Part shown: in pieces, positions 1-64,000 of the stretch
Layout: each line of letters starts with the position of its first letter
How positions within the stretch are numbered: the first letter of the stretch is position 1
Assembly: GCA_963666285.1 (NCBI GenBank)
Contig: OY762711.1
Reading direction: 5' to 3' (one strand)
Length of the DNA stretch: 64,000 nt
Source of the DNA: Sedimentisphaerales bacterium
GTDB taxonomy: Bacteria; Planctomycetota; Phycisphaerae; Sedimentisphaerales; SM23-30
Notes under the pieces: model-generated
Told to the model about the DNA's origin: nothing
The model's input: the letters and a program-made list of their open reading frames with translations, nothing else
Database searches by the model: none
Made by a program: the position numbers and the translations under genes

Positions 1-176
1 TGGTTTATGTGTCTCTGCACATATATAGCGCACTTTTGATCTGACTTTTGAGTCGGGAGACAATTGGATGAAAAATGCCCTGGCTGAAAAACGATGAGGA
101 AAATCCTAACAGACTTGATGAGTATTAATCTTTAAGCAAAACCTCAATTACCCAAACTACAATTTCCTTCATTGTT

Positions 177-926
177 TTATTTCATATACTGTTTTCTTAA
201 GTTAAATTGCTTATCCAATGGCAAACCCAATAATAACAATGCCTGCTGAACCACCACATCTTCAAGCCTCTCCAGATACGCACTGCTATAGGCTGATTTG
301 TCAAGCAATTCTAAAATAAATTCCATATTTAAAGCATGGAAAAATATAGGAGTATTCAATATAATCGAAAGCATTAGAGCTTCATCATGAGAGACCCCCG
401 GCAATATCAATCTAATCACATTTAGTGTTGATTTTATATCATTATCTAAAAATCTCTCCTTCAGATAATCTTGCAACTCACTTTTAGTTTGGAGTAATTG
501 ATAAACTATTTTGGCATGCCAATCGGGTTTATTTTCATTAAATAACATATGTATTTGCCGATGAATCAATACACGAATAGCTTTTGCTTGCCCTTCAGGA
601 CTGTCCATTATATCACTATAGGGCTTCAGTGCCTTTTCAGCACTAAATTCAATAAAATCATTTATCGAATCATCAATTACAGCCTTAAATAAATTGGATT
701 TACTACCAAAATGATAATGAATACTTCCAATATTCACTTTACAAGCATCTGCAATCATTCGGGTTGAAATAGAATGAAAACTATGTTTTCCTGCTAAACA
801 ACCAGCAGTATCAATTACAATCTGCCTGGTCAACTCCCCACTCTTATAAGTCTTACCTTTATAGATACTTGTTTTTTTTGTTCTCACGATATTAAAAATA
901 TCCTTAAAATTATAATATTTTATCAA
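177..926 (-). CDS. TetR/AcrR-family transcriptional regulator (CecR-like)
   Basis: HTH signature TRQIVIDTAGCL...STRMIADACKVNIGSIHYHFGSKSNLF; downstream of the RND operon; true start may be later than the TTG at 926. Confidence 0.9.
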   Translation of the reverse strand: MIKYYNFKDIFNIVRTKKTSIYKGKTYKSGELTRQIVIDTAGCLAGKHSFHSISTRMIADACKVNIGSIHYHFGSKSNLFKAVIDDSINDFIEFSAEKALKPYSDIMDSPEGQAKAIRVLIHRQIHMLFNENKPDWHAKIVYQLLQTKSELQDYLKERFLDNDIKSTLNVIRLILPGVSHDEALMLSIILNTPIFFHALNMEFILELLDKSAYSSAYLERLEDVVVQQALLLLGLPLDKQFNLRKQYMK

Positions 927-949
927 AACATCAATTATCTAACACTACA

Positions 950-979
950 AATTTACACGACCAAATAAAATCAGTCAAG
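950..979 (-). promoter_or_regulatory. sigma70-type promoter of tetR (TTGACT-17 nt-TAAATT)
   Basis: Minus strand CTTGACTGATTTTATTTGGTCGTGTAAATT; near copy at 8111-8140. Confidence 0.6.
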
Positions 980-1352
980 ATTCTTAAGCAAATATTTACC
1001 AATTACTCTATTCAAATAAGAGAGATATATCACATAACTAAATTATTACGAACTTAAATAGCAGCAATATGAGTATATCTGCAATATTTGTAGTTTTGTA
1101 ACATTTTTCAAATATCTAATTATTCAAAATAGCCCAGGCAACCAAGGTGACCATCAAGCTGTATATTTATAGTAGCCTGGGCATAATTGTATTTTGGAAA
1201 AAATGATATTATCATTCAACAAAACAAACTCCTAAATATCCTCTAACCACATCATCTCATTAATACAGCTTATAAATTTCAACTTTCTATTGAAAACCAT
1301 CGCTGTAAACCCAAATTGAGGATATTGTCTTTTTTATAAATTCAACATATAT

Positions 1353-2699
1353 TTACTTCTCACAAATATTTTCCATAATTTCAGTTATCTTTCCGGTTTC
1401 AGCATCCAAAGTTATCCCATCAATCTCACATTGGATTTTAGCAGCATTAACCCTGACAAATACTGCAACCAAATCAGTCTGCACCTCATTTAATCTGGTA
1501 ACTGAAACTGTTCCTGCCAGATAAGCCTTGTTTACACTATCTCTTATTCGAACGGCTAAATTCTGGATTTTGAGCTGGTTTTCTAAAATACGGTATGAAT
1601 TATCAAGATTTGCTATGGCCTGCTGAATACCTGACTGAATTTCTAGAATTTTACCTTTATATTGCTGTTCCAGCATCAATTCATCATGCCTCGCTTGAGC
1701 CACCTGAGATTCCCTCCGCCCCCCAGAAAACAAATTCCAACTCAAGTTAACTCCTAAATAGCCAATATTTTCATCCTGGTCAATAACACCTACATCTTCT
1801 GTCTTGGTATAATCTACTCCGCCAACTACAGACAACTTCGGATAATAATTACCCTTTTGAACCTTAACGCGATGCTTGGCCGCAATAATCTCAGCCTGTA
1901 CCTTCCTCAGGTCTGGTCGATGTTCTAATGCATAACTAAATTCCTGGTTAAAATCATATTCAAACTCCTTAACTGCTGACTTAAACCTTTCCGGCAACAG
2001 TTCAGCTGTCAATTCAGCATCTTTTACTGCCATCAATTCAGCCAAAACAGTACACGCAGTCCGAAAATTCAACTCAGCATTCATATAATCTGTCTCTGCC
2101 TGTAATGCTCGTAGTGAAAAATTTAATACCTCAGACTCCGGAGCCGTTCCGGTCTCATATCTTACCTTGGCTTGCTGTTCCAAATGTAGGTTAAAATGCT
2201 GGTTCTGAGCGGCAACAACCATATTCTCCATAGCAAGTTGTGATTGTAGAAACGCTATTGAACTTGCCTGAGCCAGCAATCTTTTAATGTTAAAAGACAA
2301 TTCTTCTGCCTGTTTAATTTCCTGTTGTGCTATCATAATATTTGCTTCTCGAACAAAGCCATCAAACAAAAGCCAGTTAAATCCTATCCCAACAGTCCAT
2401 TGATTCATATACTCTTTCATACGATAGTCAGGTTCCCAGTCAGGCTGGTCTACAACTCTTTGATATTTTCTACCTGCCGTTAAATCAACAGCTGGGATCC
2501 GTGATGATTGAACCTGCTTCAATATCTGGCCCGCCGAATTAATTCTCTCAACGGCAGCAGCAAAGTCAGGATTGTTAGTCAATGTTATTTCGCAGGCTCG
2601 CTCTAAAGTAAGAGTTCCACTGGAAATATCATCTGAAAGTTCTGCAGCAATTACCGAGTTGCAGAGCAAACTCATTAAAAATATTAAAGTATATCTCAT
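1353..2699 (-). CDS. TolC-family outer membrane efflux protein
   Basis: Signal peptide, two OEP repeats (ALEHRPDLR, YYPKLSV, LSWNLFSGG); follows the RND gene. Confidence 0.92.
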   Translation of the reverse strand: MRYTLIFLMSLLCNSVIAAELSDDISSGTLTLERACEITLTNNPDFAAAVERINSAGQILKQVQSSRIPAVDLTAGRKYQRVVDQPDWEPDYRMKEYMNQWTVGIGFNWLLFDGFVREANIMIAQQEIKQAEELSFNIKRLLAQASSIAFLQSQLAMENMVVAAQNQHFNLHLEQQAKVRYETGTAPESEVLNFSLRALQAETDYMNAELNFRTACTVLAELMAVKDAELTAELLPERFKSAVKEFEYDFNQEFSYALEHRPDLRKVQAEIIAAKHRVKVQKGNYYPKLSVVGGVDYTKTEDVGVIDQDENIGYLGVNLSWNLFSGGRRESQVAQARHDELMLEQQYKGKILEIQSGIQQAIANLDNSYRILENQLKIQNLAVRIRDSVNKAYLAGTVSVTRLNEVQTDLVAVFVRVNAAKIQCEIDGITLDAETGKITEIMENICEK

Positions 2700-2755
2700 A
2701 TTATATCCTATTTATATGTGTATCTACTATAAAAATTAGTATTCAAATATATCAC

Positions 2756-5700
2756 CTACTCGTTACAATTCCAATCCAGATATCTTCGTTCAGGCTTTAT
2801 CCTGAACAGCAATGAATATAATACAGGAACAACAAATAAAGTCAAAAATGTCGCTGCAAATAACCCGCTCATTATAGTACCTGCCATCGCCTGATATAAT
2901 GGATCTGATGTTAAAGGCGCCATACCAAGGATAGTGGTTCCTGATGCCATTACTACAGGCCGCATACGACTAACCGAAGAGTCCAAAATAGCCTTATATG
3001 GAGGTTTCCCTTCTTTAAGATCAATTTCAATCTGGTCTATAAGAACAATAGCATTCTTTATCAACATACCTGACAACCCAAGAAAACCTAAAATTGCCAT
3101 AAAACCAAACGCCATCCGCAATACCATCAAGCCGGGGGCAACACCTATTAATGCCAGTGGTACAATTAGCATTATTAAGCCAGAACGTCGTAAAGAATTA
3201 AACAGAATTAGCAAAATAACATACATACCAATAATACATAACGGGAATATCTTTGCAAGCGGCTCCTGACTTTCAATAGAACTTTCATACTCGCCACCCC
3301 ATTCCAGAGAATAGCCTGTAGGCAACTCAATGTCACTTGCCTGGATCATAATGCTTTGAAGAACCTCTGCGACATTATAGCCTGGCTGAGGATTACACAT
3401 AATAGTAATAGTCTTTTCCCTGTTATAACGCTGTATCAAAGGCCACTGCCATGTGTGTGAAATTCCTGTCAAAGTCTGACTAATGGGAATAAAGCTTTGC
3501 TTGACTGGACTCCATACTTGCACATCAGCGATCTGCCCTACACCTTGCCTCTGCTGTTTTCCAGTCCTGAATACTATTGGTAAAAGTTCGTCCGATTCAC
3601 GATAGACTCCTGTTGTAAGCCCGGTATAATTCATCTGCAAAGCATTTGACAAATCGCTTCTGGAAATACCTACAATCCTAGCCTGTTGCTCAGAAAAATC
3701 TGGCTGAATTATACTTGTCGGTGTCCTCCAGTCATTAAAATAATCCTGCGTATGTGGAGTTGATTTCATAATCATTTCCATCTGGCCCGCCAGCATTTCC
3801 AAAACTTTTTGCTCCCCCCCCCTCAACCTGGCCTGGATTTTATATGTGTTTCCGGGACCATTAGGTATTTTACAAACATTTGGAGTAGCATCAGGGAAAT
3901 TCTCAGTCATATATTCGAGTATCTGTTCCTGTAAACCATCAATCCTTTTATAGTCGTCAGTTTTTACAAGTATCTGACCGTAGCTGCTGTTTTTACTTTC
4001 GTAATCATAAGACAAGATAAATCTCAACGAACCTTCACCTATAAATGATGTAACGTCCAGGACACCATCAAGCCCGGCTACATAACGCTCAATTGCCATA
4101 AGATCACTAGCTGTTTTCTCAATATGAGTCCCTTGCCCACTCCAGTAATTCACATAAAAATACGATTTAGTCGAATCTGGAAAAAATGCTTTGGGAACCT
4201 TATTTGCAAATGTAATTTGAGCTAGTACAAGCATTGCTATTACACAAGCTAATGACAACCACCTGAACTTGATTACCGTGTGAAGCATTTTCCTGTAAAC
4301 ATTGAACATTGGCCTGTCATATGGATTAGCCATATGAATATCAGGTATTTTTAAAAACCATACACACAGCAGAGGTGTGACAGTAACAGCTAATATCCAA
4401 CTTAATAATAATGACACTGCCATTACATCAAATAATGATCGACAGAATTCACCCACATTTCCAGGCGAGAAACCAATTGCTGTAAAAGCAAGTATTGCAA
4501 TCATGGTAGCACCAAGCAATGGCCAACGAGTATCACGTACAGTATCCTCCGCGGCATCAATACGACTCTCACCACGCTCTACGCGTATTAGAATTCCCTC
4601 GGCAACCACTATCGCATTATCTACAAGCATTCCTAGAGCCAGAATCAAAGCGCCAAGAGATATCTTTTGTAAAGTAATATCCATCACCTGCATAGCAACA
4701 AATGTCCCTAGTATATTTAGCAGAAGAATAAAACCTATCAATAGTCCGCTCGGTGCTCCCATAAATATCATCAGCAATACAACCACAATAACCACAGCTT
4801 CGGCAAGGTTCCAGACAAACATATTTACCGCCTCGACCACTACGTCACTCTGGCAATATATTAAATTAATCTTGACCCCTTCCGGTAATACCGGTGTTAG
4901 TTCGTCAATTTTGGCTTTTACGGACTCCCCCATTGTTATTACATTTCCACCATCAATTGTTGAAATACCCAACCCAATACATTCTCTGCCATTATATCTC
5001 ATCATATTTGTCGGCGGCTCTATATAACCTCTATACACACTGGCAACATCAGAGACTCTTATCAAACGTTCATCGTTTCCTATCAGCAAATTTTTTATAC
5101 TGTCTTCACTCCGAAAATCTCCACTCGGTAAAATTCTTAAATAGGAATCACCTACTGTCACTTTACCACTTTGAGTTACCGCATTTTGATTGTTAATAGT
5201 TTGCACTATCTGCATTGGTGGAATACCAAGCTCAGCCATCCTTGCTCGGTCATATTCAACATAAATGCATTCTTGACGCAACCCCCAGAAGTTGACTTTC
5301 GCCACATCCTCACATAGCAATAGTTCATTCTTAAGTTCATCTGCTATGTCTTTAAGTTTGGCATAGCCATACCCCGGAGCTGTAATGGCATAATACACAC
5401 CGTATACATCTCCGAAATCATCATTGACAATAGAAGGGCCGGCTCCGGATGGCAAATACATCTGACAATCATTAATCTTACGACGCAGCTCGTCCCAGAT
5501 TTGGGGTAGTTCACTTCCATGTATCTCATCTTTTATGTCAACAAAAACATAAGACATACCATCTTCAGAAGTAGAGTAAACCTTCTTAACCTCGCCGATC
5601 TCCTGAATCGCCTCTTCTATTACATCTGTAACTTCCTCCTCAACTTCTGATGGAGTAGCACCTGCATATGGCGTAACAACCAATGCTGTCTTAATTGTAA

Positions 5701-5818
5701 AGGTAGGATCTTCAAGACGTCCCAGTTTTTCGTAAGAAATTATCCCGCAACCAATAAGAAGTAGCGTAAGTACAACCATCGTAGTACGGTTTTTCAATGC
5801 AAATCTTGCTGGATTCAT
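2756..5818 (-). CDS. RND efflux transporter permease (AcrB/AcrD/AcrF family)
   Basis: 1020 aa; GMLVDNAIVV, GMLIKNAIVL and SRMRPVVM motifs; two large periplasmic loops. Confidence 0.96.
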   Translation of the reverse strand: MNPARFALKNRTTMVVLTLLLIGCGIISYEKLGRLEDPTFTIKTALVVTPYAGATPSEVEEEVTDVIEEAIQEIGEVKKVYSTSEDGMSYVFVDIKDEIHGSELPQIWDELRRKINDCQMYLPSGAGPSIVNDDFGDVYGVYYAITAPGYGYAKLKDIADELKNELLLCEDVAKVNFWGLRQECIYVEYDRARMAELGIPPMQIVQTINNQNAVTQSGKVTVGDSYLRILPSGDFRSEDSIKNLLIGNDERLIRVSDVASVYRGYIEPPTNMMRYNGRECIGLGISTIDGGNVITMGESVKAKIDELTPVLPEGVKINLIYCQSDVVVEAVNMFVWNLAEAVVIVVVLLMIFMGAPSGLLIGFILLLNILGTFVAMQVMDITLQKISLGALILALGMLVDNAIVVAEGILIRVERGESRIDAAEDTVRDTRWPLLGATMIAILAFTAIGFSPGNVGEFCRSLFDVMAVSLLLSWILAVTVTPLLCVWFLKIPDIHMANPYDRPMFNVYRKMLHTVIKFRWLSLACVIAMLVLAQITFANKVPKAFFPDSTKSYFYVNYWSGQGTHIEKTASDLMAIERYVAGLDGVLDVTSFIGEGSLRFILSYDYESKNSSYGQILVKTDDYKRIDGLQEQILEYMTENFPDATPNVCKIPNGPGNTYKIQARLRGGEQKVLEMLAGQMEMIMKSTPHTQDYFNDWRTPTSIIQPDFSEQQARIVGISRSDLSNALQMNYTGLTTGVYRESDELLPIVFRTGKQQRQGVGQIADVQVWSPVKQSFIPISQTLTGISHTWQWPLIQRYNREKTITIMCNPQPGYNVAEVLQSIMIQASDIELPTGYSLEWGGEYESSIESQEPLAKIFPLCIIGMYVILLILFNSLRRSGLIMLIVPLALIGVAPGLMVLRMAFGFMAILGFLGLSGMLIKNAIVLIDQIEIDLKEGKPPYKAILDSSVSRMRPVVMASGTTILGMAPLTSDPLYQAMAGTIMSGLFAATFLTLFVVPVLYSLLFRIKPERRYLDWNCNE

Positions 5819-5904
5819 AGTATTCCTATTTATATATTTCTATGTTAGTTAACTTTCGTAGTTTCTAAGTTGCACAAATCGCCTAACAGGGCCTCCCTGT
5901 TGAA

Positions 5905-5987
5905 TTTAAACAAAACGTGAGACGACCTGCCCTGAGCTAGTCGAAGGATAGTCGAACACTTTAATTTTTAACTTTTCATTTTTCACT
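5905..5987 (+). repeat. TTTAAA-hairpin-heptamer element with a nested CCTGAGC..GTCGAAGG REP-like insert
   Basis: tttaaa..gtgaGACga[cctgccctgagctagtcgaagga]taGTCgaacac, then TTTAATT TTTAACT TTTCATT TTTCACT; same layout as the copies at 18698, 19051 and 19209. Confidence 0.65.
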
Positions 5988-6122
5988 TAATTCGCCCTGT
6001 TCCGACCATTGCATATAATGCTGAACAGTCAAAAGTGCGACATATATATGATGCGAAGCATAAACCGCACTGTTATAGGTGGGAAATAAAACGGCCTTAA
6101 GGGTTAAAATTCTTCGAAATGA

Positions 6123-7286
6123 TTATTGCTCAATAATTGCAGCCTGCAGTGAAGTATCCGCATCAATATGTGTGTATCCTTGAACAACAACCATATCACC
6201 ATCATTTACCCCGTCGCTTACAACCAGATCATCCTGCCCGTAATAGCCCGCAAGCTTAATAAAACACTTACAGGCTTTCTGACTAGATTCAGAATAGAGC
6301 CATATAAAAGATTTCTCTCGCTCATTTAACACACAACTTTCAGGAACAGTTATTGATTGCCTCTGAGAATTATTCGGTTCTATAATTACGTTAGTACTCA
6401 TCCCAGGCATAATCTGGATATCAGACAAATTTGGCATGGAAAAAGTCAACCTGTACGTTTTAGTTACAGGATCAGAACCTATTTGCCATTCAACTAGTTC
6501 CGCAGAAAAAATACGATTAGAAAAAGCGGGAAACGTTACTGATCCCTGAAGATCTTGAGATAACTTGTAATCAGCAATTTTATTTTCCGGAACAAACACA
6601 TCAATTTCTAAAATTGAGATATCCTGAACAACCAGAACTGTTGTTCCGGCATTGACAATTTCGTAATTCTCGACGAACTGTTCGGAGACTATACCATCAT
6701 AAGGAGCCCTAAGTTCTGTATCCTGCAATTGATGCCTGGCTATTACCAACTGAGACTCCACTGCTTTCAATCCAGCTTTTGCAGCAGCCAAAGCGTTAAC
6801 TGCATGATCATAATTTTCCTGAGTAGTAACATTCTCATTAAATAATTTACTACTCCGCTTATAATCCTGCTTTGCATTCTCCAACTGAGACTGCACACTT
6901 TCCTTCTGAGCCATAAGAACAGCAATCCTGTCCTGAAAATCACGAGGATCTATCTGAAGCATTAATTGACCTTCTTTAACCATATCGCCAGGCCTAACAT
7001 CAAGCTTTACCAATGGACCGGAAACTCGAAATGCCAGCTTAGTTTCAACACTCGATCTTATTGTGCCAGGATAGGAACATGACTCGGCAATTGCATGAGC
7101 TTTGACTTTTAATACTGTCACAGGCATCGCTGTCGCAAAGTTTGCGGCATTGTTACTAAGTTCTTCACCTGCTTTTGCTGATGACTTATTAGCCGCAACA
7201 AAGACTCCAACACAAACTGATATCGCAACAATATAAATCACTACCTGTTTTACTAGCTGTCGAGTAGGCATGTCGCCTCCTTTCAT
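6123..7286 (-). CDS. RND periplasmic adaptor (membrane fusion protein); native start is ATG at 7981 (exon 1 = 7981-7978, exon 2 from 7258)
   Basis: N-terminal TM, LAFRVSGPL, LRAPYDGIV, IMPGMS; spliced N-terminus MKLVKQVVIY; unspliced alternative starts at 7286 and 7271. Confidence 0.93.
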   Translation of the reverse strand: MKGGDMPTRQLVKQVVIYIVAISVCVGVFVAANKSSAKAGEELSNNAANFATAMPVTVLKVKAHAIAESCSYPGTIRSSVETKLAFRVSGPLVKLDVRPGDMVKEGQLMLQIDPRDFQDRIAVLMAQKESVQSQLENAKQDYKRSSKLFNENVTTQENYDHAVNALAAAKAGLKAVESQLVIARHQLQDTELRAPYDGIVSEQFVENYEIVNAGTTVLVVQDISILEIDVFVPENKIADYKLSQDLQGSVTFPAFSNRIFSAELVEWQIGSDPVTKTYRLTFSMPNLSDIQIMPGMSTNVIIEPNNSQRQSITVPESCVLNEREKSFIWLYSESSQKACKCFIKLAGYYGQDDLVVSDGVNDGDMVVVQGYTHIDADTSLQAAIIEQ

Positions 7287-7977
7287 TAATTTAACAAATT
7301 CTGAGTTTCATTATATTTTGTGCAAGGAAACGCATGCCCCTCACTGAACCGGACTTGAAGATTTCCCTCATCCGGCTCTTCATTAATGCTCACTTTGACG
7401 GCTACATAAGGCAAAGTAATGTGCCTTGTAGAAGTCTCCGATAGAAGACGCTGTGGAACGTTCATGGTTTCTTCCAGTTCAGTGCCTGGCCAATATCCTG
7501 TTTCGCCTTTACACATTAATGCTGACCCCTTCGAGTGCCTCAAACTTCGAAACTCAACAGGCATTACCCTGTTTACTCCTCTACTATGAGTCAGTCCGAC
7601 TACCAAAATGCCATACGGCCGCGTCACGGTTTCAGCTCCTTGGCCGCTTCCTTTCGGAGCACTTCGGTTCTCCCAAGTTCCAATGCAGTCAGTTCGTTTG
7701 CCCGCTACGGACTCAGACCCCGGCTCGTCGATAGATGCTCGCCGTATTTCGCATATATCGATATTGGCTTCAGGCATATGAAAACCCTGGCCCGGATGCG
7801 ATAAGGAATAATTTCGGGGCTCAACACCTTCACTTGCGTTGTGGCTGACAAACTCCTTTCCCGGGGCTTCGTACAGTTCGTTACCTCTCTGCACGCCCGG
7901 TGCTGTAATGGGCGGGTGGCTAGCCCTTACCCATGCCGGATTGGCCGGCTTGACTACATTAGCTTCGCTTGGCGCTC
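7259..7977 (-). mobile_element. ORF-less group II intron (IIB-like, 719 nt)
   Basis: 5' GAGCG; EBS1 UCAUAU (7781-7776) in a stem-loop, complementary to exon end AUAUGA; D3-like GUCGGACUGACUCAUAGUA..GAAGGGGUCAG; D4 closed by CAUUAAUG; D5 GAGCCGGAUGAGGGAAAUCUUCAAGUCCGGUUC (7378-7346); D6 GAGGGGCAUG/CAUGCCU-A-CUC with bulged A at 7265; ends in AC; removal restores the host frame. Confidence 0.93.
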
Positions 7978-8110
7978 TCATATTTTATTTCCTTAAATAT
8001 TTTCTTTTCCAAAAACAACCACAGTATTTCAAAATAGCATAGCCCAAAGCCATCATTGATATTACTAATACAAACAAACTACACTATCATTCAAATGAAA
8101 TGCTTTATTC

Positions 8111-8140
8111 AATTTACACGATCGACCAATATTAGTCAAG
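8111..8140 (-). promoter_or_regulatory. sigma70-type promoter of the efflux operon with overlapping palindromic operator
   Basis: TTGACT-17 nt-TAAATT; near-perfect palindrome GACCAATATTAGTC (8124-8137) overlaps the -35. Confidence 0.65.
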
Positions 8141-8737
8141 TGATTAAATTTCAAAATCTCCCAACTGCATCTATTTCAATTCATTAAATTTACTAGACGA
8201 ACATTATTGGGTTCTAATAACCTAAATTGAATTTGCGACTCTCATGTAAAGGTTATCGGAACATCATTGAATAGCGTTCTTATCTAAAATGGTAGTTTAC
8301 TCTTATATACTACTTCCACTTCTTTCAAGCTTTCTGTTTATCCAAATGGCACCTCCATTTCCCAAAAAAAATGCCATATCATACTGCTAATACTAGACTT
8401 AAATAAAGCATCCGTCAACGTATGAATATGACCAACTCCTGCGTTGCCCTCTAGCAATTGGAATCTTTACGACGACATAATTCTCGGATTATCTCACCTG
8501 TCATCTTACGGTATTTTTAATCCTTCCCTTCTTTCGATATTTTGCTACTATTATCATATGATACTTGCATTTCCATTTGACACAGGATTGGCTTTGCCGG
8601 TCTTTTATTTTGGTTCTCCTTTACCTCTTTCAGAGTCTTTCGGAGAGCCATTGGTTTATGTTTTATCAATTAATAACCCTGGCTAGAAACAACTTCAATA
8701 CCAGGTCTATCCATTTTTTTCTAAAAAGGAATAATTC

Positions 8738-10702
8738 ATGGTTCGCACAACACAATTAATTATAGCTTTATTAATATTATCATGGCAAAACACAAGCTTT
8801 GGCCAGAGGGCCATTGTCCAAATCAATGAGGAAGAATTTCAGGACAGGGTTTATGCCTGCTGGCTAGGTAAAAATATTGGAGGCACTCTAGGCATGCCCT
8901 TCGAAGGCCAACGCGAGATGCATGATATAAGCTACTACACCAATTTGAAACCGGGAGAACCTGCCGCTAATGACGATTTAGACCTTCAATTGCTTTGGCT
9001 CAAAGCACTTGAGGAGAATAATGGAAAAGTAGATGCCCGCACTCTGGGGCAATACTGGCTGAAATACATTCCGGTCAACTGGAACGAATACGGTGTCTGT
9101 AAGGAAAATATGAAACAGGGAATTCTACCACCAGTTTCGGGGGCTTTCAATAACGAACAATGGAAACACAGCAATGGCGCTTGGATACGAACAGAAATCT
9201 GGGCGTGTATAGCACCCGGCTGTCCGGGTCTGGCAGCAAGTATGGCCCGCGAAGATGCCTGTGTTGACCATGGCCAGGCTGAAGGGACCATGGCAGCAAT
9301 ATTTATTGCAGCAATCGAGAGTGCCGCTTTTATCGAGCACGATAGAGATAAATTGATAGCAATTGGCCTGGAGATGATCCCTCAGGATTGCCAGGTAAGC
9401 CTCGCTGTTAAAGCGGCACAGAAAGCATATCGCGAAGGCAAAGACTGGAAAACCGCTCGAGCCGAGACAAACAAAGCCAGTGAACAAACTGGATGGTTTC
9501 AGGCACCTCGAAACGTTGGTTATGTAGTTTTAGGCTGGCTATATGGCGAAGGTGATTTTGGCAAAAGTATAAGCCTGGCAGTTAATTGTGGTGATGATAC
9601 CGACTGTACCGGAGCTACACTTGGTTCAATCCTGGGTATAATAAACGGAAGCAAAGGCATTCCGGCACAATGGAAAGACCCTATTGGACTTGAGATAAAA
9701 ACATGCGCAATCAGCGGTTTCAATGCACCTGCAAATATAAATAATTTGACAGACCGAACTGTTGCTATGGCACGTAAAGTGATGGCATATCATAAAATGC
9801 CGGTCGAGCTGACAAAGCATAAATCGAATTTTAGCCGCGCTAACGAACTGAAACTAAACGATACATCAACCGCCCGGAAACTCTGGCACCTCTCTCCCTG
9901 GCAGGTAATATGGAACGAACCGGAAATTCAGACTACAATTGATTTTCAGCAGGAACCATATATCTTAACCGGCAGGCAGCGTCAGATATCTATCAGTCTT
10001 AAATCAAGGACCAAATCAGCTCAAACAATAAAAGCTGCATTAGAAGGACTGCCGTCAGACTGGCAAGTCAGCGATTTGCCGGACTCTCCTCTTGTTCTTG
10101 AAACCGAAAACAGTGTTCAGCAATTCAATATTAACTTTCTAACAACACTACATGAGTCCGGCCCGGCCCAGATGACACTATTGCTGAACCTTGGCACAAA
10201 AATTATTCGCATCCCACTGACTCTAATCTTAAAAGAAGTGGTAGGCCCCGACGATCTGGCATTATCTGCAAATGGTGCTGTCGCAATATCAGATGGAGAA
10301 CTCGACAGGGAACCTGGCTGCACACCGGAAGCTATCGACGGGATTATCGCGAGCAGCTGGGATTTCAGTAATCGCTGGCATTCATCAATAAATACCCCTC
10401 ACCCCCACTGGCTGGAAATCAGGCTGCCGCAGCGACAGACCATAGGGAGAATGATAATTCGTTTTGCTGACCCGCAAGGCTACCCTACTGACTTCGAAGT
10501 GTATGCCCAATTAATCGATGGCCAAAAGAAAATAATTGCAAAAGTATCGGACAACAAAAATACCAGGAAATATCTCTGTGACTTTGAACCAGTTAAAACT
10601 GATACCGTTAGAATTATTATTAATAATTCAGCTAATCCGGCTTACCCATATGCCGCACAGATCAGTGAATTTGAAATATATCCACCGAAACAACAACATT
10701 AA
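8738..10702 (+). CDS. Secreted ADP-ribosylglycohydrolase-family protein with C-terminal F5/8 type C (discoidin/CBM32-like) domain
   Basis: Signal peptide; GGTLGMPFEG, NDDLD, SNGAWIR, GDDTDCTGAT motifs; C-terminal AIDG..RWHS..PHWLEIRL..QISEFEIY. Confidence 0.85.
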   Translation: MVRTTQLIIALLILSWQNTSFGQRAIVQINEEEFQDRVYACWLGKNIGGTLGMPFEGQREMHDISYYTNLKPGEPAANDDLDLQLLWLKALEENNGKVDARTLGQYWLKYIPVNWNEYGVCKENMKQGILPPVSGAFNNEQWKHSNGAWIRTEIWACIAPGCPGLAASMAREDACVDHGQAEGTMAAIFIAAIESAAFIEHDRDKLIAIGLEMIPQDCQVSLAVKAAQKAYREGKDWKTARAETNKASEQTGWFQAPRNVGYVVLGWLYGEGDFGKSISLAVNCGDDTDCTGATLGSILGIINGSKGIPAQWKDPIGLEIKTCAISGFNAPANINNLTDRTVAMARKVMAYHKMPVELTKHKSNFSRANELKLNDTSTARKLWHLSPWQVIWNEPEIQTTIDFQQEPYILTGRQRQISISLKSRTKSAQTIKAALEGLPSDWQVSDLPDSPLVLETENSVQQFNINFLTTLHESGPAQMTLLLNLGTKIIRIPLTLILKEVVGPDDLALSANGAVAISDGELDREPGCTPEAIDGIIASSWDFSNRWHSSINTPHPHWLEIRLPQRQTIGRMIIRFADPQGYPTDFEVYAQLIDGQKKIIAKVSDNKNTRKYLCDFEPVKTDTVRIIINNSANPAYPYAAQISEFEIYPPKQQH

Positions 10703-10917
10703 ATAGAGAAAATGGATGCTGAGATTGCCGGCCACTTACATATTTCGCCAAAGGCAAATAAATGACTTTCAGACACTTCCACATCTCCAGTATTTTACAA
10801 ATATAACAACACTGTTTTAAAAGCATGAAAAGGTATATCCCCCAGGGGCAAATTCAATATCCATCCTGACATCTAATACTATACAAAACACGATGCCCGC
10901 CTGCGGGAATTTCTCTT

Positions 10918-12081
10918 TTATCCCTTACCTGTTGTTGATATACCTTTTAGTTTGCTTATTAATTGATCGGAATTAAGCGAGGCTTTTTTGGCGACATCAT
11001 GAGATATCATATCCTTTTGAACAAGTTCAACCAGCGAATCGTTATAGTTTCTCATCCCTGCCGATTTCTGCTTTTCTATAGCATCTGCAAGTATAGAACT
11101 TGATTCACCTTCCTCGATATATTGTCGAACTGCTGCATTATTGATCAAAACTTCCGTTGCCGGTACCCGCCCGCAAACCTTACCGTCGGTACCAATCATT
11201 GGAACCAGCATCTGGTTCATAATAGCAATTAGATTATTTGCCAGGTTTGCTCTCACACCTGGCTTTTCATCTTCTGGAAAATAATTCAGAATTCGATCAA
11301 AAGTTGACGGAGCTGTTCCCGTATGCAAAGTTGTTAGGACTAGATGACCGGTTTCAGCCGCTCTTATAGCACTGTCAATTGTCTCTTTATCACGCATTTC
11401 TCCGACCAGAATAACATCCGGGTCTTCTCGAACTGCCGCCTTCAGTGCATAGTCAAAAGTATCGAAATCTTCACCCAGCTCTCTTTGATTGATTATACAT
11501 AGCGTCCCCAGGAATTGATATTCAATTGGATCTTCAATAGTTACAATATGCTTTCTTTCGTTATTATTAATATAATTGATCATTGCTGCCAGAGTAGTGG
11601 ATTTCCCGCTTCCTGTCTCTCCGCCAACTACAATTATACCCTTGGAGTTCTCCGTTATTGTTTCTTCATAAATATCTGGCAGATTAAGTTGCTTAAAATC
11701 GGGTATATCAGGCCGTATTTTCCTGATTGCAATACTCATCAGGCCGCGCGACTTGTATAATTGAGTTCGATATCTGATAGTAGCGTTTCCTTTGGGTACT
11801 TCAAATGCATAGTCAACACTGCCATGTTTATGATATAACTCCATTAACCTGTTTGATCTTTTCTCATATTCCGGCGTACCTTTTTTACCAAAGGTGGTTT
11901 CAGCCATATGAAATACGGTTCCTTCATCCAATTTACCGGCATCTAAATTATGTATCCCATCAGCCACCCTTATCGATACCGGACAATTAGATTTCAGATG
12001 AAGGTCAGAAGCATTAAACCTTTCGACAATACTTAGATAAACAAGTAAATTTGCCTTATCAACTTCTTTGTTCTCTACCAT
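10918..12081 (-). CDS. PilT/PilU-family type IV pilus retraction ATPase
   Basis: ASDLHL, Walker A GETGSGKSTT, TIEDPIEY, REDPDVILVGEMRD, AETGHLVLTTLHT. Confidence 0.95.
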   Translation of the reverse strand: MVENKEVDKANLLVYLSIVERFNASDLHLKSNCPVSIRVADGIHNLDAGKLDEGTVFHMAETTFGKKGTPEYEKRSNRLMELYHKHGSVDYAFEVPKGNATIRYRTQLYKSRGLMSIAIRKIRPDIPDFKQLNLPDIYEETITENSKGIIVVGGETGSGKSTTLAAMINYINNNERKHIVTIEDPIEYQFLGTLCIINQRELGEDFDTFDYALKAAVREDPDVILVGEMRDKETIDSAIRAAETGHLVLTTLHTGTAPSTFDRILNYFPEDEKPGVRANLANNLIAIMNQMLVPMIGTDGKVCGRVPATEVLINNAAVRQYIEEGESSSILADAIEKQKSAGMRNYNDSLVELVQKDMISHDVAKKASLNSDQLISKLKGISTTGKG

Positions 12082-12846
12082 ATTTTATACCCCACAAAAT
12101 TAATTCATTTTTAGTAAACTTATAATACAACTTCTGGAAACTTATCTTAAGCGATAAGCTTATCCAAAATAACAAATGTCATTAATAACATGTACCGATT
12201 TCAATATTTGATATAGAAAGCTTATGAGATTGAGCAATTAAAGCCTGACTGGGCCGACTGTTTCAGCATCGACAAAGAAAGGATATATACTAACACACGC
12301 GATTGTAATTACCACACTCTTCATGCCAGACTCCGTAATCGCACTTAAATTACATATAAAAGACTAATAAGAACCATTTTATTGCTGGGACCAGTGAATT
12401 TCAAATTAATTTGTAATAAACTTACGCCGGCATGCCGACAGCCTGAGCCATATATTAGATATTTAGAATTTAACCACTGGCATTAGAGAAGGAACCGCCT
12501 TTGGCAAGACATACGCTATTAGCTGACTCAACAAACACCTGAAACCCGCCTTCGCCACCTAACCTGCGCATAATACCTTACGTAACAACAACTTAACACA
12601 ATAAGAATGTCCGCCCCCAACCAAAGAGCTGCAAGTTCAAGCCCGCATACAACAATTCAGCATAACCATCTGCAATTACAATAGTTAAACAAACCTCCAC
12701 CTCCTCCTGCTTTTCAATACGACACACTTATAATCAGGCTGGAAACCACAAAGTTTTAAATAATCAGACCTGTCGCTAAAGAACAAAAGTAATGGTTCCG
12801 ACATAATATATATAAGCAGCAAAAATAATCACCAATAAGGAAATAT

Positions 12847-13173
12847 ATGAAAAAGTGCCCATTTTGTGCCGAAGATATCCAGGATGAAGCCATCAAATGC
12901 CGTCATTGTGGGGAATTTCTTGATAAAACACACAAATCAGATGCAAATAACAAGTGGTACTTTTCCACATCTGCAATCGTTATAGGCCTGGCTACTTTAG
13001 GACCGCTGGCACTGCCCCTGGTATGGTTCAACCCCAAATACAATGCCGCCGCTAAAATCATTGTCACTATCGCTATTTTTGCCCTTACCTATTTCCTCTG
13101 TTATTTAATGGGAAAGGCGTATCAAAACTTAGTGCAGGAACTTAACAATCTTGGACTGAATCAGCTGCAATAA
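12847..13173 (+). CDS. Zinc-ribbon membrane protein
   Basis: CPFCAEDIQDEAIKCRHCGE followed by two hydrophobic helices; AAGGA RBS. Confidence 0.8.
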   Translation: MKKCPFCAEDIQDEAIKCRHCGEFLDKTHKSDANNKWYFSTSAIVIGLATLGPLALPLVWFNPKYNAAAKIIVTIAIFALTYFLCYLMGKAYQNLVQELNNLGLNQLQ

Positions 13174-13389
13174 CCCGTCACCAATCTACTATTACAATTT
13201 TACCCTGACACATAATTTCAAAAATGATATAATGATAATTGTATCGGAAAACCGCAATTTTGAATATCTATTAACTGTGGTTAATTTATATATACACATA
13301 CACTGAAATTCAAGTTAGTATTTTGTTACAAAAAAACTAAAGGATGACCTCATAACAGAGGTTGCCAAAATAGATCGGATCGAATTAAT

Positions 13390-14514
13390 ATGAAAAAAGC
13401 ATTATACGCCTTCTCTGGTGACCCCATAACATACGGTCACATAGATATAATAAAAAGAGCTTCAAAAGCATTCGATCATGTTACTGTCGGCATAGGAGTC
13501 AACCCCCAAAAGAATTACCTGTTTTCACTGGATGAACGAACCCAACTGGCAGAAATCTCTTTAAGAGGAATACCAAATACAAAGGTTATACCCTTTTCTG
13601 GAATGCTTGTCGATTATGCCTACGAAAACAGTATCGAAGTAATCGTAAAAGGGGTCAGAAACTCGGAAGACTTCAGCTATGAAAACGTGCTCCACCAGGT
13701 CGGCGAAAGTCAAAAGCTTGGCATCGACACCCATATATTATTTGCCAGGCCGCACCTTGTACACGTCAGCTCCAGTGCCGTTAAAGAAATACAAAGAAAC
13801 CAGGGTGACATTCACGATTATGTACCCCTGTGCGTAAAACAGAAACTTGAAGAAAAAATCAGTAATCAATATATAATCGGTATCACCGGCGAAATGGGGG
13901 CAGGCAAATCATACATCAGCCAAAAGCTATGTGAATCTAAATGCGACATACCTGTCCACAATATTGAACTTGACCATATTGGCCACCAGATTCTGGAAGA
14001 GCTTTCCGACCCGGCATATAAAAATATCAGGAAAGAAATTGCCGATAATTTTGGCCGCGAGCTCTTAAGACCGGATAGCTTCATAGATCGTAAAACTCTG
14101 GGCAATATTGTTTTTAACGATGTCGAAAAGCTTCAAAAACTGAATAACCTGCTCTACACGCCAATTAATATAAGGCTTAGAAAAGCAATACAAGGCATGT
14201 CCGGCATAATACTCATAAATGCCGCATTATTAGCAGAAACAGATATGCTCCACATATGCAATAACAATATTATTTTACTAAACGTATCCAAAAATGCACA
14301 ATGCGAAAGACTCAAATTTAGAAACCTGAACCAAAACCAGATTGATACGAGAATTTCCTGCCAGTATCACTACGATCAAAAAATATCTAAAATTGAGAAA
14401 ATAATAAATCGGGACAACTATGGCAAGCTGTGGACTATTGACAGCAATGAAGAATTTTCTGACCAAAAAGCAGACACACTACTTGAAGAAATAAAAAAAT
14501 ATTTTTCGATATGA
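13390..14514 (+). CDS. coaD: Fused pantetheine-phosphate adenylyltransferase / dephospho-CoA kinase (CoaD-CoaE)
   Basis: N-half DPITYGHIDII, KGVRN..DF.YE, VSSSAVKE; C-half IIGITGEMGAGKS, IDRKTLGNIVFND. Confidence 0.88.
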   Translation: MKKALYAFSGDPITYGHIDIIKRASKAFDHVTVGIGVNPQKNYLFSLDERTQLAEISLRGIPNTKVIPFSGMLVDYAYENSIEVIVKGVRNSEDFSYENVLHQVGESQKLGIDTHILFARPHLVHVSSSAVKEIQRNQGDIHDYVPLCVKQKLEEKISNQYIIGITGEMGAGKSYISQKLCESKCDIPVHNIELDHIGHQILEELSDPAYKNIRKEIADNFGRELLRPDSFIDRKTLGNIVFNDVEKLQKLNNLLYTPINIRLRKAIQGMSGIILINAALLAETDMLHICNNNIILLNVSKNAQCERLKFRNLNQNQIDTRISCQYHYDQKISKIEKIINRDNYGKLWTIDSNEEFSDQKADTLLEEIKKYFSI

Positions 14515-15131
14515 TGGAAACTAAGTATATACAATTATGCAGCAGGTTAAATCTGGCAGGTAATATAAAAAACGAATATAGCTTACTTGTAAAACAATAT
14601 TCTGAGCCTGGCAGATTTTATCATAATATCAATCACATTAAAATGTGCCTGGATGAATTTGAAAATGTTTCTCATTTATCTGACCACCCGGACATTATAG
14701 AATTTGCCATTTGGTATCATGACATTATCTACGATGTGTCCGGCTCCGACAACGAAGAGCAAAGTGCCCGGGTTGCAATAGATATTTTTCAAAATAATAG
14801 TATCAAACCGGCCATGATCAACAGCCTGCGTGAACTCATTCTTGCCACAAAACATAATGCCGCTCCTGATTCTATCGACCAGAAAATCATCATCGATATT
14901 GACCTTTCAATCTTAGGTCAGGATAAACATATATTTAATGAATATGATCGGGCTATCAGAAAAGAATACTCCCATGTACCGGTAGAAGTTTACAACGATG
15001 CAAGATGTAAAATACTAAAAACCTTTCTCGATAGAACTACTATCTATTCCCTGCCGTATTTCATTGACAAATACGAGATACAGGCCAGAAACAATCTTAA
15101 AAACGCCATTATCTCCCTGACCGAATCATAA
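14511..15131 (+). CDS. HD-superfamily metal-dependent phosphohydrolase (COG4339-like)
   Basis: RFYHNINH, AIWYHDIIY, NEEQSA, ILATKH, DIDLSILG, IRKEY; ATGA overlap with coaDE. Confidence 0.88.
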   Translation: MMETKYIQLCSRLNLAGNIKNEYSLLVKQYSEPGRFYHNINHIKMCLDEFENVSHLSDHPDIIEFAIWYHDIIYDVSGSDNEEQSARVAIDIFQNNSIKPAMINSLRELILATKHNAAPDSIDQKIIIDIDLSILGQDKHIFNEYDRAIRKEYSHVPVEVYNDARCKILKTFLDRTTIYSLPYFIDKYEIQARNNLKNAIISLTES

Positions 15132-15302
15132 CCTTTCAAAAAAATGTGAAGTATATGAATGGCAGTACTATAATGATGAAAGTGTAACTGGCTCTGATAT
15201 TGATTTCTTCTACCCTGTTGAAGATTTATTTTTTGGGGTTATAAAGGAATATGGACATAGTAGATATTTCAATAAAAACAAAAATTGGTTTCCAGAGAAA
15301 AC

Positions 15303-15324
15303 TAAAAGGGGTCCGTCCCTTTTA
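15303..15324. repeat. Short palindrome TAAAAGGG-GTCCGT-CCCTTTTA (REP-like or bidirectional terminator)
   Basis: Perfect 8-bp inverted repeat at the junction of two convergent gene fragments. Confidence 0.5.
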
Positions 15325-15325
15325 A

Positions 15326-15871
15326 TTATCTTTTCTCATCTGCTGCCATATCTCGAACACCCTGGGTGTCCATACCGGCCCTTACCAGTACCCGGGATGT
15401 TCTCGGCAAGGTATAGCTGATCTTATTATCTGACCGGGCAAGGGCGACATTCTGCGGGGTGACACGAGTGCCGCCGGAAGTAATTATCGGGTCATAAACG
15501 GCGGTATTGTCCTGGTTCTTCGCCTCAATTGTAAAAAAGTATGCCTCGTCACCCGCAATAGTGCCGCTATTGTCTTTACCATCCCAGCGGGCAGAATGTA
15601 CGCCTGCCGGGCGGCTGGTCCAGTCCTGCAAGAGCTTTATCTGTTCCTGCTGCGGGCCGTAGATGATGATACGCGTCTGGGCATCGTCGCTGAGTGTGTA
15701 TTTGATGCTGGCATATTGACCTGCCGAAGAAATGTTCAGCTCTGTCGGGAATGCCATAACCTGGTCGATTTTGAGGGTTTCGGCTGACAACTGCTGCGGC
15801 ATAAGCAATAATGCCAAAAGGGCAATCCCGGAAAACCAGCATTTTGTATTTATCTTTTCAATCTCTATCAT
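15326..15871 (-). pseudogene. Secreted FlgD Ig-like domain protein, probably 3'-truncated
   Basis: Signal peptide; IKYTL..AGVHSARWDGKDNSG..YFFTIEA; a second repeat (ISYTLP..VLVRAG) breaks off. Confidence 0.65.
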
Positions 15872-15932
15872 AATATTTCCTTGTTAATATACAATTATGT
15901 ACATCTTTTAGACCCTTTAATTCTCCATATAT

Positions 15933-16175
15933 TCAAGTAAAATGTACGCGTTGAATTAGAAGCAATACCGAAATCAGTGTAAATACAAACAAAAACATTT
16001 CAATAACACTTCCTCTTCCAAATATTTTCATAAGCCATATGTATATTAGCACAGAAAATATACTAATACATATATCCCATTTTATACTATTTACGCTTAA
16101 GAGACCATGTATAAGCAAAATCATACTCAATACTATTTCAAGCATATAATCTTTTAATATATTTAGTGTTTTCAA
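15933..16175 (-). CDS. Small membrane protein, putative Rhs immunity paralog 2
   Basis: 80 aa, hydrophobic; near-identical paralog of 16219-16461. Confidence 0.7.
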   Translation of the reverse strand: MKTLNILKDYMLEIVLSMILLIHGLLSVNSIKWDICISIFSVLIYIWLMKIFGRGSVIEMFLFVFTLISVLLLIQRVHFT

Positions 16176-16218
16176 GGGTAACCTTCATTCTTGTATTTAC
16201 TATAATTATTTAGCATGC

Positions 16219-16461
16219 TTAAGAGAAGAAAATGCGTTGTATCAGAAGCAATAATGAAACCATTGAAAATGCAGCCATAAACATTTCAATAGCACTTCCT
16301 CGTCCAAATATTTTCATAAGCCATATGTATAATAGTACAGAAACTAAACTAATACATATATCATATTTTATGCTATTCACGCTTAAGAGACCAGGTATTA
16401 GCAAAATAACACTCAACACTATTTCAAGCCTATAATTTTTTAATAAATCAATTATTTTCAA
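16219..16461 (-). CDS. Small membrane protein, putative Rhs immunity paralog 1
   Basis: 80 aa, hydrophobic; just downstream of the Rhs C-terminus; AGAAAGGAAAG RBS upstream. Confidence 0.7.
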   Translation of the reverse strand: MKIIDLLKNYRLEIVLSVILLIPGLLSVNSIKYDICISLVSVLLYIWLMKIFGRGSAIEMFMAAFSMVSLLLLIQRIFFS

Positions 16462-16539
16462 TAGTAACTTTCCTTTCTTATTATAGGTACTATTATCACT
16501 CTATTTTCACCAATACGGCTAATTGTGACTTTCTTATTC

Positions 16540-17954
16540 CTAATTACCGGACATCTCATCCTCAGTTTGCCAATTATCATATAAAACATAAGAAGTACCA
16601 GCAGCAATTGTTGGTACGCTCCACCCGATTCCATCAAGTAAATAATCATGAGCATGTCCCTTAAATAATTCTTTTTGGGTCATTTGTCTTAAGCCACCTG
16701 TGGTAGCATCGTATAATTGACCATAATAAAATTCACCTGTCTGAATATTATATGCTCCTGGACCGGGGGTTCGCAAAATACCAGTTTTATTTTGAACGTA
16801 GGATAAAGGGCTTCTAATTTTGGGCTTAATCAAACCTGATGGGTTAACTTCTACAGTGTGCGTTGTTCTACTTGGTTTTACAAAAGTTTTAGAAACTCGA
16901 CCAAATGTAGTTTCAGGTAATTGGGTCTTTTCAAGTGCCCAACCAGAATACCTACCATTAAGAAAACCACTTGATTCAATTCCAGCTTTTCCAGCCTCAT
17001 CAGTTAAATGAATAGCAGAATTAGTATAACGAACAAAATCATCAGAAAATTGTGCTGCACCATACTTCATAGCCTGTTTTGCTGCTAACTGAGGAAATAC
17101 TTTTACACTTGTCATTCCTAGAAGCTCGGCAACTTGAGCTTCACCACCTGTTGCTAAGAATAATGTTAGTTGAAGAGTATAATCCAATGCTCGAACTGTG
17201 GTTGCCTTAAGACTTTCTTTATACCACTTTAATTTTTTGACATCTTCAAAAAATTCTCTATATTGCTTTGCTGTTAAACCATGAGAATCTATAAATATAG
17301 TATCTTTTCTTTTGTCATATATTGCTCGATCAAGTGAATCAGCTATCTCACGACCATTTTGGCTATACGTCTGAATGGCCATTGAACCAGATTCCATATA
17401 CATATGAAGAACCAATGCACCTTCTTTAAAAGATAATAAATCACCCAAGCATTTAATTCGTTTATCATCAGGAACATAAGGTTTGTTTTTCCAATGTTCT
17501 ACAAAGTCCTTGCTCATCTCCAACCCCAGCGGATCGGTACCATTCACGCCCATGTAGGCGTTGTAGAGGTTTAGTCCGTCGGCGAATTTGCCCGTGCGGC
17601 TTCGCACCCTGCCGGGTCTTCGCTGAGCCATCGACCGTGGAGCGGGTCGTACTCGCGGAAGTGGGTGTGGTAGAGGCCGGTGAACTGGTCGCGATACATG
17701 CCGCACCATCCGAACGGGATGAATTGCGAGCGGCCGAGGTTGACAGCGGGAGCATCGAGACGCATTTTTGGTACATCTACTGTGCCGGTAGAGTCGTAAG
17801 CTTTGCATAGTCCAGTTGAATTGTAAAAGAGCTTTTCGATGACATTCCCGGCAGTGTCAGCCACACCGACTATTGTGCCGCGATCATCGCGAATCGGGAC
17901 ATAACCAAATTTCTGGCCCGGGCAGTCCGGATCATCATACCGTTCAATACACAT
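16540..17954 (-). pseudogene. Orphan Rhs core tip + C-terminal toxin domain, frameshifted
   Basis: Frame A: PFGWCGMYRDQFTGLYHTHFREYDPLHGRWLSEDPAG; frame B: FADGLNLYNAYMGVNGTDPLGL + ~325-aa CT; joined by removing 20 nt (17587-17606); GC drops after DPLGL. Confidence 0.85.
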
Positions 17955-18499
17955 AGTGTATGATTTGGTCCGATCGCTCGTGAGGTAAGCAATGATAAAG
18001 TAATTATTTATACCACGCTCTAACGGGCAATCTCAATTGTTTAGGGTATGTCAATGCCAGATCAGTCAGTCCCTGACCATAATATTAACGACTAAGCAGA
18101 AGATTGTCAATGAGACTATATTTTCTGAGTCTCCGATCTATCTACATACGAGATAAGTATTAAAATGCAGACAAAATCTATGGACAAACTATCACACCCT
18201 AGGCATTTATCCAAGTCTTCGGCTCCGCCGACAACACACCTCTGGCAACACCGAGCGAAATGAAATCCACCTCAGGCGGAGCTCTCCACATACCGGCACC
18301 AGGCAGCCGTCCCCGTTAAAAATCTTGAGCTCATCGATAACCCTGAGCATAAAACAACCGTCGCACTACCTCCGAGACCTGCCCGTTCAACTTCGCTTAT
18401 TGTATTCACTTATACATCAACACATAAAAACAGCTTCGCCGCTAGGCGATTCCTTCACATCATTGGACTTGTCCAATGATGTGCCAGAGTGCGCAGCAC

Positions 18500-19275
18500 G
18501 TATTTATCTTTCTCCTGTTCTCCTGTCAACTATCCAGCGACCTCCGTCGCTCGGCACGAATTTCCTCTTCTCTGACCGCTGGCCGCTGTTGGCTCGCTGC
18601 TGTTTAGCTGTTAAACTCTCACTTCTCGCTTCTTTCTTCTAACTCTTCTCATCCTTCAGGTGCCGCAATTTTGATTAAACTTTACCTACGCGACAGCTTT
18701 AAAATATGTTGTGAGCCGTTAGGCGAACACCTCAATTCTTCACTCTTAGTTCTTCGTTCTTCACTCAATTATCTGGTCTGCCCAACACCCAAAAATAACA
18801 ACTTACGATAATGTCCGCAAAATTCCCTCCCCGCCGCACTACCTCCGCAACTCACCATGCACTCTTCCTTATATCCCCCCACTCTTCTATTCCATTCCGT
18901 TTTTTAACCCATCTTTCACCCCAATACTCTCACTTATAAATCAATTAGCCTCAGCATAGCCGCTTCCTTCCCTACTAAATATCCAACACCTAACACCTTC
19001 TTTCCCCCTGGGAACGCTGAGCACAAGCTCGGCACATTCGGCACCACCATTTTAAATATGCCGTCCGCGAAGCGGACACCTTAACTTTTCATTATTCATT
19101 ATTCATTTTTCATTTAGCGTAGCTCGCCGCTGATAGCTCGCTGCTGATTGCCTGTTCTACTGTTCACCTTTCAACTATCCAGCGACCTCCGTCGCTAGGC
19201 GTTAGCCGTTTAAAATAAGCTGTCCGCGAAGCGGACTCCTCAACTCTTACCTCTTACCTCTTACTTTTTACCTGT
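18500..19275 (+). repeat. Field of short palindrome + heptamer/octamer tandem-repeat elements
   Basis: Three TTTAAA-hairpin-5x heptamer units (18698-18765, 19051-19114, 19209-19273); two octamer-array + AGCGACCTCCGTCGCT units (~18505-18554, ~19149-19200). Confidence 0.75.
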
Positions 19276-19828
19276 CTTCCCGCTTCCGCTTCGTCCCCGT
19301 CTGTATACCGCCGCCCCCATTCAACGTCCCGCCGTATATTGCCCGCGGCCCGCAATTCACCGCCGTTCAAATCCGTTTCCCTTTTCACCGCCGTCCACCC
19401 GCCGCGCAGTCTCCGTTCCAAACCGCACACCTCCCGTTACCCATCAATTAGCCGCGAGCGGTAGCGAGCAACATTCCCTGACATCTGAAACCAGATCCCT
19501 GGCCCCTGATTTTCTCGAAAAAATCACCGCGTTTTTACAACCACCAAATCACGAAAATCTAAAATCTTCAAATATTTTATCCCGCTTACTCCCAACACCT
19601 TACAAACTTCCAAACCAACTACCCCGCCAAAAAAATCAGCGCACTTTCGACATACCATCCAATAGTAGAGAGCCGACAAAAAATGAGTACCAGCAAAAAT
19701 CAGCTCTCGATAAAACATAACAACGACGATAACTTTGTCTTAAATATAAACAACGCTCATTAAAAACTGAATATTTGAATACAGAATCGACAAATTACAT
19801 CGTAATTAACTCATTAGAAATATCAATA

Positions 19829-20596
19829 TCAGACAGGTCGAAATAGCATCCCCGTCGTCCGTCCCAGCCGGGCCGCCAGGCTGCGGGCAACTACTTCCAT
19901 TACCTTCAACCCAAGCTGCGGATCTTTTCGCTTCAAAGCGTTAAAGCCGGCCTTACTCAATTGGATCAGGAACGTATTATTTACCGCTGCTACCGTCGCA
20001 GAATGCTCCTGGTTACAGACCAGTGAGCTCTCGCCGAAGATCTGTCCAGCAGAAATAACCGCAAGATGCTTATCCGGCTCTGGCACAGACCCTTTATAGA
20101 TATTTACCAGGCCCGACTGAACGATGAACAGACCGTGCAGATCAACATCATTCTCACCTGCCCGATAAAGAACCTCGTCACGCGGCAAATATCGTAATGT
20201 GATTATATGCAGCAGATTCTGGCAATCTTCGTAAGAAAAACCGGCAAAAAGAGGAAATTCAGACAAAAACTCCAGCAGCCAGGCAGCACCTTCCTCGACA
20301 TATGCCAAAATCACCTGACGCTGATGATCGCTCAGATCAACAAACCCCAAACCGAAATACCATATATCTGACGGCTGGTCATACCGCCGCCATACAACCT
20401 TGACCGTTGCATTGATAATTTCGCTGCGCGGACCCAGCTGGACAGCTACCTTGAGCAGCTCACCTTCGGCCAGCTCAGTAGTCGCATGCACACACAAACC
20501 CTTTTCACTCAGGTTTACCGGCTTTATATCCTGAACTGCGTCTTTGCCGTCTCGGAGAAGTTCTATACCAAAATCTGTGATTATTCTTGGCGTCAT
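19829..20596 (-). CDS. PilZ domain + cyclic-nucleotide-binding domain protein
   Basis: NLSEKG, ATVKVVWRR..FGLGF (PilZ); LYRAGE..GLFIVQSG.V..GQIFGESSL...HSATVAA (cNMP). Confidence 0.85.
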   Translation of the reverse strand: MTPRIITDFGIELLRDGKDAVQDIKPVNLSEKGLCVHATTELAEGELLKVAVQLGPRSEIINATVKVVWRRYDQPSDIWYFGLGFVDLSDHQRQVILAYVEEGAAWLLEFLSEFPLFAGFSYEDCQNLLHIITLRYLPRDEVLYRAGENDVDLHGLFIVQSGLVNIYKGSVPEPDKHLAVISAGQIFGESSLVCNQEHSATVAAVNNTFLIQLSKAGFNALKRKDPQLGLKVMEVVARSLAARLGRTTGMLFRPV

Positions 20597-20776
20597 AACC
20601 CTATATTAATATCAAGCCTGCCATCATGCAAGCCAAATTCCACCGGAGATTTTAGCTGATAAAACCACTAAAAAATACCAATTATTACTCTACAAAGCAA
20701 AATATACCTGTTTTCTGCCAACATTTCAGCAGCAGAATATTCAGGCCGCAATGGAAATCCATCTATTTACCTGCAT

Positions 20777-23700
20777 CTAATATAGATCATTACTAATTTG
20801 CCTGTTTTTCTGCTGAGACAAAGTCAGCATTACAACAATAACAATTATACAAAGCAGCATGAATATAAAAATGAACAATGTCGGAATCCAGATTATGCCG
20901 GGAACTGCCGACTGAGATTCCATAATAGATGCGGGTATGAGTTCTTCAGGACCATTAAACAGCGTTCGGGTTAATTGCAGGTCAAACCTTTTTCCTGTCG
21001 AAGACACTCCCGCCAGATCGATGACAACATCATACAAACCGACTTTGTCAGGAGCAGCAAAACTTGCCTCACCTATCATCCGCCCGCCATTATCAGAAGT
21101 TAAACTGGACATAGACCTCTGGTATATCTTCCCCCTGACACCCGGATAGCTTAGAACCGCTTTATCTACCCTGGCACCGGCATTCAGAGTCAGACTTGCC
21201 GTAACCTGCTGGCCTGGCATATATCGAAATTCGTCCAGGTCAAGAATGGCTCTGATACCGTTAACTACCGATGACTTTATTGTATAAAACTCTCCTTCCT
21301 GAGGAACATCATCAGCAAATATTTCTATTTTCCATTTTCCTGATATTGGGTTTAACAGTCTGAAATAACTCATCGCTCTCGCTGCATCATCAAAAAAGCT
21401 GACATCTGCAGAAGATTCCTGAGGAATCAAATTCCCAAATGGATCAATCAGACGAAGAGTAAGATGTGACCCCTGCCAGTTAGCCCCCACTGTAAGTGCA
21501 TCTGAATCAGATGGAACTATAAAATCAAAACTCTGGGTAGCAAATGGCAAAATCCATGAATCTTTTGCCAGCAATAGGCTTTCTCCTGCAATCCCCAACT
21601 GAATTCGACTAAAGATACTTGAGATACTATCTGTTCCGGCCCTGAAAAATTCTCCACCGGTATTTTTTGCGATATCCTGCAATAGCTGACTGTCTGCATC
21701 AGCACCGTAGGCCACAGTATGAACAGGAATGGAAGAATCGCGGAACTTACTGGTATAGGCTGTTAAGTCTGGAAGTTCGTCTTTACCATCGGTAAGCAGT
21801 AAAATAGCTTTCCTGGATGATGTTTCGTCCTGGAGCTGTTGGAAAGCAGTATTCAAACCTGTCTTGATTTCTGTCCCACCATTAGCAATCATAGAATCCA
21901 TGATTCCACTAATTTGCGTCAGAGATATTTGAGATGTTTTTGTTAATGGTAGCAGATTCTTACTATTGTCAGAAAAGACTGTTACACCTACCTGATCATC
22001 GAGCCTGTTAACATATAAAGCCATAAATTCGTCAATTGCTTTTTTCACCTGGGTCAGCTTATTATAATCTTTCATACTCCCGGAATTATCTACCACCAGG
22101 CAAATTGATGTGCCTTTACTTCTGAAGGCAAAGATTTTTGCTAACCAATTAATATATTTATTATTTTCTTTATGAGACGAGTCCATTGCTGAATAGATCT
22201 TATCAATGCCATGTGCGTGAAGTGGTGTATTGATCAATGAACGATCCGGAACGATAATCAATTTACCAAACGTCTGGGTAGCACCTATCGCACATACAGC
22301 ATCTCCTAATTTATTCAAAAAGTTTGCGTGAGGCATAAATAATTGAGCTTCCTGTACCAGGTTTCCATTATTATCTACACACTGGTTCAACTTATCCAGA
22401 GGATCACCCTGGTAAACATAACTACGGATATTATCTGAATCGTATGGCAGCTGGCGAGTATTAATCCAATCGATTATCCCTTTTCCGGGAGCCGCAGGAT
22501 TGAAAGTAACAGTTTCCAAACCAGTAGCAAGCCCAGCTGCTATAGCAAGTCCGCCGCCCAGGGAATGGCCGGTTATTATAACCTGGTCACCCAAAGCATC
22601 CTTAACTAATAGAGCATCATCAACAGCATTCTTATATTGCTCAGAAGTAAAGCCTAAATAATTCTGTACATTATTAGACCAGTCTCTAATATCAGAAATC
22701 TCAGTTCCTCTGAAAACGAGTACGGTTTTCCCATTAAGATTATCATTTCTATAGATTACAGCGTAATATCCGCAAGAAGATAATTCATAACTATCAATTA
22801 TTCTCCAGTCAGACGGCAAAACACTATTTCCATAAGCAGCCTTTGATAAAAGAGCCAGCTGTGAATCCTGTTCAATTACTGCTTTATCAAGATCATTTAT
22901 TGAAACTTGAGAGTCATAGCCTTGTCCTGAATTTGTATGCTGATTAACTATATCGGCAACATCATCAATAATTGTCTTTAGATCATTATCCTGTGCGACA
23001 TCTGCGATCGTAGAAGCAATATCATAGAATGTGCCGGCTTTCTCCATATATGGACTGCCATAGTATAAAACTTTACCTAAATTTATCGCAGCATCTTTGG
23101 CTGCTCCGGCTAGATGGGAAGAATGACCCCATAGCTGACGTGCGTTATGGGTCATAGTGCCTGAAGCACTCCAGCCTGTTGCAGCACTATAGGCAGAAGT
23201 AGTGGTGAGTCCGCCTGCCAAATGTAGAAATTTACCACCTATATTACCATATGCATCAACTTTATCGTGGTCAATTATACCTATATCATCAGCCAGCATT
23301 GCATAACCGGTTGCTGCCGGACGATAGACATATTTTTCCAGTGGAGATTCGACATCACCATCAAAAGGATTATATCCGTTTTCAGGATGCTTTATGTCGT
23401 GAACAATATTGGCACCAACAGTGTAAAAAGCATCTGCCAAATGAGCCGCTGCGAGAGCAGCAAGGACAATCGGATTGGTGCTTTGTTCGCCAATAATTGA
23501 AGAATTGAGCATTGCCATTTGGCCTTCTACCCATACAGCATCTGACCATGCCGGCTTTTTAGCATTGCCTGCAACATGCATAAATGAATATCTTTTCATC
23601 TCTTCTGACAACTGGAAGTTTCCTTCCATATCGAGCAAAGGAGAGCTGGTATAAGCATCAACTGAAATTATATTGTTAACATATCTAAAGGAAGACTGTC

Positions 23701-24598
23701 TGCTATTGCCTGCTATACCATTCAAACTAAAACCTGCATAATAGACAACGGTTTTGGCATTATCCATAACAAAAAAACCATCAAAACTTCCTTTAATTGG
23801 CACTCCAACTGATGTCTGGATAGGAAAATCAGAACTATGATATTTTCCCAAAATATAGTTTTTATTAGCAACCTGAAGCGGAATCAGTTCAAAGTCAACA
23901 TTTACTTTTTGAGTTACCCCTGCGACGGAATGCAGCGAAATTTGCTGACGCCAATTGGCCGGTATGTTTTTTGCGACTGCCAGAGGCAAAATAGAGTTGA
24001 CATAATCAGACATATAAGGCAGCTGCTCTGAACTGAGCGACTCATTGCTTATCGCCCGGTTAAAACGCAGGCTGTTTATGCCATTAGAAAACGATATTGC
24101 AACAGGGTCCTCCACACCTTCATTAAGATTATATGCAACTGGATAATATTCATACATTATCTGGCCGGGAAGAGGATATTTCTTAACATCAATAATCGAA
24201 AAGATTTGACGTGAATAATTCTCGTAACCAGTACAGGAAAAACCCTGCCAATTTAACATAACAAATGAATTCGGGCTAACTTCTGACGTAGAAGAAGTTT
24301 GCGTTTGCTGATTGTTATTGGCTTGAGACTGAGACTGGGAAGGGAGAGAAGGTTTAGTTACCGATGTGGCTGGTGGTTTCGATATAGTCTGAGAAGAACT
24401 GGTTGATTTAGCTGCAGGTATTACAGGTTGTTTTGACACTGTCTGAACATTAGTATTACTGCCATTTGAACCCGTATCAAGCTGAGAGAAAGCCACAATT
24501 ATCATTACAACAACAAACAAAACCACTAAAATAATGAAAAAAGAAAGAATAAATATCAATGGAGTTTGTTTTCCATTAGATTCTGTAGATGACTGCAT
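20777..24598 (-). CDS. Membrane-anchored lipase (alpha/beta hydrolase) + vWA domain protein
   Basis: N- and C-terminal TM; LVFRGTE, ITGHSLGGGLA, GDPL, HAHGI; vWA MIDAS VDNSGSM, GGT, LLTDG. Confidence 0.85.
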   Translation of the reverse strand: MQSSTESNGKQTPLIFILSFFIILVVLFVVVMIIVAFSQLDTGSNGSNTNVQTVSKQPVIPAAKSTSSSQTISKPPATSVTKPSLPSQSQSQANNNQQTQTSSTSEVSPNSFVMLNWQGFSCTGYENYSRQIFSIIDVKKYPLPGQIMYEYYPVAYNLNEGVEDPVAISFSNGINSLRFNRAISNESLSSEQLPYMSDYVNSILPLAVAKNIPANWRQQISLHSVAGVTQKVNVDFELIPLQVANKNYILGKYHSSDFPIQTSVGVPIKGSFDGFFVMDNAKTVVYYAGFSLNGIAGNSRQSSFRYVNNIISVDAYTSSPLLDMEGNFQLSEEMKRYSFMHVAGNAKKPAWSDAVWVEGQMAMLNSSIIGEQSTNPIVLAALAAAHLADAFYTVGANIVHDIKHPENGYNPFDGDVESPLEKYVYRPAATGYAMLADDIGIIDHDKVDAYGNIGGKFLHLAGGLTTTSAYSAATGWSASGTMTHNARQLWGHSSHLAGAAKDAAINLGKVLYYGSPYMEKAGTFYDIASTIADVAQDNDLKTIIDDVADIVNQHTNSGQGYDSQVSINDLDKAVIEQDSQLALLSKAAYGNSVLPSDWRIIDSYELSSCGYYAVIYRNDNLNGKTVLVFRGTEISDIRDWSNNVQNYLGFTSEQYKNAVDDALLVKDALGDQVIITGHSLGGGLAIAAGLATGLETVTFNPAAPGKGIIDWINTRQLPYDSDNIRSYVYQGDPLDKLNQCVDNNGNLVQEAQLFMPHANFLNKLGDAVCAIGATQTFGKLIIVPDRSLINTPLHAHGIDKIYSAMDSSHKENNKYINWLAKIFAFRSKGTSICLVVDNSGSMKDYNKLTQVKKAIDEFMALYVNRLDDQVGVTVFSDNSKNLLPLTKTSQISLTQISGIMDSMIANGGTEIKTGLNTAFQQLQDETSSRKAILLLTDGKDELPDLTAYTSKFRDSSIPVHTVAYGADADSQLLQDIAKNTGGEFFRAGTDSISSIFSRIQLGIAGESLLLAKDSWILPFATQSFDFIVPSDSDALTVGANWQGSHLTLRLIDPFGNLIPQESSADVSFFDDAARAMSYFRLLNPISGKWKIEIFADDVPQEGEFYTIKSSVVNGIRAILDLDEFRYMPGQQVTASLTLNAGARVDKAVLSYPGVRGKIYQRSMSSLTSDNGGRMIGEASFAAPDKVGLYDVVIDLAGVSSTGKRFDLQLTRTLFNGPEELIPASIMESQSAVPGIIWIPTLFIFIFMLLCIIVIVVMLTLSQQKNRQISNDLY

Positions 24599-24681
24599 AC
24601 CATACTCCCCATGAATTTGAATAATTTCACCTTTCCCAATACAAAAGCAGAATAGCAGATAAATACGAATATCAGATTAAA

Positions 24682-24716
24682 AAAAAACAGGAGTTTTTAT
24701 ACAACTCCTGTTTTTT
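24682..24716. terminator. Intrinsic (bidirectional) terminator
   Basis: AAAAAACAGGAGTT-tttatac-AACTCCTGTTTTTT just after the OMP gene stop. Confidence 0.8.
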
Positions 24717-24726
24717 AACAAATCAA

Positions 24727-25512
24727 CTAAAAAGAAAAATGAAGCTGAGCATACCAGGCTTTAAAGCTGTCACGAACACTGCCAGCTTCCATATACTGAC
24801 CCTTATATGCACCAATTATAGAAACATCATCATTAATGCTATAAGAAATACCTATACTGCCATTGGTACCAATACCAATTGAATTTTCACTTTCTAACTC
24901 ATAACCACCAGAGGTTGCTGCATCCTGGCTTGCATATAATGCCATAACCTGGGCATTCCAGAACCAGCTCCATTTATCACTGTCAAAAAGAGCATCCCCA
25001 GAACCGGCACCCAGGAATATGCCACCATAATTAGTTTGCTGATCGAACATATCAAAGCCAGTAACTTCATAATCTCTATCAACATAAGTATATTTGATAC
25101 CGACTGTACCATATATATCTTCAAGACCAAAGAAATCAGGATATGACAGACCGGCTTCGATGTCATAACGTTCCATCTCAGCATCAATCTTCACACTTTC
25201 AGCTTCACCTTCCAGATCAATATCAGGAGCATATGTGAAATTTGCAAACCAGCCATTACCATCATAATCACTTTGATTGTAAAGCAAAGAATACGCTCCC
25301 CCCTGGGCATCCCAATCACCAGACAAAAAGCCTTGTTCTGTCCTGTAATCAAACATTTCCATATAACCGAAACTCAAAGTGCGAACAACTCCATTATCGG
25401 TTGAAGTATAAGTTTGATTTGCAACAGAGACATCTTCATCAGCAGCTACTGCAAAAGCAGCAAAACTGACTAAAACAACAGTCAGACATTTAATTAATTT
25501 CATACATTTCAT
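24727..25512 (-). CDS. Outer-membrane beta-barrel protein
   Basis: Signal peptide, alternating aromatic beta-strands, C-terminal AWYAQLHFSF. Confidence 0.75.
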   Translation of the reverse strand: MKCMKLIKCLTVVLVSFAAFAVAADEDVSVANQTYTSTDNGVVRTLSFGYMEMFDYRTEQGFLSGDWDAQGGAYSLLYNQSDYDGNGWFANFTYAPDIDLEGEAESVKIDAEMERYDIEAGLSYPDFFGLEDIYGTVGIKYTYVDRDYEVTGFDMFDQQTNYGGIFLGAGSGDALFDSDKWSWFWNAQVMALYASQDAATSGGYELESENSIGIGTNGSIGISYSINDDVSIIGAYKGQYMEAGSVRDSFKAWYAQLHFSF

Positions 25513-25617
25513 AGATCATCATTCCTTTCAATTATTTAGAATTAAATTATAATATAGACAATTTGCACTCATTAATATATTTAAAACATCGCACCTCGCT
25601 TTCCATTTAATATCAAA

Positions 25618-28600
25618 CTAAATAGGCGGCCTGGGCCGTTTTCTTTTTTTGACTTCAAAAATAACATACTCTGTTTCACTATCATCACTTTTGGTGTTTT
25701 CATTAACAGCAACTACCCAGAAATAACATTTATCCCATTTAGCCTCTACAGGATTATCTTTTGAAATGTCAATAGAAGTACCTGATGTCAGCTCATAATA
25801 AAAGCTGCCTTTATTTTGATTTTTCTCCTGGTAATAGTAAATGCGATATCTGGTCGCACCCAAAACCGGTTTCCATCTTAAGGTATAGTTACCCTTACCT
25901 TTACTAATAAGTTCAATATCTGGTTTGGATAGTTGATTGCATTCACTTGCCTTGAAAGAGCCTAATGTTAATTCGCTAAATTCACTCTCAACACTTTCCT
26001 TTTCATTGACAGCCTTAACCCAATAATAATATTTTTCATTAGTTTTAATATCAGAATCATCATAGGAAAGTGCTGATAGCCCTCCGGTAAGCTCTTTTTT
26101 CGTGCCGGTGCTGCTACCGGACTTGTATAACATATATTTGTCCGCACGATCAGAAGCATCCCAGGAAATCTTAAGATAACCTTTGTCGCTTTGCTCAACT
26201 TTTAGATTTACCGGAGGGTCAAGCTTGAACTCCCATTTAACATCAATCTCAGCCTGACGAGAAAAAAGATCATTTTTAGCGAAAACCTGATAAGTATATT
26301 TGCCGCTGGAAGCCAGTGTATCTTCAATAGAGCATGTACCGGCAGCTGTTTTAATGCCAGTCAACTCAGTCCAGGAGTTTTCTCCTGTTTTTTTCCTTTT
26401 CACACTATATTCAGCATTAGAAACAGAATTCCATTTTAATTGAATAGAATCATCATTTACTTCATGACTCAGGGTAATATCTTTCAATAAATAACCAGGG
26501 AACAATTCTTTCAAATCAACCAATTTTGATATCGTTAGCTCACCAAAGTCATTTTTCACTGAAAACAGATAGTAATAATTATAATCCCCCGCCTCAGCCC
26601 TGGATACTATCTTTTTATCCTCATAAGAACTGGTGCTAATTCCTTCCCATAATCTTTTTTCCGGTTCATTTTTGTTATTTGCATATGAAATAACAAAATT
26701 ACCTTTCAAAGTATCCGGCCATTTGATTCTAATAGCTGGTTCACTATTAATAGTAAATCCTGTAAGGATAATATCATTTTCAGTTATCTTAGGTATATAT
26801 TTATCATACAACTTCTTTTTCAAATCAGAAGAACGGTCATTGTTGGTGTTGTATTCTAAAGACAAATCACATAATTGAATTGCTTGTTTAATATCACTAT
26901 CAGAATTACTTTTAGATAAATTATCTGCTTCTGAATATAAAGCGTCAGATTTTTCTTTAGTCCATGACTCCCAGGCCTTGGGCAACTCTTTTGACAATTC
27001 CATGTATTTTTGGGCAGCAGCAGAATAATTCTCTAAACTTTCGTAATCTTCTGCTTTTTTAATAAGTTCTTTAAGTACGCCAGGCGGAAATTCATTATCC
27101 AGGTATAAAGAATTTGCAGAATATAAAGAATTCTGCATGTTAAACAAATTTTTAGCGTTTTTATAAGATTTCCATATTTCCCATTTAGCAGAAACAACTT
27201 CCTGCAGTTTAGTATAGCCGGTTATTGCCAGAGAATAATCCTGGTCATTTTCAGCTTTTTGAGAATCGGCAAGAGCCTGCTGAATCTCATCCTGTTTTAA
27301 GAAAGTATTTATATCAAGCCCTTCAGAACTGAGACTATCTACATATTCTTCGTATTCATTTATAATTTTTTCTAATTGACTCTTAAGTTTTGCAGTTCTA
27401 TCATCAGAATCTCCTCTTACATCATCTGGCAGACTTCTTATTTCTGCTTGAAAAGTCACAAAGGTGTTAACAAATACTGCATAATCTTTATCTTTTATTA
27501 ACCCGTTTAACTGCTCTTTGCGTTCTTTGAAGCTTTTTTCATATGGTTGAATTATTTCTTTTGGACAACTTTTTCCTTGTTTGGCAATTTCTTCGTCAGC
27601 CAGTTTTATAAGATCATCCTTTTCAACTGCAAAATGTTTTTCAATATCAATTTTCAAACTACTGACTTTGCTAACATATTGCTGTTTATCATCTTCAAAC
27701 AGGTCGTCGATACGTTTTTTAACTGACTCAAGGTTTGTATATAAGTTTTTCAATTCATAAAGCGAACACTGATCCAGATTGTTGTTTTTTACTAAATCAT
27801 CAATTTCATCAGCGGTTTCTTTTGCTTTTGCCAGCCGTCCTGTAAGCTTTTCCATTTGCCATTGATCTATTAATGTTTTATCAATTAACAATTTGAGTTC
27901 AGATAGTTTTGTAACAGCTGTGTTATACTGCTTTAGCTTTCTTACTACATCCTCTGACGATTTGTCTGAATTAACAGATTTGCTAATATCCCACAAATTA
28001 TTTGCCTGGATTGCTCCAGAAACAGCCTGCCCGTTAGCAGAATAAACATTATTCCCATTCCAGATACTTTGCCACTGCTTCAGCTTATTTCCCAGCAGTT
28101 TTTCATCATATCTTTTATCATTTCTACTATTTAACACATTCAAGACATATAAAATAGTTTCAATATCGTTCCATTTAATTTTATCATTAATCTGCATGGA
28201 ATATCTATTAGCAGGAGATTTCTGAACACACTGGCGAAGTAATACATTTTCGACATAAGACAATGTCTTATTATAGCTATTTCTAAACATATCAACAGAA
28301 CCTTTGCGATCTAATTCTGCCAATACAGTGTTATTATCAAAAGCCAAACAATCATTACAAACCCTAACTGCATTATAAAGATATTTTGACGAACTCCAGC
28401 TGTTTGAGTCAGGATATTTTAGCGGCTCTGACGAATCTAATTTTCTTAAATCGGCAAATTCCCTTATAGCATCATCAATCATATCTGAAGGGATAGAAGG
28501 TTCATATGGTTTATTACTCAAAAATAATATACCAGCAATTACCGCCAGCATAAATATAGTCAGCAGCATGCCGGCCATAATAAAAACTGCGGCCGGAGTA

Positions 28601-29616
28601 CGTTTGGTCGGGACTAACTGCATGCTGGGAAGCTTACTACGCTGGTCTTCCAATACCTGCTTGAGATCTTCATCTTCAAAAAGTGTTGACCTCAGGCCAA
28701 GAGTATGCTTAGCTGAATGCTGTACTATACTTTGCGACTGCAGTGATTCTGCAACTTCGGAGGCACTATTGAAGCGGTTATCCGGGTTCTTCTCCAGCAG
28801 TCTCAGGATAATATTGTTGAGCCAGTCGGGCAGATCAGGCCGTTTTTCTTTGGGCGGCACCGGCTTTTGCTGAATGTGACTAGCCAAAACCGAAACAGGA
28901 TTGCCCTGAAGGTCCGGGAACGGAACATCACCAGTGGCCATCTCATACATAACTATTCCAAGACTGTACAGGTCAGACCTTGGGTCTAATGATGATTTTG
29001 AGGATGCGTGTTCGGGTGACATATATTCAGCCGAGCCAACAAGCTGAAATTGCTGGGTCAGTTTTCGGTTGGTCTGTATATATGCAATACCGAAATCCAT
29101 CAATACCGGTACAGAATAGTCACTTCTCAGCAACATGACATTACTGGGTTTCAGATCACGATGGACAATTCGTTCGCTATGTGTATGTGCATGCTGTAAG
29201 GCATTACACAATGGTATTGTTAAATTGACAATATCAGATACATCTATATATCGATTTGTATCCCGATGATTTTTGACAATCTGATCCAATGAAGTGCCAT
29301 CAAGCCACTCCAAAACCATATAATACCAGGTACACCCCTGACTGTCTTTCTTTTCGCCGGAATTATAGAAGCGAACAATACCATGATGATTTAGCTTGCT
29401 TAAAACTTCTGCTTCCCTGACAAATCTCTCAACATTAACAGGGTCGGAACAAAAGTGCGGTTTTAATACTTTAACAGCAACTATTCTGTCATTTGCATGG
29501 TCATAGGCCTTAAAAACATATGCCATGCCGCCTTCGAGACGATCATGCAGATCAAAGCCGTCAAGATAAAAGCCATCATTATTGTTTGAGCCAAAATCTG
29601 TCATCTTAGATGCCAA
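25618..29616 (-). CDS. Transmembrane Hanks-type Ser/Thr kinase with large helical ectodomain and FN3 repeats
   Basis: GGMAYVF, VAVKVL, HRDLKPSN, DFGIA, GSAEYMSPE, DLYSLG; single TM; C-terminal FN3 motifs (ISWDAS..YYYWVKAVN). Confidence 0.93.
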   Translation of the reverse strand: MASKMTDFGSNNNDGFYLDGFDLHDRLEGGMAYVFKAYDHANDRIVAVKVLKPHFCSDPVNVERFVREAEVLSKLNHHGIVRFYNSGEKKDSQGCTWYYMVLEWLDGTSLDQIVKNHRDTNRYIDVSDIVNLTIPLCNALQHAHTHSERIVHRDLKPSNVMLLRSDYSVPVLMDFGIAYIQTNRKLTQQFQLVGSAEYMSPEHASSKSSLDPRSDLYSLGIVMYEMATGDVPFPDLQGNPVSVLASHIQQKPVPPKEKRPDLPDWLNNIILRLLEKNPDNRFNSASEVAESLQSQSIVQHSAKHTLGLRSTLFEDEDLKQVLEDQRSKLPSMQLVPTKRTPAAVFIMAGMLLTIFMLAVIAGILFLSNKPYEPSIPSDMIDDAIREFADLRKLDSSEPLKYPDSNSWSSSKYLYNAVRVCNDCLAFDNNTVLAELDRKGSVDMFRNSYNKTLSYVENVLLRQCVQKSPANRYSMQINDKIKWNDIETILYVLNVLNSRNDKRYDEKLLGNKLKQWQSIWNGNNVYSANGQAVSGAIQANNLWDISKSVNSDKSSEDVVRKLKQYNTAVTKLSELKLLIDKTLIDQWQMEKLTGRLAKAKETADEIDDLVKNNNLDQCSLYELKNLYTNLESVKKRIDDLFEDDKQQYVSKVSSLKIDIEKHFAVEKDDLIKLADEEIAKQGKSCPKEIIQPYEKSFKERKEQLNGLIKDKDYAVFVNTFVTFQAEIRSLPDDVRGDSDDRTAKLKSQLEKIINEYEEYVDSLSSEGLDINTFLKQDEIQQALADSQKAENDQDYSLAITGYTKLQEVVSAKWEIWKSYKNAKNLFNMQNSLYSANSLYLDNEFPPGVLKELIKKAEDYESLENYSAAAQKYMELSKELPKAWESWTKEKSDALYSEADNLSKSNSDSDIKQAIQLCDLSLEYNTNNDRSSDLKKKLYDKYIPKITENDIILTGFTINSEPAIRIKWPDTLKGNFVISYANNKNEPEKRLWEGISTSSYEDKKIVSRAEAGDYNYYYLFSVKNDFGELTISKLVDLKELFPGYLLKDITLSHEVNDDSIQLKWNSVSNAEYSVKRKKTGENSWTELTGIKTAAGTCSIEDTLASSGKYTYQVFAKNDLFSRQAEIDVKWEFKLDPPVNLKVEQSDKGYLKISWDASDRADKYMLYKSGSSTGTKKELTGGLSALSYDDSDIKTNEKYYYWVKAVNEKESVESEFSELTLGSFKASECNQLSKPDIELISKGKGNYTLRWKPVLGATRYRIYYYQEKNQNKGSFYYELTSGTSIDISKDNPVEAKWDKCYFWVVAVNENTKSDDSETEYVIFEVKKRKRPRPPI

Positions 29617-29648
29617 AATTCCCTTTCATGTATATATTTGCAGTCAGT

Positions 29649-31202
29649 TCAAAATCCATAATTTGAATGCCTAAATTCTACCTGAGTCTGTCCCATTTGT
29701 ATCCGGTCACCTACCTGCAGCATAACCGGCTGACTGGCCAGGTTTCCGTTTATCAGCGTACCATTTCTGCTGCAATTATGCAGGAAATAATGTCCATCCT
29801 GATACAGTATATTAGCATGGACCCTGGAAGCTCCTACATCCTGTTCAGGTAGTTTAAGATCAACATTTTCTCCACGGCCGCAAGTAATACTATAATCATA
29901 CAGAAATAGTTTTGTATCTACTGCATTGCCTGAAATAACCTGAAGCATGGCATTGGCCTGATCCACAGGTACATCAGAAACGAAAGAATACATCATATCA
30001 AAATCGCGAGGAAGTGCCTGCTGCCTGCCATTGAAAACGCCAACAAGGAAGAAAATCAAACCCAAAACGCCGCAAATAGCACCAAAAGCAGTAAAAAACA
30101 TATTAAACACACATCCGGCACCACCAATAACCAAACCTAAAATAAGCAGTACAATTCCAACGATAATAAAGCCTTTACCGGAAGAACCTGCTCCCTGCAA
30201 GCCGAAATCAGCACCCGGATACAAAAAGCTATCATCATATCCAAAATTGGCCATATTCGACTCGCCGGCCAATACAGCACCAGCCATATCCAAAGCTTCA
30301 CTGGGCTTGACCTGTTCAATAGGTTTGAGTTCTATAACTTCCTGCAAACCAAGCAAACTAACATCAGATATCTGTCGAATGGCTTCAGCAAGCTCAGCAA
30401 CACTGGCATATCGACTGTTAGGACTTTTTGCCAGACATTTCATGACAATAGCGGAGACAGAAGAATCCAGCCCACGGCATTTCTGCTGTATAGGGACAAC
30501 ATCCTGCTTTATTACCGCGGCAAGCACTGCCATCGGATTTTCACCGGAAAAAGGAGGAACACCAGAGAGACATTCATACATTACAGCACCAAGGCTATAG
30601 ATATCTGAACGCTGATCAATCTGATTCACATAAGTATGATTCATACGTTCCGGAGCCATATATTCCGGCCGACCGAGGATTAACTTACCTGTCATGTTGC
30701 TACGTTCACTAGGGGCGGCAATGCCAAAATCAGCGAGTTTGACTTGCGAAACTATACCCTGATTCATACCGACAAAGATATTATTGGGCTTAATATCACG
30801 ATGAGCCCTTATCCTTGCAGCTTCATAGGCATACTGCAGGGCAACACAAGTATGAAATATTATTTTAGAAACATTGTCCCAGCTAACAGGGTACTGCCGG
30901 CAATATTTCTTTTCCTCTAAAATATCATCCAAAGTCGGATAATTAATCCATTCCATCATCATATATGATCTGCTCGGATCAGATCCAACCTGGCCATCCA
31001 TAGTATATACAATTGCAGGATGTCGACCGATAGCCATGCCTATACGCAATTCTCTATCAAAACGAGATAAAGAACATTCGGGGCGCGGAATTTTTACAGC
31101 CACTGTTCCATATTCGGCAACATTGCCTTTATAAACAGAAGCCATACCTCCACCCTGCATGTATTCAAGGTCACCAAGTTTTTCCAGCCCAGGGAGAATC
31201 AT
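29649..31202 (-). CDS. Ser/Thr kinase - two TM helices - FHA domain
   Basis: GGGMASVY, VAVKIP, HRDIKPNN, DFGIA, YMAPE; FHA CGR..ASRVHA..SRNGT..GDRIQMG. Confidence 0.92.
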   Translation of the reverse strand: MILPGLEKLGDLEYMQGGGMASVYKGNVAEYGTVAVKIPRPECSLSRFDRELRIGMAIGRHPAIVYTMDGQVGSDPSRSYMMMEWINYPTLDDILEEKKYCRQYPVSWDNVSKIIFHTCVALQYAYEAARIRAHRDIKPNNIFVGMNQGIVSQVKLADFGIAAPSERSNMTGKLILGRPEYMAPERMNHTYVNQIDQRSDIYSLGAVMYECLSGVPPFSGENPMAVLAAVIKQDVVPIQQKCRGLDSSVSAIVMKCLAKSPNSRYASVAELAEAIRQISDVSLLGLQEVIELKPIEQVKPSEALDMAGAVLAGESNMANFGYDDSFLYPGADFGLQGAGSSGKGFIIVGIVLLILGLVIGGAGCVFNMFFTAFGAICGVLGLIFFLVGVFNGRQQALPRDFDMMYSFVSDVPVDQANAMLQVISGNAVDTKLFLYDYSITCGRGENVDLKLPEQDVGASRVHANILYQDGHYFLHNCSRNGTLINGNLASQPVMLQVGDRIQMGQTQVEFRHSNYGF

Positions 31203-31206
31203 AATA

Positions 31207-32469
31207 TTATCTTATGCCGTACCCTTCAGTTTGAGCAGTATCATTCATACCGGGATCTACCTCAGGGAGATTTTGTCCTGATACAGATGCCGATTTTCTT
31301 CCACGGAGCTGAATTCCGGCAATAAGTAATCCAGCAATAATAATCAAGGCTAAAAATGCCGGGACACTAATAGACAAAATTCTTTCCCAGAAAGATTTTG
31401 CAGTGAATATAGCAGTCTGGAAACTGGTGCTAACTTGAGTTTCACCTATTTCAGGCTCATTGATAACTATAGCGAAATTATGTGTCAGGCCGTCACCCGG
31501 ACACAAATCGGCAGGAACGGTAACTACCAGTCCCAGATGCGGGGCTGTCAATGTTTCAAACTGAGGCCTGTAGTCGGTTTTATTATAATCAGGCTGCCAT
31601 ATCGCACCGCCGGTATTGCTACTGATCAGATCAGCATGAGATTCGTTATAGTTTTTACCTTCGGGAGTGAAGATGATCACCTTGATATTTTTTTCAATGG
31701 CCTTGTTCTTGACAGCTTCAAATGTAACACTGCTGGCATCATCCTCAAGAGTACTGAAAACAATCAATACTTTTCTCTGGACCAGTTTCTGGTCGTCGGT
31801 AATATCAGGATAACTGTCAATTAAAGAATTCATGGCATCGTATATTCTGACAGAAGTAATATCATTTAACGACATCACATCTTTGCGGCAGGTCTTGACA
31901 CCACTATCGATATCATTTTTTACCTGCTGGACATCATCACCAACAGTGCGCCAGTTCACAAATGGAGTAGGACTGCTTTCATAGTTGGCTGATGACAGAT
32001 AAATCATATCTTCAGGAGCGAGCTGATCAATAACCTGACCGGCACATAACTTCAACTGAAGCATAACATCGCTTAACGCCCAGCTCTGGTCAAACAAGAA
32101 CGCGACATGAAGCCCCATATCACCGTAATAGCTGTGAGCCATCGAAACCAGATCCTGCTGAACAAGATTACCATCTGCATAAACCTGGACATCAGTTAAA
32201 TCGACATTTCCCAGGCTCACACCACCATCAAGGGCAAAGCCAAGATAATGAATACCCTGATCCTGGTCAGGAAGATAGCAGAACTGACTGCCCTGGCCCA
32301 TCGGAAGCTGAAACCCACATGCCGGATCTGTCGATGGCTGATCGATAGTCATAGCTCCATTACTATTGACCAGAGAACAGGGTAACCCCTGCAGTACAGT
32401 ATCCGCATATAAAAAGTTCGCCGTTAATAACACTATCGAAAAAATGCTGATTAATTTTTGATACTTCAT
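31207..32469 (-). CDS. Exported vWA-like protein with C-terminal membrane anchor (degenerate MIDAS)
   Basis: Signal peptide; VAFLFDQSWA, RIYDAM, KVLIVFSTLED, ISSNTGG; C-terminal TM. Confidence 0.7.
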   Translation of the reverse strand: MKYQKLISIFSIVLLTANFLYADTVLQGLPCSLVNSNGAMTIDQPSTDPACGFQLPMGQGSQFCYLPDQDQGIHYLGFALDGGVSLGNVDLTDVQVYADGNLVQQDLVSMAHSYYGDMGLHVAFLFDQSWALSDVMLQLKLCAGQVIDQLAPEDMIYLSSANYESSPTPFVNWRTVGDDVQQVKNDIDSGVKTCRKDVMSLNDITSVRIYDAMNSLIDSYPDITDDQKLVQRKVLIVFSTLEDDASSVTFEAVKNKAIEKNIKVIIFTPEGKNYNESHADLISSNTGGAIWQPDYNKTDYRPQFETLTAPHLGLVVTVPADLCPGDGLTHNFAIVINEPEIGETQVSTSFQTAIFTAKSFWERILSISVPAFLALIIIAGLLIAGIQLRGRKSASVSGQNLPEVDPGMNDTAQTEGYGIR

Positions 32470-32505
32470 TTTTAATTCCTATATTTAATTAGTTGCCATT
32501 CCCAT

Positions 32506-35500
32506 TTATTTTTTTACTGTTTTAGTGCTCATATAATCCTGACCACTTTCATCTTTTCCTGTCAAACTTATTTCTATTATATTATTAGGATTTTCTATTA
32601 TTTTAACTTTACTGTCGTCTGTAACAACAATACTATCAGACTTATCATTAACTCTTGTAATATTAGAACTCAATATTTCTTTCCCACTCCCTTTGATATG
32701 AATCTTAATCACACCACTAATAAGGTCAACATTAGCCCATTCACAAAATATGGATTTTTTATCCTTATTATATGTAGCTTCAAGAATATAAATACCAAGA
32801 TTTGCGTTTACCTCGACAGACTCGTCAAGTTTATCTGTACCTGATAAGTTAGTATTATTACCTGGACTACTAGGTTTACTATCAATATCTAATAAATCAA
32901 TAGATACCTTTATTTGACTCCAGCTTGAGTTCCCAAAACGATTTTTAGCTCTTACAAAATAGATGTATTCTTTGATGGGTTTTATTTTATCTAAATGATC
33001 TTTAAATTGTTTGTCATCATATTCTATTTCATTATAATCTGAAACAAGAATATTGTCTTTTTCCGGACTATAATGGCCAATTCTTCCCCACCCGATATCA
33101 TAAGAAACAGGAAAATTATCAAAAGCATCACCATATAAAACTTTAACCGAATCACCATATTCATTTAAACTTGCCGCAGGCTCAGGTTTCCCATCTTGAC
33201 TAGTACTAAGACGATGTGATAAACAAGGAATAAATTTATTTACAATGGATTTCATTAATCCATTAATTTCTTTTTCCACATCATAGGAATGTAAAGGTTC
33301 TGACTCAAATTTTTTATAACCATTTAACAATCCCTCTAACTTAACATACAATTTCACAGCTTTTTCATAATCTCCAATTTGCTCAATTCCATTGTCCTTT
33401 AAATAACTTTCTATTTTTCCATTATAAGACTCCAGGAAACCATTAACATAGTCATTATAATCAAAAGGAGAATTAAGATTTACCACAGAATTGATAGCAT
33501 CATGCAATTTACTACAACCATGAGGATCAATATCACTATCGCACAACTCTTGGATACCTCTTAAGCTATCCTTACACTTAGTATTCCAGTTTTTACAGAA
33601 TTCATTATATTTATTATCAATAACCGTGCGAAGAGAACCAAGAATACTATAAGCCAGACCAAAATCATTTCTAGAAATTTCATCATTAACCAGACTCAAT
33701 TTATCATCAATAATTTTATTTAATTCCCTTTTAAACTCTTCTTTTAACTCATTATTAAATTTCTCGCATAATTCATCGCAACGAGTAGAAAGACCTGCCT
33801 TCTCAGATTCCAATATACTTTTAATTTCTTTTACCAGAGATGTTTTTACTAAATCGTATTTTCCTAGAACATCTTTTTCTCCCATAAAAAGTAATTCTGT
33901 GCTCTGGCTATCTAGATTATCAAATAACGCAATTAAGTTGTTTGGGTCACTGTTAGAATTATTTTGAATAACATCGAGACAGGTATATATCTCCGTTTCA
34001 GTTTTTGCAGCATCAGTAATTCTCTGGTTTACAACCTCGATATTCGGTATAGATATTTCATCTCCAAACTCACATCCAGTTACAACAGTATTTATAGCTT
34101 GAGCATATTTTTTAGCTTTTTCAATAGTCATATCTTTTGCGTTAAAAGTAGTTTCGGAATCCCAAAAAACATTTACTAATTTAGAAGCATTAAAATATTC
34201 TTCTTTTGGATTATCATTTCTGATATCAAAGTCTTTTTGACCACCCCAGACAGCCTCCCACTTATTTAGCTCATTTTCCAAGGTAGTGGAAGGCTCGCTG
34301 CACAAAGAATTAATTATTATAAGAAAATTCTTAACTTCATCCCAGCTAACATTTGCAATTGATTCAGGTAATTTACTGCGACCCTCAACAGGATAAATAA
34401 AACACATTCTAAGTAAATTCTGCTGAATCATATCATATGATTGAATATAAGCATACCGCATTTCAGAAGGACAATTATTTTTTAGTGATTCAAATATTAT
34501 TTCAGAACCATCTTGACTGGAACAATTATAAAAGTTTTTTATTAAGCCACATAGATTAACAATATTATTAGCTCGATAAAATTGACTCAAACTCCGCCGA
34601 AGATCATCATATTTAATTATAGGTACAATATTACCACCTATTTCTCCGACAACATTAGAAGTAGCATCACTACCAGAAAGTTCTTCATTATTTTCACCAG
34701 TTTCGGAATCAAGATCAAGATTGCTGCCTATTTCCTGAATTCCACCCTGTGTTTGAGTACTATCATCACTTTTCTCAGTTGTGGGAGTATCACCATTGGT
34801 AACTTCGGGGGCATTGCCTTTATTCGCAAAAAGGACGAAAATCAGCACAATTGCGACCAGGCAAGTCAGCGATATGCCGCCGAGCAGGAAAAGGGGATTA
34901 AATCGTCCGGAACCGGAAGAACCACTTTCATAAGATTCTTCTGAAAAGGCTGTTGGAACAGCTGAGACATCGGTCTGGGCAATCTTTTTCTTGCTTAGAT
35001 CTCCGATTTTTCCGCCTGGCAGGGTTATAATTTTACCCGGCTTATAACCAGCAGGCATCTGTCCAAAATCACTGCTTTGTTCGACCCTGAAAATAAGACA
35101 GGTAGCATTATCAGAACCATCTCGCCGGACCGCAGTAGTAACAACATTCTCGGCAGCTGCTTGCAATAATGGCTGAGAACTGATAATCGCAGGGTAGTCT
35201 TCCGGTCCCATACACAGTGGAGGATTTTTTTCCAGGCCACCATGAACACCATCACAGCAAAGTAAGAATGTTTGCCCTGAAGCAATATCAATAGAAAACG
35301 GATCAATACGCGGGTCAACGGCACCACCGGTACCGACCATATGAGTAACCTGGTTGCCGCCTACATGCTGGACGGCCACCTCAGGGGCAACGCCCTGCTT
35401 AATGAGATCATTCAACGCCGAATGGTCCTCGGTAAGCTGGGTAGAGGAAACAGGGTCAACCTGGTAAACGCGGCCATCGCCAACATGAACAATAAGCACC

Positions 35501-35865
35501 TTATTATTAGTAACAACGGCCAGATCCGCGGTAGTTCCCATAGCGGAGACATGTTTTGCCCGAGCCATATTATATATCTGGCGGTTTAACTCAGAGACAT
35601 ACTGTTTCATTTCACAAAGCAGAATCTCCTCGGAAGAATCCCCTGTATATTGCGAAAAATGCTCAAGCAGCTGGTTGACCACAAGCTGGCTGGCCTCATC
35701 TCCGGCATGACCGCCACCCATCCCATCAGCCACGACAAAAACAGCCCTGATTGTTGATGGAACAGGTGATATCCAAACGCCCGCAGAATCCTGATTGATA
35801 GACCTCTCTTTACCTACATGCGTGGCAATACCGAAACTAAATCCAACTGTCTGTGATTCCAGCAT
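32506..35865 (-). CDS. Receptor-like PP2C (PPM) Ser/Thr phosphatase with TM and large ectodomain
   Basis: THVGKERSINQD, VADGMGG, HVGDGRVY, LLCCDGV, DGSDNAT; single TM; ~750-aa extracytoplasmic part. Confidence 0.92.
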   Translation of the reverse strand: MLESQTVGFSFGIATHVGKERSINQDSAGVWISPVPSTIRAVFVVADGMGGGHAGDEASQLVVNQLLEHFSQYTGDSSEEILLCEMKQYVSELNRQIYNMARAKHVSAMGTTADLAVVTNNKVLIVHVGDGRVYQVDPVSSTQLTEDHSALNDLIKQGVAPEVAVQHVGGNQVTHMVGTGGAVDPRIDPFSIDIASGQTFLLCCDGVHGGLEKNPPLCMGPEDYPAIISSQPLLQAAAENVVTTAVRRDGSDNATCLIFRVEQSSDFGQMPAGYKPGKIITLPGGKIGDLSKKKIAQTDVSAVPTAFSEESYESGSSGSGRFNPLFLLGGISLTCLVAIVLIFVLFANKGNAPEVTNGDTPTTEKSDDSTQTQGGIQEIGSNLDLDSETGENNEELSGSDATSNVVGEIGGNIVPIIKYDDLRRSLSQFYRANNIVNLCGLIKNFYNCSSQDGSEIIFESLKNNCPSEMRYAYIQSYDMIQQNLLRMCFIYPVEGRSKLPESIANVSWDEVKNFLIIINSLCSEPSTTLENELNKWEAVWGGQKDFDIRNDNPKEEYFNASKLVNVFWDSETTFNAKDMTIEKAKKYAQAINTVVTGCEFGDEISIPNIEVVNQRITDAAKTETEIYTCLDVIQNNSNSDPNNLIALFDNLDSQSTELLFMGEKDVLGKYDLVKTSLVKEIKSILESEKAGLSTRCDELCEKFNNELKEEFKRELNKIIDDKLSLVNDEISRNDFGLAYSILGSLRTVIDNKYNEFCKNWNTKCKDSLRGIQELCDSDIDPHGCSKLHDAINSVVNLNSPFDYNDYVNGFLESYNGKIESYLKDNGIEQIGDYEKAVKLYVKLEGLLNGYKKFESEPLHSYDVEKEINGLMKSIVNKFIPCLSHRLSTSQDGKPEPAASLNEYGDSVKVLYGDAFDNFPVSYDIGWGRIGHYSPEKDNILVSDYNEIEYDDKQFKDHLDKIKPIKEYIYFVRAKNRFGNSSWSQIKVSIDLLDIDSKPSSPGNNTNLSGTDKLDESVEVNANLGIYILEATYNKDKKSIFCEWANVDLISGVIKIHIKGSGKEILSSNITRVNDKSDSIVVTDDSKVKIIENPNNIIEISLTGKDESGQDYMSTKTVKK

Positions 35866-35900
35866 ATCATCTCCAATATTATCTCAGCCTAATATAAACC

Positions 35901-36680
35901 TTATCCATTAAAATCTGGCAAATGTTCAGGTGATTCTTGAGGTTCAATGATCATAATTTTCAGCCTGGTTTCACCTAAAACAAGATAGTCACCATCTTCC
36001 AGAACAGTCTTTTTGTTAATTCGCCCTTTTTCTTCACCTCGTTCCAAAATGGTACCATTAGCAGAGCCAAGATCAATCACGCTTACTTTCTGGGTGTCCT
36101 GATCTTCCAGAAGCATACAATGTTCACCACTCATATTGTTATCCTCAGGGAATGACAATTCGCAACTGGCATTTCTACCTATCCTGTTTCTTTTTAACGA
36201 GCCGTCCGGACCTTTCATCGCAAGAGAGAAGTTCATCCCATGATTTTTTCCGCCAAACTGGGTTAGATTTACTACCCTGCTTGGAACAGCATTGATTATC
36301 ATGGTACCTTTATTGATAGCAGGCGCGGTAAGCGGTGCCCGATTGGCCATCTCAGCAACCTTTCGATCAGCTTCTTCACGTGCCCTTGCAATCTCAGCCT
36401 GACTCTGTGCCAACTGCTGCTGCATACTAGACATCATTCGCTGACGTTCGATCTCTTCCGGAGTAGGTCCGCCCGGAACAATAATGTAAATGAAAAGTCC
36501 AATTAAACCTAATGCCGGGATAGCAACAAAGGCGGCCCAGCCGACACTTTTACCTGACCGTTTAGCGTCACTTGCAACCCAGATAGCCATGAGGATTTGA
36601 ATAATCACTGCCAACACAGCTAAGCCGATCCAAACATATAATAACGTATTGCTATTAACATTCGAGCTAGTTAAATTCAT
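35901..36680 (-). CDS. Two-TM, coiled-coil, FHA domain protein
   Basis: WVASDAKR..W (PLDc_N-like TM pair); FHA IGR..MSGEHC..DLGSANGT. Confidence 0.88.
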   Translation of the reverse strand: MNLTSSNVNSNTLLYVWIGLAVLAVIIQILMAIWVASDAKRSGKSVGWAAFVAIPALGLIGLFIYIIVPGGPTPEEIERQRMMSSMQQQLAQSQAEIARAREEADRKVAEMANRAPLTAPAINKGTMIINAVPSRVVNLTQFGGKNHGMNFSLAMKGPDGSLKRNRIGRNASCELSFPEDNNMSGEHCMLLEDQDTQKVSVIDLGSANGTILERGEEKGRINKKTVLEDGDYLVLGETRLKIMIIEPQESPEHLPDFNG

Positions 36681-36699
36681 ATTATTTCCTTTCTTCGTA

Positions 36700-37122
36700 T
36701 TATCTACCTAAATCATTCCGATTAAATTCACTGATATTCAGAAGCAATTCTGTGCTTCCAACCCAGATACGATCACCATTTTTAAGAAATTCTTTTCCAG
36801 AAACCTGAATGCGATTATCAATTCCTCTACAAACTAAAGTAGGATTAGTAGAGGCTAAATTAAATAAACATAAATGCCCATCTTCCATACGAATTTCACA
36901 ATGCCGTTTACTAACTGAAGGGTCACCACTTATGACAACCTGGCATTCTGCGCTGCTTCCAACAACATTACGGACCGGATTGCCCTGAAAATCTTCAATA
37001 GCAATTGAATATTCACGGTGTAAATCCCTTCCGGAAACAACCACCAGACGGGCACTCCTTCGTCCAACCCCCTGAGGCTGGATAATAACCGTATGTTTTG
37101 GATTCCTATCAGAGTTATTCAT
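36700..37122 (-). CDS. Stand-alone FHA domain protein (duplicate of the upstream gene's C-terminus)
   Basis: VGSS..VSKRHC..STNPT..GDRIWVG; high identity to 37142-37535. Confidence 0.85.
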   Translation of the reverse strand: MNNSDRNPKHTVIIQPQGVGRRSARLVVVSGRDLHREYSIAIEDFQGNPVRNVVGSSAECQVVISGDPSVSKRHCEIRMEDGHLCLFNLASTNPTLVCRGIDNRIQVSGKEFLKNGDRIWVGSTELLLNISEFNRNDLGR

Positions 37123-37141
37123 ACAATTTCCTTTCTTCCTT

Positions 37142-38140
37142 TTATCTGCCTAAATCATTTTGATTAAATTCGCTTACATACAGCTGCAATTCTGTACTTC
37201 CAACCCAGATACGATCACTGTTTTTAAGAAATTCTTTTCCAGAAACCTGGATACGATTATCTAAACCTCTACAGACAAGAGTTGGATTAGTAGAGGCAAG
37301 ATTAAACAGACATAAATGGCCATTCTCCATGCGAATCTCACAGTGCCGCTTGCTAATAGATGGATCACCACTCAAGACAACCTGACATTCTGCACTGCTT
37401 CCAATAACATTATGAACCGGATTGCCCTGGAAATCCTCGATGGAAATGGTATATTCACGATGTAAATCTCTGCCAGAAACAACAACAAGTCTGGCACTTC
37501 TAAATCCAACCCCCTGAGGCTGGATCATAACTGTAGCCTTTGACATATCTCCACCGGTTGTTATTGTCCTGGTTGGAGGTAACGGCGTACCGCCAGCCGG
37601 AGGAGTTAAAGGCGGCAACGGCGGTCTTTTACTCGCTCCCCCCAGATAAACCATCAGGAATACCGGAAAAATTAAAGAAAGCGCTACCAGCAAAATCACC
37701 ACAATCACATTTGCGACTAAGATATCTTCTACACTAACAGAGCGAGAATGGTAATTCACCATTGAAACAAAGATCATAAAAATGAAAACGGTTAAAATAT
37801 CGAGAGTCAGCTTCATAATACCATACACAAAGCAGAAAGTTCTACCCCATCGTTTATTCTGAGCCAAACCAATCCCACCGATCATCAATAGCAAAGGGAT
37901 TAGTAAAATTAAAGACAGAACTAACACAGATAGAGCGATCTTGTGTGTAACAGCAGCTAAAACAGAAGCCCAAATATGCGAAATTGATCCAAAAAGAGTA
38001 AAAACAATATCACCAATTTGCAACAAAATCATATTGCCAGACATTTGCCCTGCAATTAAAAGTGCGCAACCGACAAAACCAAATACACCGAAAATAATCG
38101 CTACAACACCTGCGGCTGTAGTATTCTTTTGATTATTCAT
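37142..38140 (-). CDS. Multi-TM membrane protein with Pro-rich linker and C-terminal FHA domain
   Basis: Four or more hydrophobic helices, PPLPPLTPP linker, FHA IGSS..ISKRHC..STNPT. Confidence 0.85.
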   Translation of the reverse strand: MNNQKNTTAAGVVAIIFGVFGFVGCALLIAGQMSGNMILLQIGDIVFTLFGSISHIWASVLAAVTHKIALSVLVLSLILLIPLLLMIGGIGLAQNKRWGRTFCFVYGIMKLTLDILTVFIFMIFVSMVNYHSRSVSVEDILVANVIVVILLVALSLIFPVFLMVYLGGASKRPPLPPLTPPAGGTPLPPTRTITTGGDMSKATVMIQPQGVGFRSARLVVVSGRDLHREYTISIEDFQGNPVHNVIGSSAECQVVLSGDPSISKRHCEIRMENGHLCLFNLASTNPTLVCRGLDNRIQVSGKEFLKNSDRIWVGSTELQLYVSEFNQNDLGR

Positions 38141-38158
38141 AACCGGTTCTCCTTTTTA

Positions 38159-40216
38159 TTATTTTTTGTAAAATTCATCAACGGTAAAGGAATATCCCTT
38201 TTGCCTTATTTGATGAAAAACATATGCCGAAGCATTTTTGTTACCAATTAAATAATAACCACAACCAAGATATTCAAGTACATCTTTTACAGAGTCTTTA
38301 TCCACTCCGGAAGGATCTTCGTTCAACCAGTTTTCATATTTCCCCAGGATAGCGATAATTTTCTGGCCACTAGAAGAATTCCTTTCCATCTCCAAAGCTT
38401 TAGCATAAAGAACCCTGTCTTCCAGTGCAAGATCCACCTGAGGTACTTTACCATAGAACATTCTTGCTTTTTCATTTTCTTTACACAAAGCAAACACCTT
38501 GGCCAACCCTTTAACTAAAGAGTCATCAGGAACGGCATTTTCAATTTGCTTTGCCAACTCTAAAGCTTCTTCCTGCTTTTCCAGATTTGCATAGACTAAA
38601 GAAAGCTCAAGATAAGCTTGCGAAGGGACCAGGTCATCACCTTTACTTTCAAATAAATCTATGTAATCTTTCAAGACATCGACAGCGCGATCATCGTTGT
38701 ATTTATTAAAATCAACCACTAAAGCTTTTCTTGTCTCCCAGGAGATATCTCTATATTTACCAATCTGCCTGATTTGGTCATAAGAATTAATATAACGTTT
38801 GAATATTTCCCAGTTTTCAGACATACTATTAAAAGACTTTACCGTATCGAAAAGCAATAAATTCAGAGCAGATCTGTATTCCTGAAAATCGCCAAGTAAT
38901 ATTTCGATTTTTTTTGCATCAACTAATTTGTCGTTTATTTTCTCTTTAAATACTTCAACCTTATTTTTCACATCCAGAATTTCTTCCAGATCCCCTACTT
39001 CTTCAATAAGTAACTTAATATTATCCGGAAACTCGTAATTAGAAATTTCAGACGCCATCTGCCTGAAAGAATTAAGATTATCTTCAAGCTCATCTATTTT
39101 GACTTTAGCGTTATTTAAATCTGCGTCACTGAAATACCCGGAAATCTTGTTACACAAAGGTTCACATTTATCAAACTCGGTTAAGGCATTATCAAACTTT
39201 CCATTTACTTCAGTAAGCACCTGCCTGACAGGCTTAACGTAATTTTCAGTAATAAAACTCTCAATATCTCCCGGCGCAACAACAAAACTATTAACAGCGC
39301 GATCACCAGCTTTTTCCAAAGCCAGCGTAATTTCTCCCCCGCCCGGATTCCTTAGCAAAGAAGAATATTCTATCACAGTGTAAGTTGACAAGGCTTTAGA
39401 AATATTGCGGCCACACCCGGACAGATCTTCCATCTTAGAAAACATCGTCCCTCCGCTGGCATTAACAAGCTGCCTATACAAACCATCTGCAGCATAGTCC
39501 TTAAGCGGATTCACCGATACCAGATTAAAATTGACAGTATATTTTTTGAAATAGTAATTTATTCGATCGTAATCAGAAACAAAGCCTCCATGATCATTTG
39601 CAGCAATCAAAACAATTGTAGTCTTTTTCTGGTCACTACCAGGAATTGCAGCAAACTTTTTCATGGCAAGTAAAATTGCATCCCCAATTGGCTGTACCGA
39701 CAATGCTAATGGTCGATCAAGTTCCTTGCAACTATCAATCTCTTTTGTCGCTTTGTCACTACTAATCCAATCATGCACAACTTTTGCCTTCAATTCCAGG
39801 TCTAAGCCGTTATGTTCAATAGTAGTAGCTACTTTTGGTGTCATGGCAATTGTAAGAACTTTATCAGAGACTTTAAGTTCGCTCAATAATTTTTTAGCAC
39901 CTTCTTTAATCTCATCGGTTTCAACTTTACCATGATTATCAAAAATGAAAATATAATTATTAGAAATCCCAACTTCTTCACGAATCTCAATTGAATCCGA
40001 GGCTATAGTTTTATTATTTTCAGATAATGAAATCTCATCACCTAAGCCTCCATTATCCTTTGCATATATAGTGATTTTCGGAAAAACGTCCTTTGATGTC
40101 TTAACCTCAACAATATCTAATGCCGGCCAAGGCTGCTTTACAATTTCAGCTCCACAACAATATGGCATAGATAAAAGAACGAGAGCTCCCCAAATCAGTT
40201 TATTTTTTATAAACAT
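38159..40216 (-). CDS. Exported vWA-like / coiled-coil / TPR-like protein
   Basis: Signal peptide; YIFIFDNHGK, IGDAILLA, IVLIAAND, LVNASGG; helical C-terminus with TPR-like AYLELSLVY..EEALE and EYLGCGYY. Confidence 0.65.
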   Translation of the reverse strand: MFIKNKLIWGALVLLSMPYCCGAEIVKQPWPALDIVEVKTSKDVFPKITIYAKDNGGLGDEISLSENNKTIASDSIEIREEVGISNNYIFIFDNHGKVETDEIKEGAKKLLSELKVSDKVLTIAMTPKVATTIEHNGLDLELKAKVVHDWISSDKATKEIDSCKELDRPLALSVQPIGDAILLAMKKFAAIPGSDQKKTTIVLIAANDHGGFVSDYDRINYYFKKYTVNFNLVSVNPLKDYAADGLYRQLVNASGGTMFSKMEDLSGCGRNISKALSTYTVIEYSSLLRNPGGGEITLALEKAGDRAVNSFVVAPGDIESFITENYVKPVRQVLTEVNGKFDNALTEFDKCEPLCNKISGYFSDADLNNAKVKIDELEDNLNSFRQMASEISNYEFPDNIKLLIEEVGDLEEILDVKNKVEVFKEKINDKLVDAKKIEILLGDFQEYRSALNLLLFDTVKSFNSMSENWEIFKRYINSYDQIRQIGKYRDISWETRKALVVDFNKYNDDRAVDVLKDYIDLFESKGDDLVPSQAYLELSLVYANLEKQEEALELAKQIENAVPDDSLVKGLAKVFALCKENEKARMFYGKVPQVDLALEDRVLYAKALEMERNSSSGQKIIAILGKYENWLNEDPSGVDKDSVKDVLEYLGCGYYLIGNKNASAYVFHQIRQKGYSFTVDEFYKK

Positions 40217-40258
40217 CCGACTATCCTTTCTTTTTATTTATAGTATCTCTTGACCTTT

Positions 40259-41224
40259 TTAGAAGCTACACCCGATAACTATTGATCCTATTCTGTCGAC
40301 ACCATGCTGTTCTTCAAATTCTCTAGTATAGAATGTTTGAGAATAGCCAATTTTCAAAGATTTATAATGATGCATTAAACCTACCTCAAGTGCGCCGACC
40401 AGAGGTTTCTCAGAAAGACCGGTAAGAAAACGATTATGTTCAACAGCTTTACCATTAGCCCTGACAAAAAGATAACTTGCCTTAGAATCCGAAACTTCAG
40501 AGGAGTGACCTATAGGTTTGTCGAGTCTTCCCGGTCCAAAATCATCATCAAGGTTAAATCCACAACGAAGAATAAACCCTAACTCTGCATGCCTGTGTAA
40601 AGTACCGGCAGTAAATCCGTACTCTGTCATAAAATCAATACCTTCAGGCAATTCAATAAGAGGCAATTGGCTTTTTTCTCTTACATAATAAGAAAAATCA
40701 AATGTCATCTCATCACTCAACTGATTTTCCCAGCCATAAGGTTCATTTTTATCCATAAGATCATGGACAAACTCCTGTGTATCCTCACCAAAAGCAGAAG
40801 GCCCAATAAGTCCGACATTTAATTCAGTCAATTCAATCTTTTTCGAATCTGCCCGCTGCATAAAAATACCTGAATACAACCAGCCGGCAAATTTCATATC
40901 CACATCAAACTGTCTATCCAGTTCATCAACGTAATCCGGAGTGTAAAGATTTTGTCCAACAAAAATACCTAGCCGCGAAGTATAGTCACCGTCAAAACAC
41001 CATCCGCCTAAACTACTTAATAAATCCCATTCAGGCACCATATCTGTTGTATATACTATTTTTGTGCCATTAGTATAATGCCGATCTGTTTTGCCATTTG
41101 GTTTCAAACTCTGACTATCATTGTCGGCGTATAGATCAATGACAGACTGCGAAAATAATGCATTTGCTACTAAAAATAATACTGCAACTACTAAAAACGA
41201 ACGGTTTCGGTTTACTGGACTCAT
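40259..41224 (-). CDS. LpxR-family (DUF2219) lipid A deacylase-like outer membrane protein
   Basis: DND, DRHYTNG, GQNLYTP, FAGWLY, GLIGPSAFGE..Q..VH, GWENQL, TREF; C-terminal Phe. Confidence 0.85.
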   Translation of the reverse strand: MSPVNRNRSFLVVAVLFLVANALFSQSVIDLYADNDSQSLKPNGKTDRHYTNGTKIVYTTDMVPEWDLLSSLGGWCFDGDYTSRLGIFVGQNLYTPDYVDELDRQFDVDMKFAGWLYSGIFMQRADSKKIELTELNVGLIGPSAFGEDTQEFVHDLMDKNEPYGWENQLSDEMTFDFSYYVREKSQLPLIELPEGIDFMTEYGFTAGTLHRHAELGFILRCGFNLDDDFGPGRLDKPIGHSSEVSDSKASYLFVRANGKAVEHNRFLTGLSEKPLVGALEVGLMHHYKSLKIGYSQTFYTREFEEQHGVDRIGSIVIGCSF

Positions 41225-42255
41225 GTTATCCCTTTCTTAAATAATATAACCTTAGAAGAACTAAAAATCCCTTTTTCTTCTCAAATCCTAATTTTCAACA
41301 ACTTGAAACTATGAAGAAATATTATATAAAAAGCTTAGTAATTATCTATTTTTTTTTCAAAAAAACAAACATCTTTTCATAATTCACATAGTAAAAGAAC
41401 AGAAATGAAAAGACAGTAATCAATATGCACAAAATTAAATTACTGGAAAACAACCGAAAAAGCACACCACTACAAGTTGTTATATTGAAACATATCTCTA
41501 ATTTAAATATTAAAGCTTAATACTAAAAACAAATTATAACTAAATAACAATTCAGCAGATCAAACAATGTTAAATTATTTTTAAAAATATATGCATATAG
41601 CACCTAATAACTTATTACACACAAACACTAAACAACCATCGACAAGCAACACAAACCCATTACAGAAACAAACTTACACGGCACGCAATAAGGAGCACAA
41701 AGGATAATAATTAATATAGACTTAACACCTACAGTTAAAATTTCTTACTCATATTACTCATATAGCACCAGCATAATATAGTAAAATTAATATGAGCAAC
41801 GATAAATCACATTAAACCAAACTATAAAGACAGCAAAAAACAAGATAAAAAACGGAACTACGCTTCTAAGCTCTAGCCTTGCTTCCTTGACATAACAGCA
41901 TTAAACTAAAACAACCTAGAGCACCTAGGTCAAAATATCAATGCAACCCAAAGACCATGGCCACTTTGCGTTACACGCAATAAACGCTAAATTACTTATC
42001 ATGTTATAATACAATCAGAACGCGTACAATAATTATCAATTATACATACAAAAAACAACATTAATTAAAAACAAGCAATTATTTTCACCACAAATAAATA
42101 TTACATAACTTTAGTTAAAAAAAGCCTTTACGCAACAGAACGCACATCATGTAAAACACTTACAAACAGATATTTTACATTTTTATAAAAAAATGCGCCG
42201 TTTTTCCGGATAGTATTACATTAAATAAATAGACAGATATTTTATTCTGGAGTTA

Positions 42256-42807
42256 ATGTTGCAAAAAAATACAAATACTAAAAATAAAGAACCAGACAGG
42301 AGATATTTCCTGCAGCTGTTTATGAACAGCCAGAAAATAATTCATAACTATATACTCTCCATGGTTCACGATAAGGCAGATGCAGAAGACCTTACCCAGG
42401 AAACAGCACTGTTAATGTGGGATAAATTCGATGAATTTAAGCCAGATAGCAATTTTGTATCCTGGGGAGTAAAAATTGCCCATTATAAAGTAATGAATTA
42501 TTTTAAGACTAAAAAAAATGTGAAACTCTTCAGCGATGAACTGCTGGAACATATTTCTAACTGTTATCAACATAAAATAGGTGAAGTTGAAGAAAGGTTA
42601 GAAGCATTGGAACAATGTCTTAAAAAACTTAACCAGGATGACAGAAAACTCATAAATCACTATTACGAACAGGGTCTAAAAGTGACACAAATCACTGATG
42701 TCATGGGGAGTTCGGTCCATTCTTTATACAGGGCCATGGCGCGTATCCATGATTCACTTTTTTGTTGCATTAACCGAACAATAAGGGAGTGGAATTCCAT
42801 TGGATAA
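42256..42807 (+). CDS. ECF sigma-70 factor (PVC-type)
   Basis: DAEDLTQET..W.KF..F..GxNF-like SNFVSW, LEQCLKKL, region 4 HTH. Confidence 0.92.
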   Translation: MLQKNTNTKNKEPDRRYFLQLFMNSQKIIHNYILSMVHDKADAEDLTQETALLMWDKFDEFKPDSNFVSWGVKIAHYKVMNYFKTKKNVKLFSDELLEHISNCYQHKIGEVEERLEALEQCLKKLNQDDRKLINHYYEQGLKVTQITDVMGSSVHSLYRAMARIHDSLFCCINRTIREWNSIG

Positions 42808-44464
42808 GAATATTAAAAAACGCAGAGAATTGATCCAGGCTATTATCGGTAAGCTTGAAAATCAAGATATGACCTCGGAACTGGATTTTGACTCAATTGC
42901 ACACGAGTTGGAAAATGATCCGGAATTACTTAACTTCTATGTTGATTTCATGATCCAGCATTCTGGTTTGACACAAGCCGGAATCAATAGCCACGCACAA
43001 GTACTCAATCCGGACAATTTAGATCATTGTGTAATCAATTCTACGATACTAACCCAACTATCATTTGAAGAACGTAATGCTCCAACAATGGAGTCTAAGA
43101 ATGAAATACCTAAACCAATTGTAAAGCCATTATATTTCAAGAGATATTACCCATTAGTAGGCATGTTTGCCATTTTAATATCGTGCATAGTGTCAACTGT
43201 GTTCTGGATAGATATGCACGATAATAAAGCCGTCGCCGCGCAAGTTGTTGATACCTGCCAGACTAAATGGAAATCAGGCTCCTACAAACTAACAAACAAT
43301 GACTTAATATACGACAATAACAAAAAGTATAAGCTCAAACAGGGTACAATTAAAATATTATTTGAAGATGGCGCTCAGGTGGTCATTAACGGTCCTGCAG
43401 AGTTCTCTGTAACCAATAATGACAGAATGCAAATAGAAAGTGGTAAAATATTTGTACATGTACCAAGTAAATCTATTGGTTTCAGAGTAGATACGCCAAG
43501 CTGTGACATTGTTGACCTTGGAACAGAATTTGGTATCAATGTAAATAGCAGAGAAGCAGAAGTACACCTAATTGAAGGTAAGGCCATGCTTGTCCCGTCA
43601 GTAAAGCTTAAAGACTCTTTCAGTGAAATAATAACTGAAAACCAGGCACGCCATATCACATCAGGCGGCCAAATATCTGAAAGACCTTTTAATGGAACTG
43701 AGTTTGTTAGAGATTTTGATTCAAAAAGTAAGATTCTCTGGAATGGTAAAGATCTCAGCCTGACTGACATCGTAACAGGCGGAAATGGATTTGGCCTTCC
43801 AGAAGAAAATTCCGGCATTGATCCTAAAACATGCCAGATTGTTCATGGAAATTCAGAATGCAGAAATAATTATGACATTAACGGCTATCAGAGTGTGAGT
43901 TTTTCAAAATATATTGATGGCGTATTTGTACCAGATGGAGGAAATGGGGATGTACAGCTGAATTCCTCGGGCCAGACTTACGATCAATTTTGCGACACCG
44001 GAGGCGACTACTTTATGCCTATAGGTGTATACTCATATATTACTCTTTGCTATTCAAACGCAACAGGTTCAAACACAAAAAGCATCCATCTAGAAGGATA
44101 CCCTGAAGGAAAATCAGTAAACTTGTGCATGCATGCCAACTCTGGGATAACATTTGATTTGGATAACATTCGAAAAGATATTGGCTTTGCAAATATTAAA
44201 GGTTTTACAAGTGTAATTGGTATCCCCGTTACATATGAAGACCAGGAAGATGTTTGTGTAGATTTTTATGTATTTATCGATGGAAAAGCTGTAATAGTAA
44301 GAAAAGAAGTATCGAATAGAGATAAACCAGAGAAAATCTCCATACCAATAACCGATGAAATGCGTTTTCTAACATTAGCAACCACAGAAGGTGAACAAAA
44401 CTATGGTGACTGGTCAGTTTTTGTTGACCCAGTATTGAAGTTGGAAAAATCAGATGAAGAGTAG
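42800..44464 (+). CDS. FecR-domain anti-sigma factor with C-terminal NPCBM/NEW2 domain
   Basis: TM; FEDGAQVVINGPAEF, GFRVDTP..IVDLGTEFG; MHANSGITFDL..GDWSVFVDPVL; overlaps the sigma gene. Confidence 0.88.
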   Translation: MDKNIKKRRELIQAIIGKLENQDMTSELDFDSIAHELENDPELLNFYVDFMIQHSGLTQAGINSHAQVLNPDNLDHCVINSTILTQLSFEERNAPTMESKNEIPKPIVKPLYFKRYYPLVGMFAILISCIVSTVFWIDMHDNKAVAAQVVDTCQTKWKSGSYKLTNNDLIYDNNKKYKLKQGTIKILFEDGAQVVINGPAEFSVTNNDRMQIESGKIFVHVPSKSIGFRVDTPSCDIVDLGTEFGINVNSREAEVHLIEGKAMLVPSVKLKDSFSEIITENQARHITSGGQISERPFNGTEFVRDFDSKSKILWNGKDLSLTDIVTGGNGFGLPEENSGIDPKTCQIVHGNSECRNNYDINGYQSVSFSKYIDGVFVPDGGNGDVQLNSSGQTYDQFCDTGGDYFMPIGVYSYITLCYSNATGSNTKSIHLEGYPEGKSVNLCMHANSGITFDLDNIRKDIGFANIKGFTSVIGIPVTYEDQEDVCVDFYVFIDGKAVIVRKEVSNRDKPEKISIPITDEMRFLTLATTEGEQNYGDWSVFVDPVLKLEKSDEE

Positions 44465-44542
44465 AAAATAAAGCTGTATGCACAGCTGACAATTGAAGTG
44501 AACTTAAAATTTAATTAAATTTTGGCAACATTAACTATGTGA

Positions 44543-44582
44543 GCTACTAAGCGAACTAATAACATTAAGTTCGCTTAGTAGC
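44543..44582. terminator. 15-bp perfect inverted repeat (terminator-like or stabilising hairpin)
   Basis: GCTACTAAGCGAACT-10 nt-AGTTCGCTTAGTAGC between fecR and GH92. Confidence 0.6.
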
Positions 44583-44642
44583 CACAATTATTCTGTTATA
44601 GAAATTAACAGATAGTTTTTATTATAGGAAAACATTTGTAAA

Positions 44643-46907
44643 ATGATGACACGTAAAGTGAGAAAAGTGAAAAAGACTTTCAAAATGAAAGTTCTTTTAT
44701 CTTTAGCCTGCTTATCGGCCCCACTATACAGTTCTGGTCCAATTGATAGTGTTGACCCTTTAATTGGAACCGGTGGCCATGGCCATACCTTCATAGGAGC
44801 TTCAGTGCCATTTGGTGCTATCCAACCTGGTCCTAATAATATATATAAGGGCTGGGACTGGTCGTCAGGTTACCACTACTCAGACCCGATTATCAAAGGT
44901 TTCTCTCACCTACATTTAAGCGGCACAGGATGCACAGACCTGGGCGACATTTTAGTTATGCCCAACACAGGTGAAATAAAAACAATGCAGGGTTCAGACA
45001 ATAACCCAGCACAAGGTTATATTTCACTTTATGACCGCCGAACTCAAATTGCCAGACCAAACTATTATGCCGTAACACTGTCAGATTATAATATAAAAGC
45101 CGAATTGTCAGCATCTGAGAGAGTAGCAATACACCGCTACACATTCCCACAGAAAAAAGGGCATATAATCATAGACCTGGAAAACGGTAATAGTGATAGG
45201 GCAACTGATACATATATTACACAAATAGACAATAATACTATTGGCGGATACAGACACTCATCTGGCTGGGCAAATGACCAGAGAGTATTTTTCGTCCTGA
45301 CCGCAGAACAATCATTTGACAATCTGACTTTATACCACAGAGATGACAAGCTGGCCGAAAGCAAAGGTAAAGGCCCCTCAATGAAAGCTGTAATCAGCTA
45401 CGATAATCTCACAAAACCAGTCATAATTAAAGTCGGCATATCACCAGTCAGCATGGAAAACGCCAAAAAGAATATCAGCGATGAAATGCCGGGATGGAAT
45501 CTCGAAAGCATTGCAGAACAAGGTGCAGCAAAATGGAATAAAGAGCTGGGGACAATTGTCGCTGAAAGCAAATCTCCGGAAGTGAAGCGAATATTCTACA
45601 CAGCATTGTACCATACTATGATTGCACCTGTATTGTTCAATGACTCAAATGGCCAATATCGCGGAACAGACAAAACCGTTTACGACAACCCGGGCTTTGA
45701 CAATTACAGTATATTCTCTTTATGGGACACATATAGAGCTGAACACCCTCTGCTAACTATTATACAACCCCATAGAGTAAATAATATGGTTCAATCAATG
45801 CTAAAAATATATAAACAGCAGGGATATTTACCAGTATGGCACTTACTTGGCAATGAGACCTGGACAATGGTAGGTTATCATGCTGTTCCGGTAATCGCAG
45901 ATGCATATCTGAAGGGATATAACGGTTTCGATCCTGAAGAAGCATTTGAAGCAGTCAAAACTACAGCAATGAACGATAGAGCCGGTGTGAAATACATCAA
46001 GGAAATAGGATATATACCGGCAGAAAAAGAAGGAGAATCTGTTGCCAAGGCAATGGAATACGCTATTGATGATGCTTGTATAGCGTTAATGGCTAAGAAG
46101 ATGGGTAAGCAAACTGACTACGAGTATTTTACCCAAAGAGCAAACGCATATACCAAATATTTTGATAAAGAAACAACATTTATGCGAGGTATTACCAGCG
46201 ATGGTAAATGGCGTGAACCATTCGACCCTATCGCTTCAAAACACAGGTCAGACGATTACTGCGAAGGTAATGCGTGGCAGTACAACTGGCTGGTACCGCA
46301 AGACCCGGAAGGTTTAATCTCTCTGTTTGACTCCGAAGAAGCTTTCGTAAACAAACTTGACAAACTATTCACCATGAGTTCCAGCCTGGGACAAGGTGCA
46401 TCTTCTGACATCAGTGGACTTATTGGACAATATGCCCATGGAAATGAACCAAGTCATCATATCGCCTACCTGTATGCCTATGCCGGGCAACAGTGGAAAA
46501 CGGCACAATATGTTCGCCGCATAATGAAAGAACTATATAAAGATACAGAAGATGGATTATGCGGAAATGAAGATTGCGGCCAGATGTCTGCCTGGTATGT
46601 TCTATCTGCTATGGGATTTTACCAGGTTCATCCAGCAAGTGGTATTTATGTTATAGGAAGCCCGGCACTGGATAGAGCTGAAATACGCATTCCAGGCAAA
46701 CCTAATACATTTACTATTATCGCAAACAATAATAGTGATTCCAACATATACATTAATTCCATAAAATATAATGGGAAACCGTATGGCAAATCATTTATCA
46801 CACATGATATGATCTTATCTGGCGGTATATTAGAATTGGAAATGAGCTCAACTCCGAATAAAGCCTTTGCTGAGAAAGCTGTAGACAGGCCTTATTCTCC
46901 TAAATAA
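44643..46907 (+). CDS. GH92 alpha-1,2-mannosidase
   Basis: VDPLIGTGGHGHT, GFSHLHLSGTG, FSLWDTYR, EGNAWQY, QYAHGNEPSHH, GNEDCGQMSAWY; start probably at MKVLL. Confidence 0.96.
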   Translation: MMTRKVRKVKKTFKMKVLLSLACLSAPLYSSGPIDSVDPLIGTGGHGHTFIGASVPFGAIQPGPNNIYKGWDWSSGYHYSDPIIKGFSHLHLSGTGCTDLGDILVMPNTGEIKTMQGSDNNPAQGYISLYDRRTQIARPNYYAVTLSDYNIKAELSASERVAIHRYTFPQKKGHIIIDLENGNSDRATDTYITQIDNNTIGGYRHSSGWANDQRVFFVLTAEQSFDNLTLYHRDDKLAESKGKGPSMKAVISYDNLTKPVIIKVGISPVSMENAKKNISDEMPGWNLESIAEQGAAKWNKELGTIVAESKSPEVKRIFYTALYHTMIAPVLFNDSNGQYRGTDKTVYDNPGFDNYSIFSLWDTYRAEHPLLTIIQPHRVNNMVQSMLKIYKQQGYLPVWHLLGNETWTMVGYHAVPVIADAYLKGYNGFDPEEAFEAVKTTAMNDRAGVKYIKEIGYIPAEKEGESVAKAMEYAIDDACIALMAKKMGKQTDYEYFTQRANAYTKYFDKETTFMRGITSDGKWREPFDPIASKHRSDDYCEGNAWQYNWLVPQDPEGLISLFDSEEAFVNKLDKLFTMSSSLGQGASSDISGLIGQYAHGNEPSHHIAYLYAYAGQQWKTAQYVRRIMKELYKDTEDGLCGNEDCGQMSAWYVLSAMGFYQVHPASGIYVIGSPALDRAEIRIPGKPNTFTIIANNNSDSNIYINSIKYNGKPYGKSFITHDMILSGGILELEMSSTPNKAFAEKAVDRPYSPK

Positions 46908-47060
46908 TTAATAATTTGAAAATTCACTAGATTTGTAGTTGGAGGTTGTAATTAAAATATTATGGCCTCTAACTGCATTTTATCTAGATCATAAGCTGGA
47001 TATAAATACTGCTATCCCAAAGGTAATCATTGAGATATATTCAGTAGATATTTTTGCATA

Positions 47061-48182
47061 TTATTTACCAGCTGCTCCTGCAACATGCTCCTTACAGATA
47101 AAAACTACTTTTTCAGCAATTTTATCTAACGGCAAAGATATATCAACACCACCATGTTTAACCGCTTCATTAGGCATGCCATAAACCACACAGCTTTTTT
47201 CATCCTGGGCAATATTATACGAACCTGCTTCTTTCATTTCTGCCATACCCCTGGCACCATCATCTCCCATGCCGGTCATAATTACACCAACGGCATTCTT
47301 ACCGGCATACCGAGATGCCGACCTGAAAAGAACGTCAACTGAAGGTCTATGTCTGGACACTAAAGGACCATCCTTTACTTCAACATAATACCTAGCCCCA
47401 CTCCGTTTTACAAGCGTGTGCTTTCCGCCGGGAGCAATTAGAGCTCTGCCTGGAAGCACTGTATCATTGTCTGAAGCTTCTTTGACATTTATCACACATG
47501 TATCGTTAAGCCTTTGGGCAAAACTAGCGGTAAATTTTTCAGGCATATGCTGGACGATGACAATACCCGGACAGTCAACAGGAAGAGCCTGAAGAAATTC
47601 TCTCAAAGCTTCTGTTCCTCCGGTGGAAGCACCGACAACTGCAATCTTTTCAGTAGTCTTGATCATCGCCGATGAACTGGAGCCTTTTGAGAGCATAACA
47701 TCAGCACTGAGTTTTTCCTGAACGGGCCTGGATGGCAATGGTGCAGACTTGACAGCCTTCCGTTTAGATAAATTAGACATCGCAGCAGCTTTTACCGCAT
47801 CACATATGGTCACTTTTGCTTCTTCAAGATACTTTTTAACACCCAGCTGAGGTTTCGTAATAATATCAATTGCACCGTATTCCAGAGCTTTCATAGTCGT
47901 CTGGCACCCTTTTTCAGTCAAACTCGAACACATTACAACAGGTATTGGGTGCTGAGCCATGATCTTCTGCAAAAAAGTGATTCCATCCATCCTGGGCATT
48001 TCAACATCCAGGGTAATCACATCTGGTATTTCATTACTCATTTTACTTGCAGCAATAAATGGATCACCGGCAACAGCCATAACTTCCATATCAGGATCAG
48101 ACTCAATGATACTGGACAAAGTTTGCCTTACTACCGCAGAATCATCTACTATTAAAACTCTTATTTTCTTCTGGTTAACCAT
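47061..48182 (-). CDS. cheB: Chemotaxis response regulator methylesterase
   Basis: REC domain + [27 protein letters not shown]. Confidence 0.97.
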
Positions 48183-48204
48183 ATTTCATTCTCTTCAGCT
48201 ACAT

Positions 48205-49095
48205 CTATATTGCATTATCATCATTTTTAGGTTTTTGAAAAACCGTTGGTATCATTCTATTAAGCGGCAAATTAACACCATTTAGAGTTTCTGAATGTCC
48301 AACAAAAAGATAACCCCCAGGGCGAAGTTGCCGGTACAGTTTTGTAATTACTTCTACCTTGGTTTGCCAGTCAAAATATATTATAACATTACGGCAAAAA
48401 ACAACATCCATCATTGTTGATATACCATAATTGTCATCCATAAAATTCAACCGTCCAAAGATTACTTTTTGACGCAGTTCTGGCACTACCCTATACTGGC
48501 CTTTTCTTTTGCCTTTCCCAGTCATTAAATATTTATTTTTATATAATCCAGGAATAGGATCTATTATTTCTTTGCTATAAACAGCTCTTTTAGCTTCTGA
48601 CAATACGCTATGCGCTATATCAGTTGCAAGAATCTTATATGAGCCGGTATTACCAGAAAAAAACTGGTCAAGAACCATTGCGAGAGTATACGGTTCCTGG
48701 CCCGAGGAACATCCGGCAGACCAGAAATTTAGTATTTTATCCTTTTTGAACTCTGGAGATTGGGTCATTTCCGGCAAAACCTTTTGCTTAAGGAACTCGA
48801 AATGTGCCGGTTCTCTGAAAAAATCTGTTTTATTGGTGGTAATCACATCGATCATTGATATTATTTCCATTATACTATCAGTTGCACTATGGATATAATC
48901 ATAATATTCCTGATACGATGATAAACCTAATTTTTTCAAACGTTTATAAAGCCTGGAAGACATCATGGAACGCTTGGCATCTTTTAATTCTATACCACAT
49001 TCTTCATAAATTAATTCTCTGAAGAACTGCATCTCCTTATCACTCAATAAAGGAATACCTGCATCGATATTATCTTTTGAGCTTTTATTTCCCAT
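48205..49095 (-). CDS. cheR: Chemotaxis methyltransferase
   Basis: TTNKTDFFRE, WSAGCSSGQEPY, ATDI, FCRNVIIYF, GHSE. Confidence 0.97.
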   Translation of the reverse strand: MGNKSSKDNIDAGIPLLSDKEMQFFRELIYEECGIELKDAKRSMMSSRLYKRLKKLGLSSYQEYYDYIHSATDSIMEIISMIDVITTNKTDFFREPAHFEFLKQKVLPEMTQSPEFKKDKILNFWSAGCSSGQEPYTLAMVLDQFFSGNTGSYKILATDIAHSVLSEAKRAVYSKEIIDPIPGLYKNKYLMTGKGKRKGQYRVVPELRQKVIFGRLNFMDDNYGISTMMDVVFCRNVIIYFDWQTKVEVITKLYRQLRPGGYLFVGHSETLNGVNLPLNRMIPTVFQKPKNDDNAI

Positions 49096-49195
49096 TACCT
49101 CTCCAATATCATTATTATATATTAAAACATCTCTTTTTAGAAAGTAGCTGGCAAGTCAATAAACAACTCACCAACTACTGTCATATTTTATATCA

Positions 49196-49720
49196 CTATT
49201 CATCATTATCCGAATCGCTGCTTAATTCCTTTAACGCTGAAAGTTCTTTAGCGGTCAAAACTCTATTAATATCCAGAATGATAACAAATTCTTCATCTCG
49301 CTTACCCATTCCTTTGATGAAATCAGTATTTAAACTAGTTCCGATCTTAGGTGCCGGCTCAATATTTTGCGGGTCAATATCTACTACTTCCTGAACCGAA
49401 TCAGCAAGGGCACCAATTTGCAGCATTTCACCGCCCAAATCGATTTCAGCAATGATGATACAAGTATCTACCGTACGTTCAGCTGCTTCCATGCCAAGAT
49501 TTAACCGTAAATCAATAATTGGCACAACATTACCGCGCAGGTTGATTACCCCCTTCATATAATCAGGTGTGCGGGGAATCTTGGTTATATTAACCAAATC
49601 AAGAACTTCACGTACAGCAGTAATTTCAAGGGCAAAATTTTCTTCACCTAAAGTAAAGGTTAAATACTGATTAGTATCAATTCCAACTTCTATCATGCTT
49701 TCTGTTGTCATTTTAAACAC
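49196..49720 (-). CDS. cheW: Chemotaxis coupling protein
   Basis: QYLTF, VREVL, IPRTPDYMKGVINLRGNVVPIIDLR. Confidence 0.97.
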   Translation of the reverse strand: MFKMTTESMIEVGIDTNQYLTFTLGEENFALEITAVREVLDLVNITKIPRTPDYMKGVINLRGNVVPIIDLRLNLGMEAAERTVDTCIIIAEIDLGGEMLQIGALADSVQEVVDIDPQNIEPAPKIGTSLNTDFIKGMGKRDEEFVIILDINRVLTAKELSALKELSSDSDNDE

Positions 49721-49746
49721 TCCTTGTATATATAATTATTATGTTA

Positions 49747-51846
49747 TTATTCAAAATCCCTGTCATCTATATCATCAATATCTGCATCCAGATCATAAGT
49801 AACTCCGCTGACAGAAGCAGGCATACCGGCAATTGCAGGTGCAGGGTCCTTATATTTTGCTCCAGACTGCGTTTTCTTACCTGAAGCAACCTGTCTTTTA
49901 CTATTTGGCATACTGGAATTCAATTTGAAAAACTCTGAAGTGCGAAGCAATTCTTCAGCCTGGCTGGCAAATTCCTCACTGGAAGAAGCCATCTCTTCGG
50001 TTGATGAGCTATTTTGCTGAACAACCTGGTCCATTTGATGAATACTTTGAGTTACCTGCTCAATGCCGGTAGCCTGTTCCTGACTGGCAGTGCGAATTTC
50101 TTCAACCAGATCAGCAGTTTTTTTGACTCCAGGCACAATTTCTTCAAGAAGCTTGCCTGCCTCCTCGGCTATCTCAACACTATCGGTTGATAATGTACTT
50201 ATTTCCTGAGCTGCGTTTTGACTGCGTTCAGCGAGTTTTCGGACTTCAGCAGCAACAACGGCAAAACCTTTGCCGTGTTCTCCTGCTCGTGCCGCCTCAA
50301 TTGCAGCATTCAAAGCCAGCATATTTGTCTGCCTGGATATTTCTTCTATTATATTGATTTTATCGGCAATACTTTTCATGGCTTCAACAGTCTTACTTAC
50401 CGCAATACCACCATTTTCAGCATCGTTTGAAGCTTTCTGAGCTATCGAAGAAGTCTGTTGCGCACTATCAGCATTCTGCTTTACTGTACTGCTCATCTCT
50501 TCCATACTACTTGATATTTCTTCAATACTGGCAGCTTGTTCGGAAGCACCCTGGGCCATCTGCTGTGAAGTCGAACTCATCTGTTCGCTACCAGAAGCAA
50601 TCTGCCCGGAAGCACTCTGTACCTCTGAAGCAAATGTTGTCAGATTCTCGATCATCTCATTAAATGCAGCTACAAGCTTATCCTTTTCTGATCTCTTTTC
50701 TGCTGAAACAGTCAGATTTCCGCTGGCAATCTCTTCTGCAACATGAGTTACCTCATTCAAGGCACTAACTAATGAGTTAATTGAATTCAATAACATGCCT
50801 ATCTCATCTTTACTATTGGATTTTACATCAATATCTAAATCACCATGCGCCAAATCTTCCATAATTTTAACAACACGTTTTATTGGGTTTGTTATTAGTG
50901 AAGCAAGTATCAGTGCAAAGGCAATGCCAACCACTATTGCAGTAATACTTCCACCAATCATTATGCTGTTGGCACGGGTAATGGTGCTTTCCATTTTTGC
51001 TTCCTGATCTGCTCGCAATTCTTCACAAGTCTCAACTACAACTTTAGTAGAATCGACAAGCTCTACGTACAGCTCATCCATCTTAATCTGTAAATTGTTC
51101 CATTTCTTACAGGATTCTACATAATTTACTACTGCTTCAAGAGTTATTTCGACTCGATCTTTACTATCCTTCTGTTCAGTTCTAGTTGAGAGCTCTTTTA
51201 GCAAAACTTGCAAATCACCAAAATGTTTGTACATTTCCTCAGCAAATTTTTCATCTTTCAAATCCATATATTTCATGTTTGCAATACGACCTTTACTGAG
51301 GAGAATGATTGCCTTACTAGTAGAATCTCTTTTCCACAGTTCATTAGCGACAAATTCACTGCTTTTATCACTAAAATCAATTTCACTCTTTACCTGTTCC
51401 TCCTGAAGTTCTCCTGTATATTTAATAACATCAGTAGCCTTAGCAACCATATTGTTATACTCTTTTTGCTGCTGTTCAGCACTAGTGACCCAATCCTTAA
51501 ATTTATTATAATACAGATCGGTATTTTCCTTAACTTTTAATACTTTTTGCTTTTCCTTTGGATCTTCCATTTTTTCATGAAGCTGATCACATTGCTCTAT
51601 CATCGTACTAAGTTTTGAATATACTTCATCCCTATCTATATCTAACCTGTCGGATATATATGATTTAGCGGCCAGCCTGGCAGACTGTAATTCTTTAATT
51701 AAATTGTTAGAGTTATCAGCTCTTTCAACAATTGCAGTAGTGTCACTCATACTTTTAAGGCCTATATAGCCCACAACAGCTGTCAGAAAAAGAACAACTG
51801 CAAAACCTGTAATAATTTTTGTCCTGATTTTCATTTTATTTAGCAT
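49747..51846 (-). CDS. Methyl-accepting chemotaxis protein (helical bimodular-like periplasmic domain)
   Basis: TM-periplasm-[36 protein letters not shown]. Confidence 0.96.
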
Positions 51847-51883
51847 CTTACGCCTCCCCCAATACGGGTAGTATGATTCCGAA

Positions 51884-51917
51884 CAGGACAGACAACTTAA
51901 CGATGCTGTCTGTCCTG
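51884..51917. terminator. Intergenic hairpin between MCP genes
   Basis: CAGGACAGACA-12 nt-TGTCTGTCCTG. Confidence 0.5.
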
Positions 51918-51963
51918 CTCACTGAAATAATTATTCACAGCAACCTAACATGGTCGCTTTTAA

Positions 51964-54900
51964 TTAACTAAAATCATCATCATCCACATCATCCATATCA
52001 TCTAACTGGTAATCAATACCATTGTTTTTTGACGTCTTTGAAACAGAATTACTTACGGCACCAACTGGAACTGATACCGGAGCACTAGATTTCACCTGTT
52101 TCTTTGGAACTGATGCAGATCTTTTTGCAACATTATCACTTAGAATAAAGAATTCAGAAGTGCGTAGCAGCTGCTCTGCCTGGCTGGCAAATTCTTCACT
52201 GGTAGATGCCAGCTCTTCAGTTGCGGAGCTATTTTGCTGTACAATCTGATCCTGCTGGTGAATAGCCTGAGTAACCTGCTCTATGCCGGTAGCCTGTTCA
52301 GAACTTGAAGTATTTATTTCTTCAACGAGCTCGGCAGTCTTTTGAATGCCTGGTACGATTTCTTCCAGCAGTTTCCCTGCACGTTCAGCAACTTCAACGC
52401 TTTCTGTCGATAAAGTACTGATTTCCTGGGCAGCATTTTGACTGCGTTCTGCCAGTTTGCGTACCTCAGCTGCTACAACTGCAAATCCTTTACCATGTTC
52501 ACCGGCACGAGCTGCTTCAATAGCAGCATTCAATGCAAGCATATTAGTCTGTCTAGATATCTCTTCGATGATATTAATCTTATCTGCAATACTATTCATA
52601 GCTTCGACAGTACGAGATACGGCATTACCGCCTTCCTGCGCATCGGCAGCGGCTTTTTGAGCAATAGAAGCTGTTTGTTGAGCACTATCAGCATTTTGTT
52701 TCACAGTACTGCTCATTTCTTCCATACTGCTTGATATTTCTTCAATACTTGCAGCCTGTTCTGACGCACCTTGTGCCATTTGCTGTGAAGTAGAGCTCAT
52801 CTGCTCACTGCCAGAAGCTATTTGACCCGAGGCACTTTGCACCTCAGAAGCGAACCTTGAAAGGTTCTCTATCATAGTATTGAAAGCTTCAATCATCCTG
52901 TCTTTATCGGAACGCATTTGAGCACTTACAGTTAGATTACCTCCAGCAATTTCTTCAGCAACACCTGAAACTTCATTTAATGTCCTGACCATATTTGCAA
53001 ATGCTTCAAGCATTCTGTCTTTTTCAGAACGCTTTCGGATATCAACTGTAAGATCACCGACAGCAATAGCTTCAGCATTATCTGCCACCTCATTAAGAGC
53101 ATGCACCAGAACATCTATAGAATTCAATAACATGCCAATTTCATCTTTAGTATCACATTCTACATTCACATCAAGATCACCCTTTGCGAGATCATCCATA
53201 ATCTTAACAACACGTAGAATAGGCCTGGTTATACCTCGGGTAATGAAAAATGACAATACAAGACCAATCAGAATTGCAATCGCCAAACCACCAATCATTA
53301 TCTTAGTTGAGCTTGAAAGATTTTCTGCGGCAGCATTTGCTATTTCTTCCGTATTAGTTATACCGGCATCAGCTGTCGTTTTACATGCTTCAATAACCTT
53401 TTTACCTACAAGTTCACGCTTAGAACCTAAATCGTCAAGAATCTGCCACTGATCGAGAAACGCCACTAAGCCATCGGAATATTTTCTGCCGGCAGCACTT
53501 GTATTTTCAATTTGCTGAATATTAGATTCTTTACGTGTAATCTCTTTCAATTCTGCAAATTTCCCATTAAGATTTGCGAAATTCGCAAGTGCATCACGCA
53601 TTATATCCGGGGACCCCAGAGCCTGGGATTTAAACCCCTTAATCCTGGCATCATTACCAAGATTTACAATTTCATTGACCAAAGTAATCTTTTTATGACG
53701 TTCGTGCAAATCCTTACTCAGCTTTTCCTGCTGTCCCTTCAAGAATAATTCACACTGTGCAACATATTTACCGGCAGAACTATCCATCCCTTTGCGAATT
53801 GCATCAAGCTCTTCAAAGTTTTTTAGATATGCCTGCATAGCAGCAAGGTAATTATCTGCAGCCATTTCAGTATTCTGGATTTCTTTCAGATTAATTTCTT
53901 TACGAGTAATACTGCGCAGCTTAGCTGTAATCTGTTTAATTTCATCAAATTTGCCCATGGCATCTCTCATCATTTGAGGATTTTGTTTTGCCTGTGCCTT
54001 AAAGTTAGCAACTCTAACGGTATTAACTAAATTAATAACGTCATTTACCATGTTAATTTTTTGCATACGTTCAGATAGATCTGCACCTTCTTTTTTCATT
54101 TCTTCGTTCATTGCCTCATTTTGACTGGCAAGGAAATCTCTGCAATTCTGCATATAAACTGCAGCATTCTCATCCATCTTTTTACCGGCTGCACTCATAG
54201 CCCTATCTGTCTCTATATATGACGCCATATTTGCAGAATAGTCAGCAGCAGCCTGCTCAGTTTGATCTATTCGATCAATATCTTCAGCATCTCTGGTAAT
54301 TTTTCTCAATTCTCCAGTATGTGATTTCAAAGCAGCTAAAAGATCAATAGCTTCCTGCATAACACCCATATCATCAGAACCCTGTGCCTTAAAGTTTGTA
54401 ACACGTACCTTTGTACCCAGATTTACAATTTCAGTTACCAATTGCACTTTTTTCTGACGTTCATCCAAATCAACTTTGAAAGCCTGATTTTGCTCATCCA
54501 GGAAATCAAAGCAGTTTTTCATATATGCCGCAGCATTTTCGTCTAGACTTTTGCGTTCATTGCTCATACTTGCAATAGCCTGCTCTGTTTGAGCCATTAA
54601 ATCAGCATATTCATTAACAGCATTTTGAGCATTATCAACCTGCCCCTGCAATGCTTTAAGATTTTTAGCTTCCTTTGCTAGTTCAGCTGCTTCCCCCAGA
54701 TGTGTCTGCATAGCAGCCATTTCTTCTTTGGCCTGAGAATAGAAGCTATCCTTTTCGCTGAGACTGTAGCCGCGCATCTCGTACATAGTTCTGTTGGCCG
54801 AACCTCTAAGATCAACAGCCACTTTAACTTCAGGAATATATTCCTTAGCCAGTATCTGAGATTCTTTTTCAACCACACTCATATTATAGATAGCCAGACT

Positions 54901-54978
54901 GCCTAACAATAAAGCAATGACAATCAAAGCCGTAAAACCCAATGATATTTTGACACCTAACTTAAAATTTTTAAACAT
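51964..54978 (-). CDS. Methyl-accepting chemotaxis protein with tandemly repeated periplasmic modules
   Basis: Two TM, ~530-aa periplasmic region with three repeats, extra HAMP, conserved signalling hairpin. Confidence 0.96.
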
Positions 54979-55139
54979 TTTTAAACCCCTTTAAGATTAT
55001 TAAATATAATTAACAGTAACTATATCCTACAAAATAATAATTACTTCATAACCCGCAACTTGAAACCAATTCAAGGCGGTTCCCAATTAACATTCATATT
55101 ATCCATGCACATTCTCTCCAAAATTAAGTTAACAGTAAA

Positions 55140-56666
55140 CTATAATGCTTCCTTTATATTAGATTCATTGGCATATTGTTTCTGCCGCCGACCAATACAA
55201 TCTTTAACGATTTCTCCAATATTGTATGAGCATTTCGCATCCTGCATACACTTTGTACCTGTATCGCGACTGGTAACCCATGTTACCCCAAGATGATCGC
55301 CTGAATAGTCATACATAACCCTTGCATATTCGGCCTGAGGATGATACATAACACTTATTTGCGATAGTAAAAAATCTTCAGCTGTAAGTTTTTCAATAAT
55401 AGCTTGCAGACTATTAAGGTGGCGAGCTATGATCACAAAATGTACATACCTTCTTTCATATTTATAAATATCATACGTCTTGATTTTCTTAACAATAGAG
55501 CCAACAAGGTCTGTAGCATTTCCACCGTAGACATTATCGAGCGGGCTTACATGAGCCAGATAGCCAAATTTACCGGGATAAGATGCAATAACCGCGGTAC
55601 AAGTTGACACACCCATCGTCTGTAGCATTTCATTATTTCTTGCCCTGACAAATTCATCCATGTCCACCTGTCTAACAACCGCATCATCTGAAACAACAGA
55701 TTGATTCTTATCCTCTGTAACATAGGAGTTCTTCAAATATTCAATTATCCGGCCATTATAAAAACCCTGGTGTTGTTTAAAATGTTCTGTAGTAATTTGT
55801 GCTTCATCCATCTTGACAACAACAAGCCATTTTGCGCCAAGAAACTCAACTACTTCAAATGAAGTCAAAACCTTGAATCCACGATAATCAACAACAACTC
55901 GATTTCCAGAGCCTTCCAGAAACTTTGGCTCGATATTACAATCATCCAGCTTAGTTTTTAAGATAGACTCATCACTTACAAAGTTAGACTCGGTCAACAT
56001 GAATCCCTGTCTGTTTACTACAATGGCCTCATTAGTTTCACCAAGACTTTGCGTCCCGGCAAAAAGAGAGTTGATTTTATTTATAGCAAACCTGAGAACA
56101 ATCCATCCAATTTGCGTTCCATCCTTATATGCCGGTTCAACAAAAAAGCTGGTTGGCTCCTGTGACACGCCATAAAAATGGAAATCGACAAATTTTTCAC
56201 TCTCAGGTTTATCCATCAGACATTGAGCCAAAGGAGTATGCTGAAATTTTTGATCAAACAGATTTGTACCACAATCCGGTTCCTTTCGAATACTAAAAAA
56301 TACATCACCACGCATATCTACAAACAATATATCATAAAATGTCAGCCAGTTTCTAATGTAATGCTCCTCAAAAGCATTTTTAACTTCCTGGATTTTACCT
56401 GCAACCTCAGCGGGAGGAACAGTCTCCTTCGACGCTTCAATGTACTTTCTATTTAAATCGAAGAAATTAATCATAACGGTATCTGTTCTGACATTCTGAG
56501 CCTGCTGATGGATGCGGTCGCAAAAATCACATAACTGTTTTACTTTAATATCACGCACACCGTCCAGGTGAATATATGCCCAATCATACGGCCCCTTATC
56601 CGCCATAGCTACCAGCTTACTCACACATAAAAATAGCACAAAAATCACATTTAGATATAATTTCAT
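55140..56666 (-). CDS. Exported Cache-domain protein with C-terminal CheD-like (Cys/His deamidase fold) domain
   Basis: Signal peptide; YDILFVD..GDVFFS..E.D.GTNL, GETNEAIVV, DYRGFKVL..W..VVKMD.A (dCache); VDMDEF..LQTMGVSTCTAV..GYLAH. Confidence 0.7.
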   Translation of the reverse strand: MKLYLNVIFVLFLCVSKLVAMADKGPYDWAYIHLDGVRDIKVKQLCDFCDRIHQQAQNVRTDTVMINFFDLNRKYIEASKETVPPAEVAGKIQEVKNAFEEHYIRNWLTFYDILFVDMRGDVFFSIRKEPDCGTNLFDQKFQHTPLAQCLMDKPESEKFVDFHFYGVSQEPTSFFVEPAYKDGTQIGWIVLRFAINKINSLFAGTQSLGETNEAIVVNRQGFMLTESNFVSDESILKTKLDDCNIEPKFLEGSGNRVVVDYRGFKVLTSFEVVEFLGAKWLVVVKMDEAQITTEHFKQHQGFYNGRIIEYLKNSYVTEDKNQSVVSDDAVVRQVDMDEFVRARNNEMLQTMGVSTCTAVIASYPGKFGYLAHVSPLDNVYGGNATDLVGSIVKKIKTYDIYKYERRYVHFVIIARHLNSLQAIIEKLTAEDFLLSQISVMYHPQAEYARVMYDYSGDHLGVTWVTSRDTGTKCMQDAKCSYNIGEIVKDCIGRRQKQYANESNIKEAL

Positions 56667-56723
56667 TTAATTACTCCATAAGACCTTTTCATAAATTTAA
56701 TCGTAATTGCCATGTCGGCACTA

Positions 56724-59087
56724 TTAACAAAAATCTTCATCGCTAATATCCTCAACATCATTCAGATTGTAATCTATACCTGAATTTGCCGGGACACTAA
56801 CTGGTTGATTATTAACTTTATATCTTTCCGCTTTTGATTCAGGTTTTTTAATGGAAGAATAACTTGCTTGAGTAATTCCTTCCAGCTTGAAAAACTCAGC
56901 GGCTTTAAGTAACTGATTTGCCTGTGCCGCAAATTCTTCGCTGGTAGAAGCAAGCTCTTCAGTCGCAGAACTGTTTTGTTGAACGACAGTATCTAACTGA
57001 TGAATCGACTGCGTCACCTGATCTATGCCGTTAGCCTGCTCATTGCACGAAACGTTGATTTCCTGCACCAATTCCGCAGTTTTCTGGATCCCAGGAACAA
57101 TTTCCCTGAGTAAATGGCCGGCACGCTCAGATATCTCAACACTCTCAGTAGAAAGGGTACTAATCTCCTGGGCAGCATTTTGACTGCGTTCTGCAAGTTT
57201 TCGTACTTCCGCTGCAACAACTGCAAAACCCTTGCCATGCTCCCCTGCACGTGCAGCTTCGATAGCAGCATTAAGAGCAAGCATATTAGTCTGACGAGAT
57301 ATTTCTTCGATAATATTGATTTTATCTGCAATGCTCTTCATTGCATCTACGGTCTGTTCAACAGCCTTTCCACCCTCTTGGCCGTCAGAAGCGGCTTTCT
57401 TTGCAATTGAGGAGGTTTCCTGGGCATTATCTGCATTTTGTTTGACAGTACTATTCATTTCTTCCATAGCACTGGATACTTCTTCCAAAGACGCTGCCTG
57501 CTCAGTAGCTCCTTGAGCCATTTGCTGTGATGATGTACTAATCTGTTCGCTACCTGAAGCTATCTGACTGGAAGCAGTCTGGACATCTACCGCAAACATA
57601 CTTAGATTCTTTATCATATCATCTAAAGCTTCCATAAGTACATCTTCATCTGATCGTTTGTCAGCATTTACTGTAAGATTTCCAATGGATATTTCCTTAG
57701 CTAACTCAGAAACATTCAGCATCGCATCAACAAGCTCTTTTAAGGAATTACCAAGTTGATCAAAAACTTCTTTTACTACATGAGTATCTTCATCTGCTTT
57801 ATCAGCTTCATAGTTGATCTTCAAATCACCTATTGCAACTTTACCAAGAGCTTCAGAGAATTTTTTCACCTCATTTTTCTGGAAGGTGTCAATTTTTTTC
57901 ATGCGGTTTTCAGCATTCTTTATTTCTGTTATATCAACTACATATTCCAATGCTCCAATTATATTGCCTTCAGCATCCTTAACAGGTGCCCCGGTGTACA
58001 TAATTGGAATATTCAAACCATCCGGATCACATACAGTTTCACCGGTATTAACTTTACCATCCTGCATTGCCTGATGACAGCGACATTCAGGAGTCTGACA
58101 ATGCGGGGTCTTAAACAGATTATAGCATTTTTCGCCCTGAACCTGTTCCGGAGTTTTACCCATAACTGCAGCACCTGCCGGATTCATATAAGTAACATTA
58201 TAATCTTTGTCAATTGTCATGATAGGAGTCGGCAGGTTATTCATATTATCAACCGACTTCTGGGCTTCTTCCATTGCTTTTTTCACTTCTGTCTGGTCGA
58301 CAACAATCTCAAGCCCCCCAATAACCTTGCCATCATCATCTGTAACCGGAGCTGCTGTATAACTTATTGCCATTGTCTGTCCATTTGGATGTGCAATAGT
58401 TTCAGAACTACAGGTTTTACCTTTTTGCATACATTGACCAATAGCACATTTGTCACTGCGACAATCTCCTGTTTTAAATATATCATAGCATTTTATACCT
58501 AAAGCCTGTTCCCTGCTTAGTCCACCAGCATCACAACCTATTTGATTAAGATAAAGAACATTGAACTCTTTATCTACTATCATCGCCGGTACTGGAAACG
58601 AATCAATATATCCAACAAGAACATCAGAGAGAGTATTTCCACTTTCTATCAGTTGTGCAAATGATCCATTAAATAGACTTGTATCGCCTCTATGACGGAG
58701 TTTCCCGCGTTTGATTGTACTTATAAGAGAATTGAACTCGGATATTGCAGCATTAAAAGTCTGCGAAAGATTACTTAGTTTATGGCCAATTGCACCGAAA
58801 TTATCATTAGATTCAAAAGGAGGAGCTTCGGAAAAGTCGCCTTCATTCATTCTGCCAATAAATTGATCCAATACTGAACATTTTTCATTTAGATCTTTAT
58901 TCAACAGGGTAGCAAAAAAAAGAGAAACTAATAACGACACAACAATTGTCCCAATTGCTGCCGATATTATTATACTATTGCCATTACCAGAAAAATATAT
59001 AATGCCTGCCATAGCGACAACCGGCAAAATTGCAATACATAAAAATGTTAATAACAATTTCTTAGAAAATATAAGCTTACTCCACAT
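56724..59087 (-). CDS. Methyl-accepting chemotaxis protein with two cytoplasmic PAS domains
   Basis: TM hairpin without periplasmic domain, HAMP, two PAS (KCY..C..C), signalling domain. Confidence 0.95.
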
Positions 59088-59172
59088 GGTAAGATCCCTT
59101 CCGGCTCAATGCCTATTCATATTTTAATTCTATACATATTATTTATGAAGTACGGAATACTTCTTATTCATT

Positions 59173-61287
59173 TTAAACTAAAGCCAGTTCCTCTTCTTTC
59201 CTGGCAGTTTCCATTACACCGGCAACATCAAGAATTAGGGCAACATTACCATCACCCATAATTGTGGCACCTGATATCTCTGTAACATCTTCGTACATTT
59301 TACCTAACGATTTAATTACAGTTTGGTAATCACCAATGATATGATCAACTACTATCCCCATTCTTAAATCATTCATATTAACAATGACTGCTTCTTCAAT
59401 AGAAGAAGCATTACCTGGGATTCCAAATATTTCTCTGAGTCGCACAAATGGAACCATCTCTCCTCTTACTTTTATTAGATTTCTATCTTTACTCAAAGCA
59501 TTAATAAATTCATTCATCTCCAGGCATTCTTCCACTGCACTTACAGGTACAACATATTTATCCCCTGCTACATCAACAAGTAATCCATCAATAATGGCAA
59601 GTGTAAGCGGTAATGAAAGCTGAATGGTAGTACCTGACCCTAGCTTACTGCTAATATCTACTTTTCCTCTAAGAGCTTCAATTTCTCTCTTTACAACATC
59701 CATGCCAACACCACGACCTGAAAGGTTTGTCACTGCCTGAGCTGTTGAAAATCCCGGCATCAATATCAGGCCAAATATTTCTTTATCAGTCATTTCAGCG
59801 TCTGGCGATACCAATCCTTTCTCTATCGCCTTATTTAAGATTCTATTTTTGTCCAGACCTTTTCCATCATCATGAATTGTAATTACAACGTTTGCTCCTT
59901 TATGAGCAGCAGATAATTTAATAGTACCTTTTTGCGACTTACCTGCTGCTGATCTTTCTGCGGGAATTTCTATGCCGTGATCCATACTATTTCTAATCAA
60001 ATGTACAAGAGGATCGGATAAACGCTCTATAACAGTTTTATCCATTTCTGTTTCAGCACCTTCAGTTATTAAGTCAACATCTTTATGCAACTCTGTGCAA
60101 AGATCTCTTACCAACCTGCGAAAACGATTGAACTGGCTCCCAATAGGCATCATTCGAATATTCAGCACGCTATCACGAAGCTCACCCGTCAGACGCTCAA
60201 CCTCTTCAACCGGCTTCGTTAATTCAGCTAGTGCATTATCAGCAGATATTTCAGACAATTGTGCCTGAGTAATGACAAGTTCACCAACAAGATTTATAAG
60301 TCTGTCTAATTTATCCGAGCTAACACGTACACTTTCCTGTTTTACTGACTCTTTCTTTATTTTAACCTGGCTTTGTTTCTGTAAAGCCTCGGTAATTTTT
60401 CGCTCGGTAACTTTTTGCTCATCAACCAGTATTTCACCCAATTTTTTATCTGATTGTTTTTGTAAATCCAATGCTTTTCCTAATTGCTCATTATTTATAG
60501 CATTTTCATCAACCAGTATTTCACCTAATTTGGGAATCTCCATCTCTGGATCAATATCATCATCTTCAATTTCTTTATTATTGACCTGATCAATCACGAT
60601 GTGGCTTTCACCTTCAACAAAAATAAATACATCTTTAACAGCATCTTTACCTTTTGGAGTTGTAAGGTCAACATCCCAGGAAACGTAACATAATTCAGGA
60701 TCAATTTCATCAAGTAAAGGAATATTGCTTGTATTAACAGATATTTCAGCTACTCCTAATTCACTCAAATCTTCCAGTAATACTGCCGGGTCCATTCCAG
60801 TTGAAAATATTCCAGTTTCCGGCTCAAAGAATATATGGAAGTCTTCAGGCTTTCCCATTGCCTGTGGCTGACTTTCATTTGCCAATTTTTTTGGCTTTTC
60901 TTGAGTATCAGATCCATTACTCATAATCATTTCCAATGCAGCAATAATACTTGCATTAGTCTCAAGATCATAAGCTCCACCATCTAACATTGTTTTTATC
61001 TGATCTCTACTGGCTAAAATTAAATCGATTAAATCTTTATTAATTGCAACATTACCAGAACGTACTTCATCCAGACATGTTTCGACATGATGGGTGAAGT
61101 TAGCAATATCATCAAAACCAAACATTGATCCAGAACCTTTAATCGTATGCATTGCTCTGAACAATCGATTAATTGCATCATCATCATTTGGATCATTTTC
61201 AATATCAAGGATACACTCTTCTATCTCAACCAAAAGCTCTTCAGCTTCCTGGCGAAATACTTCACTAAATTGATTTTGCTCACTCAT
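59173..61287 (-). CDS. cheA: Chemotaxis histidine kinase
   Basis: HPT FRAMHTIKG, P2, VRVSSDKLDRLINLVGELVI, HLIRNSMDHGIE, SGRGVGMDVV, CheW domain. Confidence 0.97.
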   Translation of the reverse strand: MSEQNQFSEVFRQEAEELLVEIEECILDIENDPNDDDAINRLFRAMHTIKGSGSMFGFDDIANFTHHVETCLDEVRSGNVAINKDLIDLILASRDQIKTMLDGGAYDLETNASIIAALEMIMSNGSDTQEKPKKLANESQPQAMGKPEDFHIFFEPETGIFSTGMDPAVLLEDLSELGVAEISVNTSNIPLLDEIDPELCYVSWDVDLTTPKGKDAVKDVFIFVEGESHIVIDQVNNKEIEDDDIDPEMEIPKLGEILVDENAINNEQLGKALDLQKQSDKKLGEILVDEQKVTERKITEALQKQSQVKIKKESVKQESVRVSSDKLDRLINLVGELVITQAQLSEISADNALAELTKPVEEVERLTGELRDSVLNIRMMPIGSQFNRFRRLVRDLCTELHKDVDLITEGAETEMDKTVIERLSDPLVHLIRNSMDHGIEIPAERSAAGKSQKGTIKLSAAHKGANVVITIHDDGKGLDKNRILNKAIEKGLVSPDAEMTDKEIFGLILMPGFSTAQAVTNLSGRGVGMDVVKREIEALRGKVDISSKLGSGTTIQLSLPLTLAIIDGLLVDVAGDKYVVPVSAVEECLEMNEFINALSKDRNLIKVRGEMVPFVRLREIFGIPGNASSIEEAVIVNMNDLRMGIVVDHIIGDYQTVIKSLGKMYEDVTEISGATIMGDGNVALILDVAGVMETARKEEELALV

Positions 61288-61332
61288 TGTGCTTTAGCTC
61301 CATTTTAGGATTTTATACCTAATGTTTTACTA

Positions 61333-61692
61333 TTATTTCAGAACTTTCTTCACCACTGCTAATAACTGATCCGGATTGAAAGGCTTTACAATCCATCCTG
61401 TTGCTCCGGCAGCCTTTCCCTCGGCTTTTTTCCCATCTTGAGATTCAGTAGTCAACATTACAATAGGAATGAACTTAAATTCAGACTTGCTCCTTACCTG
61501 TCGGATCAATTCCAAGCCATCCATATTAGGCATATTTAAGTCTGTAATCAGCATATTGATACCATTTATCTTGCTAAGAGCATCTTTGCCATCAATTGCT
61601 TCCACAACATCATAACCTGCCTGCTTCAATGTCATACTGACCATTTGTCGCATACTTGCTGAATCATCTGCTGTCATAATTAGCTTACTCAT
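61333..61692 (-). CDS. cheY: Single-domain response regulator
   Basis: ADDSASMR, TDLNMPNMDG, LTTES, WIVKPF; likely start MSKL at 61692 with GAGGA RBS. Confidence 0.95.
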   Translation of the reverse strand: MSKLIMTADDSASMRQMVSMTLKQAGYDVVEAIDGKDALSKINGINMLITDLNMPNMDGLELIRQVRSKSEFKFIPIVMLTTESQDGKKAEGKAAGATGWIVKPFNPDQLLAVVKKVLK

Positions 61693-61705
61693 TTTTTTAT
61701 CCTCA

Positions 61706-62008
61706 TTAATTGACATCAAGACTTTTCCAGTCACACCCAATTATTTTAAGCGATTGGATAAACTGCTCTTGTGGATTAGTTAGCATCATTTTAACATTTT
61801 TCATCTTTGCGCTTTTACTGGCACTTACCAGTACTTGAAATGAAGCTGTATCACATCTTTCTACCTTGGCGAGATCTATGACAACCTCATCAACATCATC
61901 AAATGCTGTTATCAATTCTTCCTTGAATTGATTTATCTGGTATATTGATAACTCACCTTCAATTTGCAAAGTAGATTTTTTATTTTCCTTAGTTAAATTC
62001 AGTTCCAT
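61706..62008 (-). CDS. STAS-domain protein
   Basis: LQIEGELSIY, IDLAKVERCDTASFQVL; upstream of cheY-cheA. Confidence 0.9.
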   Translation of the reverse strand: MELNLTKENKKSTLQIEGELSIYQINQFKEELITAFDDVDEVVIDLAKVERCDTASFQVLVSASKSAKMKNVKMMLTNPQEQFIQSLKIIGCDWKSLDVN

Positions 62009-62029
62009 ATTGACACCTCGCTGCCTAAA

Positions 62030-63874
62030 TCAAAATAGTTCTATATTATCTCCAAAATCATCACTCTCAGAAGTTTGTGAAACACAGGATTCCATATTTT
62101 CCTCATCGTCAAATAAGTCTATTGAACCAAATTCATCTGAAGATGAATTTGAATTATTACCGCCTAATGTTTTACTATGAATCTGCCGCTCACTATCCAT
62201 AGTATAACTATCTCTAATTTTCTGCATTTCCTCTTCAAGCTGTGAATCAGTATATTTACAAAATTTCTCAAGCTCAAGTTCACATGAATAAAGCTCATCT
62301 TTTTGCTTTTCGAGTACATCCAATATTATTTCCATGAAGCTGGAATATTTTATTACCCGATCTACTTCCATATCTATTCTGGATATCTCTTGCTTAGTTT
62401 TTTCAGAAGCCTGTTCATACTTTTTATAAGCAACATCTATCGTGTCTATATTATTTGTTAGCTCCCCAATATACTTTTCCAAATCACTTTCTGAATTTTT
62501 CACAGTCATTTGATCAGACAGTTCAGTTATTTTACTCAATACCTCAGTTACTTCCTGCCCCAGCTCTTGTGAAGTTCCTGCACGCCCATACACTTCTTCA
62601 GTTAATACTGCAAGTGTCTTACCATCCTGTCCCAGCCTTTCAGTTAGAACAATTGCATTTAATGCCTTAAGACTAAGTTCACGACTAATTTTCCTGATAT
62701 CCCTGATATATGTCGTAAGTTTCATTGTTGTTTCATGTACCATATCTATGGTCTGGCTTGTCTGACTACTCAAACTTGTGGCATGTCCGACAAAACTATT
62801 GAACTTGTAAAGTTCGTCTATGAGATTCTTAAAAGCATTATCCCTATTGGCCAAATCAGCTTCATTATCCCCCGGCCCTCTATTTAGAAGTACCAGCTCA
62901 TCTCCTATATTTGAAAACGCTGTTCTAATATTGTTATAAGCCCGGTCAATATCAGAATGGACATTATCAATTTGTGCTACCTGTAATGATGTTACAAGAT
63001 GTGCATATGCCAGGTCCTTCTTTCCTCTTTCAGACAACGAAATTCGTTCTGAAATTTCATCGACAGCCTCTGTAACATGCTCTAAACGTTGTCGAACAAT
63101 ATCATGAAACTGCATTGATATCACAATATCAGAAACGTGCTTTGAAATTACTTTGAAATGATCCAATACCTTTTGAAGCCATTCATTTGAAATCTCAACC
63201 AAACACCGGGCTCTTTCAGTTGCACTTCTAATTTCTGTATCAGCCTTTTTATGAAGCTCCAAAATATTTTCAAGTCCACCTCGAATTTCAGATTCAGCAC
63301 TGGATTGCCTGACCCTGGCTAATTCCAAATCAGTTGTCATATTACATGAAATATCATTTATATGATCAGAGAGATTCTGAATCTCCTCAGCTAAAGTGGC
63401 AAATATTGCTTTTGATTTTTCAGTTCTGACACTTTCCATTGAAATATTTGTTCTCACTATTTTTAAATAATGTGAACTATCACGAAATTTATCACACTGA
63501 GTAAGTAACTCTTCTATTTCATTTTTTAAAGAACTAATAGCATCAACTGAAATACCAATATTTTTATTAACAAACATAAATGCATTCAAAGTGTCATCTG
63601 CATTTTTCCCTAACACATTAAACGCACTTTGGTCATCAGACATATCAATAATGCCTGCAGTATCCGTTATAGTCGCCCTAAGCTTTTCAATTTCTCCATA
63701 CAAACATTGAGAGTCATTACACATTGACATAAACTGTGCATCAGCATTTTTCAGGAGATTTTTTATAGCACCAGAAACTTCATTTAATTTCTTACATAGA
63801 TCAGATACATTTGATTTATGACTAAAAAACCCTAATTTGCGAAGTTTGTTTTTGAATCTAATAAATTTAAGCAT
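62030..63874 (-). CDS. Cytoplasmic MCP-like coiled-coil chemotaxis protein
   Basis: No TM; two degenerate MCP hairpins (NISMESVR..FATLAEEI; LKALNAIV..LG..G..LAVL); SMQFHDIVRQRLEHV; ends GDNIELF. Confidence 0.8.
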   Translation of the reverse strand: MLKFIRFKNKLRKLGFFSHKSNVSDLCKKLNEVSGAIKNLLKNADAQFMSMCNDSQCLYGEIEKLRATITDTAGIIDMSDDQSAFNVLGKNADDTLNAFMFVNKNIGISVDAISSLKNEIEELLTQCDKFRDSSHYLKIVRTNISMESVRTEKSKAIFATLAEEIQNLSDHINDISCNMTTDLELARVRQSSAESEIRGGLENILELHKKADTEIRSATERARCLVEISNEWLQKVLDHFKVISKHVSDIVISMQFHDIVRQRLEHVTEAVDEISERISLSERGKKDLAYAHLVTSLQVAQIDNVHSDIDRAYNNIRTAFSNIGDELVLLNRGPGDNEADLANRDNAFKNLIDELYKFNSFVGHATSLSSQTSQTIDMVHETTMKLTTYIRDIRKISRELSLKALNAIVLTERLGQDGKTLAVLTEEVYGRAGTSQELGQEVTEVLSKITELSDQMTVKNSESDLEKYIGELTNNIDTIDVAYKKYEQASEKTKQEISRIDMEVDRVIKYSSFMEIILDVLEKQKDELYSCELELEKFCKYTDSQLEEEMQKIRDSYTMDSERQIHSKTLGGNNSNSSSDEFGSIDLFDDEENMESCVSQTSESDDFGDNIELF

Positions 63875-64000
63875 ACACTACCAGTTTTCCCAAACAGTTA
63901 AGGCCATGTTAAATATGCTGCTATTTGCAGCTTATTAGAAATAATATTACTTTGGCGTTATTATTTTTTTTAACTCGACACAGATTCATAATAATTGAAA

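Follow-up and report, generated by a model that had tools for sequence, protein, structure and literature searches.

The stretch of DNA analyzed here (the window, 64,000 nt of contig OY762711.1 from a Sedimentisphaerales bacterium, assembly GCA_963666285.1) includes a 719-nt ORF-less group II intron, located at 7977-7259 on the minus strand, that interrupts the gene for an RND efflux periplasmic adaptor immediately after its start codon. We consider it reasonably probable that this is a mobile, RT-dependent intron that targets translation starts and limits the damage of its insertions by splicing and by a restart of translation following read-through.

The intron and its host gene

The first-pass annotation had proposed an ORF-less group II intron following a start codon, and this was borne out by Rfam matches above the gathering score to group-II-D1D4-6 (RF02005; 7944-7708, the domain I core, 112 bits) and to Intron_gpII (RF00029; 7380-7259, 52 bits), as well as by the presence in the genome of eight copies, 99.7-100% identical, whose differing flanks set the ends of the element at 7977 and 7259. 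The group II hallmarks found include the domain I core and domains V and VI (D5 and D6) with the catalytic triad and the bulged A. Domain V (7378-7346; Rfam match and fold) has a terminal loop of 5 nt, domain VI folds as a long hairpin (7343-7261) with the branch A at 7265, and the D5-D6 fold has an energy of -47.2 kcal/mol (z -6.4). Candidates for the γ-γ′ pair, a G in J2/3 and the intron-final C, were recognized by eye only. The intron starts with GAGCG and ends with AC. The departure of this 5′ end from the GUGYG consensus had been noticed before and is confirmed; since GAGCG, with its A at intron position 2, is also found in the RT-bearing relatives described below and in locus L196, it is, on comparative grounds, a natural variant of the 5′ end. 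The introns L053, L183, and L184 begin with GAGTG. The 5′ ends of L021, L024, and L158 read ATG-A/G-G-CAGCG, with a boundary or first base unlike that of the rest of the lineage.

Alignment to the RT-bearing relatives located in domain IV (D4; 7492-7385, approximate bounds) in-frame remnants of the N- and C-termini of the RT, and the position of the RT start reads TGG. An earlier suggestion that this domain keeps a short start-plus-C-terminus remnant thus holds with regard to the RT remnants and has to be amended with regard to the peptide MNVP..EEPDEG.., which is not a separate ORF. It is the end of a 231-codon frame opened by the host ATG (7981-7286), its Met differs from the RT start in the alignment, and EEPDEG.. 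is domain V translated as codons.

Removal of the intron joins the ATG-A of exon 1 (7981-7978) to the AG-CTA of exon 2 (7258-6123; TIGR01730, 236 bits) to produce a 379-aa RND adaptor, or membrane fusion protein, starting with MKLVKQ. An intron-less adaptor ortholog found in a genome of the same genus (378 aa, 51% identical) begins with MKLLSQIITY, which supports the initial view that splicing restores an intact protein. We infer that the intron splices from its intact motifs and from this ortholog; a joint skipping the whole intron was not found in the contigs of four of the six sequencing runs listed, a type of data that cannot show absence. Profile matches identified downstream genes for an RND permease (5818-2756), a TolC-family channel (2699-1353), and a TetR regulator (926-177), all on the minus strand. 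In genome G273 the TetR gene is located directly upstream of the adaptor gene (L272:810-1493). The sequence at 8011-7982 resembles a promoter, but sites of this kind are about as frequent as chance predicts (11 found versus 8 expected).

Choice of target and relatives in the genome

Sister copies had been predicted to follow ATG-N, and nucleotide comparison with the genome placed all eight after TATGA and before A. When a site is called gene start-like if at least 80 codons are open downstream and fewer than 40 upstream, six of the eight copies are at such sites, whereas genome-wide 661 of the 6256 TATGAA sites qualify (binomial 3e-5), and an upstream AAGG is present in seven of the eight versus 329 of the 6256. 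The frames resulting from splicing are 379, 512, 271, 515, 333, 153, 86, and 5 aa long. The invaded genes are unrelated (adaptor, transglutaminase-like, prepilin-type, GH16, esterase, and unknowns) and one copy is at a non-gene, which speaks against the regulatory role at the head of the efflux operon that had been suggested. Most of the invaded genes start with signal-peptide-like or prepilin-type sequences (MKK.., MKL..), and the spare start MPTRQ described below retains one basic residue.

The loop of domain Id3 includes an EBS1 (UCAUAU, 7781-7776; Rfam match and covariation) that complements the last six bases of exon 1, IBS1 (ATATGA, 7983-7978), which include the start codon. Among 49 introns with both ends, UCAU is present in the EBS1 loop of 33 of the 34 inserted at ATGA sites versus 3 of the 15 others; all five EBS1-IBS1 pairs are formed in 39 of the 49 and four of five in nine, with compensatory changes at the sites that are not ATGA. 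The insertion site is ATGA in 34 of 45 relatives, and ATG, GTG, or TTG plus one base in 42 of 45, a set for which both ends and the upstream bases were required, so that six loci whose 5′ end was not assigned and another lacking upstream bases were excluded. As far as sequences can tell, this covariation shows that the insertion after ATG-N is set by pairing of EBS1 with the start codon. A candidate EBS2 (UUCCUUA, 7808-7802) that complements ribosome-binding sites may in turn pair with that of the host gene (TAAGGAA, 7995-7989; candidate IBS2), to which it is complementary over 7 bp; in 47 introns cognate pairing scored 4.19 versus 3.61 for non-cognate pairing (0 of 10,000 permutations), a modest effect with variable spacing.

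The genome also includes two 1929-nt relatives, each with an intact 443-aa RT, which are 85% identical to the 719-nt intron over its 5′ part only. The need for an RT in trans had been pointed out, and these two relatives could be the helpers; recent multi-copy spread without an RT of its own, in a genome with a related RT, is consistent with a trans-mobilized intron. Their EBS1 is UCUUAA, and one of them follows TTAAGA and the other TTATGA. Both (G000:C1:910721-912649 and 5395339-5397267), with this altered EBS1, lie outside long genes and retain a weaker D6 site and ATG; the putative RT-bearing helper and the ORF-less passenger have different targets. A 648-nt sister (G000:C1:1613560-1614207), with a 71-nt deletion across domain III and many unique changes, is probably dead and may be a recombinant, as some of its 5′ states are in common with the RT relatives. 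The same contig includes another group II RT gene, unrelated to these, for which the match is split in two (G000:C1:3875242-3875864) and beside which there was no D5/D6 match among those listed, and two fragments of the RT-type intron, a 3′ piece (4809701-4809800) and a 50-nt 5′ piece (5748538-5748587). In sequencing runs X4 and X6, from a second study, contigs about 98% identical to the intron were found together with pieces resembling the RT relatives.

The spare start and the read-through frame

Domain VI includes a spare ribosome-binding site, AAGGAGG (7282-7276), and an ATG (7271-7269) located 13 nt before the intron end in the frame of exon 2 (MPTRQ-LVKQ). Both had been pointed out earlier, and the positions then given for them, for ATG-A (7981-7978), and for the bulged A (7265) were right; the claim is supported by the sequence and by the distribution of the signal, which is, judging from the relatives compared, a trait of the whole lineage. 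Relatives were gathered by a DNA search of 300 genomes of the same class, by an RT search (best 80 of 495), and by a D5-D6 pattern that retrieved at least three viral and at least 119 metagenome stretches. Because this pattern itself required the D6 ATG, the spare start can be tested validly only in the RT-picked set (best 80 of 495), in which the site and the ATG 13 nt before the end are present in all eight relatives with an RT 64-82% identical and in none of the four with an RT 51-59% identical. For the analysis of ends 80 of the 119 metagenome loci were used, and 107 3′ ends were found, 98 after removal of duplicates. A GGAG, AGGA, or GAGG core is present in 93 of the 98 D6 ends, the phase of the ATG agrees with the insertion phase, and 38 of 66 cases have 100 open codons in the frame that follows the ATG, versus 0 and 7 for the other frames. 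The spacing between site and ATG is 4 nt here versus a lineage peak of 7-9 nt.

An intron of the Caedibacter plasmid pKAP298 (L282, NC_005915.1) is assigned to the lineage by its RT (64.7% identical) and by its domain VI, which carries the same signal, and no long frame is found behind the ATG there; the RT as annotated does not span the whole of the match, and the 5′-end pattern found no match. Three internally deleted introns of 244-431 nt (L177, L197, and L202) still have the two ends, the location at an ATG, and the start in domain VI, which in some of them is followed by a long frame. A tail pattern of the sub-family was absent from 400 genomes of the phylum besides the present one and from the viral contigs.

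In the predicted fold of domain VI the spare site and its AUG are fully paired, the 5′ strand at 7330-7324 pairing with the site, and among 95 D6 folds (two from this genome) the site is paired in 83 and the AUG in 73. A free 30S subunit would find the spare site hidden while domain VI is in its splicing form. The original claim that the efflux gene can be translated spliced or unspliced needs qualifying, the site being buried in these folds, and is retained as a candidate only.

From the host ATG the intron can be read through domains I to VI as 231 codons with no stop (7981-7286), ending at a TAA (7288-7286) four bases before the spare ribosome-binding site. The frame is present in all eight copies, with homologous frames in other samples, and the other two frames have 14 and 20 stops. 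None of 5000 shuffles matched the 231 aa, a null that overstates the case because the conserved ribozyme core is naturally stop-poor in one register (stop rate 1.2% versus 6.5% and 6.4%). Within domain IV the remnants of the RT N- and C-termini are fused in this frame and the RT start is lost, and a TGA at the base of domain VI, found in most relatives, is missing in this sub-lineage. A further ATG in the frame of exon 2 (7286-7284) overlaps the final stop (TAATG); it is missing in L220 and L258.

We propose that EBS1 pairs with the start codon, leading to insertion after ATG-N, and that the candidate EBS2 would pair with the host ribosome-binding site. Spliced RNA would have the native adaptor gene rebuilt. 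In unspliced RNA, ribosomes coming from the host ATG would travel without a stop to a point 4 nt short of the spare site and, on crossing the 5′ strand of domain VI, would unpair that site and permit a restart at 7271 in the frame of exon 2 (MPTRQ..), with direct stop-start coupling at the ATG at 7286 as a possible addition. Coverage of RNA by ribosomes limits polarity on an operon, and intron RNA covered in this way may cause less of it. If this scheme is true, a single hairpin would serve at any one time either splicing or translation, and the insertion would be nearly neutral. The read-through peptide is probably junk.

A protein search produced 252 matching “proteins” that are translations of ribozymes, 120 of which were listed. 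Such a search detects called open frames only and is hence biased to open frames, and its clusters are related to each other. The ORF-less type of domain IV is found in 51 of the 120 clusters listed, and 45 of these 51, counting the query, share one and the same stop in domain VI; about 10 nonsense events would be expected from the 143 residue changes observed, and six of the 51 clusters end elsewhere. Their D4 regions are 70% identical and fall into four length classes, all of whole codons, and most of the clusters begin at an internal ATG near nt 104. P0002 (230 aa, 70% identical) is likewise fused to the host ATG, and P0048 has one compensated frameshift. L258, which is probably the same record as P0008, is 81% identical and keeps the frame over the 121 codons compared, with a probability of 0.10 of being stop-free by random change; substitutions with respect to it are flat over the codon positions (24/21/26). 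The stops common to the 648-nt sister and the RT relatives are both among the 17 differences from the 719-nt intron, which occurred in 0.4% of simulations, the direction of change being unsure. Of 11 variants inspected none creates a stop, but no more than 4% of changes would do so. A search for shorter proteins, with three matches that all have the same stop, adds little.

Lineage-wide selection on the frame was not detected. Across the lineage there is no avoidance of variants that create a stop (15/42 versus 14/50 and 20/44), of 28 net indels only 6 have a length divisible by three, and a 110-codon open stretch is present in 14 of 35 distant, more GC-rich control introns versus 27 of 47 lineage introns. 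ORF-less L023, L217, and L223 have no read-through frame, L207 is frameshifted in domain IV, the frame of L183 runs beyond the spare site, and that of the 648-nt sister is broken by stops. Most relatives have a stop at codon 5-37 and yet carry the D6 site, which does not, therefore, require read-through.

A “ribosome relay” across the lineage (a host uORF, the internal ATG near nt 104, and 131 codons into the RT start), an arrangement seen in 62 of the 120 proteins listed, is not put forward as a product of selection, given the neutral outcome of the near-stop and indel tests, the open stretch in 14 of the 35 controls, and the location of the ATG near nt 104 and the stop at nt 87 on opposite strands of one stem. 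Coupling from the RT stop to domain VI was rejected, as the frame stops before domain V in 55 of 62 rows. P0054-P0120 include 62 of the clusters listed, each about 131 aa long, that represent domains I-III in translation and end over the RT start; they are likely false gene calls, or else a leader coupled to the RT. In the RT-bearing L053 (1520-3504) the frame that opens at the host ATG runs for 154 codons and ends some 20 nt short of the RT start, an arrangement suggestive of RT synthesis coupled to the host start.

The furthest-reaching interpretation is an ORF-less ribozyme made translatable over its full length under selection, with EBS1 and EBS2 imitating the ribosomal signals against the start codon and the ribosome-binding site, host ribosomes led through the catalytic core, a domain VI opened by them, and mutually exclusive splicing and translation, a reading that we hold tentatively and with slightly more doubt than confidence; the chances that the read-through is functional appear evenly balanced. 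A different view, which we find unlikely and still worth serious consideration, is that start targeting and the spare start of domain VI are selected, the site opening by breathing or during transcription, and that the 231-codon frame is a by-product, due to a stop-poor ribozyme register and to RT remnants lying in frame, passed down within a single successful ORF-less family. The neutral outcome of the near-stop and indel tests, the open distant controls, the early stops of most relatives, the ORF-less counter-examples, and the 0.10 probability calculated for L258 are all in keeping with a by-product. Such an origin accounts less readily for one common stop in 45 of the 51 clusters listed with the ORF-less type, for D4 lengths that are whole codons, for the compensated frameshift of P0048, and for the inclusion of both stops of the sister and RT relatives among the 17 differences (0.4% in simulation, direction unsure).

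It is quite improbable that the host genes rely on splicing alone and that the purine run and ATG of domain VI are helix sequence that never acts as a start. Pairing of the site in 83 and of the AUG in 73 of the 95 folds and the short spacing of 4 nt in the present copy would be expected of mere helix sequence, but not the presence of the signal in eight of eight close and none of four outgroup relatives of the RT-picked set (best 80 of 495), the GGAG, AGGA, or GAGG core in 93 of 98 ends, the spacing peak at 7-9 nt, or an ATG phase equal to the insertion phase. Least credible of all, and very improbable, is that the intron is a domesticated regulatory switch of the efflux operon or that the 231-codon frame encodes a functional protein. 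The adaptor could have two N-terminal forms, and of eight variants at 7299-7571 in the sequencing runs five are synonymous, but near-identical copies are found at unrelated genes and at one non-gene, the ortholog has no intron, the 231-aa frame has no Pfam or NCBIfam match, and the substitutions versus L258 are flat (24/21/26). A functional read-through peptide was rejected on the last two grounds.

Relation to known introns and significance

In organellar group II introns the ORF may be in frame with the upstream exon, and ribosomes traverse ribozyme domains; the present frame differs in that it encodes no RT, crosses domains V and VI, and would restart the host gene. Translational coupling by unwinding of a hairpin, in which upstream translation exposes a hidden start, is also known. 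The RT begins near nt 480 in the relatives, the Rfam domain I match starts 33 nt from the 5′ end of the intron, and the weakest group II match of the 443-aa RT in the PDB is 6me0, which we take to be a CL1 RT.

A clade of the IIB1 (CL1) subgroup is described in excerpts of PMC12584367 as inserted at start or stop codons, with Avi.groEL and EcKTE56.groEL among its members. Like the members of that clade, as portrayed there, the intron at 7977-7259 is inserted at a translation signal, in this case a start codon; unlike them, it is missing the 300-700-nt 5′-subterminal insertion in domain I, the RT of its relatives (443 aa, Pfam RVT_1 only) has no endonuclease domain, and its copies are in many unrelated non-housekeeping genes rather than in housekeeping genes. 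The groEL introns of the clade supply a replacement stop codon (PMC12584367, same excerpts), whereas the present intron supplies a ribosome-binding site and a start in domain VI and has, in addition, the read-through frame. The absence of the insertion, the lack of the endonuclease, and the nature of the host genes place this intron outside the known IIB1 start/stop-codon clade. The compact ribozyme, the 5-nt loop of domain V, the presence of EBS1 and EBS2, and the lack of an endonuclease, shared by the 443-aa RT of the relatives, are features of classes E and F as outlined in parts of PMC3753933 and PMC3552965, in which start-codon targeting, a D6 start signal, or read-through are not described; the 5-nt loop fits both classes without distinguishing E from F (PMC3753933).

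Multi-copy ORF-less families that coexist with RT-bearing relatives with other EBS sequences have precedents in the introns TeI3 of Thermosynechococcus (PMC2882425) and dnaN of Trichodesmium (PMC12584367), for which an RT acts in trans. In an intron RT gene, some TeI3 copies lie between two start codons (PMC2882425), but TeI is IIB1, and neither a replacement start nor general targeting of host starts is described in the excerpts of these two papers. The excerpts of PMC3919590 report that spliced and unspliced RNAs of C.te.I1 of Clostridium tetani both encode protein isoforms; that is a single domesticated, alternatively splicing locus, in contrast to a mobile start-codon family. A D6 replacement start or a read-through frame is not described in the portions consulted of PMC4028801, PMC2882425, PMC8919778, PMC4424553, PMC3851717, PMC7923331, PMC3552965, and PMC3919590. 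A literature search for a start-codon intron with either feature yielded no paper among those covered, so that a prior mention is possible.

The start-codon intron lineage is a real, well-supported variant of group II intron behavior, to which the read-through feature is added. The lineage likewise accounts for a family of spurious “hypothetical proteins” (252 matches) and for wrong annotated N-termini. How introns colonize start or stop codons is stated to be unknown in the part of PMC12584367 dealing with it, and the lineage offers a readable answer for start codons, namely EBS1 against the start codon and perhaps EBS2 against the ribosome-binding site, as well as a way of residing in genes without silencing them. 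If the read-through is functional, a catalytic RNA would double as a ribosome track and would make a compact system for testing the competition between translation and splicing in bacteria.

Follow-up and report, generated by a model that had tools for sequence, protein, structure and literature searches.

What allows an intron inserted one base past a start codon to be read from that codon almost to its far end: chance, inheritance, or a need to let ribosomes pass? The question is raised by an ORF-less group II intron of 719 nt (positions 7259–7977) in the window, the 64,000-nucleotide stretch of contig OY762711.1 analyzed here; the intron and its host gene lie, with all their parts, on the reverse strand. 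The intron matches the Rfam models RF02005 (112.2 bits) and RF00029 (52.3 bits) above the gathering threshold in both cases (40 for RF00029), with the D1 match of RF02005 beginning 33 nt from the intron 5′ end, and its boundaries were deduced from eight genomic copies with differing flanks. These copies, all in the same genome and each at most two bases different from that in the window, are without exception inserted after ATGA, and excision of the intron rebuilds ORFs of 86–515 aa at seven of the eight sites. The 5′ exon ends in IBS1 (ATATGA, 7978–7983), which contains the host ATG (7981–7979) and one further base, and EBS1 (UCAUAU, 7776–7781) forms 5–6 bp with IBS1 in all eight copies. A candidate EBS2 of anti-Shine-Dalgarno-like sequence (UUCCUU, 7803–7808) pairs in 8/8 copies with the host Shine-Dalgarno (SD) sequence (AAGGAA, 7989–7994, in the window) and may aid start-codon targeting; the duplex energies with the eight 5′ exons range from −4.0 to −6.8 kcal/mol, figures that come without a null and at varying offsets. 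The intron 3′ end, AC, follows the AY rule, and the 5′ end is GAGCG (U2 to A) versus GUGYG, the ends being precise in the eight copies. The 3′ exon (6123–7258) encodes an RND efflux periplasmic adaptor (MFP; TIGR01730, 235.7 bits at a cut-off of 94.9), the spliced product of which has 379 aa. D5 with its AGC triad (7346–7378) was placed by Rfam match and fold, and the end of D3 plus a D4 remnant (7382–7537) can be read in the IEP frame, the N-terminus of the IEP being retained and the remainder deleted. The candidate partner IEP (L011), the closest relative among the IEPs, consists of 443 aa in an intact ORF with a YADD motif and has RVT_1 as its sole Pfam domain below an E-value of 0.001. Four read runs, none of them established as RNA from the source organism, were examined over all contigs; the one RNA run contained only 85–95% relatives and no spliced joint, and says nothing either way.

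According to the initial annotation, the unspliced RNA is open for 231 codons from the host ATG. All coordinates of this frame (7286–7981) were confirmed, from ATG 7981 to the TAA at 7288–7286; dinucleotide shuffles of the span had a mean of 11.0 stops and were stop-free in 0 of 20,000 cases, and the remaining two frames contain 15 and 20 stops. The accompanying chance estimate of 1e-5 is arithmetically right, but its null model is wrong because most of the openness is supplied by inheritance from a family-wide stop-free register, to which the host ATG has become fused. The further suggestion that the last third of the frame is an IEP remnant holds in part for D4 and fails for D5–D6: the D4 part matches the N-termini of three of five related IEPs best in this frame (scores 38, 34, and 28, versus at most 22 in other frames), and two of the five gave no signal. 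The encoded peptide found no match in Pfam and NCBIfam. A search of predicted proteins returned 252 matches, which gene callers had derived from the same RNA. Of the 120 matches listed, a list ascertained on openness that includes the focal intron, 4 again show the lane fused to the 5′ frame, and one of these listed fusions is full-length at 70% identity. The protein search was kept out of the selection tests because such a search returns open frames only.

Relatives were instead gathered at the DNA level only. Genome contigs were screened with a D5 pattern (54 loci), metagenomes with a D6 pattern (23 loci), and genomes from the same order, class, and phylum with blastn; removal of partial loci and of duplicates exceeding 97% identity left 38 + 28 unique introns. 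For the first set, removal of such duplicates reduced 63 loci to 40, and 2 loci without anchor and 7 without D3 were dropped; one further locus with a D3 deletion (L009) was excluded from the pair tests, which comprised 37 introns. The 28 unique introns of the replication set came from blastn searches made once the register was settled, with 14 partial loci and 5 duplicates dropped. As a check, the initial annotation had proposed to look for the open host-ATG frame in homologous copies, and it had counted frequent in-frame stops there against its reading. Taken literally, such stops are what was found: of the 38 introns inserted at ATGA, 37 are closed no later than codon 52 (31 at codons 29–36, five earlier, and one at codon 52), and solely the focal copy is open, so that the host-ATG frame was rejected as a family-wide open unit. 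L009 and L010/L011 of the same genome are inserted away from gene starts, in repeats or at other sites outside genes, and the host-ATG register is closed in them by a stop at codon 6. As judged from the alignments, the conserved unit is an internal stop-free lane with a start of its own.

In relatives, this lane begins at intron nt 104–106, with AUG or GUG in 28/37 and 26/28 introns. The corresponding D1 hairpin (7861–7900 in the window), delineated by folds, alignments, and column counts, carries in relatives the stop of a 30-codon leader, the SD-like sequence GGAGGU 8 nt ahead of the internal start, and the AUG/GUG itself; in its fold, calculated for L017, the leader stop pairs with the strand bearing the internal AUG. 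In the focal copy the internal start codon (7874–7872) is GUA. Selection on the leader was rejected, since its stop counts show no deficit (8 vs. 10.1 expected in the first set, 5 vs. 7.4 in the replication set) and the association of an open leader with start-codon insertion was not significant on the tree (three independent pairs). At the other end, the IEP start could be located in 13 replication-set introns, and in 11 of these the lane terminates within −19 to +11 nt of it; a separate comparison gave a similar picture. Openness over 100 codons or more is seen in 23 of 38 start-inserted introns and in 21 of 26 at other sites, so that the lane does not hinge on host start codons. Rescue of the host gene, the outcome envisaged by the initial annotation, is not supported as the reason for the lane, given this equal openness away from start codons. 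Most likely, the lane would at first have served to deliver ribosomes to where the maturase begins and to cover nascent RNA. Rho is present in the genome, where two rho-like genes were found (G000:C1:5946911–5948155 and 1463841–1464959), one over and one below the TIGR00767 cut-off.

Similar arrangements occur in other introns. In a distant start-codon-inserted relative (L184) the lane continues without a frame change into the N-terminus of the IEP, and in another distant relative, on a Megaera plasmid (L210; CP113872.1, locus 397–2426), an ORF annotated with 163 codons stops 3 nt short of the IEP. The annotated ORFs of the latter tile the intron, with the 163-aa ORF and the IEP being followed by two small ORFs over D5/D6 up to the next gene, an order like that of an independent relay chain. 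Two sister lineages (L146–L162 and L167–L175) are retargeted to shared non-ATGA motifs and have mostly kept the lane; the D6 AUG is absent from them wherever the 3′ end is readable.

In the register by which the focal frame traverses distal D1, D2, and D3, introns of the first set have a mean of 0.86 stops and those of the second 0.18; the corresponding means for the remaining forward registers are 6.8 and 6.5 in the first set and 6.4 and 6.0 in the second. To part selection from inheritance, tips were paired on non-overlapping tree paths, and the expected numbers of stop/non-stop differences were calculated under a GTR+G model with site rates, in which base-pair covariation is ignored; 576 codon triplets shaped like the stop set, times registers, yielded 1,728 controls. 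In the replication set (14 pairs), 3 one-sided stops were observed and 38.7 expected in the lane register (observed/expected, O/E, 0.08), compared with 53/51.1 and 62/53.4 for the remaining forward registers (O/E 1.04 and 1.16) and O/E values of 0.72–0.98 in antisense. This deficit ranks 1 of the 1,728 controls, the lowest control set sharing no stop codon reached an O/E of 0.34, and 25 of the 28 introns are stop-free. In the first set (37 introns, 18 pairs), 21 stops were observed and 56.1 expected (O/E 0.35–0.37), the other registers having 67/71.1 and 71/71.9 (0.94 and 0.99). The real stop set was the most register-biased of the 576 and had the lowest O/E among 41 rare combinations; over nt 104–425 it ranked 8 of 1,728, weaker than in the replication set. 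Two antisense registers of the first set likewise dropped to about 0.5–0.6, and rare control sets had a median O/E of about 0.6–0.7 under the covariation-free model. Indel patterns, counted between the internal start and D3, have a net length that is a multiple of three in 12/17 and 11/15 cases, and in 15/24 when net-zero indels are excluded (p = 0.003; the patterns are not fully independent). Synonymous and non-synonymous changes had similar O/E values (0.97/0.94 in the first set and 1.01/0.88 in the replication set), and no codon-position pattern was found in the site rates (p = 0.94). With no third-position pattern, near-equal synonymous and non-synonymous values, and no known domain, no protein-coding selection on the lane was found; on these counts the constraint falls on stops and not on a protein. 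The premise of the initial annotation that ribosomes cross the ribozyme fits these data well, as a depletion specific for stops and for one register in two samples, together with the indels, makes selection for ribosome passage highly probable.

The lane is not kept everywhere. It is broken in 16 of the 37 first-set introns, among them the ORF-less copies in Pontiella and L049. The latter and ten near-identical loci of one MAG, eleven copies in all, bear an IEP, are located at ATGA, and have a weak D6 SD, a natural counter-example. Since it is broken in start-inserted members, the lane is dispensable for life at start codons. Among more distant introns a lane was detected at p < 0.05 in 4/25 cases vs. 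46/66 in the family, as estimated with rough fixed windows and with several of the distant introns being GC-rich; a lane general to all RF02005-type introns is thus unsupported.

At the 3′ end of the focal intron, D6 forms a stable hairpin (fold z = −5.8) with a bulged branch adenosine (A7265). It contains a surrogate start in frame with the 3′ exon (7269–7282), which consists of the SD AAGGAGG (7282–7276) and an AUG (7271–7269). Both elements are paired in the fold, the SD with the anti-SD strand CGUUUCCUUGCA (7332–7321) and the AUG within the basal helix, just as had been described in the initial annotation. Among introns with both ends available, 30/30 at ATGA or GTGA possess this SD and AUG vs. 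1/10 elsewhere, a distribution that reflects few independent changes. The focal lane runs into the D6 loop, where it stops 14 nt short of AUG 7271. Its TAA overlaps an ATG (7286–7284) that shares the MFP frame, as had been noted, forming the sequence TAATG (7284–7288). As a conserved coupling signal, however, this lineage-specific overlap was ruled out by its presence at 2 of the 29 loci that carry a D6 of this type and by the absence of an SD in front of its AUG (SD energy +0.2 kcal/mol vs. −11.6 kcal/mol for AUG 7271).

How the lane came to reach D6 can be followed in the ORF-less lineage of the focal intron. A 1-nt change in the D3 loop puts the lane in the frame of the retained IEP N-terminus, and past the IEP deletion it continues in the frame of D5 that is free of stops; with the stop at the D6 base gone, it traverses the anti-SD strand as far as the D6 loop. 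It is open from D3 onward in 8 of 11 members (L001, L017, L100, L103, L106, L108, L109, and L111), stops at the D6 base in L066, and ends just ahead of the SD in another frame in L101 and L112, which are frameshifted by a 10-nt deletion. In most IEP-bearing members the D6 base is closed by a stop, other ORF-less members carry stops in D4, and several start-inserted ones fall short of D6. A pair test of the D4–D6 extension gave 0 vs. 3.0 expected stops (P = 0.05; four pairs, with the focal intron unpaired). In the focal sub-lineage, one −1 and two +1 indels lead the host frame into the lane, as seen from a comparison of tips.

Other members of the family are present in the genome. L009 (G000:C1:1613560–1614207) is ORF-less, lacks D3 owing to a 71-nt deletion, has a D6 with the same TAATG, and is nearer to L010 at the 5′ end of its D1; it is probably dead and mosaic. 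L010 and L011 (G000:C1, near 5395400–5397267 and 910721–912650) are IEP-bearing introns with the EBS1 UUCUUAA and a broken lane, which would fit relaxed selection after retargeting. The former lies within AT-rich heptamer-like repeats and has the motif YADN, the latter has YADD. In addition, isolated fragments of the family are joined to unrelated DNA, namely the 5′ ~50 nt at L016 (G000:C1:5748538) and a 3′ fragment (IEP tail, D5, and D6) at L014 (G000:C1:4809754 region).

In translational coupling, an upstream ORF ends beside a paired SD and AUG. In contrast to such hairpin-mediated coupling, the upstream ORF would here be the catalytic RNA itself, selected just for the absence of stops. The ancestral role of the lane would be to supply the maturase start with ribosomes through translational coupling while ~400 nt of the nascent RNA stay covered. 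Where the intron is inserted at a start codon, the host ribosome would enter via the 30-codon leader, whose stop is predicted to pair with the internal AUG. In one ORF-less lineage, the D3-loop shift, the in-frame IEP deletion, and the loss of the D6-base stop would have extended the lane to D6, and in the focal sub-lineage more indels would have joined the host frame to the lane, with the internal AUG being lost. Ribosomes from the host ATG would then translate 231 codons while crossing the unspliced RNA, unfold D6 when they get there, and re-initiate at AUG 7271, which is preceded by the SD. The product of such a restart would be the host protein plus three N-terminal residues, which would therefore be obtainable without splicing, and the crossing would protect host-gene expression from polarity. 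A translated transcript would be unable to fold and splice, so that the two routes would exclude each other, and a ribosome-free transcript bound by a maturase supplied in trans (candidate L011) would splice. Sequence, folds, and selection statistics are observations; the translation, the melting, the restart, the anti-polarity effect, and the exclusivity with splicing are inferences. For the focal copy itself, a ribosome track via the host ATG, the unzipping of D6, and restart at AUG 7271 has somewhat better than even odds, and it appears about equally credible that this copy really serves to restart translation on the host gene. The broader reading, to which a probability of roughly 0.45 is assigned, is a lineage-wide switch between translation and splicing, in which a D1-started track that is blind to its peptide delivers ribosomes to the maturase, keeps the ribozyme from folding, and was rerouted by protein-less, start-codon-targeting offshoots to the hidden start in D6, allowing these to occupy the first codon of any gene while leaving it expressed.

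Three other explanations were weighed against the ribosome track. The lane might serve needs of the intron only, by feeding the maturase or shielding the RNA from Rho and nucleases, its reach into D6 being a leftover and the D6 start being used by breathing of the helix or de novo. This would agree with a lane that is open in 21/26 introns off start codons and ends at the IEP start, with the D6-base stop in most IEP-bearing members and the ORF-less start-inserted introns that fall short of D6, and with the weak result of the D4–D6 extension test. Against it, the lane crosses the D3 loop, the IEP deletion, and the D6 base without a stop in 8/11 members of the focal lineage, and the stable helix around the SD (z = −5.8) disfavors unaided initiation; a purely intron-serving lane is considered rather unlikely, if the most credible of the three.

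That no translation is selected at all, the ancestral ribozyme having been stop-free by chance and its structure having conserved this state, seems improbable. D5 is indeed stop-free in the lane register for structural reasons, the covariation-free model overestimates rare codons, and many members tolerate a broken lane; yet structure is blind to the reading register, the true stops beat every control in the replication set (O/E 0.08 vs. 0.34), indels preserve the frame, and the more distant introns mostly lack a lane (4/25 vs. 46/66). The replication test thus largely refutes an explanation by structure only. A functional peptide of 125–230 aa, for example an accessory splicing or mobility factor, is more improbable still: the 252 matching predicted proteins that could speak for it are gene-caller products of the same RNA, the slight synonymous excess in the replication set (1.01 vs. 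0.88) is accompanied by neither such an excess nor a third-position pattern in the first set, Pfam and NCBIfam gave no match, and members reach the lane end through differing registers.

Several known systems share parts of this arrangement. Specialized IIB1 (CL1) introns such as Avi.groEL and EcKTE56.groEL insert at initiation or termination codons, and the accessible part of the account describing them (PMC12584367) mentions neither a D6 surrogate start nor a stop-free lane. The focal intron likewise adjoins a start codon (8/8 copies at ATGA), but, unlike the introns in that partial account, it lacks a subdomain Ia of 300–700 nt, being 719 nt long in all, its partner IEP L011 has no endonuclease domain in contrast to their RT with a C-terminal endonuclease, and its targets are varied, non-housekeeping genes. 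With introns of classes E and F (IIE/IIF), as far as the available excerpts go (PMC3753933; PMC3552965), it shares an RT/maturase without En (L011), the YADD motif, a long structured D6, and RF02005, a likeness that rests on features and not on a class assignment by phylogeny; these excerpts report neither start-codon targeting nor a translated ribozyme, and the lane is for the most part absent from distant RF02005 or plasmid relatives. The focal frame is continuous from the 5′ exon via D1–D3 toward D4, like the exon-fused intron ORFs of organelles in the accessible sections of PMC3073962. It differs from these in being bacterial and in ending in an IEP N-terminal remnant instead of an intact maturase, and most of its relatives use an internal start, thereby coupling to rather than fusing with the IEP. 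According to the same sections, each bacterial IEP is equipped with a dedicated RBS located in a loop, and a stop directly past the 5′ junction bars ribosomes from most group I introns. Ribosomes have been described, in the available part of PMC3851717, to associate with the Ll.LtrB intron RNA and to protect it. The literature covered by the search describes no stop-free lane or D6 surrogate start in bacterial group II introns; what is added here is the controlled replication, together with the findings that the lane has a start of its own, finishes where the maturase begins, and also occurs in introns off start codons.

The usual view, as expressed in the accessible sections of PMC3073962, is that self-splicing introns bar ribosomes from their catalytic core. 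The focal ribozyme, in contrast, appears to be selected to admit ribosomes, the peptide being irrelevant. If this is true, it provides a mechanism by which a maturase is translated from within an RNA that must afterwards fold, and a mechanism for intron life at start codons, which is called unknown for the IIB1 clade in the accessible part of PMC12584367. It would also explain why metagenome annotations list spurious “hypothetical proteins” of ~131 and ~195 aa by the hundreds.

Elsewhere in the window, the region 15326–17954 contains two tandem near-duplicate ORFs of 80 aa (15933–16175 and 16219–16461). The fragments of this region resemble what we take to be an RHS-repeat core.

What the first reader, a model, noticed from the sequence alone, without database searches (positions are those of the whole stretch)
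7776..7995. Intron exon-binding sites read the host Shine-Dalgarno and start codon
Seen: EBS1 UCAUAU (7781-7776, loop of the CAGG/CCUG stem) pairs 6/6 with IBS1 AUAUGA, which contains the AUG. A second segment, UUAUUCCUUA (7811-7802), pairs with exon UAAGGAAAUAA (7995-7985, one bulge), which includes the AAGGA RBS. Inference: the ribozyme carries an anti-SD/anti-AUG, so it homes to translation-initiation regions, and EBS-IBS pairing would compete with 30S loading.
Basis: partly seen in the sequence, partly recalled or inferred. Interest (0 to 1): 0.72.

Follow-up and report, generated by a model that had tools for sequence, protein, structure and literature searches.

The report
Start-codon-homing intron with translation relay
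A mobile self-splicing RNA lands one base after gene start codons by pairing with the ribosome-binding site and AUG, carries a spare start signal at its own tail, and seems to let ribosomes read straight through it, so the interrupted gene can probably still be made without splicing.

Summary
Observation confirmed. This is a 719-nt ORF-less class E group II intron (7977-7259, minus strand). It sits one base after the AUG of an RND adaptor gene, and an intron-less ortholog confirms the boundary. All 8 genome copies sit at TATGA|A. Across the lineage 113 of 144 distinct flanks have ATG at that position. EBS1 and the proposed EBS2 both covary with the exon, but only a ~4-bp EBS2 core does, not 10 bp. 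Domain 6 carries a base-paired SD+AUG in frame with the host gene (AUG 42 of 42), and intron remnants leave genes starting there. New here: the host AUG frame stays open for 231 codons through the whole ribozyme and stops just before that spare start. Relatives do the same with two coupled ORFs, without protein-level constraint. Competition with 30S loading and splicing itself are untested. This scan noted start-codon targeting and the D6 start before on other copies and another genome; the relay was not in its notes. Start-codon targeting is published for an unrelated IIB1 clade.

The parts
7259..7977 (-). ORF-less (no RT) class E group II intron, 719 nt, 5' GAGCG ... CUCGAC 3'
   Evidence: Rfam RF02005 and RF00029; identical ends in 8 copies with different flanks; intron-less ortholog
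7978..7983 (-). IBS1 AUAUGA, containing the host AUG (7981-7979); insertion is after AUG+A
   Evidence: sequence; covariation in 82 introns
7985..7995 (-). IBS2 region (exon -8..-18) overlapping the host SD AAGGA (7994-7990)
   Evidence: sequence; register scan
7802..7811 (-). EBS2 segment UUAUUCCUUA, anti-SD-like; covarying core 7809-7806
   Evidence: unpaired in comparative fold, paired in single-sequence fold
7776..7781 (-). EBS1 UCAUAU (anti-AUG) in the terminal loop of Id3
7918..7922 (-). alpha (UAGCC)
   Evidence: covaries with alpha' (A-U 55, G-C 13, discordant 2 of 70 readable)
7739..7743 (-). alpha' (GGCGA) in the terminal loop of a DId3 hairpin, a class E/F feature
   Evidence: feature list in PMC3753933
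7346..7378 (-). Domain 5, AGC triad, 5-nt GAAAU loop
   Evidence: fold z=-4.4; RF00029
7262..7344 (-). Domain 6 hairpin with bulged branch A at 7265; its stem sequesters the spare SD and AUG
   Evidence: -29.9 kcal/mol, z=-4.4; opening cost about 19 kcal/mol
7269..7282 (-). Replacement start in D6: SD AAGGAGG (7282-7276) and AUG (7271-7269), in frame with the 3' exon (MPTRQ-LVKQ..., 382 aa)
   Evidence: remnant genes in relatives
7286..7981 (-). 231-codon read-through frame from the host AUG across D1-D6; stop TAA 7288-7286, second stop TGA 7285-7283, directly before the D6 SD; no Pfam match
6123..7258 (-). 3' exon: RND efflux periplasmic adaptor (spliced product MKLVKQ..., 379 aa)
   Evidence: TIGR01730 235.7 bits, above cut-off; length; ortholog 51% identical starting MKLLSQ

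Best explanation
A non-autonomous class E group II intron that has specialised on translation-initiation regions and shields the host from the insertion. (1, shown by comparison) EBS1 UCAUNN reads the AUG and EBS2 (UCC core) reads the SD GGA at exon -11..-13, so the intron inserts one base after AUG; splicing would restore AUG-AAN. (2, inferred) It is mobilised and spliced in trans by an RT-encoding relative, such as the ~85%-identical intact copy in the same genome. (3, sequence shown, use inferred) The D6 3' strand carries an SD and an AUG 13 nt from the intron end, in frame with the 3' exon, so unspliced mRNA can yield the host protein with three extra residues. That start is locked in the D6 stem. 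(4, inferred) Ribosomes that start at the host AUG translate through the ribozyme and terminate next to the D6 SD, melting D6 and re-initiating by translational coupling. In RT-encoding relatives the same route (30-codon leader, then SD+AUG at nt 104, then a ~125-130-codon ORF) ends at the RT start. What is selected is the open frame, not the peptide. Translation and ribozyme folding would be mutually exclusive on one molecule, so splicing should occur mainly on transcripts that ribosomes miss.
For: Targeting: 8 of 8 copies at TATGA|A; 113 of 144 distinct flanks ATG, 89 of 108 in the metagenome set, found with a pattern holding only intron 5'-end letters; EBS1/EBS2 covariation; AGG at 7 of 8 copies vs 24% of start-like sites; intron-less ortholog has the same SD-AUG-AAG start. 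In-frame 3' exons of 80+ codons at 18 of 28 ATG sites vs 0 and 0 of 28 in the other frames. D6 start: AUG 42 of 42, SD 40 of 42; absent in 4 of 4 sister introns. In one relative 5 of 6 D6-end hits are 32-123-nt 3' remnants heading intact 351-504+ aa ORFs whose signal-peptide-like N-termini I judged by eye. Relay: 0 of 35 stop triplets fall in the host frame, 0 of 20000 shuffles are open; three 79-80%-identical relatives are open from nt 104 to the homologous stop at 689, partly in a different phase; frame open in 22 of 45 representatives vs 0-2 in five control frames; rare stops 11 vs 29 and 67 at equal opportunity in 33 lineages that keep AUG104, no depletion in 12 that lost it; the D6-base TGA found in 27 of 29 other members reads GCG in this sublineage; no third-position bias. 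Class E.
Against: No RNA evidence of splicing, expression or ribosome passage: no run covered the junction as RNA. The single-sequence fold buries EBS2. 23 of 68 ATG-site introns lack CC in EBS2, and 12 of those 23 still have an SD in the flank. Only 6 of 8 copies are at clear gene starts, and 10 of 28 ATG sites have no long in-frame exon. Across all 45 representatives rare stops are not depleted (39 vs 39 and 91). The antisense strand also has open stretches of 300+ nt in 20 of 45, and one antisense frame has only 15 rare stops (at lower opportunity). In RT-encoding members no ORF consistently bridges the 100-170 nt from the RT stop to the D6 AUG. The genome's own RT-encoding copies have a different EBS1, lack the open frame, and one has YADN in place of YADD. 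The sequences are related, so the counts are not independent events.
Confidence: 0.7

Rival explanations
1. Targeting and the D6 start are real, but the open frame through the ribozyme is an inherited accident. D6 initiation happens by breathing or after decay, or host genes simply rely on splicing.
For: Antisense frames are also stop-poor (mean 3.0-4.0 stops vs 2.6 in the proposed frame; 300+ nt open in 20 of 45); no depletion when all 45 are pooled; about half the representatives have a broken frame; no protein-level constraint.
Against: Start codon at nt 104 in 40 of 45; the stops land next to the RT or D6 start; the frame is kept through compensated frameshifts and a shifted AUG in L037; a conserved D6 TGA is removed in the relay sublineage; the degenerate non-gene variant has 9 stops in the host frame.
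Confidence: 0.35
2. Only EBS1 (anti-AUG) matters for homing. SD enrichment and gene-start location arise because insertions elsewhere are purged, and EBS2 drifts to match.
For: EBS2 is dispensable for in vitro splicing of a class E intron (PMC3753933); 23 of 68 ATG-site introns lack CC; the SD naturally lies at -15..-13 in this genome's start-like sites.
Against: AGG at 7 of 8 copies vs 24% of start-like TATGAA sites; a non-gene copy also has AAGGA at the right distance; EBS2 covaries with the exon within the ATG group and at non-ATG sites.
Confidence: 0.12
3. The main function is regulatory: EBS pairing occludes the host RBS in the precursor and makes host expression depend on splicing.
For: Predicted EBS2-exon duplex -6.8 kcal/mol vs -5.1 for the 16S tail on the host SD; IBS1 and IBS2 overlap the AUG and SD.
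Against: The RBS is transcribed about 170-200 nt before the EBSs (inference: 30S gets first access); the read-through frame and spare start point to tolerance, not gating; target genes are unrelated (adaptor, hydrolase, pilin-motif protein, DUF3472); near-identical copies indicate recent selfish spread.
Confidence: 0.12

Closest known systems
Specialised IIB1 clade at start/stop codons (Avi.groEL, EcKTE56.groEL; Michel et al. 2007, known to me only through PMC12584367)
   Same: Group II introns inserted in or next to initiation or termination codons, with the signal effectively replaced (the groEL intron supplies a new stop).
   Different: That clade is IIB1 with a 300-700-nt subdomain Ia in housekeeping genes, and its targeting mechanism is stated to be unknown. 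This lineage is class E, has no such insertion, hits many unrelated genes, and shows an explicit anti-AUG/anti-SD code. I could not read the 2007 paper, so it may describe D6 start signals.
Bacterial class E (IIE) group II introns (Cl.be.I2, S.me.I4)
   Same: RT lineage, Rfam D1D4-6 model, alpha' on a hairpin, 5-nt D5 loop, no endonuclease domain detected, small ribozyme.
   Different: Start-codon homing, a D6 SD+AUG and read-through frames were not mentioned in the passages I saw; 5' end GAGCG here.
C.te.I1 of Clostridium tetani (PMC3919590)
   Same: ORF-less intron; annotated start codons of downstream ORFs lie in D5/6; most RNA is unspliced.
   Different: Class B-like, single locus, alternative splicing, no EBS2, not at the host start codon.
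ORF-less Thermosynechococcus introns (TeI3; PMC2882425)
   Same: [quoted passage not shown]
   Different: IIB1/CL1, mostly intergenic or twintron sites; no general RBS targeting described in the passages seen.
Yeast mitochondrial aI1/aI2, whose ORF is translated in frame with the upstream exon (recalled, no call)
   Same: Ribosomes read from the 5' exon through D1-D3.
   Different: There the product is a fused RT precursor. Here the frame ends at a stop beside the next start and the peptide looks unconstrained.

Membership tests
Group II intron | D5 with catalytic triad, D6 with bulged A, D1 core, AY 3' end | tested here: met
Group II intron | EBS1-IBS1 pairing that fixes the 5' splice site | tested here: met
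   6/6 here; covariation in 82 homologs
Group II intron | GUGYG 5' end | tested here: not met
   GAGCG here; GAGYG in 35 of 161 family hits, GTGYG in 124; boundary fixed by 8 copies and the ortholog
Group II intron | Splices in vivo or in vitro | not testable with these tools
   no RNA run covered the junction
Class E (IIE) | Associated RT belongs to lineage E | tested here: met
   RT of the 85%-identical relative is 44% identical to the disrupted intron RT on pRmeGR4b vs 29-35% to the others on those plasmids and pO157. I identified that copy as class E S.me.I4 by inference from PMC5894124. No class F reference was tested.
Class E (IIE) | alpha' at the tip of a DId3 hairpin; 5-nt D5 loop (shared with IIF) | tested here: met
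   same Rfam model as the pRmeGR4b intron, other reference introns hit other models
Class E (IIE) | RT without endonuclease domain | tested here: met
   443 aa, only RVT_1 in Pfam; TIGR04416 above cut-off
Avi.groEL-type specialised IIB1 clade | Inserted in or next to start or stop codons | tested here: met
Avi.groEL-type specialised IIB1 clade | 300-700-nt subdomain Ia insertion | tested here: not met
   the D1 model starts 34 nt after the 5' end and the whole intron is 719 nt
Avi.groEL-type specialised IIB1 clade | IIB1 ribozyme with CL1-type RT | tested here: not met
   the pO157 intron (EcI5, IIB1/CL1 per PMC8643678) hits Rfam D1D4-7 and is 35% identical over part of the RT; the groEL intron itself was not compared
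Avi.groEL-type specialised IIB1 clade | Targets are housekeeping genes | tested here: not met
   targets are diverse accessory or secreted-type proteins

The most novel reading that the evidence does not exclude
A retroelement whose catalytic RNA doubles as an mRNA conveyor. It mimics the 16S anti-SD and the initiator anticodon to find start sites, then passes ribosomes from the captured host AUG through the ribozyme by coupled ORFs, to its own RT or to a hidden start in D6. Each transcript would then choose between translation and splicing, the element would tap the host gene's translation signal, and dead copies would leave intron-derived start signals on host genes.
Probability: 0.5. Interest if true: 0.86.

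Novelty: new variant of a known kind. Interest (0 to 1): 0.7.

Why it matters
It gives a concrete base-pairing answer to how an intron can colonise start codons, a process described as unknown for the one published clade that does so (PMC12584367), and shows it arose separately in class E. The lineage is widespread in sediment-type metagenomes and several phyla. It causes mis-called gene starts (MPTRQ/MSTRQ N-termini; a spurious 231-aa ORF). If the relay is real, it is a simple system for testing how translation and ribozyme folding compete in bacteria, and a natural design for expression-neutral insertion at gene starts.

Tried and rejected
RNA support: four runs were listed, one of them RNA with a 0.04 share of words. 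It held only 85-95%-alike pieces of relatives, and no run showed the 7258/7978 joint; this says nothing for or against splicing. Viral contigs: 0 matches with two patterns. Plasmids: one partial, apparently degraded relative (RT 65%). The 231-aa frame as a conserved protein was rejected: no Pfam match, column variability 0.136/0.144/0.155 by codon position, and the phase differs from relatives over nt 104-~255. A 10-bp conserved EBS2 helix was rejected. EBS3/IBS3: exon +1 is A in 39 of 42, but I found no covarying intron base in the three exceptions. A coupling ORF from RT stop to D6 was not consistently found. The per-lineage simulation (5-26% chance of staying open) was conditioned on open frames and is not used as support. 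A stricter 'first ATG' gene-start null passed 5 of 8 copies, so the 7-of-8 p-values printed there are invalid; one search replaced it (6 of 8). The first RT tree held three wrong ORFs and was rebuilt (quick method, midpoint root, monophyly of the AUG-targeting lineage unresolved). L289, intended as a blind test of the open frame, turned out to be a 32-nt remnant. The promoter scan was at chance level (11 vs 8.0+/-3.0). Literature: 8 searches gave no paper on class E start-codon homing or on coupling through a ribozyme; subscription journals are largely missing and Michel 2007 is not held. No supplements were read.

Full report
WHAT IS THERE. The finding lies in a 719-nt group II intron without RT on the minus strand, 7977-7259. 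Rfam finds D1 (RF02005, 112 bits) and D5/D6 (RF00029, 52 bits). The quoted EBS and IBS sequences are all present as stated. Removing the intron gives AUG-A|AG-CUA and a 379-aa RND periplasmic adaptor starting MKLVKQ. A same-genus genome holds a 51%-identical, intron-less ortholog with an AAGGA SD and a start reading MKLLSQ, which fixes the boundary one base after the AUG.

COPIES IN THE GENOME. There are 8 copies at 99.7-100% identity, one degenerate 648-nt variant, two full RT-encoding relatives (~85%) and two fragments. All 8 copies and the variant sit at TATGA|A. Six are at clear gene starts, one is at a Met inside an RHS-like fragment (motif judged by eye) and one is at a non-gene SD mimic. 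Among 6060 genomic TATGAA sites 10.5% look like starts (6 of 8, p=3e-5). AGG at -15..-13 is present at 7 of 8 copies against 24% of start-like sites (p=3e-4). Given that AGG, 6 of 8 starts is not beyond the background 45% (p=0.09). Sequence recognition of SD plus AUG is therefore enough to explain the location. The RT-encoding relatives have EBS1 UCUUAA and sit at non-start sites.

THE LINEAGE. Of 161 hits, 156 had a 24-nt flank and 144 were distinct: 113 have ATG at -4..-2 (104 ATGA), and 89 of 108 in the metagenome-only set. An SD-like motif lies upstream in 78 of 113, against 9 of 31 non-ATG flanks. Named RT relatives come from Planctomycetota, Lentisphaerota and Ignavibacteriota. Of 144 flanks, 85 had an alignable D1 and 82 were readable. 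EBS1 pairs 5.43 of 6 (permuted 4.37) and changes with the exon at non-ATG sites. The segment starting at window 7811 pairs best with exon -8 onward (0 of 20000 permutations in every subset), with signal at positions 2-5 only. It contains CC in 45 of 68 ATG-site introns and 1 of 14 others. This is EBS2 and its core is anti-SD-like; the genome's 16S tail reads ...CUCCUU. The comparative fold of 52 sequences leaves it unpaired, while the single-sequence fold pairs it internally. Kinship inflates all these tests. In a quick RT tree ATG-site members span the in-group and several non-ATG members are nested among them, but the base is unresolved.

CLASS. The RT of the close relative has no endonuclease domain. 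It is 44% identical to the disrupted intron on pRmeGR4b, which I take to be class E S.me.I4 from PMC5894124 (passages), and 29-35% to the other introns tested. The two share the Rfam model. Alpha/alpha' covary, with alpha' on a hairpin tip, and D5 has a 5-nt loop, as listed for IIE/IIF in PMC3753933 (passages). Class F was not tested directly.

THE SPARE START. D6 ends with AAGGAGG (7282-7276) and AUG (7271-7269), 13 nt from the 3' end and so in frame with an exon cut after AUG+1. All 42 family members with a recovered 3' end have this AUG and 40 have an SD motif; the 4 sister introns have neither. At ATG sites with enough 3' exon, 18 of 28 are open for 80+ codons in this frame and 0 of 28 in either other frame; 11 of 18 outside this genome. 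In five genomes that I chose as family-bearing, 13 of 15 D6-end hits head ORFs of 141+ aa. In one of them 5 of 6 hits are 3' remnants of 32-123 nt that have lost the 5' exon and still head intact 351-504+ aa ORFs, and another genome has a ~150-nt collapsed intron before a 504+ aa ORF. These are assemblies of incomplete genomes, but they suggest the D6 start works. In the intact intron the SD and AUG are paired in the D6 stem (-29.9 kcal/mol; opening about 19 kcal/mol).

THE READ-THROUGH FRAME. In all 8 copies the host AUG frame is open for 231 codons and stops at 7288-7286, followed by a second stop and the D6 SD. None of 35 stop triplets falls in it, and 0 of 20000 dinucleotide shuffles are open (mean 11 stops). 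Three ORF-less relatives at 79-80% use two steps: a 30-codon leader ending at nt 87 on an SD, then AUG104 open to the homologous stop at 689. Their peptide matches this one only after nt ~255, so the phase changed while the frame stayed open. The leader stop at nt 81-108 recurs in 56 of 66 ATG-site sequences. In RT-encoding members the AUG104 frame commonly ends at 476-479 or 497, beside the RT start at 481-496. Among 45 representatives (47 less 2 that did not align) this frame is fully open in 22, and the five control frames in 0-2. In 33 lineages that keep AUG104, rare stops number 11 against 29 and 67 at equal opportunity; in 12 without it there is no depletion. A TGA at the D6 base in 27 of 29 other members reads GCG in this sublineage, and L162 stops exactly there. 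Against: pooled over all 45 there is no depletion, antisense frames are also stop-poor, and nothing consistently bridges RT to D6. There is no codon-position bias or Pfam match.

MECHANISM. Shown by comparison: EBS1/EBS2 targeting, boundary, in-frame D6 start, conserved open frame. Inferred: trans-mobilisation by a related RT, use of the D6 start, coupling that melts D6, and protection from polarity or decay. Untested: splicing and competition with 30S. For the latter, duplex energies are similar (-6.8 vs -5.1 kcal/mol), and EBS2 was dispensable for in vitro splicing of a IIE intron (PMC3753933).

WHAT IS KNOWN. PMC12584367 (outline, passages, Introduction and Discussion read) describes a IIB1 clade at start and stop codons with a 300-700-nt Ia insertion and calls its targeting process unknown. 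This element fails that clade's structural tests, so the habit is convergent. C.te.I1 has annotated starts in D5/6 (PMC3919590, passages). ORF-less proliferation is known from Thermosynechococcus (PMC2882425, passages). Passages were also seen of PMC8643678, PMC4424553 and PMC3851717. Eight searches found no report of this lineage or of coupling through a ribozyme. Michel 2007 was not available and no supplements were read. Earlier notes of this scan already describe start-codon insertion and the D6 start for other copies and another genome; a word search for the relay found none. I had reached my reading before looking.

VERDICT. The finding is real: a new variant of a known kind, interest 0.7. 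Targeting and the D6 start are likely (about 0.85); the translation relay is plausible (about 0.5) and directly testable.

Noticed in passing
G000:C1:910721-912649 and 5397267-5395339: Two RT-encoding class E relatives (1929 nt) with EBS1 UCUUAA at non-start sites; the second has YADN instead of YADD. The first is the likely helper in trans.
   Followed up: partly
G000:C1:1613560-1614207: Degenerate 648-nt variant with a 71-nt deletion, altered EBS1, a non-gene site and 9 stops in the host frame; its 5' part resembles the RT-encoding copies in places.
   Followed up: partly
G000:C1:2351430: Copy inserted at a Met inside an RHS-core-like fragment preceded by an SD mimic.
   Followed up: partly
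L289/L304, L300, L307, L312, L313 (G485); L301 (G031); L303 (G368): Intron remnants and collapsed introns (32-237 nt) that leave the D6 SD+AUG as the apparent start of intact genes; L313 has another group II-like 3' end directly upstream.
   Followed up: partly
window 7858-7852: An internal AAGGAGU in D1 can pair with EBS2 in the single-sequence fold; it could be an alternative conformer specific to this intron.
   Followed up: partly
window 177-5818 (minus): Downstream ORFs look like an RND permease (1020 aa), an outer-membrane factor (448 aa) and a TetR-type regulator (249 aa); named by eye, not scanned. In the ortholog locus L262 the regulator lies upstream of the adaptor instead.
   Followed up: no
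L261 (Caedibacter plasmid pKAP298, 38101-42417): Degraded family member (RT 65%) whose D6 also ends with AGGAG...ATG.
   Followed up: partly
L305 (G037) and G000:C1:1407255: Independent insertions at the starts of prepilin-type N-methyl-motif genes (Pfam N_methyl shown for the G000 gene only).
   Followed up: no

Follow-up and report, generated by a model that had tools for sequence, protein, structure and literature searches.

A Planctomycetota gene cluster of receptor kinases, a receptor phosphatase, FHA adaptors and vWA proteins as a possible self-contained contact or envelope-damage switch

Sets of genes for Ser/Thr kinases, PP2C phosphatases, FHA proteins and vWA proteins have so far been described as accessories to secretion systems or to tubulin-like operons. 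In the threonine phosphorylation pathway of the T6SS (PpkA, PppA and Fha, with TagR or RtkS), as outlined in PMC6082577, a periplasmic partner activates a membrane kinase, the FHA protein forms foci and the PP2C resets the pathway. According to PMC11217815, the same enzyme classes accompany T7SS subtypes, and the kinases of T7SSc-j have helical extracytoplasmic regions. Secreted or membrane vWA proteins occur together with protein kinases in the vWA/FtsZl1 operons (PMC2875224), while vWA, PP2C and kinase share one operon in yegL-yegK-yegI of Escherichia coli (10.1101/303594) and form a theme of GAP1-N2 loci (PMC7159879). Within open full texts, the FHA/kinase/PP2C/vWA combination was found only in PMC7159879 and PMC11217815. 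Here, we describe a cluster with these domain classes from a Sedimentisphaerales bacterium (Planctomycetota; contig OY762711.1 of GCA_963666285.1), which lacks the machine that defines each of these systems. Because the set is retained across two distant lineages without a common machine, it provides a minimal case for asking what such a module does alone.

The cluster occupies positions 20777-41224 on the minus strand of a 64,000-nt stretch of DNA (the window) and consists of eleven co-oriented ORFs, named g1 to g11 in reading order from the LpxR end. As a first-pass annotation of the window had stated, the first nine genes are separated by 4-42 nt (42, 18, 19, 19, 35, 36, 4, and 32 nt from g1 to g9); the g9/g10 and g10/g11 gaps measure 105 and 128 nt. 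The terminator noted earlier after g10 corresponds to a terminator-like hairpin of 14 pairs followed by a T-run (24682..24716, read from 24716 to 24682), recognized by consensus match. This hairpin sets g11 apart from the rest of the cluster in the host genome. Using Pfam, we detected LpxR, four FHA domains, two kinases, a PP2C, an fn3 domain and one vWA domain (in g11); hydropathy showed the membrane segments as previously listed. Positions 21301-41300 are contiguous in a single contig of a public run, possibly the source of the assembly, with zero differences, by which an assembly artefact was ruled out. A chance neighbourhood was likewise rejected. The host genome is 97% complete. Because the genes flanking the cluster are not syntenic in congeners, the boundaries of an insertion cannot be set.

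The core of the cluster comprises seven gene types, which encode a secreted vWA-TPR protein, two membrane FHA adaptors, a receptor PP2C, a vWA-TM protein, a kinase-FHA protein, a receptor kinase and an anchored vWA protein. With its gene order mostly kept, this core is found again in a distant genus of the same phylum, represented by the genomes G326 (of another family than the host) and G438. In G326, one contig encodes a TPR protein, a multi-TM-FHA protein, a 2TM-FHA protein and a PP2C (cut); a second encodes an ectodomain (cut), a kinase-TM protein with a frame break and a kinase-TM-ectodomain protein; and a third encodes a vWA-TM protein (cut), a secreted vWA-TM protein, a kinase-2TM-FHA protein and a lipoprotein-like vWA-TM protein. 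A metagenome contig identical to G326 (L130) completes the first of these genes, which encodes a signal peptide followed by vWA, helical and TPR regions. When the G326 counterparts of g3, g5, g6, g8 and g11 were searched against all proteins of the host, the cluster genes ranked first, which makes these five pairs reciprocal best matches. G438 has two FHA genes followed by a PP2C-TM-ectodomain gene in one place and, separately, a kinase-ectodomain gene followed by a vWA-TM gene; both pieces lie on a single contig, which may be a concatenation, and the genes at their ends are broken. L129, another metagenome contig (38% GC), encodes g2, g3, g5 and g6 at 39-76% identity. Altogether, the neighbourhood comparison returned conserved synteny in G326, G438 and L129 and not scattered homologues, in support of the annotation's idea of a stand-alone writer/eraser/reader unit; this synteny spans two independent lineages only, and the copies in G326 and G438 are fragmented.

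The cluster is rare. It was found in 1 of 400 genomes in each of two overlapping samples of the phylum and in 0 of 400 genomes of the host's order; when 400 genomes of the phylum were searched with g5 in six frames, one full-length match appeared, in G326. Using the g11 orthologue, 1 of 25 genomes in the class of G326 was positive, and G438, which is in that set, carries other parts of the cluster. A profile of the g11 N-terminal region matched 1 of 3 genomes in the G326 genus and 0 of 300 phylum genomes. Among 79 loci in a kinase-profile scan, the core was present in two (L043 and L044) only, and another five had FHA or PP2C genes loosely nearby. Word-indexed searches yielded no full-length relative of g7 other than itself among 7126 candidates and no g5 among 51 candidate genome contigs; g5 was also missing from 76 viral contigs and had no match in plasmids. 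Residues 280-517 of g8 gave two FHA-only matches and full-length g11 gave eight vWA-only matches, in both cases with no full-length relative, and g8 searched across 40 relatives returned kinase- or FHA-domain matches only.

Two kinases and one phosphatase make up the enzymatic part of the core. g8 (29649..31202) encodes a Ser/Thr kinase followed by a 2TM hairpin and an FHA domain and is matched along its full length by an orthologue in G326 (31% identity over 507 aa, E 6e-58). g9 (25618..29616), which fills the receptor kinase slot, encodes a kinase, a TM segment, a helical ectodomain and FN3. The catalytic Lys, Glu, HRD and DFG are found in both kinases. g6 (32506..35865; PP2C and NF033484 matches) encodes a receptor PP2C with a phosphatase domain, a TM segment and a large periplasmic domain, and its metal-binding Asp motifs (NQD, DG, GD, DG, DN) are present; the PP2C gene of G438 has the same layout. 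In a tree of 50 of 118 kinase domains, whose background was partly picked with a pattern from these same kinases, g8 groups in a single clade with the four kinases of G326 and G438 (support 0.98), which g9 joins at 0.81 along with one outside kinase.

The g6 and g9 periplasmic domains are paralogous over ~440 residues (E 4e-9), with a score of 166 compared with 53.5 ± 7.2 for 100 local shuffles (z 15.7). In the predicted model, which is of low confidence (mean pLDDT 39), the g9 ectodomain is helical and then beta, and an ESM Atlas search gave TPR-like leads only, all <0.9. The kinase-TM-ectodomain genes of G326 and G438 are the positional counterparts of g9; however, their ectodomains have no detectable likeness to that of g9, and comparisons between lineages gave z of about 1. 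Within lineages, three G326 ectodomain pieces have a common 260-residue block with 42-51% identity, and the kinase and PP2C ectodomains of G438 are weakly related (z 4.9). These comparisons argue that the ectodomains diverge fast between lineages while staying related within one.

Three genes encode FHA adaptors without a kinase. g3 (37142..38140) encodes a multi-TM FHA adaptor of the core, recognized by Pfam and with counterparts in G326, G438 and L129; its FHA domain reads G247-S248 where an Arg is usual and N-P in place of N-G. g5 (35901..36680), also core, encodes a 2TM - coiled coil - FHA adaptor that is 76% identical to its L129 orthologue and 33% identical to those of G326 and G438. Its G-R, SxxH and N-G motifs are all intact. 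The FHA binding motifs are thus complete in g5, as they are in g8, whereas g3 and g4 do not have the Arg and the G326/G438 counterparts of g3/g4 are missing the Asn. The soluble FHA protein encoded by g4 (36700..37122) is 88% (aa) and 84% (nt) identical to the g3 C-terminus, and no g4-type gene lies between g3 and g5 in L129, G326 or G438. Judged by this identity, g4 is a recent tandem duplicate of the g3 C-terminus outside the core; thus, the four FHA domains counted by the annotation are present, but one of them is a local copy.

Of the 9 non-kinase adaptors, 8 share a T-x-[VILM]-[IL] motif situated 57-60 residues ahead of the SxxH of the FHA domain, with Thr203 in the linker of g3 and Thr126 in that of g5; the exception, L129 g3, has T-I-Q-I nearby instead. 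Neither of the 2 kinase-fused FHAs has the motif, which occurs in 1 of 24 control FHA domains (chance, ~4%). Because it was defined after the alignment had been inspected and the nine adaptors are relatives, we regard it as a lead only. FHA domains prefer a hydrophobic residue at pThr+3. The linker motif fits this preference, as well as the precedent of the FHA proteins OdhI and GarA, in which an N-terminal Thr is phosphorylated (PMC8546545). g5 Thr126 and g3 Thr203 are testable residues, and so is the pairing of a receptor kinase and a receptor phosphatase with paralogous ectodomains.

The vWA proteins differ in how well the domain is documented. g2 (38159..40216) encodes a predicted secreted protein with a degenerate vWA, a helical region and TPRs; it is 39% identical to an L129 protein with TPR_2 and matches (E 2e-6) the L130 protein, in which Pfam recognizes vWA and TPRs. 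While that protein retains DxSxS, the MIDAS is lost in g2 (FDNHG), and g2 had no match in the PDB. g7 (31207..32469) encodes a signal peptide, a likely degenerate vWA and a TM segment; here, an ESM Atlas match (0.93) and a profile that we built (E 0.028) weakly suggest the domain. Neither g2 nor g7 has a Pfam vWA match, and a comparison of their profiles was not significant. Accordingly, the two degenerate vWA domains proposed by the annotation hold for g2 through its orthologues and weakly for g7. By position, g7 is likely the counterpart of the vWA-TM genes of G326 and G438, with weak orthology (21% and 14% identity in global alignments).

g11 (20777..24598) encodes an N-terminal anchor, a beta domain, an E-x-x-T-N-P motif followed by hydrophobic helices, a lipase, a vWA domain with a complete MIDAS (D837/S839/S841, T909, D937), further beta domains and a C-terminal TM segment. 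Its G326 orthologue has a lipobox-like start and shares the N-terminal beta region, E-x-x-T-N-P, the hydrophobic helices, the vWA domain and the C-terminal anchor; it is without the ~250 residues of the lipase. Thus, g11 belongs to the core without the lipase. The lipase insert (22140..22900) has GHSLGG with Ser679 and candidate Asp732 and His796. Its best PDB match is 7UBZ, a 'T6SS lipase effector' (E 3e-11), and it is weak in Pfam and under the cut-off for NF047388 (E 4e-12); the annotated lipase is therefore clear from the PDB comparison and faint in Pfam. By this homology, it falls among lipases of the antibacterial-effector type. The likeness to T6SS Tle-type phospholipase effectors is restricted to the insert, which is embedded in a membrane-anchored vWA protein, and we identified no VgrG, PAAR or immunity gene beside g11. 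g11 offers a putatively swappable toxin-type domain inside a membrane-anchored vWA protein.

Compared with the described systems, the cluster resembles the T6SS pathway in having a membrane kinase with a periplasmic domain, a PP2C and an FHA reader, the FHA motifs being intact in g5 and g8 only, and, as described in PMC6082577, in having a periplasmic partner as the likely input. However, the phosphatase is itself a receptor, the FHA adaptors are membrane-bound and there are two or three kinases; the TagH model remained below its cut-off in the cluster. The cluster differs from T7SSc-j in that a Pfam scan of the window found no TsxC or WXG100 gene in it, the host is diderm and the vWA proteins have signal peptides or TMs, while TscE and TscF are cytoplasmic (PMC11217815). 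It has no GTPase or OmpA gene as in the vWA/FtsZl1 operons, and Tubulin_2 was found neither in the host (0/1) nor in G326 and G438 (0/2; 89% and 67% complete). yegL-yegK-yegI has three small genes; here, the adjacent g6-g7-g8 give PP2C, weakly supported vWA and kinase, to which FHA adaptors, paired receptors and periplasmic vWA proteins are added. The TolQ-like/TPH-vWA motors (PMC12204202) have only vWA in common with the cluster: no MotA/ExbB (tolQ-like) family member was found among the cluster proteins or the scanned counterparts, although the g3 TM region, which has no Pfam match, may bear a remote likeness. Membership in the T6SS, T7SS, FtsZl1 or Ter systems was rejected; the machines that define T7SSc-j, the vWA/FtsZl1 operons, the GAP1-N2 loci, yegLKI and the TolQ-like motors are all lacking here. 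Neither VipB (0/1) nor TerD (0/1) was found in the host and no cluster gene lies in the T6SS stretches examined; the annotation had seen no Tss core or ter genes in the window. PADLOC returned generic kinase-domain matches (PD-T4-6, mad6) and one PP2C-domain match, with none for 8 of the 11 proteins and no system-specific partner gene or full-length match.

The reading that we favour, although tentatively and at somewhat below even confidence, is that the kinases, phosphatase, FHA adaptors and periplasmic vWA proteins together form a self-contained switch that responds to contact or envelope damage. The cluster likely acts as a cell-surface contact sensor with outward-facing adhesin-like proteins. 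By analogy with PpkA/RtkS/Fha/PppA, as described in PMC6082577, we infer that the periplasmic vWA proteins g2, g7 and g11 would engage the helical ectodomains, which would gather the kinase domains and switch the kinases on. The kinases would then phosphorylate the adaptor Thr ahead of the FHA domain, and g5 and g8, whose FHA domains are intact, would bind the phospho-Thr and thereby collect adaptors and kinase in a membrane patch, with g3 and g4 mainly as donors. The receptor PP2C, co-located via its paralogous ectodomain, would reset the switch. The likely output would be the deployment of the doubly anchored g11, the middle slot of which may hold a variable payload, here the effector-type lipase. 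A more far-reaching proposal is that g11 is a surface-tethered polymorphic toxin with a payload slot after E-x-x-T-N-P and the hydrophobic helices that is swapped between lineages, and that matched, fast-evolving kinase and phosphatase ectodomains tell self from non-self and gate g11 via FHA clustering, with no secretion machine. We consider this distinctly unlikely; our analysis identified no gene for immunity to the lipase, and g11 is preceded by the terminator-like hairpin.

It is also conceivable, if unlikely, that the cluster regulates, post-translationally and detached from it, a secretion machine whose genes lie elsewhere, comparable to PpkA/PppA/Fha for T6SS or to the kinase/PPM/FHA/vWA parts of T7SSc-j. 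Such a role would fit the use of the same enzyme classes in T6SS and T7SS (PMC6082577 and PMC11217815), and each carrier holds some secretion-like machine elsewhere. The machine, however, differs by carrier, and no one machine accompanies all of them. G326 and G438 hold TssC, distant from the cluster pieces, but so do 3 of 4 of the G326 relatives found without the cluster, and neither TssC nor a T6SS locus matched in the host. The genes around TssC gave no T6SS-type match in tblastn against the host. The host has an FtsK-like ATPase gene beside a WXG100 gene, ~650 kb from the cluster; the same type of FtsK ATPase is present in 20 of 24 family genomes, none with the cluster, and was not found in G326 and G438, in which misses are not proof because these genomes are only 89% and 67% complete. 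A mobile conflict module, in which a YegLKI-like type expanded into the membrane senses attack by phages or rivals and poisons or arrests the cell, would account for the very patchy spread, the fast-diverging ectodomains and the toxin-type lipase, and two small PP2C-FHA/kinase-FHA/vWA triads lie beside recombinases elsewhere in the host genome. We nevertheless find it quite improbable, given that no mobile-element gene adjoins the cluster in a Pfam scan, that the GC3 falls inside the range of the genome, and that the viral, plasmid and PADLOC searches gave no specific match. Very unlikely, in our estimate, is envelope lipid sensing or remodelling through LpxR and the lipase, even though the lipase motifs are intact and the LpxR-like outer-membrane protein gene g1 (40259..41224; PF09982, E 6e-64) lies 42 nt from g2 and is likely co-transcribed with it. 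All 3 congeners and 5 of the 24 family genomes have LpxR orthologues; none of these genomes has the g5 family, and the neighbourhoods are unrelated in the 3 examined. LpxR was thus rejected as a core part, and g1 is probably only a neighbour; in the other carriers, the region upstream of g2 is cut off. Together with the missing lipase in the G326 orthologue of g11, this speaks against the bracket of lipid-acting enzymes described in the annotation. Of its two proposed functions, lipid sensing or contact/conflict, the effector-type lipase favours the latter.

The annotation had also placed an outer-membrane tier in the system. This tier found no support: in G326, the position that corresponds to g10 holds no barrel gene. 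g10 (24727..25512) is an orphan with no match in Pfam, NCBIfam or the PDB, predicted to encode an outer-membrane beta-barrel based on a signal peptide, a terminal Phe and 12 alternating segments.

The gene for a PilZ plus cNMP-binding protein (window 19829-20596) lies 180 nt downstream of g11, the last gene of the kinase/PP2C/FHA/vWA cluster, and has a higher GC content. It is conserved in two congeners, where it has different neighborhoods. This gene is not part of the cluster. Beyond it, a non-coding stretch (window 18510-19269) contains three pairs of imperfect short direct repeats of 40-64 nt, which are possibly REP-like elements. On the other flank, the genes for an ECF sigma factor, a FecR-NPCBM anti-sigma factor, and a GH92 glycosidase (window 42256-46907) are divergent from the cluster and separated from it by ~1 kb of AT-rich DNA. 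They are followed by a chemotaxis cluster (window 47061-63874) comprising CheB, CheR, CheW, CheA, CheY, four MCP-domain genes, and one dCache gene; this CheB has close orthologues in congeners.

G326 and G438 are the two genomes of a distant Planctomycetota genus that carry the cluster core in fragments. In G326, a contig end (L038:1-64) matches a 64-nt inverted-repeat-like stretch (L039:5205-5268) inside the secreted vWA-TM gene of a different contig. In G438 (L044:16390-16947), the second vWA gene breaks off next to an inverted fragment of itself. The match and the break may reflect either an assembly artefact or a rearrangement hotspot. In addition, the first receptor-kinase gene of G326 (L038:5642-8087) changes its reading frame after the TM and before the ectodomain, inside a proline-rich repeat. 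Both genomes also have a T6SS locus with TssC identified by Pfam (L160:12145-19663 in G326; L158:17099-20000 in G438), and by their likeness, we take other genes in these loci to be TssA-, TssB- and two Hcp-like genes. A gene for a 4033-aa repeat protein adjoins the G326 locus.

Elsewhere on the contig of the window, at 4299786-4304821, the gene for an FtsK-like ATPase (1291 aa, two TMs) sits next to a WXG100 gene and to a helical gene of 192 aa. The locus is type-VII-like, in the genome of a diderm member of the Planctomycetota, and its ATPase is present in 20 of 24 genomes of the family and in 1 of 16 further genomes of the order. The same contig has two related PP2C-FHA > kinase-FHA > vWA triads (2967631-2970703 and 3433198-3436178), and a serine recombinase or integrase adjoins each. 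With their fused FHA domains, these triads are candidates for mobile modules of the yegLKI-like type.

Follow-up and report, generated by a model that had tools for sequence, protein, structure and literature searches.

Why do a membrane-bound protein kinase and the phosphatase that would oppose it carry related domains on the outer side of the membrane? This question is raised by a ten-gene cluster of a Sedimentisphaerales bacterium (contig OY762711.1), which lies in the window, i.e. the whole analysed stretch of 64,000 nucleotides; the features of the cluster described below are all on its minus strand. The kinase P0001 (25618..29616, 1332 aa) is of the Hanks Ser/Thr receptor type (Pfam Pkinase E 2e-43, fn3 E 6.8e-7) and, judged by hydropathy, consists of a kinase domain, one membrane helix (residues 342-360+), the shared domain, a helical stalk and FN3-type repeats. 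The phosphatase P0002 (32506..35865, 1119 aa) is of the PP2C/PPM receptor type (Pfam PP2C_2 E 2.9e-14). It comprises a catalytic domain, one membrane helix (327-345), a Ser/Thr/Gly/acidic linker, the shared domain, a helical stalk and an Ig/FN3-like end, where an Ig-like match at residues 952-986 (E 7.6e-4) stays under the Pfam cut-off. Approximately 770 residues follow the helix, and there is no FHA domain.

All Hanks-type motifs are present in P0001 (AVKV at 47, RFVRE at 64, HRDLKPSN at 152, DFG at 174 and GSAEYMSPE at 194), as are the PPM metal-binding motifs RSINQD, ADGMGG, CDGV and DNAT in P0002, whose model resembles Stp of S. agalactiae (2pk0: Z 26.1, rmsd 3.8, 240 aligned) and PstP (1txo: Z 25.5). 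Because of these intact motifs and the PP2C fold both enzymes look active, and at the level of predicted activity the antagonistic pair proposed in the preliminary description stands. The best NCBIfam matches of the two enzymes are the PknB and Stp1 models, both under the family cut-offs: P0001 reaches 279 bits instead of 450 with the PASTA kinase model (PknB/Stk1, NF033483) and has no PASTA match in Pfam, and P0002 reaches 158 bits instead of 230 with the Stp1/IreP equivalog NF033484.

Sequence comparison confirms that P0001 and P0002 carry paralogous, predicted extracytoplasmic regions past their single membrane helix. The kinase copy spans residues 400-650 (27667..28419) and is firmest at 428-574 (window 28335-27895); the phosphatase copy spans residues 417-670 (33856..34617) and is firmest at 468-578 (window 34464-34132). 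BLASTP of the whole proteins gives E 3e-9 with 115 identities in 551 columns. The Smith-Waterman score of the cores is 124, compared to 39.0 +/- 6.7 for shuffled sequences and 40 for the reversed sequence, and neither 1000 whole shuffles nor 1000 shuffles within ten-residue windows reached it once, so that the alignment stands against the shuffled controls that had been proposed as a check. In a tblastn search of the genome the two domains are each other's best non-self match (E 2e-5 to 3e-3). A profile made from the foreign phosphatases P0004 and P0005 alone independently finds both proteins: among 15,514 ORFs of the genome it ranks the window kinase first (residues ~428-574, E 2.3e-9) and the window phosphatase second (~468-578, E 1.8e-6), the next match having an E-value of only 0.35. 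Addition of P0007 to this profile weakens the kinase match to E 0.0048. The peptides quoted in the preliminary description were all found in both proteins, and the motif order LLRxC, W, WxxxWxG, NxxWD, KxYxxA is common to the two copies. MFRNSY is located at residue 443 (window ~28290) and KQYNTAV at 562-568 of the kinase, MRYAYI at residue 469 (window ~34461) and KKYAQAI at 585-591 of the phosphatase. The similarity was said to begin just after the membrane helix; it does lie past the helix, but starts about 35 residues downstream in the kinase and about 70 in the phosphatase.

The firmly supported core comprises approximately 150-250 residues, and its two copies are identical in 33 of 150 columns. 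Similarity outside this core is only suggestive. The kinase stalk scores z 4.9 with its own phosphatase, but also z 4.5 with P0008, and is therefore unspecific; a phmmer search with the region past the core did not return the partner among the top 12 matches, and an FN3 profile derived from the repeats of the kinase gave no significant match to the phosphatase (E 0.23). The two proteins extend similarly far: the first FN3-like unit ends ~660 residues past the helix in P0001 and ~645 residues past it in P0002. We also considered that the core might have been duplicated locally in recent times, which the sequence comparison of the copies does not support.

The domain was supposed to be unnamed, and indeed it has no match in the large ESM Atlas clusters and no named family at E ≤ 0.01 in Pfam, NCBIfam or the PDB sequences; the best matches, which fall short of this threshold, are DUF5557 (E 0.048, P0002 residues 417-451) and a PDB chain (E 0.039 over 35 positions). 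The kinase copy is modelled as all-helical with a mean pLDDT of 47.5, from an alignment that included the phosphatase. For the phosphatase copy, an alignment without the kinase gave a mean pLDDT of 48.9, with helices at pLDDT 49-72 over residues 421-550. In the comparison of predicted folds, which had also been suggested as a check, the helices of the two models correspond, both models being of low confidence. The fold searches yield only generic helical matches or are filled by the PP2C domain: Foldseek with the core model (pLDDT 47.5) has a best E-value of 0.068, and the best VIA match (Z 11.0, rmsd 2.9, 111 aligned) is within the range of unrelated helical bundles. Complex prediction of the two cores, run without controls, gave 0.49, 0.00 and 0.00, which speaks neither for nor against pairing.

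The known carriers and relatives are one kinase with the domain (P0001) and six phosphatases, namely P0002 and its five metagenome orthologues P0004-P0008, none of them tied to a phenotype. Among the orthologues, the domain is clear in P0004 and P0005, weak in P0007 (z 3.3 with P0002, 0.7 with the kinase) and undetectable in P0006 and P0008, and the C-terminal parts vary. In contrast to these variable outer regions, the catalytic domains of the phosphatases share 51-62% identity. Three phosphatase copies of the domain have diverged from one another by 3.5-4.5 substitutions per site, their catalytic domains by 0.72-0.84, so that the domain drifts approximately five times faster.

This drift would fit a sobering explanation, according to which a helical stalk with the domain at its base stems from an old duplication or domain swap, unrelated far ends do the recognition and the homology couples nothing today. 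The unspecific helical-bundle matches, the absence of a detectable domain in two of five orthologues and their differing C-terminal parts would all suit such a relic. However, the membrane-near core with its invariant Trp, Cys and Gly is the most conserved section of the whole outer region, which exceeds the needs of a generic stalk, and the domain has been kept on both enzymes. We regard this explanation as unlikely.

Searches for further carriers were extensive. HMMER with a two-sequence profile of the window pair returned two matches among 1.84 billion protein representatives, the window proteins themselves; this blank reflects a limit of sensitivity, since the same profile gives P0004 and P0005 only 24 and 18 bits, too few for so large a library. 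As to the cytoplasmic domains fused to this domain, which had been proposed for listing by means of an HMM, the foreign carriers P0004 and P0005 are PP2C phosphatases. A word-index search with each ectodomain likewise found the window proteins only, and the ESM Atlas held no usable match. The domain was found in 0 of 60 relatives, in no plasmid, in 0 of 400 genomes of the phylum (four-sequence profile) and in 0 of 555 metagenome stretches scanned with the motif pattern, and domain-bearing genes were not found in three genomes of the same genus. Searches for related operons via the neighbours were negative for the 420 aa protein (0/250), the second kinase (0/21 stretches) and the FHA membrane protein (0/60) described below, and scans with the phosphatase clade gave, among the matches listed, only distant PP2Cs with 28-36% identity. 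In a class sample, 2 of 300 gave a match at E 0.007; both were discarded, one being zinc-peptidase-like by eye and the other containing two stops within the match; a weak extra match in the genome (C1:1380221-1382257) looks like a chemoreceptor and was dropped. As a control, we compared 60 pairs of phosphatase and kinase tails from 27 other loci, mostly of one architecture with short phosphatase tails and thus not equivalent to 60 independent tests; none reached E 0.01 (best 0.044), which indicates that a shared tail is not the default arrangement.

The patchy presence, including the negative result in the three same-genus genomes, together with the conserved catalytic domains behind variable outer regions, might also be expected of a conflict sensor, in which fast-changing outer parts would detect phages, predators or competitors, with the shared core as the invariable foundation on which a variable pair of receptors is built. 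According to the available text of PMC7159879, some conflict systems are accompanied by kinase, PP2C and vWA genes. However, the cluster contains no effector, NTPase or secretion gene by Pfam and NCBIfam, and the T6SS sheath family PF05943 (VipB/TssC), the one core family searched, was not found in the genome (one genome, 97% complete; the E. coli control was positive). Moreover, variability by itself is no proof of selection, and we consider a role in conflict quite improbable.

Besides kinase and phosphatase, the gene cluster itself encodes four FHA domains as well as two exported proteins of a degenerate vWA-like type. Its first gene encodes an LpxR-family outer-membrane barrel (40259..41224, Pfam LpxR E 5.7e-64) with relatives in four of five kin genomes tested, and may stand outside the function of the cluster. 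It is followed by a 685 aa protein (38159..40216) with a signal-like N-terminus, C-terminal helices that resemble TPRs and possibly a degenerate vWA-like domain, the vWA and TPR assignments both being unproven (genome vWA profile E 0.64, TPR_14 E 0.17). Next are a multi-helix membrane protein with a C-terminal FHA domain (37142..38140), a soluble FHA protein of 140 aa (36700..37122), which matches the C-terminus of the former with 88% identity, GS replacing GR in both, and an FHA membrane protein (35901..36680, Pfam FHA E 5.4e-11) with two membrane helices, a coiled stretch, canonical FHA motifs (GR / SxxH / NG) and a TxxI motif immediately N-terminal of FHA. Between the phosphatase and the kinases there is only the gene of a 420 aa protein (31207..32469) with a signal-like N-terminus, a C-terminal membrane helix and a short tail; it has no Pfam, NCBIfam or PDB match, and its vWA-like domain is degenerate (DQSWA instead of DxSxS) and weakly matched by a genome-built vWA profile (E 0.014). 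The second kinase (29649..31202, 517 aa; Pfam Pkinase E 8.6e-33, FHA E 4e-14) consists of a kinase domain, two membrane helices (345, 372) and a C-terminal FHA domain, with kinase and FHA domains predicted to be cytoplasmic. Intergenic gaps are 4-42 nt from LpxR to P0001, and 105 nt precede the last gene, which encodes a 261 aa protein (24727..25512) with a signal-like N-terminus and C-terminal Phe. It looks like an outer-membrane barrel by eye, but has no family match and no relatives in the five kin genomes. A terminator-like hairpin with 14 pairs and a T run (24682..24716, consensus match only) ends the cluster. The outcome of the promoter scan did not differ from chance (69 vs 61 +/- 7), and no variant letters were seen in two runs from one study.

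The exported vWA-like proteins, one of them encoded between phosphatase and kinases, suggest another explanation, i.e. that both domains bind one third partner, either such a protein or an outside molecule, without direct contact of kinase and phosphatase. TagQ and TagR are proposed to act on PpkA in this way in the available text of PMC13713981, and the Trp residues conserved in four copies of the domain could line a pocket. However, residues private to the window pair are not in excess (10 of 150 columns; the kinase shares 14 with one foreign phosphatase and 15 with the other). The suggestion of vWA proteins as partners survives insofar as two vWA-like proteins are present in the cluster, but both are weak assignments with degenerate MIDAS motifs, and a clear vWA protein gene lies past the hairpin, outside the cluster. 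A common ligand is possible, but doubtful.

How does this locus relate to known systems? Animal receptor tyrosine kinases and phosphatases comprise single-pass writers and erasers whose outer modules, FN3 repeats among them, are related; they belong to other catalytic families and use generic Ig/FN3 modules instead of a rare private domain, and serve as an analogy only. In the actinobacterial pknB-pstP-fhaAB cluster, PstP is membrane-anchored, and rodA and pbpA lie between phosphatase and kinases. A pair of kinases, a number of FHA proteins and a PP2C anchored in the membrane are common to this cluster and that of the window. Co-transcription of kinase and phosphatase, as in the window, and PASTA sensing are described for the actinobacterial pknB/pknA/pstP/fhaA/fhaB genes and for the PrkC/PrpC (Firmicutes) and Stk1/Stp1 pairs in the available parts of PMC6213207. 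In contrast to these systems, the window lacks PASTA, rodA and pbpA (Pfam), and the outer part of its phosphatase is ~770 residues long and homologous to that of the kinase.

The T6SS threonine phosphorylation pathway of Pseudomonas aeruginosa (PpkA, PppA, Fha1, TagQRST; available parts of PMC13713981 and PMC1262709) likewise sets a membrane Hanks kinase against a PP2C and includes FHA, and the joint encoding of these three is found in the window cluster. Dimerisation of PpkA, for which TagQ/TagR are the proposed drivers, leads to its autophosphorylation, and PppA opposes PpkA on Fha1, as outlined in PMC13713981. By analogy, the window system may likewise comprise an input from the periplasm, a vWA domain and a dimerisation-activated kinase, although the window kinase itself has no vWA domain. 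The two systems also differ in that no T6SS sheath gene was found in the genome of the window. An outer domain of PppA in common with PpkA is not described in the available text of these two papers, whereas the window phosphatase has one. The operon DRA0331-0334 of Deinococcus radiodurans (vWA, kinase, FHA, FHA-PP2C; bioRxiv 10.64898/2026.01.23.701218) unites the same four domain classes, of which kinase, FHA and PP2C are clear in the window cluster and vWA is only weakly matched. Its accessible text describes push-pull control through FHA docking, a kinase ending in three membrane helices and, for the FHA-PP2C fusion, no outer domain; both window enzymes differ by long homologous outer regions, and P0002 by the lack of FHA. 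The Sulfolobus ArnA-ArnB switch also employs FHA and vWA proteins in phosphorylation, with ArnB being phosphorylated and bound by ArnA (PMC6509490, in part), but the vWA-like domains of the window, which follow signal-like N-termini, are by prediction external and separated from FHA. Relative to the known kinase/PP2C/FHA pairs, what appears to be new from the sequences is the outer domain common to kinase and phosphatase.

The homologous outer domains would probably enable the two opposing enzymes, on and off, to pair or to respond to one outside cue. Overall identity among the copies is 15-27%, and Leu, Trp, Cys, Asn and Gly occupy the conserved columns; such a kept fold with drifting surfaces favours complementary pairing over one identical pocket. 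A duplicated self-pairing domain commonly gives rise to a heterodimer. We tentatively lean towards the helical domain as a pairing surface on the predicted periplasmic side, while granting that this may well be wrong: pairing of two kinases would activate them by dimerisation, in analogy to PpkA, and switch phosphorylation on, and pairing of kinase and phosphatase would keep the eraser next to the writer and switch it off. The FHA proteins could then be substrates as well as readers via TxxI motifs, and the exported vWA-like proteins might be the input that tips the balance. That a signal from outside controls phosphorylation through an exchange of partners, i.e. by alternative dimers on one private, fast-evolving periplasmic domain, is a more speculative proposal, which we hold to be possible rather than probable.

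In the literature consulted, the usual view of bacterial Ser/Thr signalling is that the kinase holds the sensor and the phosphatase is the resetter. The 770-residue outer region of P0002 with its homology to the kinase suggests that the eraser, too, is a receptor and that the position of the switch is decided outside the cytoplasm. If true, partner exchange would be a receptor-phosphatase logic for which we found no description in bacterial Ser/Thr signalling and which rests on an unnamed domain family, and this domain with its few conserved residues would offer a handle on the transmembrane regulation of bacterial PP2C phosphatases.

The long Hanks-type Ser/Thr kinase P0001 (29616-25618, minus strand, 1332 aa) and the PP2C phosphatase P0002 (35865-32506, minus strand, 1119 aa) possess one strong hydrophobic helix each (residues 342-360 and 327-345, respectively). 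BLASTP aligns residues 344-810 of the kinase with residues 325-849 of the phosphatase (E 3e-9, 21% identity). The score of core against core is 124, compared to 39.0 ± 6.7 for shuffled sequences, and was equalled in none of 1000 whole and none of 1000 local shuffles. Within the 6.35 Mb genome, the two outer regions are reciprocally the best non-self match. The preliminary description had proposed that the two ectodomains are homologous and belong to an unnamed domain. The peptides quoted there are all found in the two proteins, BLASTP and the shuffled controls bear out the homology, and searches of Pfam, NCBIfam and PDB sequences, which revealed no covering family, bear out the lack of a name. 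The shared outer domain is a real feature, unnamed and rare.

Direct searches with the domain did not yield a third copy. Relatives of P0002 were reached by running its catalytic domain as query against long proteins. Among the 38 matches, the five orthologues P0004-P0008, singletons of metagenome origin, are 53-64% identical, whereas the other 32 are only 25-33% identical. All five possess a membrane helix at the equivalent position and a long C-terminal region, P0004 (636 aa) being apparently truncated. A profile for which only the P0004 and P0005 outer regions were used was searched against 15,514 genome ORFs and 37 proteins. Apart from its own two members, it ranked P0001 first (E 2.3e-9) and P0002 second (E 1.8e-6), with the next best match at only E 0.35. 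Since this profile includes no window sequence, the result independently confirms the homology. In pairwise comparison, the kinase reaches z 7.6 with P0004 and z 10.4 with P0005. The outer region of P0007 is weakly similar to P0002 (z 3.3), and for P0006 and P0008 a pairwise signal with either window protein is absent. The four clear copies share an invariant A, LLxxC, N, LxxxLxxW, G, W and one K. The outer region of P0008 comprises 1070 residues with 40 Trp and no Cys, shows by eye an apparent internal repeat, and scores z 5.0 with P0005 only. Directly C-terminal to the catalytic domain, P0002 carries the motif P-x-G-Y-x-P-G-x-x-I-x-L-P-G-G-x-x-G-D-L (residues 271-289, window about 35000-35055), which most phosphatases of this clade retain and which is a possible docking element.

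AlphaFold2 models of kinase residues 400-720 (mean pLDDT 47.5, two-sequence alignment) and of the whole phosphatase (mean pLDDT 48.9, six-sequence alignment) are both poor. In both low-confidence models the shared region is all-helical. The helices predicted for the kinase (409-423, 428-437, 441-465, 482-499, 505-519, 529-545, 554-574 and 586-611) pair one to one along the sequence alignment with those of the phosphatase (435-449, 454-464, 466-490, 508-520, 529-540, 553-568, 581-596 and 609-635). The alignment for the phosphatase model did not contain the kinase; that for the kinase model included the phosphatase. Fold searches were uninformative. C-terminal to the core, each protein extends into a helical stalk and has an Ig/FN3-like end. 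The similarity of the two stalks was reached by none of 899 random genome segments. However, since P0008 scores nearly as high (z 4.5 vs. 4.9), homology over the whole outer length is only suggested.

The two genes belong to a ten-gene run closed by a terminator-like hairpin, in the order LpxR-type barrel, exported 685 aa protein, three FHA proteins, phosphatase, membrane-anchored 420 aa protein, kinase-2TM-FHA protein, P0001 and barrel-like gene. Intergenic gaps are 4-42 nt as far as the kinase, and 105 nt separate it from the last gene. The 420 aa protein and the 685 aa protein are only weakly vWA-like (E 0.014 and 0.64, respectively, with a profile of 17 vWA domains from the same genome). 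All three FHA proteins have a TxxI motif immediately before the FHA domain, and, given the specificity of FHA domains, these motifs are putative phosphorylation and docking sites. In two FHA domains GS replaces the conserved GR; these are encoded by a soluble and a membrane FHA gene (36700-38140), the former matching the C-terminal 132 residues of the latter, which precedes it, with 88% identity. This pair represents a recent duplication or conversion within an otherwise highly diverged cluster. The cluster is patchy, since three genomes of the same genus (two of them >90% complete) yielded no match to the phosphatase clade or to the FHA membrane protein. In the genome that carries the window, no member of the T6SS sheath family was detected, and matches of the DUF1559 type point to a planctomycete as the probable host.

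Directly beyond the terminator-like site lies a 1273 aa protein (20777-24598) with membrane helices at both termini, a lipase-like segment (GHSLGGG) and a vWA domain of canonical type (Pfam, E 2.9e-21). A PilZ and cNMP-binding protein (19829-20596) has a GC content of 0.50, compared to 0.36-0.44 for the cluster genes. The region 16540-17954 shows by eye Rhs-type core motifs in two overlapping frames, the longer without Pfam match, and then an unannotated tip; it looks like an orphan polymorphic-toxin module. A large chemotaxis cluster (47061-63874) encodes CheB, CheR, CheW, CheA, a receiver, four MCP-domain proteins and a Cache-domain protein.

The combination of kinase, PP2C, FHA and vWA proteins is already known. 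Described examples are DRA0331-0334 (bioRxiv 10.64898/2026.01.23.701218), PknB/PstP-type pairs (PMC6213207), ArnA-ArnB (PMC6509490) and PpkA with vWA (PMC1262709). Kinase-PP2C-vWA genes also adjoin some conflict systems (PMC7159879); a role as conflict sensor is very improbable for the receptor pair described here. Two more compact PP2C-FHA, kinase-FHA and vWA triads in the genome (C1:2967568-2970700 and C1:3433156-3436175) lack long outer regions, and each adjoins, by eye, a recombinase-like gene. A narrow literature search, itself weak evidence of absence, did not turn up any description of a bacterial kinase whose outer domain is homologous to that of a PP2C. As a control, we analyzed 81 loci that surround distant PP2Cs, taking the best 80 of 521 and adding one from a second search. 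Counting tails of at least 100 residues, 27 loci yielded 60 phosphatase/kinase pairs, none of which shared a tail at E 0.01, and the domain profile matched none of the 81 loci. This shows only that tail sharing is not the rule at those loci, which mostly represent one architecture.

In 150 gap-free alignment columns, the kinase shares 33 identities with its own phosphatase but 40 and 39 with two foreign ones, while the phosphatases share 23-32 among each other. In contrast, the maximum-likelihood distance from a separate alignment is smallest between the kinase and its own phosphatase (2.6 vs. 3.1-4.5); no resolved tree was obtained. Since the two measures disagree on the closest pair, a recent local duplication of the domain is not supported. 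It is likely that the sharing predates the split of these phosphatases or that the kinase copy evolves more slowly. The core drifts roughly five-fold faster than the catalytic domain (3.5-4.5 vs. 0.72-0.84 substitutions per site, saturated and therefore rough). That the domain is just a shared scaffold or a relic seems rather improbable. The preliminary description had postulated a push-pull pair with a common ligand or heterodimerisation. A common ligand for both outer domains is somewhat unlikely, and a kept core, drifting surfaces and the lack of private shared residues fit one identical pocket somewhat less well than complementary pairing. We therefore tentatively favor an alternative pairing of kinase and phosphatase via the shared domain. 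The two possibilities are compatible with each other and both can hold.

As described in PMC13713981, membrane Hanks kinases of the PpkA type dimerize from the periplasmic side, which leads to autophosphorylation, and PpkA is opposed by a PP2C that acts on an FHA protein. By analogy, the system studied here might follow the same logic, with a periplasm-driven dimerization of the kinase that would be opposed by the PP2C at an FHA protein. It would differ from PpkA in that the phosphatase has its own copy of the outer domain of the kinase. If such an exchange of partners proves true, phosphorylation would be set by which outer-domain partners pair.
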